Shown: one piece after another, positions 1-64,000 of the stretch | How positions within the stretch are numbered: position 1 is the first letter of the stretch | How the letters are laid out: every line of letters starts with the position of its first letter | Assembly (NCBI GenBank): GCA_023231475.1 | Contig: JALJEE010000596.1 | Span: 1-64,000, forward strand | Origin: Seison nebaliae | Lineage: Eukaryota | Length of the DNA stretch: 64,000 nucleotides | Direction: 5' to 3' | Notes under the pieces: model-generated | What the model saw: only the letters and a program-made list of their open reading frames with translations | What the model was told of the DNA's origin: nothing | Database searches by the model: none | Translations under genes and position numbers: made by a program

Positions 1-21
1 TTAAAAAGAAAATAAGATAAC

Positions 22-927
22 TGGCTGTACACATTATCATTTATAAGTTTTCTTCCAATTTCAATTTCATCTCGTAAATAAGTCGGAATAAGAGATGTAA
101 TATCGAAATTGGAGATAATACGAAGCGCTTCATCCAATGAATGAGGAACTATAATATGCATACACTATATATTCACTATATAGACCAGGGCTGTAAATTC
201 TTATAGGGATATAATATAGGGATTTTCAAATTTAAAATAAAAATTTTACAATATTAATAGAAAATTTTAATAGAGTGAGGAAAAGTCCGTGATTCAAGTA
301 ACGAATGAACATAAGGATAAACGGATTTGGAATTTTCTAAAATTGACTTAAATTGTAATTTATCTTGGGTCTGAATCAATGTTTCGCATTGTTTAGAACC
401 TGTTTCGTATGAATCAATATCATACTAAATTATACTTTTATGAATTATGAAGTTTATTATTATTATTTATTATCAAAATTCTCGTCGGGATAAATTAGAA
501 AAAATATTAGAAAAATTCCGGTCCTCACCAACGTTGATCAAATTGTGCAAGTCGATAAGAGCTTCTTGATTAATTGGAGAAGACGTGATCGGATCGTAGG
601 AAAAAATGAAGTCCTTAAAATTGGGAAGGAGAATATCTCGTGGTAAATCGTAGTAGCGGATAGTATGAGAAAAGATTGAGTGAACATGGAAAGAATTAGT
701 ATAAGTAGTAAAAGTAAAAAGTTTAGAGCAAATTCTTGAGAAAAAATTTATTTATTTTTATTATCATTATTATTATTAAAATTGTCGTCAAAATATATTG
801 TGAAACAAGGTTTTAAAATGTTTAACTTTGCTGGTGATGTAACTCTGGAAATCATTGACGATTGATTGATAGAGATGAATTGCAGCAAGAGAATTGGTAA
901 TAGTAGAAAAGCAACTGTACTAAAGAA
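22..927 (-). CDS. Partial multi-exon hypothetical protein running off the left edge; start codon not located
   Basis: Phase-consistent open exons 927-827, 734-533, 424-~323 and ~164/148-22. Introns 826-735 (GTTAAA..AAG) and 532-425 (GTTGGT..TAG), plus a GTTATC donor at 21. Translation includes FSTVAFLLLPILLLQF..RYYDLPRDILLPNFKDF..PHSLDEALRIISNF. No family recognised. Not counted in the 50-intron tally. Confidence 0.4.
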
Positions 928-1115
928 CTATGAACAACATACCTGACATTTATTGAAATTAAATTACTAATAGGCAGTTATAATTCTTTATATAACGTTA
1001 TTAATCTGTAAGAACTCGATTTAATTGGCATAATATCAACCAGGTGTCATTGATTTTGTGATGTTCCCTATAAAAAAATTTAAAAATAACATTGGAAAAT
1101 TTAATATTATGAAAT

Positions 1116-2296
1116 ATGAATTTTTTCTTCTTTATACTCATCTTACCCATAACATTCAGTTTCACATATGTTCTTGACCAGCATGTGGACTGTTATGAAA
1201 TAATTTGCGATAATAACGACTATGGAACTCCGGATCCTGAACCTAGTTATCCTGAATCATTTCCGATATCTTATCCTCAACCAATCCCGAAACCATATCC
1301 ACAACCAATTCCGAAGCCTGAACTAATTCCTGTACCCATACCGCAGCCGATTCCGGTTCCTGTGCCCAAACCAATCCCAATACCTAAACCACAACCCATC
1401 CCTATACCTAGACCTTACCCAATTCCGGTTCCTAAACCACAACCCATCCATATACCTAGACCACAACCCATCCCTATACCTAGACCACATCCCATCCCTA
1501 TACCTAGACCACAACCAATTCCGGTTCCTAGACCACAACCCATTCCTATACCTAGACCACATCCAATTCCGGTTCCAAGACCACAACCAATGCCTATACC
1601 AAAACCTTATCCAATTACAATTCCTAGGCCACAGCCTATCCCAATACCTAGGCCTTATCCAATTACCGCTCCTAGACCACGACCAATTCCTATACCAAGA
1701 CCTTACCCAATTTCAATAGCAAGACCTTTCCCAGTTAGTTATCTTGAGCCAATGTCAAGACCCATGTCGTATGGTATACCATCCGAATATTTAGGACCGT
1801 CGGAAGGATATACTAGTGATTCAATAGTTTCTACTGATAGTGATGATAATTCAGGTTGGGAATTTCTTTTTTCGATATATTTACCGTTTGCGTCTATTAT
1901 AAGGTTCATTTTTTTCGAACACAAATTTTGGATATGTTAATACAGGTATTACATTATTTGTATTTCTTTTCTTATTTATTATATCTTTCAGGCGGCTATG
2001 GACCGAGTGTTATCGGCAACTACGAATCATATCATAAAGGAAATGGTGATTCCGGTAGTGGTAGCAAGGCTAGTTCCCAATCACAAGGGATGAATGTTAA
2101 TCAATATCAAGACAATGGTAGATCAAATGTTGGTGTGGGACAATCTCAGTCACAATCAGATATTACGACGAACAATAATGATCGACAATCTCAAAGTCAA
2201 GGCGCAAGTATTGAACAATCGATGGAGAATGGATATGGTGAACTGGGATTAACTCAAAGTCAAGCTCATGAAGATGATTGGAATTGGGGGTTTTAA
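1116..2296 (+). CDS. Secreted proline-rich repeat protein, 3 exons (1116-1854, 1904-1945, 1992-2296)
   Basis: Hydrophobic signal peptide [15 protein letters not shown], a long [12 protein letters not shown] repeat, then a G/S/Q/N-rich tail ending DDWNWGF. Two phase-1 introns, 1855-1903 (GTTGGG..AAG) and 1946-1991 (GTATTA..CAG), join ORFs 1116..1940 and 1856..2296 in frame. Confidence 0.75.
1275..1733 (+). repeat. Coding tandem repeat, 24-nt unit (e.g. cctagaccacaacccatccctata) encoding P-R/K-P-Q/Y/H-P-I-P-I/V
   Basis: Directly visible imperfect 24-nt/8-aa repeat, roughly 18-19 units, with variation mostly at third codon positions. Confidence 0.9.
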
Positions 2297-2985
2297 AATC
2301 CGTCCGAAATTTCATCGGGTACATGACCAAGTCAATAACTCGAAATTTTATTTAGGAGAAATAAAAAATTGAATATATTTGTATTCTGATGTAAAATGAT
2401 TCTCGTGATAAAACCGTCGGGAAATAAAGAATGAACAAAGAATCGATTAAAAATATTTTCTGAAAAAGACGATGAGAAGTAGAGTGGAAGCAACTGTACA
2501 TGGAAGAAAAGTAAAATAATGTGAATTTTCTCTAATAAGAATGTTTATTTTTCATTATTATTCAGTTCGTCTCTGTTAAGGGAGAAAACGAAATTAAAGT
2601 TGAAAAGAGTTGAAGAAAAAAAAACATCCAACATAATCTCCCATAGGTCCAACATACGTGTTTGTTTTAAATTGAAAAAAAGAATATTTGGAAGATATGG
2701 TGAAGTGGTGGAGGAGAAGGAAATAGAAAATGATATTATAAATAATAAACATAAAGAAATGAATGATGGATAGATGAAATTAAATGAAATGAAATTATCA
2801 AATGAAGATTAAAATTTTAACTAAAAAATATAATGTAAAATCTTTCTCTGAAATATGAAGGAAGAAATATGAATGAAGAAATATATTGAATCGGATAACA
2901 TGATTTATCATTCTGGAAATGGTGTGTGGACGAAACTCATGACATAAATATAGAACTGTGACATGGTGATGATAAGGTGCCATTC

Positions 2986-4242
2986 TTATTCCTTTTTCGG
3001 CATGTTCAAATCACTTCGCTTCTTCGTGATGACGTATCTTTTATAATGGTTTCCACTAAATTCACTTTCCAGTAATTGTCCGTGAGCCAAAAGGACTTTT
3101 CGTTGTTCGTCTGGTGACATCGCTAGAAATGCTCCTAAGCATGTTGGATATTCATCCGACCAAATTGTTGATGGACAGATTTTCAGAATGTTTAACACTA
3201 TATCGAAAATTTCTTGATCACCATTTCGGGATGAGATGCGGAACCAATCACAGAGTGCTGGTACTATCGCTTTCAATGGTGCTCGACTACCATCATAAAA
3301 TTCAATGTATACGGTAAAACTAGAATTCTCTACATTTCCATCTTGTAAATTCTGATCACGATGAACGACAGAAATCGATCGTAAACGATCGAAAATAAAA
3401 TCGCGACATGATTTCTGGAGATTTGTTATTTCGAATTCTTCAGCTAATTCCATCATTGGTGTGACATTGTCGGATGAGAGTACCAATTGAAATTGTGGAT
3501 AGATATGTCGAAGTAATTGCATAATATCTTCGAGCCTATTATAAAATTTAAATTAATTAATAATAATTAATATTAATTGAAATTAAATTTAAATTCAAAC
3601 CGTTTGGTTTCCAAGTTTAACGTGTTGTCCTTCACGTCCTTCAATGTATTGTGGAGGATCGGACTAGCGGCACTTAATATTGCTTTGTTGACGTAAAGTT
3701 CTTTACCATTGGAAACGATTAATTTCAGATCACAAAATGCATCTGGTTTCGAGAAGTATGTGTCTGCGATATCGGACTGATTGCTCTCCACACCAATCTC
3801 TTCCGTTCTCGCGCTCTGATCATTGTCGAATGCACTCACCGTATGACGTGATCGTTTTGCGAAACTTGGAGTTGATTTTTTAATATCTTTCGATATGTCT
3901 TCAACTTCTCCTTGTTCCTTACCTATAAAAGTTGAGATTATAAGAATTAATAATTGTTAATCATAACGAGATATTAAAAGAAAAACAAATTTAAACACGA
4001 AAAACTGAAATTTTAGTACAAAGAAAAAACGTTGTTACAAAGCAAACAATGAATGAATGAATGAATGAATGAAAAGAAAGAATTGAAAAACAGATGACAA
4101 ACTGGGAGGATTTACTAATGAATTATCGGTAGTTTTTTTCGATTCTGAGAATGAATAAAAGAAAGAATTGAATATGGGAGAAAGTGGAAGGAAGTAAACT
4201 GGGTTGACCTCGAGTGGAGCGAATGCGTTCACCCGATTCCAT
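2986..4242 (-). CDS. BTB/POZ-domain protein, 4 exons (4242-4200, 4144-4103, 3922-3601, 3535-2986)
   Basis: Spliced BTB motif FCDLKLIVSNGKELYVNKAILSAASPILHNTL..KR/LEDIMQLLRHIYP..DNVTPMMELAEEFEITNLQKSCRDFI. Introns 4199-4145, 4102-3923 and 3600-3536 are all GTT..AG and in phase. The two 5' exons are less certain. Confidence 0.8.
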
Positions 4243-4633
4243 CTCTCAACAATCAATTGGAATAGATTGTTCAGAATTTGAATAAGAAAGAAATGGAAAA
4301 AAAATAAAAACTAAATATTTTTATTTGGAAAAATGAGAATCCCTTCTAATTTATAGTAATCGAAAATTGGAAATTGAAATGCAATTCGTTTTTCTTTCTC
4401 TCCTTCCTTCTATTTTTCGAGTTGAACTGAATTTCAACTTAAATAAATTTTCATTCACTCATTAAATGACACGTGTATATAGACAAGAACAGTCGTTTCA
4501 ATAATTGATGGCACTGCACGAGAGAGAGGGGAAGAAGACAGAGAGAAAGGACTGAGGACGTTTCATTAAGGATGACGTGTCGTAAATGCATGGAATAGTT
4601 AGAATACTTACATCAATTGCACGAATCAATTGA

Positions 4634-7441
4634 TTAGAATAAAAGTCGATAATGAATAAAATAATTTAGTTTTGAATTTGCACACAAACCTAATAAGAGA
4701 TGACGAAATGCATCAATATGTCGTCGATCGTTAAACAATTTTAATAAACTTTCTGTATCACAATTCTCTAGGCCATTACTCAAGAGATTGCAAAGGAATG
4801 AGAAGATTTGTGGCGTAGTCGACGAATTCTGTCTATTATTTCGCACTTTCTGATATTTTGAATCTTGAAGTAATTGATAAAATGGAATATTTCCTTCTTG
4901 ACCTTTGCACAACGAGAAAATCGATTCTAATCCATTAACTAATGAATGTTGTTGTTGTTGTTGTTGTGGCGGTGGTGGTGGTTGTGGTTGTGATTGTGAC
5001 GGTAATTGTTGTTGTTGTTGTTGTTGTTGTTGAGAAGAAAATGAATTGTATTTATTTAAATTAATTTGATTATCCGAATTCTCTAAAGTTTCATCGGCCG
5101 GTCCATGAACATCAAAATTATCATCATAATAAGTAATTCCAGAATTATTGAAAATTTGATTTTTATTAATGTTGTTATTGTTGATTGTTGTTGATGGTGA
5201 TGGTTCTGGAATGATGGGAGTTGTACAATGATTTTTTAATGATCGATTAATTGTCGATGAATTGCCGGTGGTGATGGAAGTGAAAGCTTGAATTAATTCT
5301 TCTGGTGAATTAGTGATATTCTTCGTCCATCCATATGCATTATTACCTGGTTTCTGATGACGATGTAATCCTACTTCACAAGGATTCGATATTCCGTCAC
5401 TTGCCGTATGCAATTTGCCATGACAGAATTGGGCGATACAACGCCAATGACACATAGTTTTCGAGAGACGATTAACACGATAATGGAAACCATTATAAAT
5501 GGCGAGTGGTCGTTTTCTTCTTGTTAAGAAGATGCGAACGGTATTATCATTCATCGAATCATCGATAAATGATGCTGATGTGGAACCATCAGTAAGAGTA
5601 TTTAATGATGATTCATTTAATGAGAGATCGGTTCGATTAATTTTCGGTGTCGATTCAGCAATCGGATCGCACAAAATTTTATTGTCATTCTCTTTCGTAT
5701 CGAATGAGATTGGTGTGGAATTACCAGATGTGTTGGCTTGTTTCGCTGTGTATGATTGTTCGGAATGACGACGTTTAATTCCGGAGGAAGAGAGATTCTT
5801 TTCATATTCATCTGATGAATTATAAGTGAGAGAACCGTTCATCGATCGATTATTGGGCATTGTCAATGTATCTTCTTCCTCACTATCATGAACACCCGAA
5901 TCACCTGGCATCGAATGTTCACTAATATTCGTATTCGTTTCCTCATCTACTTCCATCGTCGACGATTTATGATTTACGAAATTTTTCATTTGTTGTTTAT
6001 TTCCAATTATTCGTCCTCTATTCTCACAATTCACAATTCCTTCATCGCAATTCTCTTGTTTTATTATTATCGATCGTTGTTGTTGTTGTTGTTGTTGTTG
6101 TTGAGCTGATTGTGTAAGTAATGATTTCAATTGTTCATTCATCCATTGATATGATTTGTAGTCTTGTTTCTGTAAATTATTCAAAGAAATTTGATTATTT
6201 TGTCCAACATTATTTTTCGAATTAAAAATATTTGAATTATTATTATTGGTATTATTATTATTATTATTATTATTATTTGTTTTTCGATCATATGAATTTT
6301 CTGATTTGACTTTATTTCGATTCTGATTTCCATTCAACACTTTCTCATTCTTCTCTTGACGAAGTGAACTCAAAATATAATTCATTCGAGCTTCCTCCGT
6401 CATCTGACTAGTGATGACTCGATCAACTCGTTCGATAATTTCCTGCTCCTCCTCACCACTCAAATTGAATGCATTCATTCGTTCTGTCAATTTCATGTGG
6501 AGATTGGGAAGGAAATTCTGGAAGAATTGTGAACGATAATAATTCGATAATCGAGCACGTAATACTCGAGTCTCTTCTTGCATTATTTTCGAAATGGTCG
6601 AATCATATTCGACTCGTGTCCGATATTTCATACGACCAGTAGCGGATGTGACAAAACTCGTTTCCACATTATCGATGACAGGTGGATGACTATGATTGTC
6701 GAATGGGACACAATGGAAATCACGTACAACAGCAAAATATCGAGAATGGAATTGTGGTTGGAGAATGTGTGAGGCGGAAGTTTCGCTTCCATTCTTTGTA
6801 TAAATATCTTCTTTATGTGTAGTCAAATTATCATATGGAATAAAATTATATTTCTCCAATAATTGATTTTGCATCTGATTCTTCACTTCATAAGTTATCA
6901 TTTTTCCATGACAATTCAAATGAAGACATCGCCACGAACAATGTTTTCCTGTTTCACGATTAATCCGATATTTATATCCTTGATAAATGGCCATCGGTTT
7001 ACCTTTAGAAGACGGGAAAATGACCAATTCACTAAACAAAGGAAAGTGACTACTCAAATCTAATCGATCTGACGATCCCAATTGCTCCATCACTTCACGT
7101 ACCTTCTTCGCCTCTTTTCTCGTTTTTAATGATTCGAATGATGGATAAACGAATTTATCTAAATTTCCATTTAATCTCAACAAATCCGTCGAAGTTCCTT
7201 CTATTCGACCATTCGACGACTCTTTCATTTCTTCTTCATATTCACAATTCTCCTTATAATTATTATTATTGTTGTTGTTGTTATTATTGTTGTTAATGTT
7301 TTCTATTAACAAATTATTATTATTATTGTTGTTGTTGGTGGTAGTGGCAGTGTTATTGTTGTTGTTGTTAGTTCGTGAACTAGCCATCACATCGAGAATT
7401 TGTTTGATTAATTCTGTTTGTTCTAACGATTCGATTTTCAT
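4634..7441 (-). CDS. Protein with two FLYWCH zinc fingers and poly-Asn/poly-Gln tracts (putative transcription factor)
   Basis: FPSSKGKPMAIYQGYKYRIN..WRCLHLNCHG..HSHPP (~7021-6681) and FLTRRKRPLAIYNGFHYRVN..WRCIAQFCHG..HRH (~5535-5355). Likely ATG at 7441 (MKIESL). A possible extra last exon at 4513-4455 would follow intron 4689-4514 (GTTTGT..polypyrimidine-CAG). Confidence 0.8.
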   Translation of the reverse strand: MKIESLEQTELIKQILDVMASSRTNNNNNNTATTTNNNNNNNNLLIENINNNNNNNNNNNNYKENCEYEEEMKESSNGRIEGTSTDLLRLNGNLDKFVYPSFESLKTRKEAKKVREVMEQLGSSDRLDLSSHFPLFSELVIFPSSKGKPMAIYQGYKYRINRETGKHCSWRCLHLNCHGKMITYEVKNQMQNQLLEKYNFIPYDNLTTHKEDIYTKNGSETSASHILQPQFHSRYFAVVRDFHCVPFDNHSHPPVIDNVETSFVTSATGRMKYRTRVEYDSTISKIMQEETRVLRARLSNYYRSQFFQNFLPNLHMKLTERMNAFNLSGEEEQEIIERVDRVITSQMTEEARMNYILSSLRQEKNEKVLNGNQNRNKVKSENSYDRKTNNNNNNNNNTNNNNSNIFNSKNNVGQNNQISLNNLQKQDYKSYQWMNEQLKSLLTQSAQQQQQQQQQRSIIIKQENCDEGIVNCENRGRIIGNKQQMKNFVNHKSSTMEVDEETNTNISEHSMPGDSGVHDSEEEDTLTMPNNRSMNGSLTYNSSDEYEKNLSSSGIKRRHSEQSYTAKQANTSGNSTPISFDTKENDNKILCDPIAESTPKINRTDLSLNESSLNTLTDGSTSASFIDDSMNDNTVRIFLTRRKRPLAIYNGFHYRVNRLSKTMCHWRCIAQFCHGKLHTASDGISNPCEVGLHRHQKPGNNAYGWTKNITNSPEELIQAFTSITTGNSSTINRSLKNHCTTPIIPEPSPSTTINNNNINKNQIFNNSGITYYDDNFDVHGPADETLENSDNQINLNKYNSFSSQQQQQQQQQLPSQSQPQPPPPPQQQQQQHSLVNGLESIFSLCKGQEGNIPFYQLLQDSKYQKVRNNRQNSSTTPQIFSFLCNLLSNGLENCDTESLLKLFNDRRHIDAFRHLLLGLCANSKLNYFIHYRLLF

Positions 7442-8061
7442 TTTTATTTTAATTCTCACGAATGAATAATATGGGGATAATGAGTGGAAACGATGTGATG
7501 TAATTTCTGATAATTTCAGAATAATCTTCCGAAAATTATTCCGAAATGTGATAGCAATTCTTTTTCTATTGAATTCTATTGAGATGAATCGATAATTATT
7601 AGATTGTAAGATGAACAATGATATATATTAGGGAGAAGAAAAGACGATTGACTGGAGAAAAATAATTTCTTTATAATGACAAATAACTCTATCATTAAAC
7701 TATAACAATTATTCGTAAATCGATCATTAATTGATTGAGAATGCAAGAATTGTCTCATCAATTCCATCACAAATGATTGGAATGGAAGCATAAATATCTC
7801 TAATGGAATCTACTTCTCCTCTAATCATCTTCTACTTAATGTGCAAACGAATGAAAATCTTCTTTTTTCACGCATCATCCCTTCCAACTATTTGTGTGGC
7901 AGATTCTTTTCTGTCCTATGAATTATCAGTATGACTTCTCACTAAATTATTCGATGGTGAAAAAGAAGGAAAATTCACGCTACCACATCGATCAATCAAT
8001 AAAGAGCAAGAATGATCAATGGAAAAACTTTTAAAAGAAAATATCGATAAAAGAACGAGAA

Positions 8062-11000
8062 ATGCAAATGAGAATTCTCGTCAAATTTCTATGAGAGCAA
8101 TTGGCTAAAGAATGAGGTGATGGAAAGAATTCCATATTTTTTTCTGCAATACAATCAATATCCTGAAAAATTTAAGTATGCGTCATGTATTTGACGAAGT
8201 CTCGATATTATTGAGTATGTGTATGTATGTGCATGTGTGTATATATGTGTATAATTGTGTCTGTGTGTATGTGTGAGATAGAGTGATTTACATATCGATT
8301 AGAAATGCATTTGACGTATAATTTGAGTGAGAAACGCGTTTGGAATAACAAAGAAAGGAATTGATTTAATAAAACGAATGAGAGAACATATTTTCTAAGA
8401 GGAATAATGACACAGTATAATTTATGTATATTGATCGGAGGCTGAGTATATGTATGTATTTGGGGAATACATATTTACCTGCTTAAAATCTCGCATATTC
8501 CTTAATTTGACTGATAAAAAAAGAGAGAAGGAGAGAACGTTTGGAATAACTCTCGCGTACTTTGCCAATAACGATAATGTTCTGCGTTCCAATACTAATG
8601 GCGTGAAAAGGTGAGTGAAGAAATAATATGCATTCCTAATTAGACGAATACAATGACCAACTTTTGCCTAGTCGCCAAAAAAAAGGAAAAACGAATAGTT
8701 TTGTTATCGATGGGAATGGGAGAAGATGTAGGAAAGAATTTAAGCAAACAATTCAGATGACCCTAACAACAATCGAGTGTAATTTAATCAATCACAAGAG
8801 AAAAAGAGAATTGAGAGATAGTATGAATGGGATGCAGGAAGAATTGTGAAATAGGAAAGAAAGTGAATCGTTAGATGGAAATCCTTTCGGATCGGATTTC
8901 TTCGTTTACTCTCACAATTCACCTTTCTCATGCAAATAAACCTCCGTTGAAGTGAATGGAGAGATGAAGTTCCAGAAGAAGACACGTATCTATCCGCCGT
9001 TGGTAAACAATTGAAATGTCATTTGCATAAGAACTCCGAACCGGATTCGACGAGAAGAAGCGAAGCGAAATGCCAAGAGGAAAAATATGAAAAAAAGATA
9101 GGATGATGATGCTAGAATGTATGTGGAAGAGATGAAGGAAGGAAATGAATTTCGGGAGGATTTGATCTTTTCTCATAAGAAGATTCGGAGGGGGAAGTTA
9201 GAGGAGAAATAGAGAGAAGAGGTTAGGGAACCAGATAATCCTATTTGACAAAGGATCATCAACGCATATATTTGAATAGAATAAGATTTGCATAAATCCT
9301 TCACTTCGACCACAATCATCCACTTCACTGTTTACATAGCGATCAGGATAATTATATTTCTAACAAAATAGCTAATCATTTGTGGATAAAGAAGAAGTCG
9401 AAGAAGTTGAAGAAGGGAGATTGGAAAGGACGCAGTTAATTCGCTAAGTTAATGAAGAATTGAAATTTCACATCTCGACCAATTCGAGGAGACTGTAAAG
9501 ATGAACGATCATCGAAATGATAGTGATAGCCGATAAGTGAAATTCACACTTTGCACATGAAGTGAAACCTCTATTTCATCCATGACACAATGACGTATCA
9601 AGTCTCCTACATAAGATTTGAGTTGGGTTGAGGGCGACTGATAATGAAGCAACATTAATATCCGCTCATCATGACAATTTGAGGGTGGTAGACAAATCGA
9701 ATGGTATTGATTCAGATCCCAAATATTAAGTCGTATTGGTAGTCGACGAACGAGCGACGGATATAAATCGATTGATATAACGACGAAATAGGAACAATGA
9801 TAACAACAACGATTATTATTCGTTATTTTAATTGTTATGATCTCTCACATTTACTGTCCGTCTACTTGAAGAAGAGTGAAATAGAAATGAAGCATTCATT
9901 CGTTTGTTCGCTCACTCTTCAATGTAATGTGATTTAGAATAAAAATATCAAATTATATAAGTTTATATAGACCGTCACAACTATTTATACGAATTTGGAG
10001 GATATATATTTTGAGGAGGACTGTATGATGCCCTCATTAAATATTAGAATTTTAGACGCACATCATCCTATTATTTACTTGCATTCATCTCAAACAACAA
10101 TGACATAATTTCACATTCTCTTCTCAAACTATTACTGCTTTAATTGGGAATAAACGTCTTATGAGCACTTACATAATTATCAGCCACTCCTAAATATCTC
10201 CATTAAATGTATTCGTATGGTATAATCTCTGCTTTAACATCCCCATCCGTCCGTATAAAAATTAACAATTTCATCACCATCATCGTCTAAAAACACACAC
10301 ACACACACACACACATACACAAACGCACATATACATATGAACACAAGTCACCATCATAGCAAACGAGGAGCATCGAAGTAATCTTGCGATGTATAGGTCG
10401 CGGGTTGTCCTGTCGGCTAAACAAGACTGCAATGACGACATCGCCGAATGAGAAGCGACGCAGTTGTTGTTAATGACAACCGACCAAATGGAGATGTGAT
10501 ATTTATTGAAAAAATAATCGAATAACTATGATATGGCTTTGCAATTCGGAGGAGCGATCTCTTATGAAGAAGTAATTTGTTTGTAAGAAAACAATGAAAT
10601 AATTTCACTTATTTTCATACCGATGAAAAATGAAGGTGCAATCTTCTTCTTGCCTTTAAAACGCATTAAGCATTATTATGAAGTCGCAATACTACAAAAC
10701 AATTTCTTCCTCACATCATTTTTGGGAAGAGGCATTTAAATTTGGGAAAAAGAAAAATTTGAAAAACCATCAGAGAATGGTGAACTCGTAAAAAAGTGGG
10801 GGGAATTACATAAGTTTCAGAAGAAATGAATAATGATAAAACTAAAAAGTGAAGATTTCCTATGGAAAGGTAATGTTGAGGACGTTACACATTTTCTTTT
10901 TGTTTAACTACACATTGCATTACAATTGCAATCTCTTCGCCTTCCCCTCACTGGGAATAAGGACAACCTTTCTTTTAAGCTTCTAACAGTACAAAGTTCG

Positions 11001-13063
11001 TGAAATAATTTCACATGCAAATTGATGTGCAGCAGTGAATGTAATGAATTGAAATGTTTACGTTCATCTCTCTCACTCGTCTCAAAAAGGATTGCTCCGT
11101 ATATTTCCCTTTATTGCATGTGACAACGACAATGTTTGTACGTCTCAGATAAAATGCATCAACTCTCATAAACGTTTACAATCCAAATCTACTTCATAAA
11201 TTCTACTTTGCTTAATAATATTATAGAAAAATAATAATTGTAATAATTCTATTAAAATCGGAAATTAAAAGGAATTTTGTTAAGAGAATTAAAATTAGCA
11301 ACATCATCTCGCCTTCAAATCCGTTCAACTCACAACACTTGTCAGAGTCATTCACAATTTAATTCATAAATTATAATTTCTTCTTTTGTAATAAATCTTT
11401 CAATCAACTAAAACTAATTCAACGCACAAGTAGTAAACATTCGAATGGAGAGTGGACAGGACTATAATTTTCTCATGGACCACTTGAAAGAGATAGAAAG
11501 ATGAAGACACACCAATATCATGGGAAGAAAAGGATGCAATGTTTGAGAACGATTACTAACGTATATGAAATAGAGGTATTATAGACTGATGAACATGTGA
11601 CGATAAACATCGTAATTTGTCAGTTGAATTAAGCAAAGCATAATAAAAAATAATAGATAAGAACTTAGTGAACAGTTAGAGAGTTTGAGCAATAGTTGTT
11701 GTTTGTTTGATGATGAAGAAGTAATTTTATGCTTGTGCTCAAACAAGGACGTTGTGAGGGAGAGCATCCGATTCGATCGAGTGATTCGAACTTCGACCAT
11801 ATCGATGTAAAATCAACTATTAAGCAGTTAAGAGTCACGCTTCGCAAATTTTCCATTATGAAGAGTTGGAGGACGGGAAAATGCAAAAAGACATTTCTGC
11901 ACCACGATTAATGAGAGCGGAGGGATTGCTGAAATAATGAAAAATGAACGAGTGAATGCATCAAGTGAAAAAGAAAAGAAATAATAATCCAAACCGTTTC
12001 TTTTCGAAAAGAAAATGGACCTGCATCAACTTTTTTGACGGCCAGATATACATGCTCCATTTCATTACGGAAAGATAAGTGTGTGCGTAAGAAGTAGATG
12101 TATGTAGATGCAAATAATATACATGAACTCGGACGACATATTAATATGTGGGGAGGGGGGGTTGGGGGGTGATAGGAATGTATTAATAATTCGATCGTAG
12201 TATGCATGTATGTCGTTATAGTCGCCGTCAATAGTATAAAGTCTTCTATATTTATCTCAAAATGAATGTAAGTAAATGCGTCGAATAGTTTGGGCAACGC
12301 TTCCCTTCCTCCCCTCTCTATTTTCTCGGCGTGGCGAGAGATGGCGTTAGAAAAAGGAAAAATGTCGCAAAGTTCGAGTGCCGTATACATTCCACAATTG
12401 ACATCGTTAGTTACGCGTCGTCCATATAAGCAAAATGGGAATTTGTTAACAAAAAGGAAATTGTTTAATTTATTCTCTTCTAATAATATCGTTCTCTGGT
12501 TCAATGGGGTCGTGCGCATAAACCACTCGTATGGGCATCGAGAGAATGTCGTCTCTCCTTTTTTTCCTGTTTATGGAAATATATATGTGGAAGAAGTAGA
12601 AGAAGAAGAATAGTTTAGAGAATGCAGTTATCATGTGAATAATAACATCAACATTTCGACAAAATGACAATAACGATCATGATGATGATGATGTCGAGTA
12701 AATGATGACAAGAAAAATTTGCTTACATTCTTCTCATTTGTAGCTATAATTATCGAATTTCAGAGAGGAGGAGTAGGAACGTAAGGGAGAAGAACGAATG
12801 CAATAATGGAGCGTCATCTCTCGCAAATAAATGTGAACGACACTGAACATTCACAGTCTCATTTATTTAAGAGAATAATTAGAATAATAAATATAAGAAC
12901 AACAACAATAACAAAAATAATATAATGGAATTAATAATTACGACGAGAGAAGTTCAATAATTTTCGAGAAAAGACTTATTTCTTTCTTATCATGTTTCTG
13001 CAGTACAAGAGATGACTGGGAGAATGAGGAGAGGAAATAAATGAAAAAGAACGCCATTTGCAT
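8062..13063. promoter_or_regulatory. Cluster of octamer (ATGCAAAT) motifs upstream of the FLYWCH gene
   Basis: Exact ATGCAAAT/ATTTGCAT at 8062, 8930, 9021, 9286, 11015, 12108 and 13056. Function is inferred only. Confidence 0.35.
10293..10320. repeat. (AC)n microsatellite
   Basis: acacacacacacacacacacacatacac is visible directly. Confidence 0.9.
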
Positions 13064-16000
13064 ACTGCCATAATACTTTATTATTCAATTTCTCAAAAAA
13101 ATCATTGTTTGAGAACGCTCTGATAATGTTTCTCTCTCTCTCCTCGTCTTGTGGACAAGTTCTTCTCTTACACTCTTCATCTCTCACGTCCTATCGATCG
13201 ATCATCGGTAGAGAATTATTGAACGAATAATAGAAAATTATGCAGTCTTTTCATTGCATCTCATAATACGTGGGATTGTCGTTAATAGAAGAATAAAACT
13301 TTTGTCATACCATTTTTTATTGCCAACACAACGATATGACGTTCTTAATAGAACCAATTTCATTCTTCTCATATTATACAAATTCTTCCTCTCACACGAA
13401 ATCTTCTTCGATTTCAGTTTAAATTCTTTTATTTTTTCCCGTCAAACTGATGCAACATTCAATTATATAACTATTAATCAGAAGGACAAATTATTAGAGA
13501 TAAATAATCGATTTGAAAAGTCATCAAAAAATGAATTTATTAGGAAAAAATTTCGATTATCAATTTAGGTGTGTGAAGATAATTGTGAGGAAAGAAAGAA
13601 ATTGAGAGTAACGGAATTGATTGCTCATCTATTATTTCTGATCTAATTTATATGTTTCTACGACTATGAACGGGAGATGAATCATTAAACGGTTTTTTCT
13701 AAGTTGAATGAAATGCGTGACGTAGAACAGATTGGGCTGCTGGACAAGAATTGCATTCAATGAAACTTATTCTTATTAATTCTCACCATAAACGACGTAT
13801 TTTCCTTCCCAATGTCTATCTAATGGTGATGAGAGTTATGTAATATCCTCTCTAATTCACTTATGTATTTAATCGGAAATCATGAGTTCGAAATGAATAG
13901 TTTTCTTTCTATTTAATTCGTTGGTTAATGCGATTTAATAAAAACTGTTATTATTGCTACTCCCTAATTTACCTTATTCCTTCCTCCTAATCGAATTCAC
14001 GGTACATTAACTTCTTATGTTGATAAATTCCATGATTCTCGACATCTGAAACGAAATGGATAAAGTGGAATATTGGGAGAGATGGATGATTGTAGTGCAT
14101 CGCTGCCAATCAAATTGACAATCGACATCTCATAGTGCACAAATGATTGAGGGAGAGATGATGGAAATTGGATGGATACGATTTGGTGATCGTTCAAATT
14201 GTATGGTTGGATAGAAATGCATGAGATGCATAAATGAGAATGAGAGGTTTATAAATGATCAACAAAAATATCACACTAGTTATAATTATAATGGAAATTT
14301 GGAATATGGTTCCATGATATATGGGGGGACAAAAGAAAAGAAAAAAAGATAATTAGGAAAATGAGAATAGAATGAGAATGGAATCGAGTGAATGAATACA
14401 AGTAATTTTATCCGCACTTCAATAACTGTTGTAGTCGCGTTGAAGCATCTTAGACGCTTCCTTCTATCTCCAACGTTGGAGTGAGGAGAACGATATTAAG
14501 ATCATCGACGACGGATTCCTGCAGAAGACAAAAGAAGAAAAAGAAAAGTCTCTGGAAGAAAACATTTCGCAAACTAAATTGGAATAGTGATTGATCCGCT
14601 TTCTCATACTTCTCATCATGTTTCATCGTTCAAGTCGAGTAGACGAGAATCGGCAATTGCCATCCGATCTCTGTCTTCGAAATAAGCTTGCTTTTTTCCC
14701 CGTTTTCTTCACGAAAACTTTATCAATCTCTTACGGTAGTGGAAAGAAGAAATGGATCGATCTTGCAATTCATTCCCTTTCTTCTTTCTCTTCTACATTC
14801 ACCAATTATGTGACGGCGACATTCCGATTGTTTACTTATCATGCGGAGAAGTGGCTCAAGATGTGTGTATCGGGCACTGAACGAAAAAGACGGAAAGAAT
14901 CTAAATGAATTTTCGGATATATCTTTTATTTTGCGTCTCTCCACACAACAACTCCCAATATACATAGAGTCCTCATTCTCTGTGACAGGTAAGGAATAGT
15001 TCGTATATGCATATTATCTCTCTAACTACTATTCTTTCTTCTCCTAATAAACTTCTCCATTTTTTTTCTCTAACACATGTGAACGGATTAAGAGACGGAT
15101 CAGTCTTACCGATTGCCATTTAGCCATCTCCTTCTCATCTCTCTCACTCTCTCTGTCTCTATTTCGATCATTCTCTAATTATATTGACGGAATGATTAAA
15201 CCTAAGTTCTGTTACCGAATATTATTGAACTTAACTAAAAAGAACTTTAAAATGAAATTCGAACTAAACAAAAAAGCGGGAAGATTTTTTTGAAAAAAAA
15301 ATAATTTTTCGCAAATAAAATGCAGAAACTAGGAAAAGAAAGATATGAGATAATGAAAATGCAAGAATGAAAACAATGAGCCAAACCAGTTCATAAACGT
15401 GCAACGCATTATGAGAAAGACTGAACGGAATTGATTGCGATGGATCTTGAAGAAATTGAGAAGGAGGAATTGTTTAAAAACTGAAGCCTCAATTAATTTT
15501 GGACGTGCATTTTTTTGAAAATGTGTTTGCTGAGAAATGAGTCTGTTTCCCAAATAGTTGGTTAATAAGATAACTGGAAAAGAAATGAAGAAAGTGAAGT
15601 GGAGAGATTTAATGGGAAGAAAGGAATATTTGATGAAAGAGGGGGAGTTGGTTGGAAGTTTGAAATGAATAAACTTTCTTCGTGAATGATCTCTTCTAAA
15701 TCGATCGTATTTAATCCTCCTGAACGAAATAGAACGAACGAATGAAAGTAAATACGAATAATAATCGTCATCGTCATCAGCAAATTTTCGTCAATATGAT
15801 GATCTCTCTGTTCGATTAAAAGGAGACGAATTCTTCTGAGTTGTGGAGATACATTCCGTCGACTAGATCGAATAGTGGCAGTGCTAATGTTGTCATTGTG
15901 TTCTGGACGATGTAGTCGCATTTAGTCGTTCCAACACGAACGTACACAATATATTCACAATCTCCTTCCAACACTGTCGACTGCGTCTTCAGCATTTTAA

Positions 16001-17954
16001 GGAAAAAGGATCTTCTAATTAGAATACACATTTGCTAGAACTGAACATTTATATCTATCTGTCAATACACATACAATTTGTGTATGTTTGTGTGTGTGTA
16101 GATGGAGATAGAGACGGAGGATGAATAATCGGTCATACAATATACCTGCCTATCATGATCAACAACATTGTTAATTTGTCATATTCCTCCGATATGGGGA
16201 AAGGTATTCGGGTGTCGTTTTTGGATGTGTAGACAATTTCGTTAATATGTGTGAGAAAAGAAGCTGCATGATCCATTGTCAAACAAAACGGCAGAGAACA
16301 CGAAAAGAATAGTATGATAATGATGAGAACGGAACAGTTTTCATGATTCTCTTCCTTACCATTTTTCTTTCTTTCGGACAATTAATCATTGAAACATTTA
16401 TGGAACATTTCTCTCATCCTCAATGATATCATTATTCTTATGATGTAATCATCAATTATCAGTATGGAATGATCTCAGTGAAGAGAATGTGAAGATAAAA
16501 TAAATTTCTTATTTAAATATCTGATAATTTAATAATAAATTAATTTGAATTTTTGAAAAGTGAATTTGTTATGGAAAGAAGAAAATAAAATGTGGGAACT
16601 GACGGTGAGATTGGAAGTCTGTTCCCGAATGATAATTCCATCGATTGGTTGATCATGATGATTATGATGATTCTACTTCTTCAAACTACTTTCTTGCTGA
16701 TTGTAGGAATTGTGAACGCTAACTAAATATGGCGAAGAAGATGATTTATATACCGTTCTCGTTGAGCGATGTAGAGAGATATACGGTACGTACGTACATC
16801 CATCCATCCATCCATCCATCCATCTTCCTCATCATCAATACCGACTGTTGCTGGTACATAAAAGAATCTTTATTAAAATCATATTTGTCGACGACATTTC
16901 CATGTGTATATCTGGGAGACACGCATATCTGAGAGAACATGGAAATAAGACAATTTCGCATTCATTGATGGCAAGTTAGACGTCCGTTTGACTCGCTCCT
17001 TCTACTGATGATTAACATTCGCCTAATTATAAATTCAGCGTTTCGCATAATCCCTCCTCCTCCTCCCTACTTACACGCACATATATGACGCGTATATTGT
17101 ATGTATACACATCACCGGTTAATGGGGAAGAGTCGTCTACTATTCGTCATGTTACGACAATGTCTCCAACAATTCTTCTTAGGAATATCTCTTCTGTAAC
17201 TTCTCCTATTTCTTCCTTCCACTCATTCATCCATCAATCGATGCCAATATATGGCGTGTCGATATGTTCGAATCACTTCCTCCAAAATCATACGAAGAAA
17301 TTATTACATATTTTCCTCTGCCTATTCCTTTGTATTCGCGTCGAACTGCTTAACATCGAAGACGTTTCTTTCTCTCTTGTATGAGAATGTGAAATTACAA
17401 TAAATAGAAGAAAGATAATAATATTATTTCATTTCCATAATTCTTTGAGACATGAGCATCAACAAAAAATGAATGAAGATTATTCAAGATGCCAATGAAG
17501 AATGAAACCGTTTACAGGAAAACGGAGAATATTAGATAATTCCATTCTGTGAGAGTAACGGAAGATATTTTTATCTTATTCTAATCTCCTATCCGTGATG
17601 GGAAATGGGAAGAATTATTCAGTAATAACACGAATAATGTTGAAGAAAAATATTTGAAGGAATTGCCCGTTTTTTCTTCTCGTTCTCAATGTCAGGAGAG
17701 ATATTCTCGATACTTCTCTTATTTTGCTACTTTGTATGTGGATGAATTGATATTGATGATGATATAGCGAATAAGAAAATCGAATATACTAATATTTATT
17801 AAAAGCGTGTACATGTCATAAGATGGGAGAATGATTTCGCATTGTAAATGTTAAACAGAAATTCTATCGTTGGACGAAAGTGACGATGGTGGTGTTACTT
17901 CCACAATACGGTATTCTGGGATGCATAATACTTTTCATTATTACTTCTAACTAT

Positions 17955-17984
17955 ATCATCATCATCATCATCATCATCATCATC
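17955..17984. repeat. (ATC)n microsatellite
   Basis: About 10 perfect ATC units. Confidence 0.9.
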
Positions 17985-20900
17985 GGCGACGACTAGTTTT
18001 CTATTCTCGATTCGACTACCGTTTTCACAAGTGAGGAAAACGGTTTCTTCCTTTTTACAAACCGTCACAAACAACTATTGACATGGAGAGAGCTAACATA
18101 TAATAAATGTGGAGGGGAAGGAAAAGACGGAACGAAGAAGTCGGTACGCACGAAATCAATCGATTTAGAAAGCAAAAGGGCGATTAGGTTAATCTGCTTA
18201 ATCCTGTTGTGATGACGAGAGTCGAATGGAATACGATATGGTTGCGTGGAAGTCTTCTTAATAAAAGAAAATAAATATTAATTTAATCTCACGAGAAGAA
18301 AAAATAAAACACGTTAAAATAAAAGAATCGATGTACTAATAAAAATTTCTCCGGTTTCCCAAACAAGAGAACCATCGTAGAAATAATAAGGGCAGCGATT
18401 TATGAAAAGTTCACAAAAGCTGCAGTTCCTACTTCTCAATGATCCTACTTCATTAAACTGAATGCTTTTATGAGTTAGCAATGGTTGTTCTTACATGTAG
18501 GTATGAAAATGCGGTGAGTAATTTATGCATTCTTTTTTGATGATTGTCATGACAACCAGTCCATCTTCACAAGTGAATGTTAAGAAGAATTGCAAATTCC
18601 GAATAACGTTCCTTTTTAACGTCTCTCCTATTATTCCACTAATATCGATAATGGATATGAATGATTGATTTTCGCACACAATTGAAGACGGTGAATGAAG
18701 AGAACTCTGAACGGTCATTCTCTCATCAATCAATATATCATCAATATTAATGTCCTCCCAATATCTCCCACAATCTAACACTTTCTTTTCTTTCGTCTTA
18801 TTTCTGTGAGTGAAAACAACAAATTGTAGTGATCGTGATAATCAAATAGGAAATATTTGTTAGGAAAGCGGCGAACGAGAATAAATTGAAAAAGAAAAGA
18901 GATTGGAGAAGTGAATAGTTGGAAAAAAATGGTGGTGAAATAGAAATCGAAGTGAATATCTTAAATAAATATTGATGTTTCCAAAGTTGATTCACGTTTA
19001 TTTGAAGAATGCTTAAACATCTCGAAAAGAATTTGATGAAAAGAATCCAGAGCGGAAAAGTTGATGGTCAATGAGTAAATAGTGCATCAAATAAAGGTGA
19101 GCGGAATGAAATTGAAAGAAAGACTTTGACTTGCTTAAAACAAAACTTTAAAAGAATAATATCTCTAATACTTTGTCAATTTGAATCGGTATCAATGTGT
19201 CTCATTATTAAAGGAGATAATAGTAGAAGAGAAGTTGAAGAGAAGAGGAAGCATGACAATAGCTTCCCGATTATTTTCCGCCGATACATATACTCCTCGA
19301 TTGGCTATAAACAAATTTCTACCGCCTTCGTTCCTCGAAGAATTATTCGTGGGAAGTATTAATATTTCTCGAATGATGTTAAAAGAAATGAAAAGAAATC
19401 TTTCTTTCATTCTTTCTTTCACAAGGAATGTTGATCTCAGCAGGAGCATAATTGATAATGGCAGGCATTTAACTAGAATGAATAAAAAAAAGTTCGACTT
19501 AGCAGTCGACGTAGCGAAGAAGTTGACAATAAAATGTCGCTGTAGACGTAGTCATGTAGAGTTGGGACGTTATGAAGAAGAATGAACGCGACATTCCTCC
19601 CATTATTATGTTCTTTCTTCTCTATTCGTTTCCATCGCTGTCAGTTACTATCAGAACTCCAACGATCTGTTTGGAACATGCAACTCGATCTTTGTGTGTG
19701 TAGAAGAATGCCTAAAGAATTTGCAGGTTAATTAAACAACGCGACTTTTCTTTGCCTATCGACAACGATAACGATGATAATGTGGAACAGGAGAGAGTCT
19801 GAATAATATGCTCGACATTATCAGCTAAATATGTCTAATGACGGAATGAAAGAAGAGAATGAAAGAGAAGTTAAAAATCACAACAACTTTTATGATAATG
19901 AAGAAAAGAATGCAAAAAGAGGGAAGGAATGTCTTTAGTTGGAACAAAGAAAATGATTTCCATTAAGAACATTCCATTAAAAGGAATCATAGGAAATTCG
20001 ATGCATTCTTAATCTGCTAATGTTGACTTGATTATTTGAGTGGAGAGAAGAAATAGCAGGTGCTTTCCCAGCCAAAATTATCAGTCAATCTGCAAAAGTA
20101 TTCGATGTCGGAAAAGTTGTTGATTATCTCTCATGTCGGTTCATGAAAAGTCTTCAAACATTAGCACACCATTTCTAGTCACTTATCATATGATTAATTA
20201 TAAACTTGAGGAATGATAAGTGAGAATATTTTCTTTCGCTGATGTATGACATTGATAAGGATGAAACGATGTGAATGTTTTCTTTGCCGTTCCTGATAGA
20301 AATGGAACGAAAAATTAATTCAATAAAAAACAACATTTCTCAAAAACTTTTAAATGATAACTATTAAAATATGCCATAGAAAAATCAAGATTAATCGAAT
20401 TTTCTACCTCTTCTCAAAAAGTTGAACGTTTCAAATTGACAAAGACGTTTTCCTATTTTTGCTCGAACACTATTAAACCATTAAATAAGAATGCTTAACA
20501 TAAATATGAGTCTATCATCATCCGGTTGATTATGCTGGAGGGCGAATCAATTAGATGAATGATTTGTATCAGATAAACAAAGAACGAGAGTTTCCGATTA
20601 GTAAAACAATCAATAAATTGATGACGTTAATTTTGAAGGAATTTCTCAAAGATAATTCTTCTCATAAGAAATAATCATTAAAAAAAGATTTTCGAAATAG
20701 CAAATGACTAATAACAATTTAACGATGCTGATATTCGTTATTTACACATAAATCTCAACTATCATAAAATACGTTTTCTTTTTTGGAACCTGTAAATATT
20801 CATAGAATAAGTGTGAGCTGAAGTGTCGCAGGTAGGCAGATACTCGATGTCAGTTTTATGAGCAATTGACTCTGTTTATAAACAAAGCTGTATTAGACGA

Positions 20901-22588
20901 ATGATGCATCATCAGCTCCATTACGAGTGATTTATTAGAGAAGTTAGTTTTTGCTTGATATGAATAGAGTTCTACTAAATATTCTCCTCCAAATGAATCA
21001 ACTTCATCCGAATTAAATTCTCCCATAAAACTTTCTCTTCAGCAGAATCAGTCAAAGGAGACAATAAACAATTTCATCGTGTACAATCAATTTCATACAC
21101 CAGGAAAAAATGGCTAAGACATGTAATTATCGATTGTTTATTCTCCTATTTTCTAAGCAATTTATAATTTCTTCTACAAATAGAAAAAGAAGAAGAAGGA
21201 ATTTGCATAGAACTTGAACCATAATTAATCTTTCTTTTATGAAAGTGCAAGAAAAGTTTGTAGGAGCTATTAAAATTTTAGGGGTTGAATTTCGAGTTGC
21301 TAGGTAAGGCAGAGCAGTTAGGTGACATATACCAAATAGAAGAGAAGAATAAATTTATTTCTCCTCAATACATACTCCACTTACATCGTTATAGTCAACG
21401 TTGTCAAATGGTTATAAGGTTTCCCTCGTATGAAAACATCGACGATAATTTCTTTCAAATGAAAAACATTTGAAAAAAAAACTTTCCATATAATTCTCTT
21501 AGGAAGTTGGAAACGCATAAAAAAACTTATTCAGACACATAAAAATATGAAAATGATAAAAAAGAAAGTATAAAAAACTTAAACTATTTAAATGTTTCCT
21601 AAGAAATAACATACAACAATAACAACATGAAAAAATGAGGAACTATAAAAATTGCACGATAAATTTTTTTAAGTTATATGAAAAGAAGTTTTTTTGAAAT
21701 TGGGTAGGATTTCATTTGAAGTTATTTTGATAATTAATTTATAGAAACATATTTTGTATTTCTTCTCATTGTTCGAGAATTATTGTGAAGTTTACGAGAA
21801 ATGAAAGAAGACATAAAAACTAAGCAGTCATTATAGCATATGCAATAGTTGTTTCGCTGCACTGCCATTCTCTTTGATTTCTGAGAAATAACATAAGACT
21901 CTTTTTTTATAGCAGATCATCGTGAACTTTTCGTATCGTCTAAAAGTTTTATGTTGTTTATAAGAAAAGTTTTCTTCTTTATTTCTTTCTTTCTTTTTTC
22001 GCCAAAATGTTTGGAAGAGATGAAGGAATATAGTGCAACGTTTGCTTGCCGAGTCGTTAAACTACTTCATCAGGTTAGTGATAAATTTGAAATATTCTAA
22101 TGAGTTATGCATCGTTAATAATCAAAGAAGATAAACGTGACAGAGTAATCAATTTCAACGGATTTTTTTACTTTATTGTTATGGTTATTTACAAAAAGGA
22201 ATTGATATGAATGAAATAAAATGACTCTTATTAAATGTTTCACGTCTGTTGAAGAATATGATTAGTCATAGAAGATGAAGAGGAAAAAGATGAATCTCTA
22301 TTATTTCTTTTTTTTTGGAAGGGTTAAGAATAAATAAGTAATCCGACCACGTATACAGTTCGTTGATAAGGTAAATGAAAGAATATCGGTTAGTTGGATT
22401 TATATTAGCCACTTGATTAGAAGTTGTGATAACGGGAAAAGTTATCAGTTTTGAATGTAACCAAAAAAAAAGAATGAAAATGGATAAAGAATGTCAAACA
22501 AATAAAATTGGAAAAGAAAACCGATTGATTAGCAGGAAAAATGGGAGATGATGGAAAAAAGTGGAGAAATCAATGAATCAAATGAATA

Positions 22589-24794
22589 TTAGATCAACTT
22601 ACATGCATCGATATTGTATTGATTGCTCACCATTTGGATTAATCTCGTCGCTAACATCAATTTGTCTTGAGGATTCGAGTCCAATTGATTGATATTATTC
22701 AACAAGATATTCAGTTTCCGTTTCAATTCGTCTGGTTGAAATTCTAATTTCTCATAATTGATCTTGTGAAGATACATCTCCATCTCATTTTCATTTGACT
22801 GGTCATTTTTATTCTGTTCCTGTTGTTCATTTTGTTGTTGCTGTTGTTGTTGTTGTTTGAGAAATGTTTGAAGAAGTAACGTCTTACTATCTAATAGATC
22901 GGCGTCGACATTGTGAGAAGTTTGGGGAGAATCGAGAGACATATTTATCAACGAATTCGATCCATTCGACGATATTTTCCTTTTCATATATTTGTCATTA
23001 TCATTTCCTGATATGATGTCATCGATCGTTGAGAGTTTTCGACGTTTGGAACATTGTTCATCTGATTTCAATGACGAGAGTTCACTATTCTCAACATCGT
23101 CCACTTCTTCGCTGGTCAATTCGCTAGTCGACGTTTGATTTCCATTCGATTGTTTATTGATTGTATCAGGTGTTCGTCGATAATCGGAAATATTTGTTGA
23201 TTTATCATTCGAATTATTCTTCGTTTGTGAATCGTAGATGGCTGATACAATATTCTTCAAATAACTTATGAGATTATTAGAGAGATTTCCTTCGTTATTA
23301 TTCTGATTATTATTAGGAAAATTCAAATTCAATTGATTGGCAATATTTTGAGTGTTTTGTGTGGGAATTGTTTCTCGAGTCGAATCGTTTAATTGTTCGG
23401 AGAAGGTTTTCTCATTTTTCAATAATTGTAATTTTCTAATTATGTCTAACGGATTTACCGATTGTTTCGATTGCTTATTCTGATTTACTAAAATATTCTG
23501 AATGTTCGTCAACGGATCATTGACATTTGAATTATCATAATCATTAGACATCGAGAATTTCGAATCATCATTGTTATTATTATTATTATTATTGATCGAT
23601 CCAATACCAGAATTATTATTATTATTATTGTTATTATTGTTATTGAAAGTCGTGTCGAACGATTGTAAGTTGGAGGAGGAGAAGACTTTTGGTAAAATTG
23701 ATGAAATATTTAAACCGGAATTGTACGAATTTAATTGATTTTGCATCGTCAATAATGATGGTATGAGACTCTTCAGATCATCCAAATTTCCATTATCTGA
23801 ATTATTATTTCCATTCATAATATTATCGTTATTATTGTTATTGTTAGTATTGTCACTTTCCAACTTCCATTTTTCACGTAATGGTTTCCTGCCACGTTTC
23901 TTTCTTGCAGGTTCGTTCCCTAATCGATTGGATGGAGAAGAATTACCGTTATTCGACGATTTTTCTGTACTTTCTTTCTTGGAACTTTTCGGTTTAGCAA
24001 TTCTTAATGGCAGACTACTATTGGGATCGACGGTATAAATAGATTTATTCTTGACACCTTTGAATGAACCATCAGCATCAAATACGACACCTCGAGGTGC
24101 GTGTGGATGTGTATCGTGTAAATTCTCAATTTCTCCATTTGAATTTACTGTCAATCTTCCATGACAAAATCGTACGACGCATACCCAATAAGTTCTTTCT
24201 CCTTGTAACTTCTCTCGACGATATCGATGTTTCTGATAAATTAGATGTTCATTTCCTTTAGTACTCAAAAGGAAAAAATAGTCTCGTCCTTTTGGGAAAT
24301 AAGGATAATTTCTTTGATCAATCGGAAGGAGTGGCGGTAATGTCGTCGAATTATCTTGATGTCGATGTTGAATAATTTTCTTATTTAATTCGATATTTCC
24401 TTTCAATATCTCTTTATGGTTCGCGGGAACTTCTGAATATTTCATATTTTCCGATTCATTTTCACTTTTCAATTTCTCAATTGTCGTCGATGAGATGTCG
24501 TTATCAGAATTATAGAATAATTTCGCCGTTTCTGTCACAACGGGCAAATATTCTCCATAGCCATTCTCATTTGATGGTAAATTTAATGACGAATTCTTCG
24601 TACCATTCTGTTCGACACAATTGTCATTCTGAAAAAGAAAAACAAAATTAATAATTTCTTTTCTCAAAAAATTTTTATTTCAATAAAATTGTTTCATAAT
24701 TTCAATGAGAGTCTCATAAAATTTAATTGATTTTTATTAGACGAACCTTCATTGTAGTATTGTCATTTGATATGTCATTTGCATTTGTCTCCAT
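22589..24794 (-). CDS. FLYWCH zinc-finger protein with AT-hook-like motif, 2 exons (24794-24747, 24628-22589)
   Basis: FLLSTKGNEHLIYQKHRYRREK..TYWVCVVRFCHGRLTV..HPH, followed by ARKKRGRKP, with poly-N/Q tracts. A 16-codon first exon METNANDISNDNTTMK is joined by phase-0 intron 24746-24629 (GTTCGT..CAG). Confidence 0.8.
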
Positions 24795-27700
24795 AGTGCG
24801 AGAATCGAAAACGTTTTCTTAAGAGATCTAAAGCAAAAAGCACTTGACTCTTTAAATAATCTTAATAGAATAATTCTGAGATATGGCAAGAGAATAATCG
24901 AACGAATAATTTATAGAGTTTTGAAAAGTCAAAGGAAATTAGAAACGATTTATCAGCGAGATATTTTACGGTTAATTGTGATTGAATTCATAAAAAAACT
25001 CTCTAACGATTATGACGATTCAGTTTGGTCAATTCTAATTTAGAAAAGGAAATTGACAACAATAACCATAACGGATTGTTATTGAGCGAAACAGTTTCAA
25101 CATAGAGTTGAAAATGAAGGATGACGAATAAGATACAGCCATGAAACTTCTACTTGTTCGTGTACTACATAGAAATTTCAGTTCATTTAATGTTCTAGTT
25201 AATATAATTCGTATGTTTCAGATTGAAAAATAAAACGTAAAAAAATGTCTTAAATTAATTTTTCTTCTTTTTTGACAATGTTCAATTTTTTGTTGAATAA
25301 AAATTAAAATTGAAAATAATTAAGAATTTCAAAGTGTTCTCCTTAATTGAGCGCAAAGGAGATAGATGAGTGGACGAACTGGAAAAGAACGTCAAAAGGA
25401 AATCTGAAGGACGCCGATGATTTCATTTGAAAAATGAAGTTAAATGAAAGATGATTATTATTACGAAATTTTATGCCTAAACATCACAAAATCTGGTCAG
25501 AAGAACATGGATGAAAGTGAAGGGATTTGACTATATTGTATTTGTGACATATTCGTTAAGATAATGTTGAATAAGATTTTCGAGATTTATAGCAAATGAG
25601 GATTAGGAAAAAGGAGTAAACTGAAATTTGAAATCTTATTTAAGACGTGCTAAAGAAATAGTGTGAATTGATTCATAGATGAAATAATAAGATTTCTTGT
25701 TACTTGTTTCGGTATAAGGAGAGAGAAATTAAGTAGAATATATGTTGATTAGAAGATCTTAGTGAAAAAAGGAACGAATGTCAATGTTGGTAGTCGAATT
25801 CATTGATAGAGTCATATCAAGAGTAGCAACGAAGGAAAGTTGTTTAGAGGTAAATATCGCGCATAAATCGCTATTGGAGAGAGGTAAGAATAATAGATTC
25901 GAATGGAAATAGTCGATAGTTGACGCGAGGGAACTTATAATTGCCTCAAAATTTTTAAGAGACGCGCAAGCGGCGTTCATAAGAGCGGAAATGTGACCTT
26001 CGGAAAAATGAATTAAATGACTGAAAGAAACATAAGGCTACATAATAATATTTCCGCGAATAAAGGGAGAAGGAAAAGCATTATTAAGTATACAATCCAT
26101 CCAGTCAACATATATACATATATATACCGAAACTTAAAAGAATTTATACAATTCGAAAAGATAAAGCCCAAACGTCTTACCTTGTTTCATTGAAAACAAT
26201 CGCGAATAAGAGATCCCTATGAGATAATATATTAAAAATATATGATCGAGAATTACATTTCGATAAATTTTCTAATGTTGAATGAATGGACAGAGGCGAA
26301 AAAGACGCAATTCATCGTTATCTCATCAAATATTCGCATTGACAACTCCTTACTTGTGTCATTACACAACAATCGAAGGTGATATGATAGGAGAGGAAAA
26401 ATTATCTTAACCTTTTCTTCCTCTCAGCTTGCCGAAGTTGATGATAACTTTCTGATTAACGAAGAAAGGGAGAGAAAGGTAGTTGAGTAAGAAAGATATG
26501 AAAGATTGGGATGATAGTTTTTTGAAGTTAGCATTTTGCTTGATAGTTAGAACGATGGAAAGAATGGGAAGGAAGAAAATCGTATGGAAAGTAGAACGGT
26601 CGTGCAAAAACAACTGAAACGTTCTCGATAAAGATGAAGGCGAAAGAGAGAATGATTTCATTTATCGTTTCGAATGGCGCACGTTGGATTGCTGCGTCTA
26701 AATTACGATCATTATTATTCTACCCATCTTCCAAAGAGATAGGCGGAGATAATACTTAGTTAACTGACGACAGGCAGAGCCTGTAGATGATGTTCGCAAT
26801 TTTTTCGATTTAATGCACGCACGTTGAATGGCAGTTGTCAGAGTTGATGGGTAGAAGTGAGAGGAGAATATGTGAGGGAGATAAATGGATTGTTAACATT
26901 CGATGCATGTCATGGATCTAGCATTAATCTCCAATGTACTGTCACTTGATAAGTTTTTTTTGAAATGTACAAGAAATGAATGAGGAATCGTTAACTGATG
27001 ATATCTTGTAAAGTGTACCGTGAAAATGAAGGTTTGTGCTAAATTTCAATTTAACTGCATAGAAGTGGAATGAAATAATTCTTATTCCATGAATAATTTG
27101 TTATGCAGATATCGGAAACGGATTTGTTATGCTTATCACGTAGTTGAGAAATCTTGCTTCTTGAATTTCATGTGAACGCGTTGCCACTTTCTTCTTCATT
27201 TCTTCTTCTTATGTTATAATGCCATTTCGTTTTGTTTCTGCTCCTTTTTTTCTCTTTCTCTCTCTCTCCATTCCCAAGTCTAGTCTACATATCCACAAGT
27301 AATGAGAATTTGCTATATTTATTTTCGATAAGGTTAGAGATAGACGGAAGATGGATGGAATCTGTCAGAGGAGGGGAGAGAATATGATGAAATTAACATG
27401 ATGCGTTAGTGTTGATAAGCGTGCAATTGCGCGTGTAGGCAATGCGGTGCTACTGGTAATATAAGAGTCTTCATACAGCAAGAACGAATCGTAAAGAAAG
27501 ATTGAATCAGACGTATGGATGTTTACACACAATTATCTGCACAGCATGCAACGCATTATTTATCATCGTTCCAAATGTATGTTTCAGGAAGCGTGATAAG
27601 TTCACATTTATTTTTCTTCCAAATCAATTCAATCTACACAATGGAATTCAGTTCCACTTGTTGTTGATGAGGGAAATATCGATAAAATCGGACGAAAACG

Positions 27701-29639
27701 TTCAATAACTTTCAGCCTCTGTTTGTCTAATTGAGATACACATAGAGAATAATCAATACAAATTAAATAGTCTTATCAATGAATGATAGTCATGAAATGA
27801 ATATCTGCTCATCGTTCAAGAATAATATGCTTTCTCTAATCCCATATATTTGTGAGTATATTCGTCCACGTGTATAATTCCATTTGTATGATCAGTTCCC
27901 GTTACATCTCCCAGATATGTATCCGCAATGAAGAAAAATAAAGAAACTTTCCCAAAAACGCTCGTTGATACAATAGAAATGCAAACGGAGGAATATTATT
28001 GTTCGATCGACAGAAAGGAGATACACCTGCAGAAATTTCTTTCTTTCTTACCATTCTTTTCTTCTTATTCATTAATCGCATTCGACGAAACTCATCATTT
28101 GTGATACAACATTGAAACTAATATCGTAGTAGTAGCAGTCAAGTAAGGAAAAAAGAAGAATGTGAAAGTGAGAAAATTCTCCACCATCCTCCTTTTAATG
28201 AATGACTTATTATGCGCTTATGATCAACAATCATACCGTTCAGTTTGTTTAATGGAAACTGTTTCGTTCATTCAGTCTGTCTTTGCCCATCTTCACTTCT
28301 TTCCAATTAGCAATTACATACTCAATTCAATGCAGCATGATCGTCTGAAATGCGCGTTCTTTTCCACTGTTCTCAAGAAAGTAGAAGCAAATGTTACGTC
28401 TATTCGCTTTACCTTTCCGTTTCACGCGTTCTCTTCCATTCCCATTGCCCAAAAGGAGATCCACTAATGACTAAGTTCATTCTAACTCTTTCCTTTGGTA
28501 ATGAATTCATTCGGTTTTCGGGAAGCAATTCACTTACCAAGAAATCCCCCTACTTTTCTAAATTTTAATATTTCACTTTAGACTTTTTTTCTTTGATCTA
28601 TTTTACTTATAAGGTTCTCTCTTCGATCATTTCGAAATTGAAAGTTGAATGGCTTATTTAAATTCAACTTATTTCAAAAGATTTAACGAAATTTTATTTT
28701 TATAAGATTTAAATTTGTTAATAATTCATTGTAATCATGTATATCGTGCATTTTTAGTCAAAATTTTGTTAAGTTTGATTCCATGGGAAATGGTTCGATA
28801 CTTAATTAAATAAAATTATTAGAATTTTATTCTATGTTAAATTTGTCATAAATTAAGATAATTTTATAATTGTAGAGTAATTTGAAAAATATTTAACGAA
28901 TAAATTTCAACTTGTGAGAGAATTCGGAAATAAATTTTCGGTAATCAATTGATGATATTATGGATATGATTATTAGAAACAGTATTGTGTAATAATTCCA
29001 GGTATTCGTGTATTGATAATTCCCAAATAGTATATATCATTTTTTCGAGTGCATTCGCTTCCGTTCTAATATTAGGAATTGATGTGAATTGCACAGTGAA
29101 TACTCATCCGCAATTCATCATTAAAAGGAAAATTCATCGCTCAATAAAAAGTTACGTCGCTTTCTTTCATATGTATTCGAATGGAACTCTCCAAATAGAA
29201 TTGTAGAGGAATTTTCCCAGCGCAAATCTTCCGCACAAATTGTTTTTCTTATCATAAGAAAGATATTCAATTCTAAATGTTTCTTTTTCACTTACGTAAA
29301 CATACACATGATATCAACGGAATTGGTATATCGATGCTTTTATTTGTACATATATCCAGTTTATCTTCCACATACAGGAAACTTCCACCGTTTTCATAAT
29401 TTCATTCAAACTGCTCAATAATTGTTCTTCACGTTCCACTAGGAGAGAAGCTATGGAAAGAATCTCATGCATTATCATCATCATTTTCATAGAGATTAAT
29501 GGAATTTATGGGATTATTTAGAACAAGAAGTTTTATTAGGCATTGAACAATTAAGTATTAGCAATGGGAAAGTGAATTCGATGAAGACAAATAAAATTTT
29601 AGTTTTGAAAATTCAAAAATTCGAAATCAATTTTTTATT

Positions 29640-29976
29640 TTAGAATCCATGCATTCCATGAAAGAATTGCATTGCATGTGCAACTTTCTGACAATCATCT
29701 GTTGTTCGATTAGATTGCATACAACGTCGGAAAGTGTACCAAAATAAATTTTCGCTCAACTTCCCATCGGTGGATGTTCGTTTCTTAAACAAAGATTGCG
29801 GTTCGTCATTGTCATCGAGAAGATCTGTTTCGAATGCATTTGGTAACTATAATGGAATAAAAATAATAAAAATGAATTTAAAGAATATTGAAATTAACAA
29901 TTGCCGCAGAATAAATGAAAGTAATTTGACTTAAGAGCATTATTGAGATGTATAATAGAAACAAGGATGATTTCAT
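29640..29976 (-). CDS. 94-aa secreted neuropeptide/peptide-hormone-like precursor, 2 exons (29976-29899, 29846-29640)
   Basis: MKSSLFLLYISIMLLSQITFIYSAAI/LPNAFETDLLDDNDEPQSLF-KKR-TSTDGKLSENLFWYTFRRCMQSNRTTDDCQKVAHAMQFFHGMHGF*. It has a signal peptide, an acidic spacer, a KKR site and a two-Cys peptide. The 52-nt intron 29898-29847 is GTTAAT..TAG. Not in the ORF track. Confidence 0.75.
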
Positions 29977-30492
29977 GATTTCAAGATTTTTTTGCCAATT
30001 CGATAGATTTCTATATTTCTAATGGAATTCAGTTGAAAGGAAAATAAATAATAAGAAATGATAATTGAGGATGAATAAAAATGTAATTAATCTTCTCCTT
30101 TCTCGCCAAATTGAACGAATGGAAACAGAATGAATGAAGAAAAGCAGATTATGGAATATTATAAATGACTGATTGATAAGAAGTTGAAATTTTGTTTTCT
30201 TCCATATACAATTCAAGCGATACATCTTTTCCACCTTTCCTCCCAAAAATCAATTGTTCCATTAAGGAATTTGAGATATGTCTAATGATTTATTTGATGA
30301 CGAAAGAAATTAAGAAGAAGTGCAAATTTGGTGTATGTAGGAGGGAGATATTGTAAGCGAGAAAGGAAAAATGAGTAAAAAAAATCAATAATTCTGAAGT
30401 AGATCATGGGAAAGTCTTTGGAAATATTCAAAAGTGAATTAAGATAGAGTTACAAAAACGAATGTGATTTAAAAGAACTGTCGAAAGAAATG

Positions 30493-33400
30493 TTAGGAAT
30501 ATGACGTAGAAAAAGATGATGATAAGATATCGAATTCGGTTGTGATTGAAGAAATCGAAATGTTTTTTGGGGAATTTTTTGGTTTTCTGTTCATGAAAAT
30601 CGAAGAAGGAAATGCAGTCATTTCGTCGAATTTGTTGAATGTGTACGAGTATAATTTGGGTTGGTAACGGTTGAAGAAAAGATTCGTATTTAGATCTGTC
30701 CTCCCACCAATTGTTGTTTTCTCTGGAGTTTTTCTCGAATGACAATCGATATCATCCGAGGACGAGAAATGTGTCGTTAACGATGTTAGAGAATGTGAAC
30801 TGACGTTAGATGTAGTTGATGTGAAAGATTGGAAAGAATTGAAATGCTTCATTTCTGTCGGGAATTTGAAGGAATTGAAATTTTATTTGAAATTTTATTT
30901 GAAATTTTTTTATCATAATTAAAAATTAATTCTTTTGTGATGATAATCCATTTGACGTGATGATTAATTGATTCCATATTTGGATTTGAGCGAATAGCAA
31001 TCAACTGGACATGCAGAATAGAAATGAATAAAAGCAAATTAGTTTAAGCATAAGTGGACATGAGAAATTGAGTTAAATTCAGATTAATGGAAATAAAAAT
31101 TAATGGAAAAGAGAAAAATAACCAATTGGTATTTCGGTGCTAGAAATGATTTCATCAATCTTCTTCCGATCTTCTTCATTGATGGCTGCTGAAGATTCTC
31201 CAATTACACTGTTTGTTAATGGGACATAACATTTGGATTTGGTCGATGAAGAATCGCCGATTCGATATCCACTACTCAAATTTGAGCGGGAAGATACAGA
31301 TCGTGCTAATTCGGAATTCGTTCTCGATACAGTTGTCGCTTCTTCAAGTTGTTTCTCTAAACGTTTACATTCGGCGAGAGCACCTTGCAATAACATGGAA
31401 AACGGGATATTTGATGATTGTTGACTACTGATCGTATAGTCACTATAAGGTGAACGAGAACATTGTGTTCGATCTGTTTGACATGATTGTAACGATGTTG
31501 TCTTAGAAATGAGCGAATTGGTATTGGAATCGGAATGAGGTTCAACCAAATTCGATAAAGTTGTATGAGAGACACGTTGGAAATCGACTTGTTTCAATAA
31601 ATTATCTCGTTGAATCGAGGTCAATCGATAATGATCTTATTGAAATTAATAATAATTGAAATAAAAAAAATTGAAGAAAAAAATTAATTTTATAACTTTT
31701 ATTGAGATATCGATTAATTCCTAAGAGAAGTGCATCATGTTTCCATCCGAATAATTTATATTCACTTTTCGGTGGTTTCTTCTCGCTTAACGGCGATTGA
31801 GTATGTTTTAGTAAATGTTCGAACTGTTCGATTGGAATATGTTCCTGCTCTGTAATTTCTCGAATATAATGAGATACGATCAGTCGATACTGAAATTGGA
31901 AAATAATTGAAAATTGTAAAATTATTTTAAAAAAAAACTTTTTGTCTGAAATTCGATGTTGGAGCATAATTCAATTGTAATCTATTGAGAACTGATTGGA
32001 ATTATTAGAAATGAAATGGAAAATATAATGAACGTGATGGATCTTTGAGAATGGCACGTCGAAATAAGGGTAAATGAGATTCATTCTCCACATTTTCAAT
32101 ACAAGAAAGAATCATAAATAAATCGGATATGTCTAAAATTGTCTAAAATTAACGAGATTAAAAATGATATTTTTAGATGAAAAATAAACTTTTAAATCGA
32201 TCGATTGACAATTGGGAACGTTTAATGTTTGTTGTTGAATGTTCAAAAATGATTGATAGGCAATCGAATGAATGAGAATATTTAAAATGAAATTCTTTCG
32301 CTCACAATTCAACACGTCTGAAAATTGGACTAATTTGAGAAGCCAATCGATTGGTAATCGTCTTATCAAGAGAAGTGATCCCATTGTCAGGGCGTCTTGT
32401 TCTGCGAGAAGTTCCGATGAGAATAATTTGAAAATGTCATCGATAAATTCTTTCTCTCTAAATCCATCATCGCCATCGAAATATAATGGAATTACATCAT
32501 TTGTCATTTGACCTTTATTCTCATTATTCCGTTCGAAACGTTCGACTATTAAAAAAGTTTTATAAAATTAAAGTTGGCAAATTATAATATAATTACTAAC
32601 TGGCATCGACTTGATCGAAATCAAATTTTAGAACTTTATCTAATCGTTGCAAATAAATTATGAGTAAGAGAACAATTAATAATTCCGTTTCATTTCCATT
32701 TTTAAATAAATTATAGTCTACAACCAAAAAAATTGAAGGATGAATCGAAACGGGAAGAAATATGAAACAATTTAATTTATCAACATAAATATCTTTTTCC
32801 GTATGGTCTTCATTCGCACCGAGTACCTCGAGTGGCTTTTTCACATCAAATGGGAAAGTTTTCAAAAATGTTTCCAAAATAATTATGAAATGTTTTGGAC
32901 TTAAACTTTGGAGGAAACGTTGTTCTTCTTCAGAAATTAGTAATCTGAAGAAAGCCGGAATTACGTTTAGTTGACTTAATCGATTTTCCGTTTCTTGTTT
33001 ATCTTCCTCGCCGATATTATTTCGGTGCATATTATATGGTTCGATTGAACAAGCGTCTAATAACAACAATTGATTTTCGTGTTGTTCCAAAGCTGATTGC
33101 CATGATGCAGGTAATAGAGAAATTATACGATTGACTAAGCCACTCATTTTTGTCCATTCTTCATTGCGCCAACTGGGAGAAATCATCATATCAAACAAAG
33201 AATAAAATTACGAAAATAAATCATAGAAATGACTTAACTCTTGAGATTGCACGATTAATGCAAGCAATTGACAAGGCGAACCATTATCGATTGATTCGAT
33301 CAAATATTGATTTAATTGATGTGTTAATTTTAAAATTAATGTCGATCCTTCCAAATCCATAACGTCATCAACTAAAATATCATCTAACGGGAAAAAACTT

Positions 33401-36400
33401 AAATAGATAAAAATGAAGAGAAAGTAACTTGTAATTTTAGAATAAATTAATTCATCGAACTTTCTGGGTTTGGTAATCGAACGACTGAATTGATCTAATA
33501 CTAAGCATTTTGCTGCTGGTATTTCTAAGTATAAGACGGCCGAATAAAGTGGAATTAATTGTTCGTTCTTCAATTTAATTGGCAACATATAAAAATAGTC
33601 AGCAATTATTGAAAATATTTTTGCGCCGCCAGGAAATTTTTGTATGCGAACTACTTCTTTCATGTCATTTTCCATTCCGTCATTCTTCTCCGTTTTTCTC
33701 ACTGCTTCTTCAGTTATATCGATCTCTTGTTGGAATAATCGACTGAATTCTTTCAACGGTTTCTTGTGTAAATGAAAAATTTCATTATCAATCTCAATCT
33801 CGATATCTGACCGATCTCCATTACTTACAATAATCTTTTCCTCTAATAAATCTTCTGGTGTCAAGTCACGTGACTTATTTTCAACGATCGTTTTTGTGGC
33901 TGAATGAGAAATCTCTAAATTTAATTCTGTTGGTATTTCTTCTAAATCTTTCGGAGATATCACTGTTGAAGTTGATCGATAACAAGGCGAATTAGTTTCA
34001 CTCTGATTCGTTAGGCAACTGGCCGTACCAGACGTACTTGGTGATTTTGTGCCATTATCTTTTGGAATCTGTTGAAAATTGGTTTCGATATCGATTAACT
34101 GATTTTTATCGATACTCTCCATCGACAATTCGGATAATATTCCCAAACTTTCGTTTTCCTCTTAAATGAGAGAAGAATAAAAAGATTTTTTATTGTTCTC
34201 CCAATGGAGGAAAAGGCGGAGAAGAAGAAACTATAAAAACCGTTCGATATTTCCGACTGTTGTGACAACGACTTTATTAATATTGGAGATTGCTCTTCCT
34301 TATTTGGCGAGATATATTTATCAATACGAATATTCTGCGGTTCCTGATAACGGCGTATGAGATGAATGAAAGAGAAATATAATTTATATTAAAAATAAGT
34401 TTGGGGGAGAATTTAGATTGTTTTTGGGTTAGAAGTGTTGATCTTTTCGATGAGAGAAAGAAAAGAAGAATTATTTCCTAAAAGAAATGTTATGCTATGT
34501 AAAGAATTCATAAGAATTAATTGTGTGATCGTTCAACACGAAAGTTTTATACTATCTACATGTGGTACATATGAATGGACGAGATGCGACTGCATCTTGC
34601 CCGTGTAAGAGAACTATAGACGATTAATTAATAGCCGAATGTTACGAATCTTTTTAAATTCTTCTCACTTCTCATTTACATGAATAACAAGTTAATGTTT
34701 TGATTTTGAGAAAGATGGTAAATTTATTGAGCACTAATCAGCTTCTATTCATGGATAAGTTAGAAGAATTTACCGTCAAGTTCCTTGAAAACAATTCGAT
34801 GGACGAGAGAAAAATTCGTTTTTTCCAAAAAAGTTTTTTAAAGTTAATGAAAATGAGTTAATGGAAATATATTTGGGAGAACGTAATGGAGAATAAAGTT
34901 GAGATTTGTAGCAATTTGTGAAAGCGAAAGATAATTTGGAAATAGAAAAAATAATTTTTGAGAATATTTTCTATCCGCTCCAACTAGTTTTACATAGATA
35001 GAAAAATGAAAAATTAATGGAAGATATGAGACAGAATATACACCAGTGGCATGTAGGAAATGTAAGTAGAAGGATGTTTTTTTTCGTGAAAGTTATTCGG
35101 GTACATGTTATTCAGCTAAGATTGAACATGTATACATACAAATCACAATACTATGTAGATATGATATCATTCATTTAGAATATTGTGATGATGGCAACGA
35201 CATTGACACTAGAATAATAGATGAGGAAAAGGTAGAGGAATATCGTTTTAGAAGAACAAGAAAAATTATTATCTCATGAAAATTATTCTTATAAATAATA
35301 ATAAAAATTGACAATCAAATAGATTTCTCCTTTTTACAACTTCATCGACAACGTTCCAAAGTTCGAAGGGAATATGCACTTACAGATATTATATAAGTGG
35401 AAGTTAACTGATCATTTGTCATTCTATTTAGTCCAATATGATGAATAAATATGAATAATTCTTTGGGAAAATCATCAACACATTTTATTGATTGGTGATC
35501 GACGGAATCACTATCATATCACATCCAAACACAAAATATATATTTCTCATTCTAATATTAATCATTATTTTTCTATCAATCAATCATTTCCGTTCTTTTT
35601 TCCCATTATTCAGATCAATAAAAAAATTACTTTACTAACATGAGCTTCATTCGATTCCATCGAATTTCCTTTCAAAAACGAATTGTCATTCGACCATGAA
35701 TCGTTTAACTGTTTCGGATATTCCACCACCTGACTCACATGGGAAGCATATTTGTCCTCTCCATTCATTTGACGTAAACAATCATAACTTTTACTGTGTA
35801 GTGGCATCTCTTCTCGTGAATAATGATGATGAGATTGATTGTCGTTATCAGTCTCTTCTAATTTGGATTCTAACCGAACATTTCTCGAGGAATAAGGTCG
35901 ATTCGAACTCGACGAACGATCACGTCTCGGAGAGATTGAACAGAACGTCTTCCATACCGAACCATAAACCGAATGATTTTGCTCGTTCATATTTCTTGTC
36001 AACGGACGACTACGAGATGATTCGACAACTCGTTTCGTCTGATTATAATTGACGGATGGAATGTCTATTAATTTTTGTTTGTGAATTTTTGGAGCGGAAA
36101 ATAATTTCACGGACGATGAATCTGGTTTGACTTGATAGCGATTTAGAGAAGAAGATGAAGATGAACTTCGGCCGTAATTCGAGACGGATTCCAACGATTT
36201 ATTTTCAAAACTTTTCGATGGTAAACGATTAATATTCTTTCCATTTGTCTTATGTGGGAACATGGTCAATTGTAATCGACGTCTCCATCTCCAACTCCAG
36301 GAGGGAAGCATCCAAGCTGGACTGATTCCATCAATTTCATTATTCTGATTATATGTGATATCTTCGAAATCGATCATATTTTTATGATTTCTTCTTGGTA

Positions 36401-38984
36401 CGTTTTCGTCTTTCTGATTTATATCAACTGAACGACTTCGAGGCTCTACTAATTGTTGTATTTGTTGAGGGGAACTCCTATTTTTTTCTTCACGTTCCGT
36501 TAAATAACTATTTGGAGATGGTAGGAATCTTTTGTTGAAATTGAACGTCGAATTGACGATCATATTCTCGTTTTGCTCGTTTCGATCATTCGACCAATTT
36601 GTTGGTTTTTCCTGATAGGAACAGCATTCCGTATCATCGATTTGTAATTTATTCATTTCATAATTCCTCATAATTGAACAATCAATATTGTTATTCCGAT
36701 TCTTTAATATTCCCTTACGTGATTGAGGTGGAGTGTTAAATACGACTCTGGGACGAGACATATCGTTTTTGTTTTCGAAATACTTCGTGGAGAATAATAG
36801 TCCCGCTGTATTGCTATACCTAAAATAAAAGAAGAGATGGATGAGAATGATGAATGATTACTGGAAGAAGAAAAAAACGGAATTTCTTTTCTTTTAATAA
36901 AAACGTAAAATTCAATCGGTAAATATGAGAAGAAAAAATAGAAAAGACGATGGGACATTTGAAAATGATTCAAATAATTTATTTAAGTATTATTTAAAGA
37001 AAGATAAATTTTAATTAATTCCAAATTTATTGGATTAAATAAAGGTCGGTGGATAATTTAATACTGGAATTCTATTGGAACTCAAATGTTAATGACGATT
37101 GACATTGGTAATGACTTCAATAAAGTTGCTTCATCTTTTAAGAATCGATGTGAAGTTACATGAAATGAATTGTTAAATTTTAATCTATTCTCAAATTCAT
37201 CATAAACGCCTTAAAGGTTGGAGAAATGAACTAATGACAAATAGTTTAATTTCTGTCATGCATCATCTTATCAAGGTGAAATGGAACGTAGAATTGTTGG
37301 CTAATAAAAAAGACGAGAAAAAGATTAAGGTGAAAAGGAACATGATTCTTCTCGAAAACGAGTAAGAATAATAACGATCATTGACATTATTATTATATGA
37401 CCATTGGCATTGTCGATTTATGAGGTTCGAACGAAATGAAGAAGAGGAGAAGAAATTTAACGATAAATTTTAAGGAATTCATCATCATGACTCGATCAAA
37501 TTTCAACTTTCTTTCCATCTGTTTATTAGTGGGATTATCGGTGATGGAAATTGCAATATGGGGTGTAGTTATGTCTATGTTTATCTAACGTCGTTGGTGT
37601 TTGTTGCGGCAACAAGAGCGGCAATTTTCTTAACAAAACTAAATCATAACGAAGGCTACAACACACCATATATGTCGATAAGAACGATATATTTGCATTC
37701 AGTTGATTAATTCACATCGGATGAAAGACATTGGATCTGCTAAATACTCCCCGTTGTGTTGAGTTTGGTTCATTTTATTTTTTGTCATTCATAAGCCAAA
37801 CAGCAATTCAAGGATTTCTTTTGTAAGTAACAGGAACCATGGAACTGCCAGATAATTATAACGTGGGATAATATTGATATAAAGTCGACGAACAAAAAAA
37901 ATCGTCGAATAACTTGTGATAATTATGCTTTCTTCCTTCCAATTGATAAAATAACTATGATGGGAATGATGATGATGATGAAATCATTTCCGTAATTCAT
38001 TCTAACTCTATTCTATTCCAAATAGAGTTTTTCAATTCAATATTTTACTTACAATTTTCTTCATCAATCTCGTCAATATGGTTCATCAAATTATCTTCAT
38101 CAGAACATACCAACAAACAATCTTTATGAGGAGATGAAACTAAAAACGAAATGAGGAGACCGATCGTCTACCAATATCATAGTAATGATAATACATAATA
38201 GCGACTGCCCTCGCTTGATTGTTGTTTGACTGCGACTGAAATTAATACAATTAAATCATTCCTGATAACTTGTTTTATTTTCGATATGAAACAATAATAA
38301 TAGTAATAGTAACGATGATTAAGTGATTGAGAGAAAGAGGAAATTATACGATGGAATAATTCATGTACTACTCGCTCCACAAATCTTTTAATTAATTGAA
38401 TTTATATTATAATATATTCTTTTTATCTTCCACAATAAACATATCTTGATATAAGTCAGATATCTGATATTTTCCATCTCATTACAATAATAAAAAAACG
38501 AATATTTTATTTCATTTTATTAACCTTCTACCAATTGGCGATGTTAATCTTTCAAATGTTCGCAAATCGTCAACCGTTTTAATAAACATTGATTTCCCAT
38601 CAGAATCAACTGGATTACTAAAAAAGAAATTGATATTTCTTATTCGAAATATTCTCACACTAACTCATCCGACACATCTCGGAAATTATTGAGGGAATAT
38701 GATGTAGGTACGAATTGATCGAAATCATCACTATGGTTTTCTTCATTCTCTTCGATAAACAATTCACAATTGTTTTCGTTCATTATTTGAAGTTCACCTA
38801 ATAATTCAACAAGATAAATTCAAACTTTATTTATTTGAATTTTAAAAAAATTGTAGAAACCTTTTTCTCGAATTTTTAAGAAATCATCATTGGAATAAGT
38901 CAATTGATTTTGTTTAAATGGATATAGATAATTGTCGATGATGTGTGATTTTTTGAAACGCTTAATGAATCCTTTCTTTCCCAT
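30493..38984 (-). CDS. Large BTB + NPH3-like domain protein, 15 predicted exons
   Basis: Introns 38860-38798, 38664-38618, 38524-36820, 35639-34344, 34240-34161, 33428-33384, 33238-33173, 32768-32718, 32600-32546, 32189-32143, 32033-31992, 31938-31890, 31696-31636 and 31122-30855 are all GTT..AG and in phase. BTB: SDIEIEIDNEIFHLHKKPL..FPGGAKIFSIIADYFY..LYSAVLYLEI. NPH3-like: LIVSHYIREIT..HDALLLGINRYLNKNHYRLTSIQRDNLLKQVDFQRVS..IPFSMLLQGALAECKRL. The link to exons upstream of 36820 is tentative. Confidence 0.7.
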
Positions 38985-40141
38985 ATTCTCTCCTTCCAAA
39001 TTATTGAGGGGAAATTTGAGTTATCTTCAAAATCAAATTATTCCATCGATATATCCATCGACATCATGATTATGGAATCGCGATGAGATTTTATTGATAA
39101 AATCGAAAGAACATTAATTGTGTTTGGGGTAGAATTGGTACAAAATAAATAAAGTTAAATTAGAGAAGAATTGTGAATATGTTTCATGTGAAATTGATGA
39201 TATTCGATTCTTCTAATAAGACGGGGAAGGAAGGAAGAAAACAATTTTGAGAATGAATAAGTTCAATGTAAACTTTTGATACGAAAACAATTAGAGATGT
39301 AACAATAAAAAAATTAGAAAAAGTATCCTTATGCAAATAGTAATAATGAGAAGAATGATAAGAAGAGTAATTGAATTATCAATTTTCCTGTTAACTATTA
39401 TTACCAGTTTCAATTTGTAAAGTTTCTCCTTCCTTCCTTCCTTTTATTCCTTCTCTTCCACGACTGATGATGATGGAAGGAAAGAAGTATTTTTCGTTTC
39501 TTTTTTTTATATTATACTTCTTTTTTAACATAAATAAATTCTTTTTTCACAATACATTCTGCATTCGATGATTACGACTCTTACATCATTCCACTAGCAG
39601 TGGGACAATGAATGAGAATGACGTTAAAGAGAAAAACTTATATTCTCCTTAATTGTTCCATAGATAATCAACAGACCGTTGTCTCTTTCAAATTCGCCTT
39701 TAAACAACATAATCTGGTCAACTTTTCCATTTTATCCATCAGTAGGACGTTACATAATCTTTGTTTTCACACTGAATAGTTTGTAAACGATTTAATTGAC
39801 AGCATCACATTATGATTCACATATGATAATCATATTGGAGGAATTTATTAGGATTCTTAACGACAAAGATTGTTCGGAAACGAAACTTCCTTCCTTCTCT
39901 TAAATGAGTCGATGACGGTTCGTTGTTGTTCTGAAGTTCTTTAAATTCGTCTTTTTATTAAGCTTTATTATTCATCGTATTCTCCGATTAGAAGTGTACG
40001 GGGAAGATGTGTTTGTCAAACAAAAGAGGAGGAATTTAGAAATCATTTCCACTGAACATATTCATAAAATGGATGGATTAGAAATGTGGAGAATAATGTT
40101 GAAAACAGGAATCAAAAAATTGAGTTTACTTTCATTCAGTT

Positions 40142-40771
40142 CTAATTATTACAACAACGTTTTCGGTCATTAATATTCGTATCATCGATAATTTGAATAA
40201 TTTCATCATTCTGTCGATGACTAAACATCGACGATGATGATTCGTTTGCTTCATTCGAATTCTTCATCGAATACATTCTCTTCGAAAAATCGACAAACAT
40301 CTCAACAATTCCTCGATTGAATTTGGCTGATGTAGAATAATGAGTAGCAGATACATCAGCCGCATAACTTATCGCCGTTTCCATGGGAACGACTCGTTTC
40401 TCTTCCATATCAATCTTATTAGCAATGATAGCGATGCAACAATCATCTTCCAATTGTTGTCGGAGTTCTTTCGCCCAAACCTTCACTCTTTCAAACGAAT
40501 ACATATCTGTGATATCATATACGAGTAACGCACCTTGACTATTCCGATAATAGAGAGGTCCCAACGTATCAAACCTTTCTTGTCCAGCTGTGTCCCAAAT
40601 ATCTAACGTAATCGATAATGTTCCTATATTCAATCGTTTCGAATTAAAAGTTGCTTGAATAGTTGCATGCCGTTTATCATCGAACTTATCGAAGATAAAT
40701 CGGTTCATAATCGAAGTCTTCCCAACGTTTCCATCGCCAAGAAGTACGACTTTGAAAGAATTACGAAGCAT
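40142..40771 (-). CDS. RAB21: Ras-related protein Rab-21
   Basis: FKVVLLGDGNVGKTS, ATIQATFNSKRLNI, WDTAGQERFDTLGPLYYRNSQGALLVYDITD, NKID, TSAK and a C-terminal CCNN prenylation motif. The CDS is intronless. Confidence 0.9.
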   Translation of the reverse strand: MLRNSFKVVLLGDGNVGKTSIMNRFIFDKFDDKRHATIQATFNSKRLNIGTLSITLDIWDTAGQERFDTLGPLYYRNSQGALLVYDITDMYSFERVKVWAKELRQQLEDDCCIAIIANKIDMEEKRVVPMETAISYAADVSATHYSTSAKFNRGIVEMFVDFSKRMYSMKNSNEANESSSSMFSHRQNDEIIQIIDDTNINDRKRCCNN

Positions 40772-41320
40772 CTGATAATTTGAAATGCTTCAATAATTTT
40801 AATTATATAATTCGTTAATATTTTCTATTTATCTCCCCTCTTACAATCCTCATTCAGTAACATGTTTTGAAAGATAAACAAATTTAATTATTCATTTTGA
40901 CACTTATTTATTCCAAATTTTTTTATTTACCATTTTCAATATAATTTCCTAAACGACATAATATTGTAATAATCCTACAACACATCTTATAACAACTTTT
41001 TTACTTTTTTACTTTATTTTTAATTTAGTTTCATAAGTAAACTTTTGTCTAAAAAATATTCGTCAAAACACATAAATAACACTATATTTAAAAAATTTTC
41101 TGAAGACTTGAAAATTCGTAAGAAAGACGACAAAGGAGAACTTCTAAAAGTTAGTACCCTCCAACATTTCCACCAATTATTCAAACTAGTACTTTGTCGA
41201 AAGAAACTGAAATTCTCCAAAAAAATTTTAAGAACAATATAAATTGTTCAGAATTGTGATGGGAAATACAAAATTTCCTCGCAATCATAATCATTGAGTG
41301 AAAATTGTTGTTGTTCGAAT

Positions 41321-42974
41321 TCAGGGAGTTTTCTTATATTTCTTTAATTTTTCATTCCATTGATAAACTAATAGTCCACCTTCAGTCTGATTAGCCACCA
41401 ATAGGAAATTTTCAAACACACCAATAGTTCCCACCTGGAAACCACAGCCGATACTCTGAATCACTTGGATTGGCATCGAACGTCCATAGATGAATATTCG
41501 TTTCTGTGTTGCAAATATGAGATGAGATTTAGTGGCTTCGAACGCAACAATTTTAGTGCGTTCTGGTTGAGCGAATCTCATTTCTTGGATTACCCAACTA
41601 TTTTCCGCTTTCTCTTCTTTTTCCTTTTCTTCCTTATTTGTATTCGACTTTGTATTACGACTAAATCGATATGTTCGATTGGCATCATCAATTATCAGAT
41701 AATGAATGGACTTATCATTCGTCGGATAGGATAATCGTCTAATGGATTTGGGTGAGCAATTGGTTGGACTCATATCTACACATTTGACACTTTGACCATT
41801 CGTATAATTTAGCCACTGAACCCGGTTATTATACTTGTCAGCAACCAGAAGAACGTCACTCGTTAGGAATGGAGCAATTGATGCAGCCATATAATATTCA
41901 CCGAATTGTGCACCAATTTTATTTGCCATCTTTCTAACTAAATTCCCGTTCAACTCATGAATATAAATTCCAGGTTGTTTGTTGTCACATTCACAAATGA
42001 AAAGTAAATTCTGATAAATTGTCATATCATGAATGTCTGAGTAACAGGTTTTGATCCAATCTGAATCGAACAAATATTTCCGTTTCTTTCCTTCAGAAAT
42101 TTTCCAACAAAAAACTTTCGTCGATGTTCCCGTAATTATTCCTTTGTTGAACATACAAATATATTTCCATTTCATCTTATTCACTTCCACGTCGTCAAAT
42201 ATTATCCTTCTCCGATTCACCAATAGTTGTCCCACATTATTCTTCTCATCTTCAGATATTTCACTCGTATTTTTATTCTTTATTTTCTCTACACTCTTCA
42301 TCAAATGATTAGCGACATCTTCCATTTCCACCTTAAACTTTTCCGGCAATATAGGAATATCCGTTTTCAAAAGGAAATTTGTGGAATTTTTAATTTCTTC
42401 AGTCAACAAATTGATAATTCGATGAAACTGTTTCAAGATCTCTTCAGCATTGTTATCTCCCTCCAATTTCATTTCATCCTTTTTATTGAAAAATGTATAA
42501 AAGGCTTTCTGTTTCACATTCAACATCTGCGTTTGCACTCGCTCCAAATCATTTTTCACCGTCATCGCCGTTTTCCTAATTCGAAAAATAGTTTTAAACA
42601 AATTTTAAAAAATGTCTTAATTGAAACTCATATTTGATACATTTACCGAGATCTTCACTTTGTTTATTAAATAATTTATTGATTGTACATAACGCGTGAT
42701 TATAATTCTTTCGGAAATCCTCCAACACACTGTTCCTCTTTGCTAAACGAACTTTTAGATTTGATAATAATTTTATTTATCTAAATAACATTGAAATAAG
42801 AAGAAAACTTTGAGCTTCATTCACTTTTGAATCGGTCAATATCTTCGAAATTAATTGTTGTTGTTTTGTCGCTGCCGTTTCTAGATGATAATAGAAATCT
42901 TGAATTGTTTCAAAAGTTCCCGCGCAGTGATCGCAATGATGTTCCACTGAAGATGTGATGATTGTGTTATCCAT
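41321..42974 (-). CDS. Protein with N-terminal CxxC/His zinc-finger-like motif, coiled coil and C-terminal NHL-like beta-propeller; 3 exons (42974-42809, 42751-42628, 42575-41321)
   Basis: CDHCAGTFETIQDFYYH, a helical middle region, and blade-like repeats LLFICECDN..IYIHELNG and VLLVADKYNNRVQWL. Introns 42808-42752 (GTTTTC..AAAAG) and 42627-42576 (GTTTCA..TAG). Confidence 0.65.
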
Positions 42975-43235
42975 TTTAGGTGAGTTTTATTTCAGTACTT
43001 GAAAATGGAAGAAAATGAAAATTTAATGAAAAATTGATGTAAAATTTTTGATTTGGAAAATCAAAATAAATTCCATTTTTGAACAATCTATATAGAACGA
43101 ATTTGAACGGCTTATCAATATTAGAATAAATGATTTAACTCATTCTTCTTATTGAATTATTTTATTGTTTTTTGTTGATAGTCCTTTCTTCTTCTTTCCT
43201 TCTTCTAACTGTTTTTATTTAGCTTTTTATGTTTT

Positions 43236-44170
43236 ATGAGTTCTCAAAATACCATCAGATCTTCCAAATTGTCACCGATTGGTACAAGTTTCCTTCTAAT
43301 AAATTTTAGTTCTTATGCAATATTAAATTCTTTAGGAAAAGAATCGAGTAAATCGAATCGTCATGAAAATTCGAATCATTCTAAAAGAAGTTAAATTTAA
43401 TATTCTTTTATTATGAAATTACTAAATTTTTAATGTAGTGGGAATAGAAAAATTTAGGAGAGACAAAAAGGATAAACCAAGATGTTTAATTTATTAACTA
43501 GTTTTTAATGTCTTAATTTGTCTTTCAGTTTCTGATGGAAATAAAAAAGATATTCAACTAAAACTAGATAAATTTGCAAGTTTTCAACAATTCAGCGTTG
43601 AAGAAAGAATAATTTTTGAATAAATTCAGAATCTGTTGAAGATCTTCGTGATGTGCCGAGATTAAGTGTTTCAATGAATTCCCCAAGAAATAGTCTCGAT
43701 ATCGATTTGAAAAAGTTTTCTTGTTTTTCAAAAAAATTTTAACTTTAATTTGATTAATCATTCTAAAAGAAAGATCGATTACACAAACAAAGGTTATCAT
43801 AACCAATTGACGGATAAATATGAGAATGAACTAGTTTAATTAAAATTAAAGGTAAATTAACTTTCTTTTATAAAAAGGAGCAACAACCTCGTGCAACTCT
43901 GAATAGAATTAGCATAAGTGAAGTTTGTTCCTCAATTTCATTATTTTAATAATAATATTTAAGAGTGTTGATCATTTAAATCGTCCACGCTCGTTAGCAG
44001 GAATGCCTTCATTGGAGCACACTGAATGGATCACCGGATTTAGAAATGTTAGTTAATTTCTTCTATTAGTCTAATTCGTCTAATAATAAATTAATCGATT
44101 TTACTATCTACGAAATTAGTCGTTACAACAAAGGTTTACTGAAGAGAATATAATAAAACCGAAAAAATAG
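43236..44170 (+). CDS. 176-aa basic hypothetical protein from 9 small exons (43236-43287, 43336-43389, 43439-43483, 43529-43579, 43630-43714, 43770-43833, 43878-43922, 43964-44047, 44120-44170)
   Basis: Eight GTT..AG introns of 41-72 nt give an uninterrupted ATG-to-TAG frame of 531 nt: MSSQNTIRSSKLSPIGTRKESSKSNRHENSNHSKRMGIEKFRRDKKDKPRFSDG..RPRSLAGMPSLEHTEWITGFRNSLQQRFTEENIIKPKK. Not in the ORF track. Confidence 0.65.
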
Positions 44171-44267
44171 TCACTTAATATAACTGATCATTTTGTAACG
44201 GTGTTTGCAAAAAAATTTTCTAAATAAATTTCTTAGGTATATTTCTTAATAGTAGCTACATGTCATC

Positions 44268-44340
44268 GGCCGCGTGGCCCAATGGACAAGGCGTCCGACT
44301 TCGAATCGGAAGATTGCAGGTTCGAGTCCTGCCGTGGTCG
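44268..44340 (+). tRNA. tRNA-Arg, anticodon TCG
   Basis: 73-nt cloverleaf GGCCGCG..CGTGGTC-G, with D-arm TGGCCCAATGGACAAGGC, anticodon arm TCCGA-CTTCGAA-TCGGA and T-arm GCAGG-TTCGAGT-CCTGC. Confidence 0.97.
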
Positions 44341-44829
44341 ATAAAATTTTTCAATATTTTTACCACTCAATATTGAATTAGAGTACAAAAATGTACTTGT
44401 TTATTATGAAATATGATGATGAACATAATTATTTCGGAAATATAATCAACTAAAACATAAGTTATTCTTTGGTGTCACATTTAAGTGCTACGATTAGTCA
44501 AAACTTCAGAAGATGATATCGATGGTTTTTCTTTCTAATTTCCATGCATATTTCTAATCATTCACATGAGATAAACTTATTGACGTCACTGTTTGATCTA
44601 CTTATTCGACCAAGAATATTGAATAATTTCAGAATTAAAAGTCAGATATGAGATGATCGTCTGAATTTATCGAGTCATGATATAATTTTGAATAAATTTT
44701 TAATTTCAAATTATTCGACTTTTATTCTATTAGTCAGATGAATAATGGACAATAAGTACAATTTCAGGAGGAGAACTACCTGAAACAGCAAAATAGATGA
44801 ATTGAATGTCAATGATGATAGGAATGCAT

Positions 44830-44843
44830 GTTGTCATGGAAAC
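44830..44843. promoter_or_regulatory. Candidate RFX X-box
   Basis: GTTGTCATGGAAAC fits the GTHNYY-AT-RRNAAC X-box consensus and lies ~800 nt upstream of the ATG at 45638. Confidence 0.45.
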
Positions 44844-45637
44844 AGATGGAAAATGTATTAGAAATTTGAAGGTTATGAACCTTTGTCAATTATTAGGGAA
44901 GATGGTGAATGATATTAAAGAGGAATGTATAATAACTATAATAATGTCAACAATTCATTCATGCTTAGTCCGAACGAATCGTAGATGAAGAATCATTATC
45001 AATTATCTTATCATATATTTTTCTGTTCTTCTTATTAATTTATTGAATGACGACAATGATTTAGGTTATCATTCCTCCCTAAATCGTAGATAAAAATGTC
45101 TGGTAGTAGAAGGGAAATTGGTAGTCAGTGAAAATTAAATGAGGAATGTTTGATTAAAAAGTAAAAGCCAGACAAGATATTTCGACGATATGTACGGAGA
45201 GATATGTCGTAGATACCTTTGAAATGATAGAAGTTCCCTCCATTTTATCGAAAAAGGTAGAAATGATTGATATTCAATATAATATTATGCTAATGTTCCA
45301 ATAAGAGAACATCAGAAGATATATGTGACAGATGATTCATATCTCAAAAATGTCTTCATAAAAAAGACTCGTCTGTTCAAAGAGAGATTTTCACAATTTC
45401 GAACAAGCATCGGAAGAAGTCAAAAAATTGTGTGATTGAGAAATATCTCTCTATTTTCACTTAACTATAATTCCACATAAAAAGTCTAACTAATATTTAA
45501 GTGATGACAAATATAATTTAACGTCAATATCGTCATCAAATGAAATAACGTATGAGGAGGATTTCTTATTCGGTCTTATCAAAATTTCATTTAAGTTCAT
45601 TCCTCTAACAATTAAAGTTTCTCTTCTCCAAATTATC

Positions 45638-47167
45638 ATGAGTGGACATAAATTCTCTTACAATAATTCTCGTCGTTTAACATCGAATAATAAATCGCAA
45701 GATGAACATCGTCTTCATAGTCAGACGCCGTCAGCTAACAATTTCTCGAGATATTCCCCAATCTGGAAAACATCACCAGGAGCTGAAGTATTTGCTTTGA
45801 GAGGAAACGATTCAATGTCGTCTATATCTCAGGATGAGAATTCGATTGATTCCAAATACAAAAGTCGATATAAACCGAATAAATACCTATCGAAACGATT
45901 GAGCGATACAAGTGTCACTGGAATTACATTCACCATTTATGACAATGAAGATAATAAGGAGCGTATTATCAATCATGATTATCTCGCTTCACATGTGAAA
46001 GATGCGAAATTGTATCTTCCGAAAATTTGTTTAAGTGACAATGAAAGTTCAACGAATAATAAACGATCGAGTAAGAAAAAGTCAAATCAGAAGATTGAAC
46101 AAAATAATGGAAAAAATAGTTCACAAAAAGTCTTCGTTTATTCTCCATCTTCATCGATCACCGAGAAAAAGAAACCGGTAGTACAATGTAAAATTGATAA
46201 GAATCTACTCCAAATCACAGAAGATTTATATATCGGCTCGTTGTCGAGTTTGAGGAATGAGAAGAATTTGTGTAATAGAAATATCGAATTCTTCATCGAT
46301 TTCACTCATTTGCCGCCAGATTTGTTAAAGAAGCAAAGTCATTTCGGTTTTATTCCGTGTAATTGTAATCTCACTCCAAGAAATTCGAACGAGTCGTTCG
46401 ATAAGAAATCACATTCCAAATGTACGATGGCAATTGATCTGACATCTACAGAACATCTCTCGAAATTTTATTTCGATAACGGTTCTGTTCCACTTCACAA
46501 CGAAATAATTTATGATAAACTAATTTACGAACCTGTTGATATGGATAAGAGGAAGAATTCGAATAATAAACATGGAAGTAATACAACTGATTTATTTGTG
46601 GCTTCTGATTATAAATCATCTCCTCCAGCTTTCACTTATTCGGACATTTATCAGGAATTGGTATCGATGTTCGAATCGATCAATGATTTTATTGGAAAGG
46701 CGAAAAAACAGGATAAATCAGTTTTGATTTATTTAGTCAATAATCCGAAAACAGGAGAATCTACAAATCTTTATGAACAAAGATTATATGGTGAGACATT
46801 GACGAGTAAATATCGAGATATTAATCGAATCTCATCAATCATATTAGATGCCACTATCATCCAATATTTAATGTTGGGTGAACGATTGAAACAAGAGGAA
46901 GCGATCGATAAATATTTGAGGAAGAAACAATCGTCATGTCAAACGAATAATGATACAACTTCAAACAACAACAACAACAACAAGAATAATAATATTGATA
47001 ATGGAATAAATCCAACGACAAATTTTAAATCGAAATGTTCCAGATCATTATCACGATCAACCACCACAACATCGACAACGACATCATCCATCAATTGTAC
47101 GGTGGTAATTGATCAGATGTTACAGAAATATTTATCCTCTATCGAAATGCAAATGTTACGGAGATAA
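45638..47167 (+). CDS. Dual-specificity-phosphatase-fold protein lacking the catalytic motif (pseudophosphatase)
   Basis: DSP elements QITEDLYIGSLSSLRNEKNLCNRNIEFFID, MFESINDFIGKAKKQDKSVLIY and ATIIQYLM..LKQEEAI are present. HCxxGxxR is replaced by YLVNNPK plus an insertion. Confidence 0.7.
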   Translation: MSGHKFSYNNSRRLTSNNKSQDEHRLHSQTPSANNFSRYSPIWKTSPGAEVFALRGNDSMSSISQDENSIDSKYKSRYKPNKYLSKRLSDTSVTGITFTIYDNEDNKERIINHDYLASHVKDAKLYLPKICLSDNESSTNNKRSSKKKSNQKIEQNNGKNSSQKVFVYSPSSSITEKKKPVVQCKIDKNLLQITEDLYIGSLSSLRNEKNLCNRNIEFFIDFTHLPPDLLKKQSHFGFIPCNCNLTPRNSNESFDKKSHSKCTMAIDLTSTEHLSKFYFDNGSVPLHNEIIYDKLIYEPVDMDKRKNSNNKHGSNTTDLFVASDYKSSPPAFTYSDIYQELVSMFESINDFIGKAKKQDKSVLIYLVNNPKTGESTNLYEQRLYGETLTSKYRDINRISSIILDATIIQYLMLGERLKQEEAIDKYLRKKQSSCQTNNDTTSNNNNNNKNNNIDNGINPTTNFKSKCSRSLSRSTTTTSTTTSSINCTVVIDQMLQKYLSSIEMQMLRR

Positions 47168-47183
47168 TTTATTATTATGGAAG

Positions 47184-47202
47184 TTAATGATCTTCATCAT
47201 CA

Positions 47203-47242
<40 letters not shown>

Positions 47243-49708
47243 CTTTCTTAAAAATTTGTCTAATCCGATTAAAGATTGTTGTGAGACGTTGATGTCCGTG
47301 ATTCTTCTTTTTCTGTCCGTTGCACTTCTTCGCCAAATGTGTCAAATCAGATTTTGAAGGACGAAAAAATGTTGTTGCTTTCGTGCACGTCTGCAGTTGA
47401 ATCGATGTGTTACTCTCGTTCAATCGTTGAATGAGTCGATTGCGTTTCATGTTTTGTAGTTTAGTAAATGATTTCGATTTGTTCATTTGGAATTCGTCGT
47501 CTTTCCATTTCTGATGAGTGACACGCATTAATTCCGTTGTATACAAGAACATGTTTATACGTAATTGTTTAACAATTCCTGCGAGTAGTTCATCGATATT
47601 ACTATGTAAAGCAGCTGATGTTTCAATCATTTTACAATTATATGACTTCGATAATAACCTCACATCTATTAATTATTAATTAATATTATTATATAATTAA
47701 TTATATAAATTATAAATTTAATTTGAATTTAAAATACAAACCATCTAAACGGACTTGACGAGTGCGAACGAGATCACTTTTATTCCCAACGAGAATTATT
47801 GGTTTATATGAATTCTTCTCCTGTTCTCTCAATCGACGAACGGTATCAGCACATAAACTATAAGTGTATTCGTCAGATATCGCATAAACGAGAACGATGG
47901 CAGCGAATCCATTTGCACCAACATCGCCATCAGAAAAATTATCATTATTTAATGATGCTGTTGTCGTTATCGTCGTTATCGGAGTAGTAGTTGTAGCTGT
48001 TTCTATTAGATCATTCTCATTCAACGATCTTCTAATTCTTTCGATATCTAAATTTTTCGTACCGATTCCCCGATTAACTATCTTCTGTACATGATCGATA
48101 CTCTAACGGATTTAACGGGAAAATAAAACCGATATTCGAAAAACGATAAAAAAAATTGAGAAGTTAAAAGGAGAAAAGAAATTAACAGATGTATCGAGTA
48201 TATCAAAATAAGTATATCTCAGATATGATGGTGAGTTGTCCAATAGAACATGAACTTCATTACAATCAGTTTCAGCTAATAAAATAAATGAAAACTTTAG
48301 ATGAATTGATAAAAATATTCCAACTTATAGAACTTCGAAGTATATATGTGCCACGATATTCACTCGTTTGAAATTGTTTGCCAATTGACGATTTGCCAAC
48401 ACCTGGGAAACCGGCGAATAAGATATCATAATTCTCAATCTTCTCTAACGGATCATCGACATCTAATGATGAAGTCATTTGATCCGTACTCAAATTGGTA
48501 GTGACGGTTGTGATACTTTGATTGGGATAATTATTATTTTGTGTTGAAGCAGAAATTTTCTTTACCGTTTCCTTCGATGTTCCCTTATATTTCATGAGTT
48601 GTTGATGTCTCAATGAGAGTTCGGATTCCGGACGATTTTGTAAACTGAATTTTCTCGGCAATGTTGATTGACGTTGAAGAGCATGGATTCGTTGAGAACC
48701 ATTTCTAATTAATCGTTGACTAGTTGATAAGATTGAATCAGTCTTCTTATGATGGTTCAATTGAGCGTTTGGTGGTAATCTGCGTAAACTTCTAGAAGAT
48801 GAATATTTACTGCTCATCTTCTTTCTTGATGATCGGTTCTTGAAAGAATCGCCTCTGTTTATAATTCCAGAATTTCCAGAAGAATTGAAATTTCTTGTCA
48901 GAATCCAATCGTTCGTATTTCCACTAATGAGTGTGTTCGTGAGATTTGTATCGAACCTTGGAACTGGAACATTAATACTATTCTTCTTTTTCTTATTCCT
49001 CTTATGATTGGAGTGAGTCTGGAGATGTTGCTTTCCATTAGCATGCTCTCCCAATATATTGATATTGCTGTTCGACAGATTCGCATCATTAATCATGTTC
49101 GATAACGATTTTCTCATAGGCAAACTATCACTTCTCTTCTCTCGTCGCCATGAGAAGGATAATGATGATGCTGATGATCTTGGAGAATGTTTCCGAATAG
49201 TTTCATCATTATCTTTCATCATTTCATGATTTATTCTATCGTTTTTGAAAGATGATGAGGATGAATCATTTTGATGACGCTTCATACTTCGTCGAGATTT
49301 CGTCGAACATGTACGAATGAGAATTTGGGGATCGCCCAAACATTTAGTGGAGAATAATAATCTCCTTTCTTCCGCACTCAACAAATAAGCAGGATTCCGT
49401 CTTACATACTTCCCATCATTCTCGATGTAATTGTCCGGATGCTGATTATCTGTTGGTTCGACTATCATGTTTTTCTTCTTCTTCTTTATATTATGAGAAT
49501 CTTTCATTAACTCTTGTCCATAATTTGTGGGAGATTCGTCTTCCATTTCCAATCGTGTCGAACCATCACCATTGCGATGATATAAAGAAATGTTATTGAT
49601 AATTCCATTTGCATTCTCGTTGTCATACTCTTCTATGAAAATTTTTGGATTATTATTATAATTATTGTTCTTGTTATTGTTGTGATAAGTCATGTTTAAT
49701 TCATACAT
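47184..49708 (-). CDS. RGK-family (Rad/Gem/Rem) small GTPase with long N-terminal extension; 4 exons (49708-48325, 48275-48187, 48102-47742, 47665-47184)
   Basis: GIINRGDSF, GFPGVGKSSIGKQFQTSEY, IVLVYAISD, PIILVGNKSDLVRTRQV and KMIETSAALHSNIDELLAGIVKQLR. Introns 48324-48276, 48186-48103 and 47741-47666 are all GTT..TAG. Confidence 0.85.
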
Positions 49709-52557
49709 ATCTCCAGTTCACATGAATTCTTAAATTTCTACCAATAATTTTTCTATTCATGTCAACATGAAAAATGAAAGAAACAATCCCTTCCTTCATA
49801 AAAAGAGCAAATACCAAGTTTATTTCAATTCACTCAATTATTGTCCAAATTTTATTGACATATAACATGCAGTTCGATAATCGATATCAGTTTAATGTTT
49901 CATCTTTAAAAGGAGAAAAAATCAATTATCAAACAATTTACTATCAAATTCTTTCCTTCCGTTTTCACTATTAATATTTTACTACGAATTAATGATTATA
50001 GTTGTCGTTGTTACACATTTGACGAATGTTTTCTGCATTTTCCAATTTATTAAGAAATTGAAGAAAAAATTATTAATTAACAACGAATAGAAAATTAGCT
50101 ACGATGAGTCAAATGAGTTTCGTCCTTTGTTTCAAATTAATTTCTTCGACCAACCATAAAGTTCATTGGAAAGATTATTTCATTTAGTTCATTATGCGGA
50201 AAATGTAAGCATGATTTACATAGTTTTCGGTTGTTACCAATATATGTATAAGTTACTTGGACATCATTCTTCAATCATTCAACTTCTAGGGGGATTGGAC
50301 TAGTCATTTATTCACCTATTCAACGGATCTCTCGTTTACTTAATCGGCACTACCTCCAATTACACATACGCACGCACTTCTGCACTTCCAATTTGTCTGA
50401 TAGAAGAATAATACATCAGTTTCTTTCTTATCAACTTTTCCATTTCCATCATCATCTTTTCCCTCAATCAATGGTATTCATTATATAAACAGAAAAGTAA
50501 TATTGATTGATGCAAGATTCACAATTCTCTTAATTTCATTCGTTTTTTTTCCGTTTTCTACTAATATTTTTGTTTATTATCAAATATTATGATAACTGGA
50601 AACTGCGTGTGCGTAAGGGAAGTGTTTAAAACAGTTTTCTTCTTCTTCTCTCACGTACTATTATCCCATACGATAGTGTACTTTCACTCTCACAGAAATC
50701 GAAGTGTAAATGTTTACAGGAAAAATAGAATGAGTAAGTGGATTAGGTGGTGAATAAAACAAATGAATTTCATAATAATAGTCGAAAATCAAGTCAAACG
50801 GATGAAGAGAGAAGTTTGGAGAGTGGTTCTAAGGTAGCAAGCGAATTCTTGTCCATTAACCCAATGCTTAACGACTGTGCTTAGATGGAGAATAAACATT
50901 TTAAATTGAACATTTCTTCCAAGAAGTTTATTTGAAGAAAAATTAGAAAAGAATGTTAATTTCGAAAGAAGATTGCCAGTTAAATCTATTATTGTTTTCC
51001 CGATGTTAGTCATATATATTCCTGCGATTTACTCACTTATCTCACTTATGCTACTTACTTAACACTACTTATTAATTCGAATGTTCTCCCTTCATCTTCT
51101 TCTTGTTTCGGACGATGTAAAAAGGATTTTGCTTTAAAAGAAAACTTATCAATTTGATATTTGTCAGAGATAAAAAAATTACTTTATCTATCACTTACCG
51201 TGTTCATTTTGCCATTCGGATAATATATATTTTCTTTTCCATTTATATGCACACTATTTCATCCTCCCCGTCTTCATCATTTTATTATTATCATCATCTT
51301 CACCATCATCATCAACATCCTCAATAACAACAACAACAACAACAAGGAATAATCAAAAGAATATCATCATCAAATCGTAGTAATAATGATATCATCACTC
51401 TTACAGTTTACTTATTTATTTGCCTCTCCCAATTCTTCTCATTTCATTTCATTCTACATTTCTTCGTTCTCATTTTAAAACTCTTCCAAATGACTATATC
51501 GTGTCCGATACGTACCAACGTATTAGTTTACGAACTGACACGGAGCTCTCTGATCGGAACATAGTGAGAATTAGTAAGACTAGAAAATACTTATTATCTC
51601 AACATATTGAATGTTTAGTGGGGAGGAAGATAGGCGAGTCGAACATACATAGATAGACAGACAAACAGACGAATGAATGCATGCAGTCCATAGATCATAT
51701 GCATGTACGGACGATGAACACATGGATATTCAATATTCGAATTCATCTAAAACAATTATTTCTCTGTTTGCTTAAATGAGAACATGAAAGGAAATATTTT
51801 GGTTTCGATGTAATAAGGAAGAAAGGAACAATCTCAAATCGAAGGTGAATGAATCGCATGAGAAGAATGAATGAAATTTGAGGAGAAATTATGATGATCT
51901 CAACAATCATTAGTATACGAGTGGCCAATGCATTCATTCATTACGTCTCACATTACTAAATGATAGCACATTTCTCTGACGAATCTCCAATTCCAATTCG
52001 TCTTCAAATTTATCTTATCTAATTTATTCTTAGCACTCCCAAACCAACAGTCAGATCGTGACTCATTTCCTCCCCAACAAATTCCCATTTTCTTTTGAAA
52101 TGGATATTTAATGGATTTTCTTCTCATTTGATTTTCAGGATTCTCCTCGATACATTACTTCCCCTCCAAACATTCTCTCACACGAAACATTGACGTCTTT
52201 TCATGCTCATTTCCCCTTCTCATTTCACCCACAAACCATCACACGGCCGATTGATGACTAACAAACAAAGTTCGTAAGAACAAAAACGAATTGCACTTAC
52301 AACAACTAGGAAATGTTGAACTCTTTTTTCTCATTTTTAATTAATGAACATATCTCAGAACGTTTCTGTCTTCTATTAACGAATTCGTTTCATAAACAAA
52401 TAAGAAAAATATTCGGAATATATTACATTACCAATTTAAAATTGAAATAATTAATTAAAGTTAATGAGTCGTTAATTGAATGAGAGATGGAAATTATTTG
52501 AACGAATCTTTTAATAGCCAATAAGTTCAAATTAAATGGTTTCTCATATTATACAGA

Positions 52558-53847
52558 TTACTTCTTCTTGTACGATTTACGAATCCTTCCACTCTTCACT
52601 TTTTTGATGTCAGGTGTCTTCGGTTTGATCTTTGTTCGTGTTGACGTTGTTATGGTGAAGAATGAATCAATTCGACCTTGTTGTACTGAATTCTTCGCTT
52701 TCCTTAATTTGATGCAACCATTCCGAATTCGATCTTCACTAAATCCTTTCTCTTTCACCATATACTCCACCAACTCCTCTTCATTCGGCTCTAACCATTT
52801 CAGTTGTTCGTCCAGTTCCTTCGCCGACGTTACCGGATGCTCCACAAACAGTTGTCTCGCTTTCTCGTATTGCCAATCGTCAGGAACGCCATATTTCTTC
52901 TTATCTAAATTTTTAATAATCGTTTCGATATCCGAATATTTCTTGATCAATTCAACCGCTCGTTTTGGACCAATACCTCGAATCGATTCACAATAATCAC
53001 ATCCCAATAATATACAGAGATCAATAAACTTTTCTTTATTGGAAATGAACAGAATTTTGAGAAAATTAAACTTGTGTCGAAGTGAAATTTAGATCTTGTA
53101 AAATTTTCTGATAATCGAATTGTTGAATATTCATTTTTCTGAAAGGAAAAAATTTATTTTTTTAATTTTAATTTTTTTTAAAAATTTTTCAAAAAATTGA
53201 ACTTTGCTTCACTCGCATTGAGATGACGAAGGAGAACGGGCGTTCCAAACGTCAAACAATCCATATCTTCAGTACCCGCACCATAAACTTCACCTCCTTT
53301 CACTAATTCAGCACATTGTGCTTCTGCTTCACAAGGAGCCTTGATAAAGAAGTTTTTAAATAAATTAAATGAAGAAATTTCGAACGATTACGAAAGGAAT
53401 TCCCATCAATTTCAATAAATTTTGACATTCCTCCACATGAACTTTCGTCACTTTTACTAATCGTTTACTAAATTTATCGATCATTTCTACATCACCTTTC
53501 GTTTTCGCTTCTGTTAATTCTTTCTCCGCTTCACTTCTCTTCTCAGCTCGTTTCTTCAATTCTAACGATTTCATTTCTGGTGCTTTCCCATCAAATACAT
53601 AAACTGGTTTAATTCCGTTATCTGCCAATCGAATTGTCCGATAGAATAAACCGATTAAATGAGATGTCGTTTCTCCATCAGTACCAGTCAAATTCGATCC
53701 GTCTTGTCTAACAGCAACGAGAAATTGATAAATAGACATTGACGCATCGATAGCAATTCTTCGACCGAAATATGAATTCAATTTATTCTCACGAACAGCA
53801 TTCGGAGCCATATCACACAAAAGTTGAGCGAGACCTTTAATTCCCAT
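52558..53847 (-). CDS. FEN1: Flap endonuclease 1; 4 exons (53847-53386, 53339-53203, 53138-53072, 53028-52558)
   Basis: [65 protein letters not shown] and PIP box QGRIDSFF. Introns 53385-53340, 53202-53139 and 53071-53029 are fixed by conserved protein sequence. Confidence 0.97.
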
Positions 53848-53872
53848 GATAATGAATGAAATGAAATAAACT

Positions 53873-53913
53873 CTGAAGAATAGAAAGAAAAAATAAATGA
53901 AATTATATTTAAA
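53873..53913 (-). other. Unpaired 3' splice acceptor (U-rich tract + TTCTTCAG) in the 66-nt DTWD2-FEN1 spacer; candidate trans-splice site
   Basis: The minus strand after the DTWD2 stop reads tttaaatataatttcatttatttttttctttctattcttcAG, then 25 nt to the FEN1 ATG. There is no GT between the stop and the AG. Confidence 0.4.
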
Positions 53914-54825
53914 TTATTTTTTAAAATCATTTCCGGCAAATGCCAAATTTCCCTTCACTAATTTCTTCGTTCGTTTCCCAATTAATTTCGTAAATTTACC
54001 CATTTCGATTAAACTCTCTTTACTGTCATGTGGAACGGCTCCATTATCCAATTGGAATTTGACTAACGCAATTAATGGTTTTGTAATGGTTTTGAATAAG
54101 TGACAATTTTCGATAAATTCTAATTCAGTTTCTGAATTTGATTTAGTCATTTCACTCTCTGAATAAACGAGAAAGATGGCGATCGATTCCAATGTTGAAA
54201 CGAAACATTCTCTCGCCTGTGTTCGAATTAGATAGAAACTTTTATAATTTAGATCAGTCAAATTAATTTGGATGTGAATCATTCGATTGAAATAATCTCG
54301 ATTACGGTAATAAAGTCCTTTAGCTTGCATCCACGTCCCATCGATCACTACCACATGAAACTCAGATTTTTCCGAATGATCATCTTTCCAAAAAGAAACA
54401 GGTAAATGATTCGAATCAATCGATTTAGCTAATTCTCCAGGAAATAATAGGAATGTTCGATGTATATTGGATGGATGGAACATCGATTTAAATTCGTTTG
54501 GGAATTTCTCATTCGTCACATCAATTCTTCGATAACGATAAATGAACAATTGAGAATCATTAAACATCTTCTCCAAAATATTTGTTGTATTCAAACATCG
54601 ACGTATTTCCAATGGATGTTGAAGAATAAAAACTTTCGTTTTTACCAAATGAATTTTTTTCTCCGGATATGACGAACAGATACAAGTCTTTGTTGGACGA
54701 TCGCATCTCCCACATATTTCTCTCAACTTCGTATTGATCAAATCATTATTTGATGAATTCGAATTGTCAAAATCAAATTGGAAATTAAATGGGAAGTCTT
54801 CATCATTCTCTTCTTCGTCGTTCAT
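53914..54825 (-). CDS. DTWD2: DTW-domain tRNA-uridine aminocarboxypropyltransferase (DTWD2/TapT-like)
   Basis: CGRCDRPTKTCICS, ILQHPLE, LLFPG, VVIDGTWMQAK (DTW motif) and STLESIA. Confidence 0.85.
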   Translation of the reverse strand: MNDEEENDEDFPFNFQFDFDNSNSSNNDLINTKLREICGRCDRPTKTCICSSYPEKKIHLVKTKVFILQHPLEIRRCLNTTNILEKMFNDSQLFIYRYRRIDVTNEKFPNEFKSMFHPSNIHRTFLLFPGELAKSIDSNHLPVSFWKDDHSEKSEFHVVVIDGTWMQAKGLYYRNRDYFNRMIHIQINLTDLNYKSFYLIRTQARECFVSTLESIAIFLVYSESEMTKSNSETELEFIENCHLFKTITKPLIALVKFQLDNGAVPHDSKESLIEMGKFTKLIGKRTKKLVKGNLAFAGNDFKK

Positions 54826-55342
54826 TTAAATAACTTCAAGAAATTTCTTGAGAGAATAAGATTTTAGTCAAAACAAAATTTCTGATATTTAAGCCAAAAA
54901 TTTGAAAAAGAATATTTTTCATCGACCATCGTCAAAAAATGGAAAAAAAATTTTTCATTATCTACCTATAAAAATATAAAAGACAAACTAACGAGTAAAA
55001 GTTTTTGAAAGATATAGTTCAAGACAGAAAACCCATCAAAATGAATACTTTTAATAAATTTATTGTAGAAATTTACCTACCAATTACTTACTTACAATTG
55101 TTAAATTATTTCCAATGAATAGACTATAAATTTTTCGGAATAGAATTATAATAATCAATTGAAATGATTGAGCTTAAAATTTAAACACAGAAAATTTCGG
55201 TAATTTCTAAAATATCAAATTATTCAATAGAAGTTGAATTAAAAGAGAAATGAAAATTACAAATTTTTAATTTTGTACTTTAAAAAAGAAAAAATTAATT
55301 CTTTTATCATTCGTTTCTTTCTTATCTTCTACATTTTAAGTA

Positions 55343-58293
55343 ATGGCTTTCAATTGGGTATATGATCGTATGAAATCCATGATTTCCATGGATGATACAA
55401 GAAAACGGTCATCGTCAGATGGTTTAAGTTCAGAAGACACTTCCAATTGGACCTTCGATCATACTACCAATTTACATCAGAATAAAAGAATGAGAAAAAT
55501 GATTGAACAAAATGAGAATGTCGTTTTCACAAAAGAACAATCGATATTTAATCGAAAGGATGGAAAATTCATGATCGACGGTGAAGTTCCATCATTCAAT
55601 TTTAATAATTCAACTCTCGATCAGAAAACGTCAACATTTATTGATTCGCCACGAAGATTTAACGTTGTTGGTAGACGACAAATTCCATCAAGTGAATTGA
55701 AAGAACGAGTGAAGCAATCAGATTCTTCACTTTCATTCGAAAACGGTCATTTTAAAATTGATGAGAAAAAAAAAATATCAAAACCATCATTCAATGAATT
55801 CTGGGAGAATAAAAATATGATAAGAAAATTCGCCCACAAACCAATTAATCTTCCCAAACCCAAAAACATTTCGAGCGAAACGAAAATTGTATTTAATGAA
55901 ATTTTGGTGGATGATGGAAAATTGATAGATGACGAAATAATTATAGAGAAACCAATCAGGAAGAAACGTCCGTTAGATGATGACAGTGAACATAAAACAT
56001 TCAAAAATAGTGGTTGTCAAACCATCAATGAATCGACCACAACAGAATCATCAATCCGTCGATCGCCAAATAAGAAGAAATTGAAAAAGAATAAAATGTT
56101 CGATTGGATCGATAATAAGACGAGAGAGAATCTTCTTCGATTGAAAAAGTTAAATGAGAAGAATTTGGATATATTTTGGAAGAAAATGGAAGAGAAAAAA
56201 TCCACTGAAGAAAAAGATTTACCCAAATCTGATGATCTCGTTAAATTCAATCAAATTTCAGAGAATTCTCTCAAAAAGAAAAACGTTCGACATTTATTTC
56301 AATATTTCTCTTAATCATTTTCTTTTTTAGAACGACGAAGTTGATAACAAAGTTAAAAAAGCGAATGAAATAGAAAAAGAAAAAAAAGTTTTTTTTTAAA
56401 ATAATTTTTAAAATTAAGTTTTTTTCCAGACAAATTCCACATCTCTTCCATCACTCTCGGAATTGTTTGGAAAGAAAGACGGTTGGGAATGTAGTTCGTG
56501 TCTCATATTCAACAAAGAATCCGCCACTTCTTGCGCTTCATGTGAAACGAAAAGAGAAACGGTTTTAAATTTTATTTGAGGAAAATTAATTAACTTTCTT
56601 TCATCAGAAATCTCCAGTAAAAGATTTGAAAAGAAAAGGAAAGAATGATGAAGAATTTATTGATATAATTCATTTGGAAGAACCGAAAGTGAATGAAAAG
56701 CCAAAGAAAGTGAATGATTCATCGAAAATTCAATTTGGAAATGTGAGTAAATCGCCATCAGTAAATTTCACGAAATTATTCGAAACTTCTTCCAATAAAT
56801 CGTTGAATGATATGAAAGAGAATAATTCGATGAATGAGTTCGACGATTCCGGTAACGATAATTTGGGATCGTTGAAAAAAAGAGTTTCTTTCAATCTGAA
56901 TGCGAATACTGTGAAGATTATTAGCGACGAGAAGACCCAGAAATCGAAATTAACAATTGTGTCAAATGGACGAGATGATAATTCTCAAAAATTATATGGA
57001 AATTCTACGACTTCATCGTCGTCTTTATTTCTGTTCACTCCTTCAAATTCTATTAATGCCACTTCTGAACAAACATTATCAAATACTAGTAACAATTTTC
57101 AATTGAAAACATCAGAGAATGAAGAGAAAAAAGGATTATTCACATTTAAAATGAACAATACTCCTATCGATCAGATACCTCTCACGAAAACAACGACGGA
57201 ATCACAACCGATGAAAATTTCATTATTTGGAGATCTGTTGAAAAGGAATGACACATCTAAAGATTCGAAAGAGCAACAAAAGACAATTGACAATCCGAAA
57301 TCAGTTGTTGATACTGTTTTTCGTAATACCGGTTTGACACAACCTCCACCACTTTTTGGTGAATTGTTCAAAAGTCAAAATTCCACAACTACACCATCGA
57401 ACGGAGGAAATACGATATTCAAATTTTCTGGTGGTGATAATTCGAAAAAATTATTCAATTTTACTGGAGATTCCAATTCTGCCACCACAATAAATGGTGG
57501 AACATCATCATTATTTTCATCAATATCTTCAACAGGACAATCATCATTATTTCCCCCAACACAATCATCAAATCAATCGACTATATTTCCGTCGATAAAA
57601 TCATCAAATACAACGATGTTATTTGCTCCAACAATATCATCATCATCATCGTCATTAGGTCAATTACCTAAATTTGGACAAAGTACTCCATCAGATAAAT
57701 CGACATTATTTTCATCCGTATTGTCTGGTGGTCCGTCATCATTATTTTCATCAACATTTACTACTACTTCTTCGTTGATGTTCCCTCCAACAGCAACCAC
57801 ATCTCAACCATCTTTATTCTCATCGATATCAATCTCTACAAAGTCATCAATATTTCCATCATCAACCATCACTCAAGCATCATTATTTCCATCAGCATCA
57901 ACCACAGCTCATTCACTCTTTCCTCCAACCAAATCATCTGGTCAATCGTCGTTGTTTGGACAAAGTACATCATCAGGTCAATCGTTATTTAATTTCAAAT
58001 TTCAAACAGATTCGGAAACGTCCAAAACGTCGTCTTTCTCTTTATTTTCAAAATCATCCACCGAAACATCGAATTCGACCAATACAACAAATACGATTTT
58101 CTCAGGATTCTCATCAGCTGGTGGTTTCTCGTCGCCTTTTGCCGCTAATACTCCGAATCTCGACCAGAATCCAAATAATTCTCCTTTTCCTTCGATCGCT
58201 AATGCTGCTAATTTCAGCACTCCACAAATGGGAAATGTTCAATCGAATATGTTCAATCCGAGAAGTACGAAGAGACGAAACCGGAAATTTTAA
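55343..58293 (+). CDS. Nup153-like FG nucleoporin with a RanBP2-type zinc finger; 4 exons (55343-56284, 56331-56387, 56430-56561, 56608-58293)
   Basis: Exon 3 encodes WECSSCLIFNKESATSCASCETKR. The C-terminal half is S/T-rich with SLF/FG/FxF repeats and ends in a basic tail RSTKRRNRKF. Introns 56285-56330, 56388-56429 and 56562-56607 are all phase 0, GTT..AG. Confidence 0.7.
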
Positions 58294-58616
58294 AAGATTC
58301 CACTTGAATAAATTCATTTGTTTTCTACTTCAATAAAAATTTATTCGATTTTTCTGTTACTTATTCCATTGAATTGTTGGAATGAATGGATAAGCCGATT
58401 ATTAAAAGTTGATTTCTTTCCACTTTCATTCACTCGATTGAATGAAGGAATTGTATGATGAGTAGATGATAGGAAGCAATTCATAATAGATTTCCTATAA
58501 AGTTAATTTATTCATGATATTCTTCATATATACACACATAATAAATTCATAAGACTTCTACCAATTTCTTAGAATAGCATAATTCCGTTGCTTCATATTA
58601 TCTCCTGTTTATTTCT

Positions 58617-59087
58617 ATGATGAAAACGAAACATTCAGCATTGTTTGTTTGTTTGGGCAATATCTGTCGCTCACCAACAGCAGAAGCGATTTTGAAAGAT
58701 CTGGTAAAAAAGAAGAAAGTAGAGAGTGAATGGTTCATCGATTCGGCAGCTACCTCACGCTATCAAATCGGTGATCCAATTTATTACAAATCTAGAAAGG
58801 TATTAGAGAAAAATGGTCTCTCAACCAATCATCGAGCTCGTCAAATCACGAATGATGATTATAGACAATTCGAATATATCTTCGGTTTCGATGATGAAAA
58901 TATGGCGAATTTAGAACGAATGAAACCGACCAACTCTACCGCACGATTAGTTTTGCTCAGTGAATTTGATCCGAAGAATACAGGAGCAATCGAAGATCCA
59001 TATTATGGTTATGACGATTCATGTTTCGATGTAGTATATGAACAATGTTATCGTGCATGTTCGGCTTTTCTGGATTCACATCTCTAA
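58617..59087 (+). CDS. ACP1: Low-molecular-weight phosphotyrosine protein phosphatase
   Basis: LFVCLGNICRSPTAE P-loop, IDSAAT, HRARQI and IEDPYYG. Confidence 0.95.
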   Translation: MMKTKHSALFVCLGNICRSPTAEAILKDLVKKKKVESEWFIDSAATSRYQIGDPIYYKSRKVLEKNGLSTNHRARQITNDDYRQFEYIFGFDDENMANLERMKPTNSTARLVLLSEFDPKNTGAIEDPYYGYDDSCFDVVYEQCYRACSAFLDSHL

Positions 59088-59661
59088 ATCGATCCACAAA
59101 CCGGTCAGTTGACAGTGAAAATTATAATTTTAATGAAAATTTTATAAATAAATTTATTTAAATTTTTCTTTAAAATACATTATCAAAATGAGAATTTTTC
59201 ATTTTTTGGTTAGAAAAGAGTTAAACTGTTTTTTGGAGTGAGGAGAAAATTGGATAAAATTCTTTTGGACAATTTTATATGATTCAAAAATATTTCGATA
59301 AGATTTTATTTGATATGAGATAAATAATCGGATTTGGTCGTCTCTAATAATCTCCAGTAAGTGGTCCGGGAAAGGGAACAATTAATTAGGAGGGAGGTGA
59401 ATGATGCATAGTTAATATTAAGAAAGATTCGCGTAGAAAAACGAATAAGTTTTTGGAATAATAAATTTCTTACGAAAAATAAAATTTGGAAAAATTCATC
59501 GGTTTATTTACTGCATAAAATTTGGTGCATTCGACATTCAGTCTTTGTGCATATTATGAATTATGCTTAGTTGGAGATATTTGTAAGGAAGGAATGAAAG
59601 TTACTTATCCGAAAAGAAGAAAACGACAATTTCACTGTTGGAAGAGGGGTTGACAAGACAA

Positions 59662-60172
59662 TTAGTTGGATGGTTGAGAAGAATTACCATTTGATTGGAG
59701 TGACAATTCATCGGACGGCATTACATAACAATTGACAGCTGCATATTTGGCAGAGGGTAAGATGTCTTCGTCATTCATTGTGGAATTGTAGAGACCAAGT
59801 AGTGCCCCACAATTACTGCAATAATGCTCCACTTCTGTAATATCTTTGTAGTAAGTGGATGGCTTACAACATCTTCTGCATAAACAGAAATCTCTCAATA
59901 GACTCGCAAATGATGTATTCGTTTTTGATTTGTATTTGATCTTCGTCTCTACCATTCGATTACAAAACGAACAATTAATCTTGACGGGAGAAGCATAACG
60001 AAAATTATGCATCATGTTCGATTCGACTCCATCGTTTGACACTAATAATGGTACGTTCGTCGTCTGAGATGATATGTGACTGACACATCCATTAAAATAA
60101 AAGAAATTATTTCCGCTTTTAATCTGATTAAGGAAATTATTATAATTTTGATTCGAATCAATATTCTCATTA

Positions 60173-60207
<35 letters not shown>

Positions 60208-60684
60208 GTTATTAGTGTTGTTACTATCGAGTGATGAGAAAGATATTCTATCATCAAATTTATTAATTATAACTCGACGAGAAATGTCTGATGTTCCCAA
60301 ATTCTCCTCCTTCTCTTCCTCTAACGAATTTGTTGAATCAGTTTCATTTGAATTTTCAACCGGTTTACCTCTCTCCTCCTCTTCCTCATCATCCATTGAT
60401 ACTGCACGAGATAGATCACTGATGGATTTGAATGATAAATTATTATGAACTTCATTGGCAGTTGGATTTGTTTCACTTTTCATAATTTGAAAGTTAGTCG
60501 CAAACTCGTTATTCTCAACTTGGACGTTATCGTTGTTGTATTCTTCTGACATGGCGTCGTAAAATTTCGTAACGGATTTGACGGATTCGGTTGAACGATA
60601 ATTTATGGGTGTATTGGCAAACGAACTTTTTGCACTTTTAAAACTAGCGGACGTGCCTCCCGAATTGAGTGAAGGATGACTCAT
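59662..60684 (-). CDS. LITAF-domain protein with long acidic/Asn-rich N-terminus
   Basis: SPVKINCSFCNRMVETKI..CLCRRCCKP..DITEVEHYCSNCGALLGLY matches the CxxC..HxCxxC LITAF signature. Confidence 0.8.
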
Positions 60685-61517
60685 ATTTTGTTCGATTCAG
60701 TACATAATAAAAGAAGATTAAAAGGAACTATTTAATCAATTTGTATGAATTGGAATTTAATCTGATAAAATAAAAAAATTAATCATAATTTCTGAATTAT
60801 TTGAAGCAGCATAATTTGGGCTTTTTCACATTTTTTTTACATTAACTTCTTTCTCACAAGTCCAAACAATTTCTTTACAAAAATTTTCTAGTTCGCCTTC
60901 TTGTGTCAATTAACATGATCATATTACATTCATTTCTCTACAATCCTTCCAATAGTTAATGAGATGACTTACTCACAATATCGAATGTTTAACGGAGTTT
61001 GATCGAAATAAATTGTTTGACTAAACTACTAAAATTTCTTTCATTTAAAAAGTTTTCTCTCAGTCAAATTTTCATTCTGTGAGAACAAATGACGATAAGA
61101 TGGACGATCGTTTAGAGATGATATAATTCTAATAACTTCTACCTTGTAAGTATTTTTGAAAATTATTTTAATAATAAATTAAATTATTTAAACATGTCAA
61201 TAAGTTTACGGATGGACATTGAAAATGTTTTTTTTATCAAATTTCTCATTAGAAAAATAATTAAGAAATAATTTAGGAAAAGTACGTCTGAGTTTGTAGG
61301 AGAATTAAACAAGTACTACAAATAGGTAGTATATGGTCAATAAATAAAACACCTTGACATATATTAAATTTCATGGGAAGTTTATTAATATTTGTTTATT
61401 TACTAATGATGGATGGGCAGCTAATCGATTTGATGAAAGAAAGAGCTTTCCTTTCGAAACGTCTTAAATCATTAACGGTCACCTGATTGAATAGTTTCTG
61501 AAATTCAATTCATTATT

Positions 61518-61531
61518 GTAACCATGACAAT
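61518..61531. promoter_or_regulatory. Candidate RFX X-box upstream of CLUAP1
   Basis: GTAACCATGACAAT has one mismatch to the consensus and lies 45 nt before the ATG of an intraflagellar transport gene, a class known to be RFX targets. Confidence 0.5.
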
Positions 61532-61576
61532 TTTTTATTATGATTTAATTATATTTCATTGAATTCAGTGATAACG

Positions 61577-63814
61577 ATGTCATATCGAGATATTCGAAGT
61601 TATTATCATTTCCATCATTTTCATCCGATTATCATGCTAATTAGATTTTTGCGAGATGACCAGGTTGTTAGGTTACGACCGAATAATATCCATGGAGAAC
61701 TTTAAGAAACCGAATTTTGGACTAGTCGCTGAAATTCTCCAATGGTTAATGAAACGGTTTTTACATTTTATAAAACGGAATTGAACAAATAAAAAACAAA
61801 TTAAACAGATTCGATAGCACAACTGATATTCCATTAGATATTAATTCGGAGCAAGATCGTGTGGCTTTTATCAAAGCCGTTGCTCAATTCATGGCAGCGA
61901 AACAACATATTAAACTGAACACGAAGAAATTATATCAAGCTGACGGTTATGCGGTGAAAGAATTATTGAAAATGACAACGGTCTTGTATGACGCTTATTT
62001 GCAAAACAAAGAAATGTTGAAAGATGATACAATGGCAGACGATGAGATGATGATGGCAGACAGTACTCTAATTCAAAATACGAATGCTCAAATTGAGGAA
62101 TTAAAAAATGCGAGACAACTCGCTGGTACGATAACGGAAAAAGGAGCAAATCTTTTCGAATTATTAGAACAAGAAGTAGATCTGAGAGTTCATAAAAATC
62201 TTAATCTTCTCACTAAGCCACTCTCTTTATGTATACGTAGGAAATAAGAACAAAAGTTCTCAATAAGAATTATGATACGAAAAATGTTCAGAAATATATC
62301 AGAGAAGCTGGAACTATGATCGAAGTTTTCTACTTATTCGATCTATAAAAAATCTAAATAAATTTTTAATAATTCATAGAAAGAGAATGAAAAGACTCAG
62401 AATATGCTGAATAGTATCAAAACAGACGAGAATGGTCTTGATCAGAAGATCGAGAAGAAAAGAGCCGAATATGAGAGAAGACAAAAGAAATTAGGAACAT
62501 TAAAAGTTCTCAGGTTTGAAAATTATTTTTATCCAAATTCTATCGGAAATTAACATTAAAAAAAGACCGGCTTATATGGATGAATATTTAGTATTGGAGA
62601 AAGAGTTGGAGAAGGTGTATGAGGAGTATCTTGTGAAATTTCGAATACAAACCTATTTGGAGCAACAATTACATGAAATGAATAAAGAAGACCAAAGAAA
62701 CTTTGAGGTTTAACTTTGAACTTTGAACGAAATTCATTTTGTTTTGTGTTTCTGATATTTTTCTTATTTTATAATTTCATAATTTTTGTTCATTAATCTT
62801 TGAAAGACGATGAAAGAAACAAGACAAGAATTATTAAAGAAACGAATTGATGATCAAGTCATAAATGATCTGAATGAGTTCGATGAAGAAGATGAAATTA
62901 ATTCTTTGAGTTTCGTTTCTTTTCCTTTTAGTTTATATAGAAATTACTTAAGTTTATCATATAATTTAGTTGATATTATCAGAATAATTTAAATAGTTTA
63001 GAAATTTAACAATTATTCTTCGAATTTTAGGGAGATAAAATAGGACCGTTTTCCAATTACATGGCAGATACAGTAAATGTTTTTGCAGGTGAACCACATT
63101 TCTTAAGCTGAACCGAATTATTATTACAACTATATCTTTCTTATAATTTTTCTTTTTTCTCTGAAGGCGATTCTCAGGAACCGGATATGGCTGACGTCGA
63201 AATAGATGAAAACGGAAGATTAATGGGTTACTTTTTTATAATGTGAAATTTATTGAGGAAATGTGAAAAAAATAGTGTTACCAGAAGTTGGTTTCCACGA
63301 ATATGATACAGATAAGAAAGATAGGAAATTAATAGCCGATCTAATGAAAGTTCAAGGTTAAAATGAAGATAATTATTGAGAATAATTTGGACGAATATCT
63401 CACTTAGATAAGAATTTCCCAGAGAATGATCATGAAATAACGACTAGCGACACGACCGACCAGAATTTCGATGATACAAATGGATTAGAAGAACGAGTTA
63501 AAGTCGCAGCTGCTAATAATAATCCGATTGAGACTAAATTATCCGGATCCGAATTAATTGATCATGAAACTGGTGTTAATCCGTTCGCCGGATTACATGA
63601 TGATGATGATTTATTTAGTAACGTGAAAGAAGCGACAGATATCTTGCATTCAGATAATTTGGATAATATCGATGTAGTTCATAATTTCGATCAGGAATTC
63701 GAAGAGAATATTAGTAGTAATAATCGACTATTTCAATTCAACAAGCGAAAAACAGATAATAAGCGTATACGACACATCTTTAAAGAACAATCGTATTATG
63801 ATGAAGGATTCTAA
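61577..63814 (+). CDS. CLUAP1: Clusterin-associated protein 1 / IFT38; 11 predicted exons
   Basis: [64 protein letters not shown] and RPAYMDEY. Introns 61599-61644, 61757-61808, 62188-62240, 62325-62379, 62514-62565, 62708-62806, 62915-63030, 63089-63166, 63227-63275 and 63357-63407. The acidic C-terminal exons are less certain. Confidence 0.92.
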
Positions 63815-64000
63815 AGTGAAATAAAGTACATGTTAATGTTTATCAAAGTTTTATTATCGATGAAATTTTAAGGAAATTTATATTTTTAAATTTATTTAAT
63901 TTTATGATTTTATTATTTTGTTTTACTTCCATTTTTTATGTTTGTTTTATTTGGAATTATAGAAAAATTCAGTTCTTCCAAAGATATAAGTGAAGATGAA

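Follow-up and report, generated by a model that had tools for sequence, protein, structure and literature searches.

In a 64-kb stretch of the genome of the marine rotifer Seison nebaliae (assembly GCA_023231475.1, contig JALJEE010000596.1, positions 1 to 64,000 of the forward strand; hereafter the window), 48/50 introns begin with GTT and none carries a GTRAG donor. The usual animal donor is GURAG, with introns starting GUA or GUG, and few codes in animals are as conserved as the match between donor, U1 and U6. Near-universal use of GUU applies to this 64-kb window only, and our literature search found no paper on GUU donors in Seison nebaliae. From the donor pattern, we tentatively propose that an altered U1 RNA reads the starts of introns in this animal. 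To our knowledge, most descriptions of strict rewiring of the donor–U1–U6 match concern protists and yeasts with few introns. A switch to fixed +3U, with exclusion of the ancestral A, in an animal rich in introns would demonstrate that large numbers of donors and the machinery reading them can shift in concert. Gene prediction in Seison nebaliae with standard splice models may also go wrong.

Introns and donor usage in the window

Introns were placed using three tiers of evidence. The first was a published table of Trinity transcripts aligned with GMAP, with 69 rows for the matching contig on window coordinates. It yielded 21 junctions, each with one to four sequence-equivalent placements, exactly one of which was GT-AG in 21/21 cases; the donors were not mainly GTA or GTG, since 20 were GTT and one was GTG. 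The 69 rows include no spliced transcript of SNEBB_001175. The second tier comprised deposited Seison nebaliae proteins mapped exactly on the window (three exons match such proteins at 100%), which gave GTT at 26/28 donors: 8/10 in CLUAP1, 3/3 in FEN1 and 15/15 in SNEBB_001175. For the third tier, HMMs built without Seison were used to score GT-AG joins. GTT was the best join at 8/8 FEN1/CLUAP1 junctions, with GTA alternatives 9 and 22 bits lower, in agreement with an earlier sequence-only reading that had called the homology-constrained donors GTT. The union set contains 50 introns, supported by transcript (21), deposited protein only (22) or blind parse only (7). These are not necessarily the same 50 introns as in the sequence-only reading, and the independent union reproduced its counts of 48 GTT, no GTRAG and 14 with +5G.

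Table 1. Introns of the union set in the window, with donors and supporting evidence.
Feature	Positions	Strand	Introns and donors	Support
Intron, proline-rich protein gene	1855..1991	+	GTTGGG	blind parse only
BTB-domain gene (Pfam)	3536..4199	-	4199-4145 GTTTAC, 4102-3923 GTTTGT, 3600-3536 GTTTGA	transcript
FLYWCH gene 5' end (Pfam)	24629..24946	-	24946-24876 GTTTCT, 24746-24629 GTTCGT	transcript
Intron in transcript	29847..29898	-	GTTAAT; sole GT-AG placement on minus strand	transcript
SNEBB_001175 (1416 aa)	31005..38860	-	15 introns, all GTT; donors 38860, 38664, 38524, 36166, 35639, 34240, 33428, 33238, 32768, 32600, 32189, 32033, 31938, 31696, 31122	deposited protein mapped exactly
Gene without Pfam match, two introns	42576..42808	-	42808-42752 GTTTTC, 42627-42576 GTTTCA	transcript and blind parse
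Seven introns	43390..44119	+	all GTT; donors 43390, 43484, 43580, 43715, 43834, 43923, 44048	first three blind parse; last four transcript
Ras-family gene (Pfam Ras; RGK in the earlier reading)	47666..48324	-	48324-48276 GTTGGA, 48186-48103 GTTAAT, 47741-47666 GTTTGT	transcript
FEN1 (SNEBB_001181)	53029..53385	-	53385-53340 GTTCGA, 53202-53139 GTTCAA, 53071-53029 GTTTAA	transcript, deposited protein and non-Seison HMM
RanBP zinc finger gene (Pfam)	56285..56607	+	three GTT introns; donors 56285, 56352, 56562	blind parse only
CLUAP1 (SNEBB_001186), ten introns	61599..63962	+	GTT donors 61599, 61757, 62188, 62325, 62514, 62708, 63227, 63357	deposited protein; first five introns also non-Seison HMM; 62708 and 63227 also transcript
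Exception 1, CLUAP1 intron	63089..63166	+	CAG|GTGAAC	transcript and deposited protein
Exception 2, CLUAP1 intron	63765..63962	+	GTATAC	deposited protein only

Left out of the union were a seven-intron plus-strand model at 28960-29934 (2 GTT), where the transcript intron lies on the minus strand, three blind introns at 4685-4245 without support, blind-parse picks in genes with a deposited protein, and a two-part parse of 1855-1991. Inside the latter interval AG|GT occurs twice, after 1903 and after 1945, and the alternative parse cuts it into two introns, the second starting GTA. Placement of donor 56352 is doubtful, with a further GTT some 37 nt beyond it, and at 63765 the frame also stays open to a stop at 63814. 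Contigs assembled from four sequencing runs showed no splice joints over 30400-44200; those of two runs cover this interval unbroken with 0 differing letters and may be the window's own source, and one run contributed no contig there. Among 80 metagenome loci found with bdelloid FEN1 as the query, the highest identity was 71% and no locus was closest to the bdelloid or the Seison protein; two carry a GTAAGC donor, and four gaps yielded no convincing intron. Comparison of the Ras-family exon with representatives gave 29 weak matches, no Seison protein among them.

The introns are short (median 55 nt), AU-rich and GT-AG, with TAG (24), CAG (16) and AAG (10) acceptors and T upstream of the acceptor AG near intron background. 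No branch motif was detectable with five motif patterns over two ranges (best P = 0.04, uncorrected), and the window's donor hexamers include none of the U12-type form, RTATCC. The mismatch to GURAG (0/50) lowers the match to the consensus, not the case for a U2-type spliceosomal origin. Within 16 kb of transcribed sense sequence, 17 GTRAG motifs are left unspliced, a raw count to which we give no weight.

Information in the donors is limited to positions -2 to +3, about 6 bits, and can be summarised as (A)R|GUU. A purine occupies +3 in 2/50 introns, and A only once, where intron composition would predict 16.7 (P = 4e-8). The last exon base had been said to vary, but it is a purine in 39/50 introns, A being commoner than G, and -2 is A in 29/50 (P = 2e-4 and P = 1e-3, respectively, tested on 43 introns). 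+5G persists as a residual signal in 14/50, and no compensation between -1 and +5 was found (P = 0.3-0.5). Both +4 and +6 are at background (+4U 24/50 versus 23.3 expected; +6U 24/50), and +4A has no preference (A17, U24 of 50). Near-fixation of +3U, exclusion of the ancestral +3A and the absence of any preference for +4A all support a departure of donor recognition from the animal norm, as proposed in the sequence-only reading. Its suggestion that GUU plus intron length might suffice proved incomplete, because the exon side and +5G are informative and long introns also start GTT: those of SNEBB_001175 span 42-1705 nt, and its 1296- and 1705-nt introns are both GTT.

Intron bodies are 47% T and T follows 57% of their GTs (0.57, against 0.40 window-wide), and a blind parse that includes two poor gene models gives just 40/50 GTT. 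Such figures would suit a view in which nothing special reads the donor, T-rich introns and the reader's donor choice making the pattern. We regard this as highly improbable, and it is contradicted for the window: the 20/21 GTT transcript junctions include untranslated or unassigned ones that are immune to frame choice, they exceed the 0.57 background (P = 1.4e-4), and donors differ from their own competing GTs within 25 nt (P = 8.5e-4 for 21 introns; P = 4.6e-8 for 50). Moreover, +3 lies above background, but +4 and +6 do not. Canonical U1 pairing one base out of register, the GUU-N-N-GU class, would also display +3U. It requires +6G, which was seen in 2/50 introns (4.2 expected) and in 0/21 transcript-supported ones; this is contradicted here and has very little probability.

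Candidate partners for +3U

For A, the base that canonical U1 pairs best, to be excluded, U would need a partner of its own; most simply, U1 position 6 would have changed from U to A. There is a precedent in Entamoeba, where, according to the accessible part of the report, all five species have GUUUGU donors (88-90%), U1 carries ACAAAC in place of ACUUAC and the U6 ACAGA is normal (bioRxiv 10.1101/2022.06.08.495308). We therefore tentatively favour, at somewhat less than even chances, an Entamoeba-like U1 with A instead of U opposite the near-fixed +3U. U6-side contacts at +4 to +6 would be relaxed, probably alongside the disappearance of METTL16, which writes m6A on U6, and the retention of SNRNP27. 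U5 loop 1 would base-pair with the purines on the exon side, and the thin signal would be completed by definition across the short AU-rich intron.

Several observations count against a changed U1. +4U is not enriched, and the transcript-supported GTG donor at 63089 is used despite an unused GTT 10 nt upstream. With +4 and +6 free in Seison, unlike in Entamoeba, many donors would pair with such a U1 by only 3-5 bases. Donors can also be rewired by other means: in the available portions of two studies, Fritillaria borealis strictly conserves its U1 5' end, ACAGAGA box and U5 loop 1 with only modifications changed (PMC13326754), and across 240 fungal species +4 switches occur without a change in U1 or U6 sequence (PMC10581693).

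An altered U6 ACAGA box, G to A opposite +3, would form a Watson-Crick pair with +3U and exclude A equally well, and a changed ACAGA is on record in Cyanidioschyzon merolae (PMC10581693, as far as its accessible text goes). In the same partial sources, however, the box is invariant in 240 fungal species (PMC10581693), Entamoeba (bioRxiv 10.1101/2022.06.08.495308) and F. borealis (PMC13326754), and we consider a U6 change improbable. Reading of GUU by an altered protein surface, that of U1C, LUC7 or PRP8, or a near bypass of U1 pairing on very short introns, seems unlikely but less so. The confinement of information to -2 to +3 would fit such a protein, and the U5-40K, LSm2 and SPF45 BUSCOs are scored missing in Seison; against this, PRP8, PRP6, PRP31, ZMAT2, MFAP1 and SNRNP27 are all scored complete.

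METTL16 and possibly unchanged snRNAs

The factor scores come from a published BUSCO table of 25 syndermatans (PMC12256650 supplement), in which METTL16 is 'Missing' only in Seison (Seisonidea column) and is complete, duplicated or, in one species, fragmented in the other 24. A 'Missing' score is weak evidence that METTL16 is absent, as 76 BUSCOs carry it in Seison and in no other species of the table. ZMAT5 is scored missing in both Seison and Acanthocephala. The sequence-only reading had named splicing proteins whose presence should be checked: by this table SNRNP27 and PRP8 are present and METTL16 is not, and U1C and LUC7 were looked for there and neither was found. An Rfam search of the 64-kb window returned one tRNA and no snRNA gene. 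If METTL16 is truly gone, Seison would amount to an animal in which U6 m6A has been knocked out naturally.

Unchanged snRNAs combined with lost U6 methylation are a close rival of a U1 change. Donors would then be chosen at the U5/U6 hand-over, with +3U wobbling against the G of ACAGA and changed proteins helping. The 'Missing' score of METTL16, the exon-side -2A/-1R and the residual +5G all speak for this, as do the complementarity of GUUUGU to ACAGA at +2 to +6 (bioRxiv 10.1101/2022.06.08.495308) and the retained snRNA sequences with reduced U6 m6A of F. borealis (PMC13326754), both as given in the accessible text of those reports. It predicts +4U, +5G and +6U, but neither +4 nor +6 rises above background and only 14/50 donors have +5G. 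A wobble pair is also weak ground for near-total exclusion of A. Budding yeast, for its part, retains +3A. In the parts of the literature available to us, METTL16 loss shifts donors off GURAG and +4A towards sites with a strong exon side (PMC11347140), and the losses described move +4, not +3 (PMC11347140, PMC10581693), so loss of METTL16 would not be enough for +3U by itself. Overall, we rate this rival as possible but doubtful.

Returning to the altered U1, retention of SNRNP27K has been suggested to permit +4A without METTL16 (PMC10581693, in its accessible part), and the Seison +4 composition fits this suggestion. A fuller picture, which on present indications is rather unlikely, is one in which Seison nebaliae would combine a rewritten U1 5' arm with the loss of METTL16, as no other animal is known to do, and would splice its intron-rich genome by the minimal (A)R|GUU code.

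Comparison with known systems

The following comparisons draw on the accessible portions of the cited reports. Entamoeba shares with Seison GT-AG introns, +3U in almost all donors and loss of the GURAG form, but it has few introns, their donors adhere strictly to a motif of 6-7 bases, GUUUGU(U), and its U1 ACAAAC has co-evolved with them (bioRxiv 10.1101/2022.06.08.495308). Seison, in contrast, is an intron-rich animal in which only +3 is fixed and GUUUGU is not dominant, and its U1 change is proposed from the donors. In Saccharomycotina, switches from +4A to +4U are tied to loss of METTL16 and SNRNP27K (PMC10581693). Seison resembles these switchers in the METTL16 score and the lack of preference for +4A, and differs in its changed +3, unenriched +4U, SNRNP27 scored present and intron-rich genes. 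Fritillaria borealis is likewise an animal with genome-scale donor rewiring in which U6 m6A is implicated (PMC13326754). However, 95% of its introns break GT-AG and it keeps its snRNA sequences and METTL16, whereas Seison keeps GT-AG and has tightened +3. Finally, the AG//GU (U5-class) sites, one of two classes in humans, plants and nematodes, have similar exon-side purines and weak +4 to +6 positions (PMC11732430, PMC11347140). Seison differs from this class in that GURAG is found in 0/50 introns, A is commoner than G at -1 and +3 is U.

Donors placed from proteins and transcripts

Animal introns normally begin with GURAG. Exons of CLUAP1 (SNEBB_001186), FEN1 (SNEBB_001181) and a third gene (SNEBB_001175) are 100% identical to deposited proteins of Seison nebaliae, an epizoic marine rotifer (passages of PMC8351084). 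Exact mapping of the deposited models gave GTT at 8 CLUAP1 introns (plus 1 GTG and 1 GTA), 3 in FEN1 and 15 in SNEBB_001175, a total of 26/28 from models that cannot be treated as separate from gene-finder predictions. In SNEBB_001175, two in-frame introns within open frames and long introns of 1296 and 1705 nt also start with GTT, and GTTAGT is chosen as donor over an in-frame GTGAGA six bases downstream. For eight junctions lying in conserved regions, all in-frame joins (149–1175 per junction) were scored with HMMs from 105 CLUAP1 and 97 FEN1 proteins, Seison excluded. The best GT/GC–AG join was GTT at 8/8 FEN1/CLUAP1 junctions (rank 1–11 among all joins), with two in-frame GTA alternatives 9 and 22 bits lower. 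A blind Viterbi parse, with zero weight on +3 to +6, placed GTT in 39/42 introns; with two poor models added, five settings gave 39–40 of 47–54.

Transcript junctions were taken from the GMAP table of Trinity transcripts (part of Additional file 2 of PMC8351084), in which contig k141_282, found through FEN1 lengths, matches the window coordinates. Examination of 69 k141_282 rows among the matches listed revealed at least 21 distinct gaps of 41–323 nt within the window. The 21 listed gaps (15 plain deletions, 6 breaks between rows) each had 1–4 equivalent placements, exactly one being GT–AG, and their donors were 20 GTT and 1 CAG/GTG (exon/intron). The blind parse in its 42-intron version had already placed 15 of them at the exact positions. 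Seven, mostly in untranslated or unassigned sequence, were absent from the 43-intron catalogue, and 7/7 were GTT. The sequence-only reading had claimed that nearly all introns start with GTT, none with GTRAG, and that 14 carry G at +5. The GTT start is real and transcript-supported, at 20/21 listed junctions and 48/50 introns of the union of all sources, which also reproduces the other two counts. We are almost certain that this GUU code (U at +3) holds in the window and consider it very probable genome-wide in Seison.

Background and intron anatomy

Over the window as a whole 40% of GTs are followed by T, and in intron bodies 57%. Against these backgrounds, 20/21 listed transcript junctions have P values of 1.6e-7 and 1.4e-4, and 48/50 introns 4.5e-17 and 6.3e-10, respectively. 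When each donor was compared with its own competing GTs within 25 nt, the GTT expectation was 14.2 of the 21 listed junctions (P 8.5e-4) and 35.3 of 50 (P 4.6e-8). A occupied +3 in 1/50 donors, whereas one base in three in intron bodies is A (P 4e-8). Were selection at +3 simply relaxed, both A and U would be common there in an AT-rich genome; since A is excluded, something selects U.

Across the 50 introns, donors carry ∼6 bits in all: A25 at −3, A29 at −2, A24 G15 at −1, U48 at +3, A17 U24 at +4, G14 at +5 (4.2 expected; P 4e-5) and A17 U24 G2 at +6, with GTRAG in none. Median length was 55 nt (40–66 nt in 35/50). Acceptors were TAG (24), CAG (16) and AAG (10); some of the ten AAG sites follow A-runs, and no clear pyrimidine tract is present. 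Reading of the 3′ site may also be relaxed. No branch motif was significant in 43 introns after allowing for ten tests.

Other loci in the window

Features observed alongside the donors
Feature	Positions	Strand	Evidence
137-nt intron of three adjoining GT...AG units (49, 42, 46 nt)	1855-1991	+	
Long low-complexity FLYWCH zinc-finger ORF, upstream of a BTB gene on same strand	4634-7627	-	ORF + Pfam
∼15 kb between two FLYWCH genes, no convincing ORF	7600-22200		Several unspliced transcripts among the matches listed
Long low-complexity FLYWCH zinc-finger ORF, upstream of a BTB gene on same strand	22589-24679	-	ORF + Pfam
Low-depth contigs under main haplotype, about 85% alike	30400-44200		Runs X1-X3
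DTW-domain gene lying 66 nt from FEN1	52370-54882	-	One shared assembled transcript
Open stretch inside 323-nt intron	62806-62911	+	Positional homology to CLUAP1 coiled region

The three-unit intron, covered by no transcript row among the matches listed, is possibly spliced stepwise or contains a 42-nt middle exon; internal AG/GT occurs in 0/7 other introns >85 nt. The open stretch, skipped by the deposited CLUAP1 model and by the one transcript among the matches listed, is a possible alternative exon. The joint DTW-domain/FEN1 transcript could represent read-through, operon-like transcription or an assembly join, and the first FEN1 intron is kept in one isoform. The low-depth contigs are a second, divergent genotype.

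Splicing machinery and known systems

The +4 base lies opposite position 5 of U1 and opposite the middle A in the ACAGA box of U6 (sections of PMC10581693); this register and the Entamoeba paper (sections of bioRxiv 10.1101/2022.06.08.495308) place +3 opposite U1 position 6 and the U6 G. A U1 change opposite +3 would account for the selection of U and, by analogy, is tentatively our best reading. A shifted register of U1 fails on +6G (2/50). The rival reading, that the Seison snRNA sequences are unchanged, is somewhat less likely. It is supported by F. borealis (passages of PMC13326754) and 240 fungi (passages of PMC10581693), where donor use changed without U1 or U6 sequence change, and these precedents speak against a U1 change in Seison.

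In the BUSCO sheet of PMC12256650, covering 11 monogononts, 11 bdelloids, 1 seisonid and 2 acanthocephalans, METTL16 is scored missing in the seisonid column only, among 25. U5-40K, LSm2 and SPF45 are likewise scored missing there, ZMAT5 in Seison and both acanthocephalans, while PRP8, PRP6, PRP31, SNRNP27, ZMAT2 and MFAP1 are complete in the seisonid. Because 76 BUSCOs are missing in Seison alone, one such score can point to a loss but does not establish it. METTL16 loss fits the absent GURAG, the absent +4A preference and the exon-side purines, and is linked to +4, not +3 (passages of PMC11347140, PMC11732430 and PMC10581693). This machinery lead is concrete and cheap to test.

Outside subscription journals, bioRxiv supplements and figures (logos), our literature search found no paper on the Seison donor consensus or a GUU-dominated animal, and the intron, splicing and snRNA passages of PMC8351084 hold no splice-site analysis. 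GURAG is the animal norm in passages of PMC11347140 and PMC11732430, and the donors of this one window represent a new form of rewired donor use in an animal whose genes are rich in introns. In Entamoeba, U1 changed along with the donors (bioRxiv 10.1101/2022.06.08.495308), whereas for Seison a U1 change is proposed.

Follow-up and report, generated by a model that had tools for sequence, protein, structure and literature searches.

The gene SNEBB_001175 of Seison nebaliae is very probably a highly diverged copy of an animal family in which a BTB domain, an NPH3-type region and a coiled coil are joined, and which was likely inherited vertically from early animals. The Seison protein is homologous to this animal family over the BTB, the C-terminal half of the NPH3 region and the helix that follows, and the animal family is homologous to the plant NRL proteins. 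Judged by sequence comparison, the link of the Seison protein to NPH3 holds one step removed, through its animal homologues.

NPH3 is labeled plant-specific in papers from 2005 to 2026, and a literature search found no account of an animal NPH3 branch; two papers in which PF03000 is mentioned outside plants are irrelevant to it. The label is contradicted by this branch, as the domain is present in many animals. The surprise is limited, because automatic annotation has already given NPH3 names to relatives of the Seison gene in databases. A first-pass annotation of the same DNA had seen the novelty in this gene and had named broad metazoan orthologues as what would remove it; such orthologues exist, and the novelty shifts to the family, of which the Seison gene is only the most diverged example. 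The compact animal members provide a natural outgroup for finding functional NPH3 residues.

The gene and its exons

The window is a 64,000 nt stretch of S. nebaliae DNA onto which the public protein maps letter for letter on the minus strand (Table 1). An independent exon model of the core agrees with the junctions of SNEBB_001175. All the peptides quoted in the first-pass annotation are present on this strand, in the order given and with short GT..AG introns between them. The span proposed there, 30493..34160, includes the core exons; however the annotated start is far upstream and the annotated end is at 30964, and an end at 30493 is unsupported. The 129-codon frame of the exon at 30854-30493 is equalled in 179 to 430 of 2000 random sequences and is not above chance; as read from the letters, this exon is a possible alternative end of the gene.

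All 15 introns of the gene are of the GTT..AG type. They had been called host-style, and correctly, because, as read by eye, the FEN1 gene alongside carries three such introns and CLUAP1 several. SNEBB_001175 is an animal host gene and not contamination, as had been argued. Contigs from two studies, one of which may be the source of the window, span these 9 kb evenly in depth and differ from them in no letter; they look like DNA, as splice joints are absent from them.

Polar or charged residues make up 67% of the N-terminal extension, which matches no Pfam family at cut-off. The other animal members start at the BTB, unlike the extended Seison protein. The in-frame Met543, at 34122, is a candidate for an alternative start, and 36761 is a further candidate. 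The best conserved part of the NPH3-type region is its C-terminal half (exons 14-15, 31889-31547), and about 40 aa rich in Ser and Thr are inserted between this region and the Pro-led helix. The terminal Lys-Tyr-Gly may be taken as a weak sign of likeness to the bdelloid members.

Table 1. Features of SNEBB_001175 and their positions in the window
Feature	Position	Strand	Basis or remark
Whole gene as annotated (predicted)	30964..38984	-	Exact mapping of the 1416-aa protein; 16 exons, 15 GTT..AG introns
N-terminal extension, exons 1-6 and start of exon 7	33847..38984	-	About 634 aa, polar, low-complexity; predicted start
BTB/POZ, NRL type	33502..33822	-	Residues 643-749; insert of about 15 aa in middle loop
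Helical region from BTB to matched NPH3 part, exons 7-11	32442..33501	-	Strongly diverged; poorly modelled linkers
NPH3-type helical region	31547..32441	-	Residues 1031-1262; 25.6-bit domain match to animal post-BTB profile and alignment with animals and plants
Intron 13, phase 0	31890..31938	-	Eight codons upstream of conserved Tyr
Intron 14, phase 1	31636..31696	-	14 codons past the His of the His-Asp motif
Pro-led helix leading into predicted coiled coil	31301..31414	-	Residues 1307-1344; animal-type motif; 6.9-bit second domain; alignment
Short last exon, annotated end	30964..31004	-	Lys-Tyr-Gly end, as at bdelloid C-termini
Alternative last exon (candidate; end given in first-pass annotation)	30493..30854	-	Ser/Thr-rich; in frame via a GTT..AG intron

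Likeness to NPH3 through the animal homologues

The Pfam check that had been proposed, run on the exons and on the full protein, gave a weak BTB match below cut-off (PF00651, E 0.012, 16.3 bits against 20.5) and no NPH3 match at all (PF03000). The reading of the gene as a BTB and NPH3-type protein stands through the profiles of the animal homologues, not through a direct Pfam match to NPH3. The BTB region scores 59.1 bits on the animal profile (1000 local shuffles reach 6.2 at most) and 45.1 bits on a profile of plant NRL BTB domains. For the post-BTB part the score is 32.3 bits on a profile of 26 named animal members from which Seison and the BTB had been left out; none of 1000 decoys reaches this score, and the best local shuffle gives 6.0. 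On a plant-only profile it scores 5.6 bits, barely above the decoy maximum of 4.4. In the Atlas the core is matched best by a cluster of mainly rotifer members (BTB 89%, NPH3 60%; score 0.90, 171 shared features).

A phmmer search from the Seison protein returned, besides itself, 20 matches at E<=1e-3 (lowest E 1.5e-8), every one via the BTB; those named are bdelloids, one hemichordate and three plant NRLs, all NRL-type. A word-seeded homologue search found only the protein itself, and another, aimed at relatives of shorter length, yielded no match from 7997 candidates. The PDB was searched by sequence with SNEBB_001175, with no match, and with the family profiles, for which only BTB domains and two designed proteins are among the rows listed; these rows include no solved NPH3 structure.

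Of 16 animal members scanned, nine pass the Pfam NPH3 cut-off and three more match below it; the Adineta and Ptychodera members also pass, and the post-BTB model of the latter agrees with models of plant NPH3 over 309 residues (TM 0.72). Thirty-two alignment columns are common to at least 80% of animals and of plants, six of them beyond Seison residue 900, and Seison keeps 20 of the 32. Decay of the Seison copy into a non-functional gene might be read from the 12 changed columns, the very long branch and the several inserts. However the frame is open through 16 exons with canonical splice sites, motifs are retained at both ends of the fold, and decay is judged quite improbable.

In the structure model, which had been suggested as a check, the BTB fold (pLDDT 83-96) and helices are obtained, but a Foldseek search with it gave rows that are mostly BTB domains at E about 0.01 and nothing at E<=0.001. 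The model is not independent of the homologues, because the modelling alignment consists of these same sequences. Core residues 531-630, in the NPH3-type region, have pLDDT 73-94, and the long C-terminal helix (core 677-704) has 83-94, its coiled coil being a prediction. Between the BTB and the NPH3 part helices are modelled with mixed pLDDT, below 50 at core 113-143, 229-239 and 311-385. The hemichordate post-BTB model is an all-helical solenoid. With it Foldseek returned generic and designed helical repeats only, and the wide structural search, run with this model only, gave nothing above helical noise.

An ordinary BTB-BACK protein would have an accidental likeness to NPH3. In the BTB-BACK CUL3 adaptors KLHL11, KLHL3 and KBTBD2, as in the animal members, an N-terminal BTB is followed by helices, and the NPH3 C-terminal half of the animal members has a weak likeness to BACK in sequence and structure: the Schistosoma member matches Pfam BACK there (E 7.5e-4), the same part of the Ptychodera model superposes on KLHL11 (Z 7.3, rmsd 4.1, 125 residues), and BACK clusters are found low in the Atlas list. 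However this Z is within the range of helical-fold noise, and Pfam BACK is absent in Seison and in 15 of 16 other members. Pfam gives no BACK directly after the BTB of Seison; in the relatives the weak signal comes from the distal end of NPH3, and in the hemichordate model about 190 extra helical residues extend from the BTB to the BACK-like unit, unlike in BTB-BACK adaptors. The animal members also differ from these adaptors in having NRL-specific BTB motifs and no Kelch or other substrate domain. The accidental reading is largely refuted by the missing BACK matches together with the NRL-type named matches and is very improbable; the BACK signals are better explained by a distant BACK-like unit within NPH3 itself.

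Range and origin of the family

Invertebrate homologues, which the first-pass annotation had suspected to be in databases, are found from sponge to hemichordates and include a cnidarian, annelids, nemerteans, molluscs, flatworms and rotifers. Named among the best 120 of 423 matches are Oscarella, Xenia, Ptychodera, Glandiceps, Capitella, Owenia, Lineus, Tubulanus, Paragonimus, Schistosoma, Brachionus, Adineta, bivalves and gastropods. Public examples are Adineta vaga UJR07792.1, Ptychodera flava XP_070540054.1, Crassostrea virginica XP_022344525 ('root phototropism protein 2-like', an automatic name that several animal homologues already bear) and a Mya arenaria 'DOT3-like protein'. The Seison protein agrees with the invertebrate members in domain order, the NRL-type BTB, the NPH3 C-terminal half, one or two intron positions, and the Pro-led helix with the animal Ala-Leu-x-x-Cys motif. 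It differs from them in the predicted 634-aa N-terminal extension, several inserts and the lack of a Pfam NPH3 score, and its identity to other members is at most 24% over aligned columns.

Two intron positions are in common with other animals. At the site of intron 13 an AG acceptor is present at the same codon in 6 of 11 motif-bearing loci, and bdelloid-type loci share the position. At that of intron 14 a GT donor is present at the same base in 10 of 13 motif-bearing loci (L008/L009 and L011/L012 being near-copies), with the position also found in bdelloid-type, bivalve-type and one further animal locus; the residue at this site is compatible with an N^GT codon in 30 of 31 truncated genomic ORFs.

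In an unrooted tree of 44 proteins, with 13 vascular plants and no algae or bryophytes as the plant rows, the plants form a single clade (100/99) with no animal within it and a long internal branch between them and the animals. The Seison branch has a length of 2.76, and the free tree attaches it to the plant branch at 61/86, a value that does not resolve its position. The phylogeny check had been proposed in the first-pass annotation; it gave a rejection of Seison inside plants, at both basal plant placements (AU p=0.00016), but no grouping with rotifers in the free tree, although a constraint to that grouping is not rejected (p 0.32).

Acquisition of the gene from a plant or alga by Seison or a close ancestor, one form of the old horizontal transfer that had been offered, would agree with the attachment beside the plant branch. 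However it is out, because two introns are shared with animals and nesting in plants is rejected; the intron positions by themselves refute it, provided that they are not plant positions too. In addition, at 22 columns diagnostic for animals or plants Seison has the animal residue in nine, the plant residue in two and neither in 11, and animal profiles outscore plant profiles in both the BTB and post-BTB regions. Such a transfer is exceedingly improbable.

The other origin offered, an ancient and patchily retained family, fits the data. The BTB-NPH3 architecture may predate the plant-animal split, the fungi, most protists, the ecdysozoans and the chordates having lost it, and this is somewhat favored: plants and animals are separate, with a long branch between and neither nested in the other's sampled clade, sponge and cnidarian members exist, and hemichordate and cnidarian members have a C-terminal domain in common. 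Against it are the many losses required and the lack of a named fungal or protist member in the best 120 of 423 matches and in the Atlas rows.

The same matches, in which the family is seen in land plants and animals only, would also agree with a single horizontal transfer in the distant past, between the stem lineages of streptophytes and of animals, a possible but rather doubtful origin. In the available parts of two surveys, one covering 17 eukaryote genomes and the other 78, NPH3 is reported in plants only (PMC1257465, PMC4327156), but these absences are weak because the animal members were missed there too. The unrooted tree gives no direction for such a transfer, and exact-pattern scans found no viral or prokaryotic carrier (no relative in 110 viral-contig stretches or 46 prokaryote genomes). 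Such a plant-animal transfer, much older than one into the Seison lineage, may have taken place.

Possible function and comparison with plant NRL proteins

As in BTB proteins generally, the BTB of the animal members would pair with a second copy and dock CUL3. The all-helical NPH3 solenoid would serve as a spacer and offer a surface for binding, with the BACK-like unit at its end, and the coiled coil and disordered ends would select the membrane or trafficking partner that is to be ubiquitinated or clustered. To our knowledge animals have no phototropin, and the animal members are therefore not expected to act in phototropin light sensing. A self-pairing CUL3 adaptor or scaffold has, by analogy with the plant family and other BTB proteins, about an even chance of being correct. 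For plants, the available parts of PMC13075204 and PMC11313873 describe CRL3-NPH3 and NRL self-interaction.

The animal proteins could instead be trafficking-associated GTPases or Rab/SNARE-binding scaffolds, as is reported for plant NRL5, and not CUL3 adaptors; this appears rather unlikely. A BTB-independent GTPase is reported for NRL5 and six more NRLs and called a core family feature in the available part of PMC11313873, and plant and animal members agree in their post-BTB fold. However the catalytic residues are undefined in that part of PMC11313873, just six of the 32 animal-plant columns lie past Seison residue 900, and the top structural rows for the all-helical solenoid have no nucleotide-binding fold. 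The non-canonical GTPase of NRLs is said to be absent from metazoans. Unlikelier still is the combined reading that one ancient cross-kingdom transfer founded the plant and animal families and that animals from sponges to hemichordates keep a BTB-NPH3 protein with the same biochemistry (CUL3 adaptor, possibly non-canonical GTPase), its loss being confined to the lineages that gave the standard model animals.

The plant NRLs compared are NPH3, RPT2, NPY/MAB4, NRL5, At5g48800 and At5g48130. Seison is like them in the order of BTB, NPH3-type helical region and long helix, and unlike them in falling outside their clade and in the motif past the conserved Pro. The C-terminal Arg-x-Ser phosphorylation and 14-3-3 motif described for some NRLs in the available part of PMC8531357 is absent at both possible Seison ends. 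Arabidopsis has over 30 NRL genes, whereas one protein surfaced in the searches of Seison.

Gene model and host identity

The first-pass annotation described a BTB + NPH3-like gene, and the peptides that it quoted are present on the minus strand in the order claimed; a spliced model built from the raw DNA gives an open frame. A homologue search returned a single protein among 962 candidates, the public Seison protein SNEBB_001175, which has 1416 aa and is annotated as 'hypothetical'. Core junctions are the same in SNEBB_001175 and the raw-DNA model. SNEBB_001175 further includes three exons upstream of the model, a pair of small introns that preserve the frame, and a short last exon. The gene end proposed earlier, at 30493, is unsupported, as an equally long frame is found in 179/2000 first-order and 430/2000 second-order random sequences.

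All 15 introns of the gene display GTT..AG. Its neighbours, namely two FLYWCH, a second BTB, Ras-family GTPases, FEN1, DTW, LMW-PTP, LITAF and CLUAP1, are all ordinary for an animal, and introns of FEN1 and CLUAP1, read by eye, likewise begin with GTT, as expected of the host-style introns suggested at first. GC content is on par with that of the window. Thus neighbours, introns and GC level show that this is a host gene.

Three long frames of the window gave no Pfam match at E 0.01; in the order of the table, we take them to be putative repeat-propeller, phosphatase-like and Phe/Ser-rich nucleoporin-like proteins. The Pro-Ile-Pro frame has no Pfam family and is possibly a secreted or cuticle protein.

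Features located in the window
Feature	Position	Strand	Remarks
SNEBB_001175 gene	38984 to 30964	minus	16 exons; public protein matches window letter for letter
Intron donors observed	30964-38984, 52558-53913, 61774-63400		also metagenome loci L002, L006-L009, L011, L012
FLYWCH zinc-finger genes (two)	4634-7627 and 22589-24679	minus	long, single-frame, Asn/Gln runs
Second BTB gene	2986-3956	minus	split across two frames
Pro-Ile-Pro repeat frame	1113-2296	plus	signal-peptide-like start, then ~15 repeats
Long frame	41321-42604	minus	
Long frame	45494-47167	plus	
Long frame	55340-58293	plus	

NPH3 likeness and the animal branch

A Pfam scan of the Seison exons and protein found neither NPH3 nor BACK, and BTB scored 16.3 bits against a cut-off of 20.5. 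The likeness to NPH3 is agreed on by indirect tests, not by this direct one. Profiles of 26 named animal members, Seison left out, scored 59.1 bits for the BTB and 32.3 for the helical part after it (best of 1000 local shuffles, 6.2 and 6.0); plant profiles (25 members) reached 45.1 bits for the BTB but no more than 5.6 for the helical part, with decoys peaking at 5.9 and 4.4, respectively. With phmmer, 1.84 billion representatives yielded 20 matches besides self, all via the BTB, of which five pass Pfam NPH3; those named are Adineta, Didymodactylos, Ptychodera and plant NPH3/RPT2-like (NRL) proteins. In the Atlas, the top rank went to a mostly rotifer cluster (score 0.90; BTB 89%, NPH3 60%) and the third rank to a plant NRL cluster (score 0.82), the latter a lead only. 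The Seison core, modelled with AlphaFold at a mean pLDDT of 73, shows high confidence for the BTB, NPH3 C-half and last helix but low confidence for the inserts; the model was built on the same homologues and is not independent evidence.

The animal relatives are NPH3 proteins, since 9/16 members exceed the Pfam NPH3 cut-off (three more match below it) and the Ptychodera post-BTB model fits plant NPH3 models with a TM of 0.72 across 309 residues. A profile search, in which the 7996 best candidates were scored, found 423 proteins. The best 120 of these, many unnamed, include Oscarella (sponge), Xenia (cnidarian), the hemichordates Ptychodera and Glandiceps, Capitella, Owenia, Lineus, Tubulanus, many bivalves and gastropods, the flukes Paragonimus and Schistosoma, and the rotifers Brachionus and Adineta; all other named entries come from land plants. 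Named ecdysozoans, chordates (hence vertebrates), fungi and protists are missing from these best 120 of 423, which does not prove that they lack the family. Some animal members are automatically labelled 'root phototropism protein 2-like', 'DOT3-like' or 'At5g48800-like', so that invertebrate homologues were already in databases, as had been suspected.

The gene and its NPH3 homology are both real, and with a broad invertebrate branch the gene is not peculiar to a single animal. The Seison protein is the most diverged member seen, and belongs to the animal BTB-NPH3 branch, not to the plant NRL family proper. The branch is labelled automatically by databases and goes unmentioned in the plant literature searched. 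No description of animal NPH3 proteins was found in literature that mostly lacked subscription journals; rotifer genome papers may list the bdelloid genes among the gene transfers tabulated in their supplements. Diverged members are also kept in the parasitic flukes Paragonimus and Schistosoma (P0105, P0106, P0110).

Shared introns and descent

The His-Asp motif lies within the gene in 13 of 27 metagenome loci, whose introns were deduced from splice signals rather than transcripts, and whose taxon labels, where unnamed, denote likeness to named proteins. In 10/13 loci a GT donor splits codon 15, counted from the His, behind its first base, precisely the site of intron 14 in Seison; seven of these loci are bdelloid-type, two are bivalve-type and one is from another animal, with two near-copy pairs among them. 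Of the other three, one is Xenia-like and two are intronless at the sites read, perhaps being transcripts. In 30/31 genomic ORFs truncated beyond the motif (8 full-length rows excluded), the intron 14 codon reads Gly, Ser or Cys, the residues compatible with an N^GT split. For intron 13 (phase 0), the AG acceptor is at the same place in 6/11 loci, all bdelloid-type.

An unrooted tree (44 proteins, 430 columns) groups the 13 plants in a single clade (support 100/99); Seison, with a branch length of 2.76, has no supported position. Constraining Seison with rotifers was not rejected (p 0.32); constraining it with either basal plant group was (p 0.00016). Among 22 columns diagnostic of animals versus plants, Seison matches animals in 9, plants in 2 and neither group in 11. 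Vertical descent within animals is thus well supported by introns, placement and residues. The first reading had left an ancient family and an old horizontal transfer side by side; recent transfer is ruled out as the source by the introns shared with other animals and the rejected plant placements. With neither root nor algae, the tree does not tell by which route the family came to occur in both plants and animals.

GTT is found at every window intron donor examined, including 3 in FEN1 and several in CLUAP1 by eye. The donor at the shared intron 14 is GTT in 7 bdelloid-type loci and GTA or GTG in 3 non-rotifer loci, a pattern that may stem from an altered 5′ splice-site consensus of Seison and bdelloid-type rotifers.

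Architecture and possible roles

The architecture comprises a BTB, a helical solenoid, a long terminal helix and polar low-complexity ends; in the hemichordate, the part modelled after the BTB consists of helices throughout (pLDDT 93.5). Two plant papers describe a CRL3-NPH3 complex (PMC13075204) and NRL self-interaction (PMC11313873). By analogy, the animal BTB would pair with itself and dock to CUL3, and the coiled coil and tails may pick partners; the chances that the animal protein is such an adaptor or scaffold appear about even. A GTPase and trafficking role, reported for plant NRL5 in PMC11313873, is a rather doubtful prospect for animal members, and is compatible with an adaptor or scaffold role, the two not being mutually exclusive. 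Two weak signals suggest, as a lead only, that a distant BACK-like unit makes up the NPH3 C-half, which would fit CUL3-adaptor ancestry: a Pfam BACK match there in a Schistosoma member (E 7.5e-4), and KLHL11 against this half of the hemichordate model (Z 7.3, rmsd 4.1, 125 residues), within the noise range of helical folds.

A C-terminal domain of ~100 aa is common to hemichordate and Xenia-like members (P0018 and P0031, residues 446-558; P0091-P0095, P0098), with E 1e-12 to 3e-6 between members and no match in Pfam at cut-off or in the other proteins compared. Brachionus and similar members (P0035, P0007, P0008, P0002) have a short repeat of 4-6 copies in a linker inside the NPH3 region.
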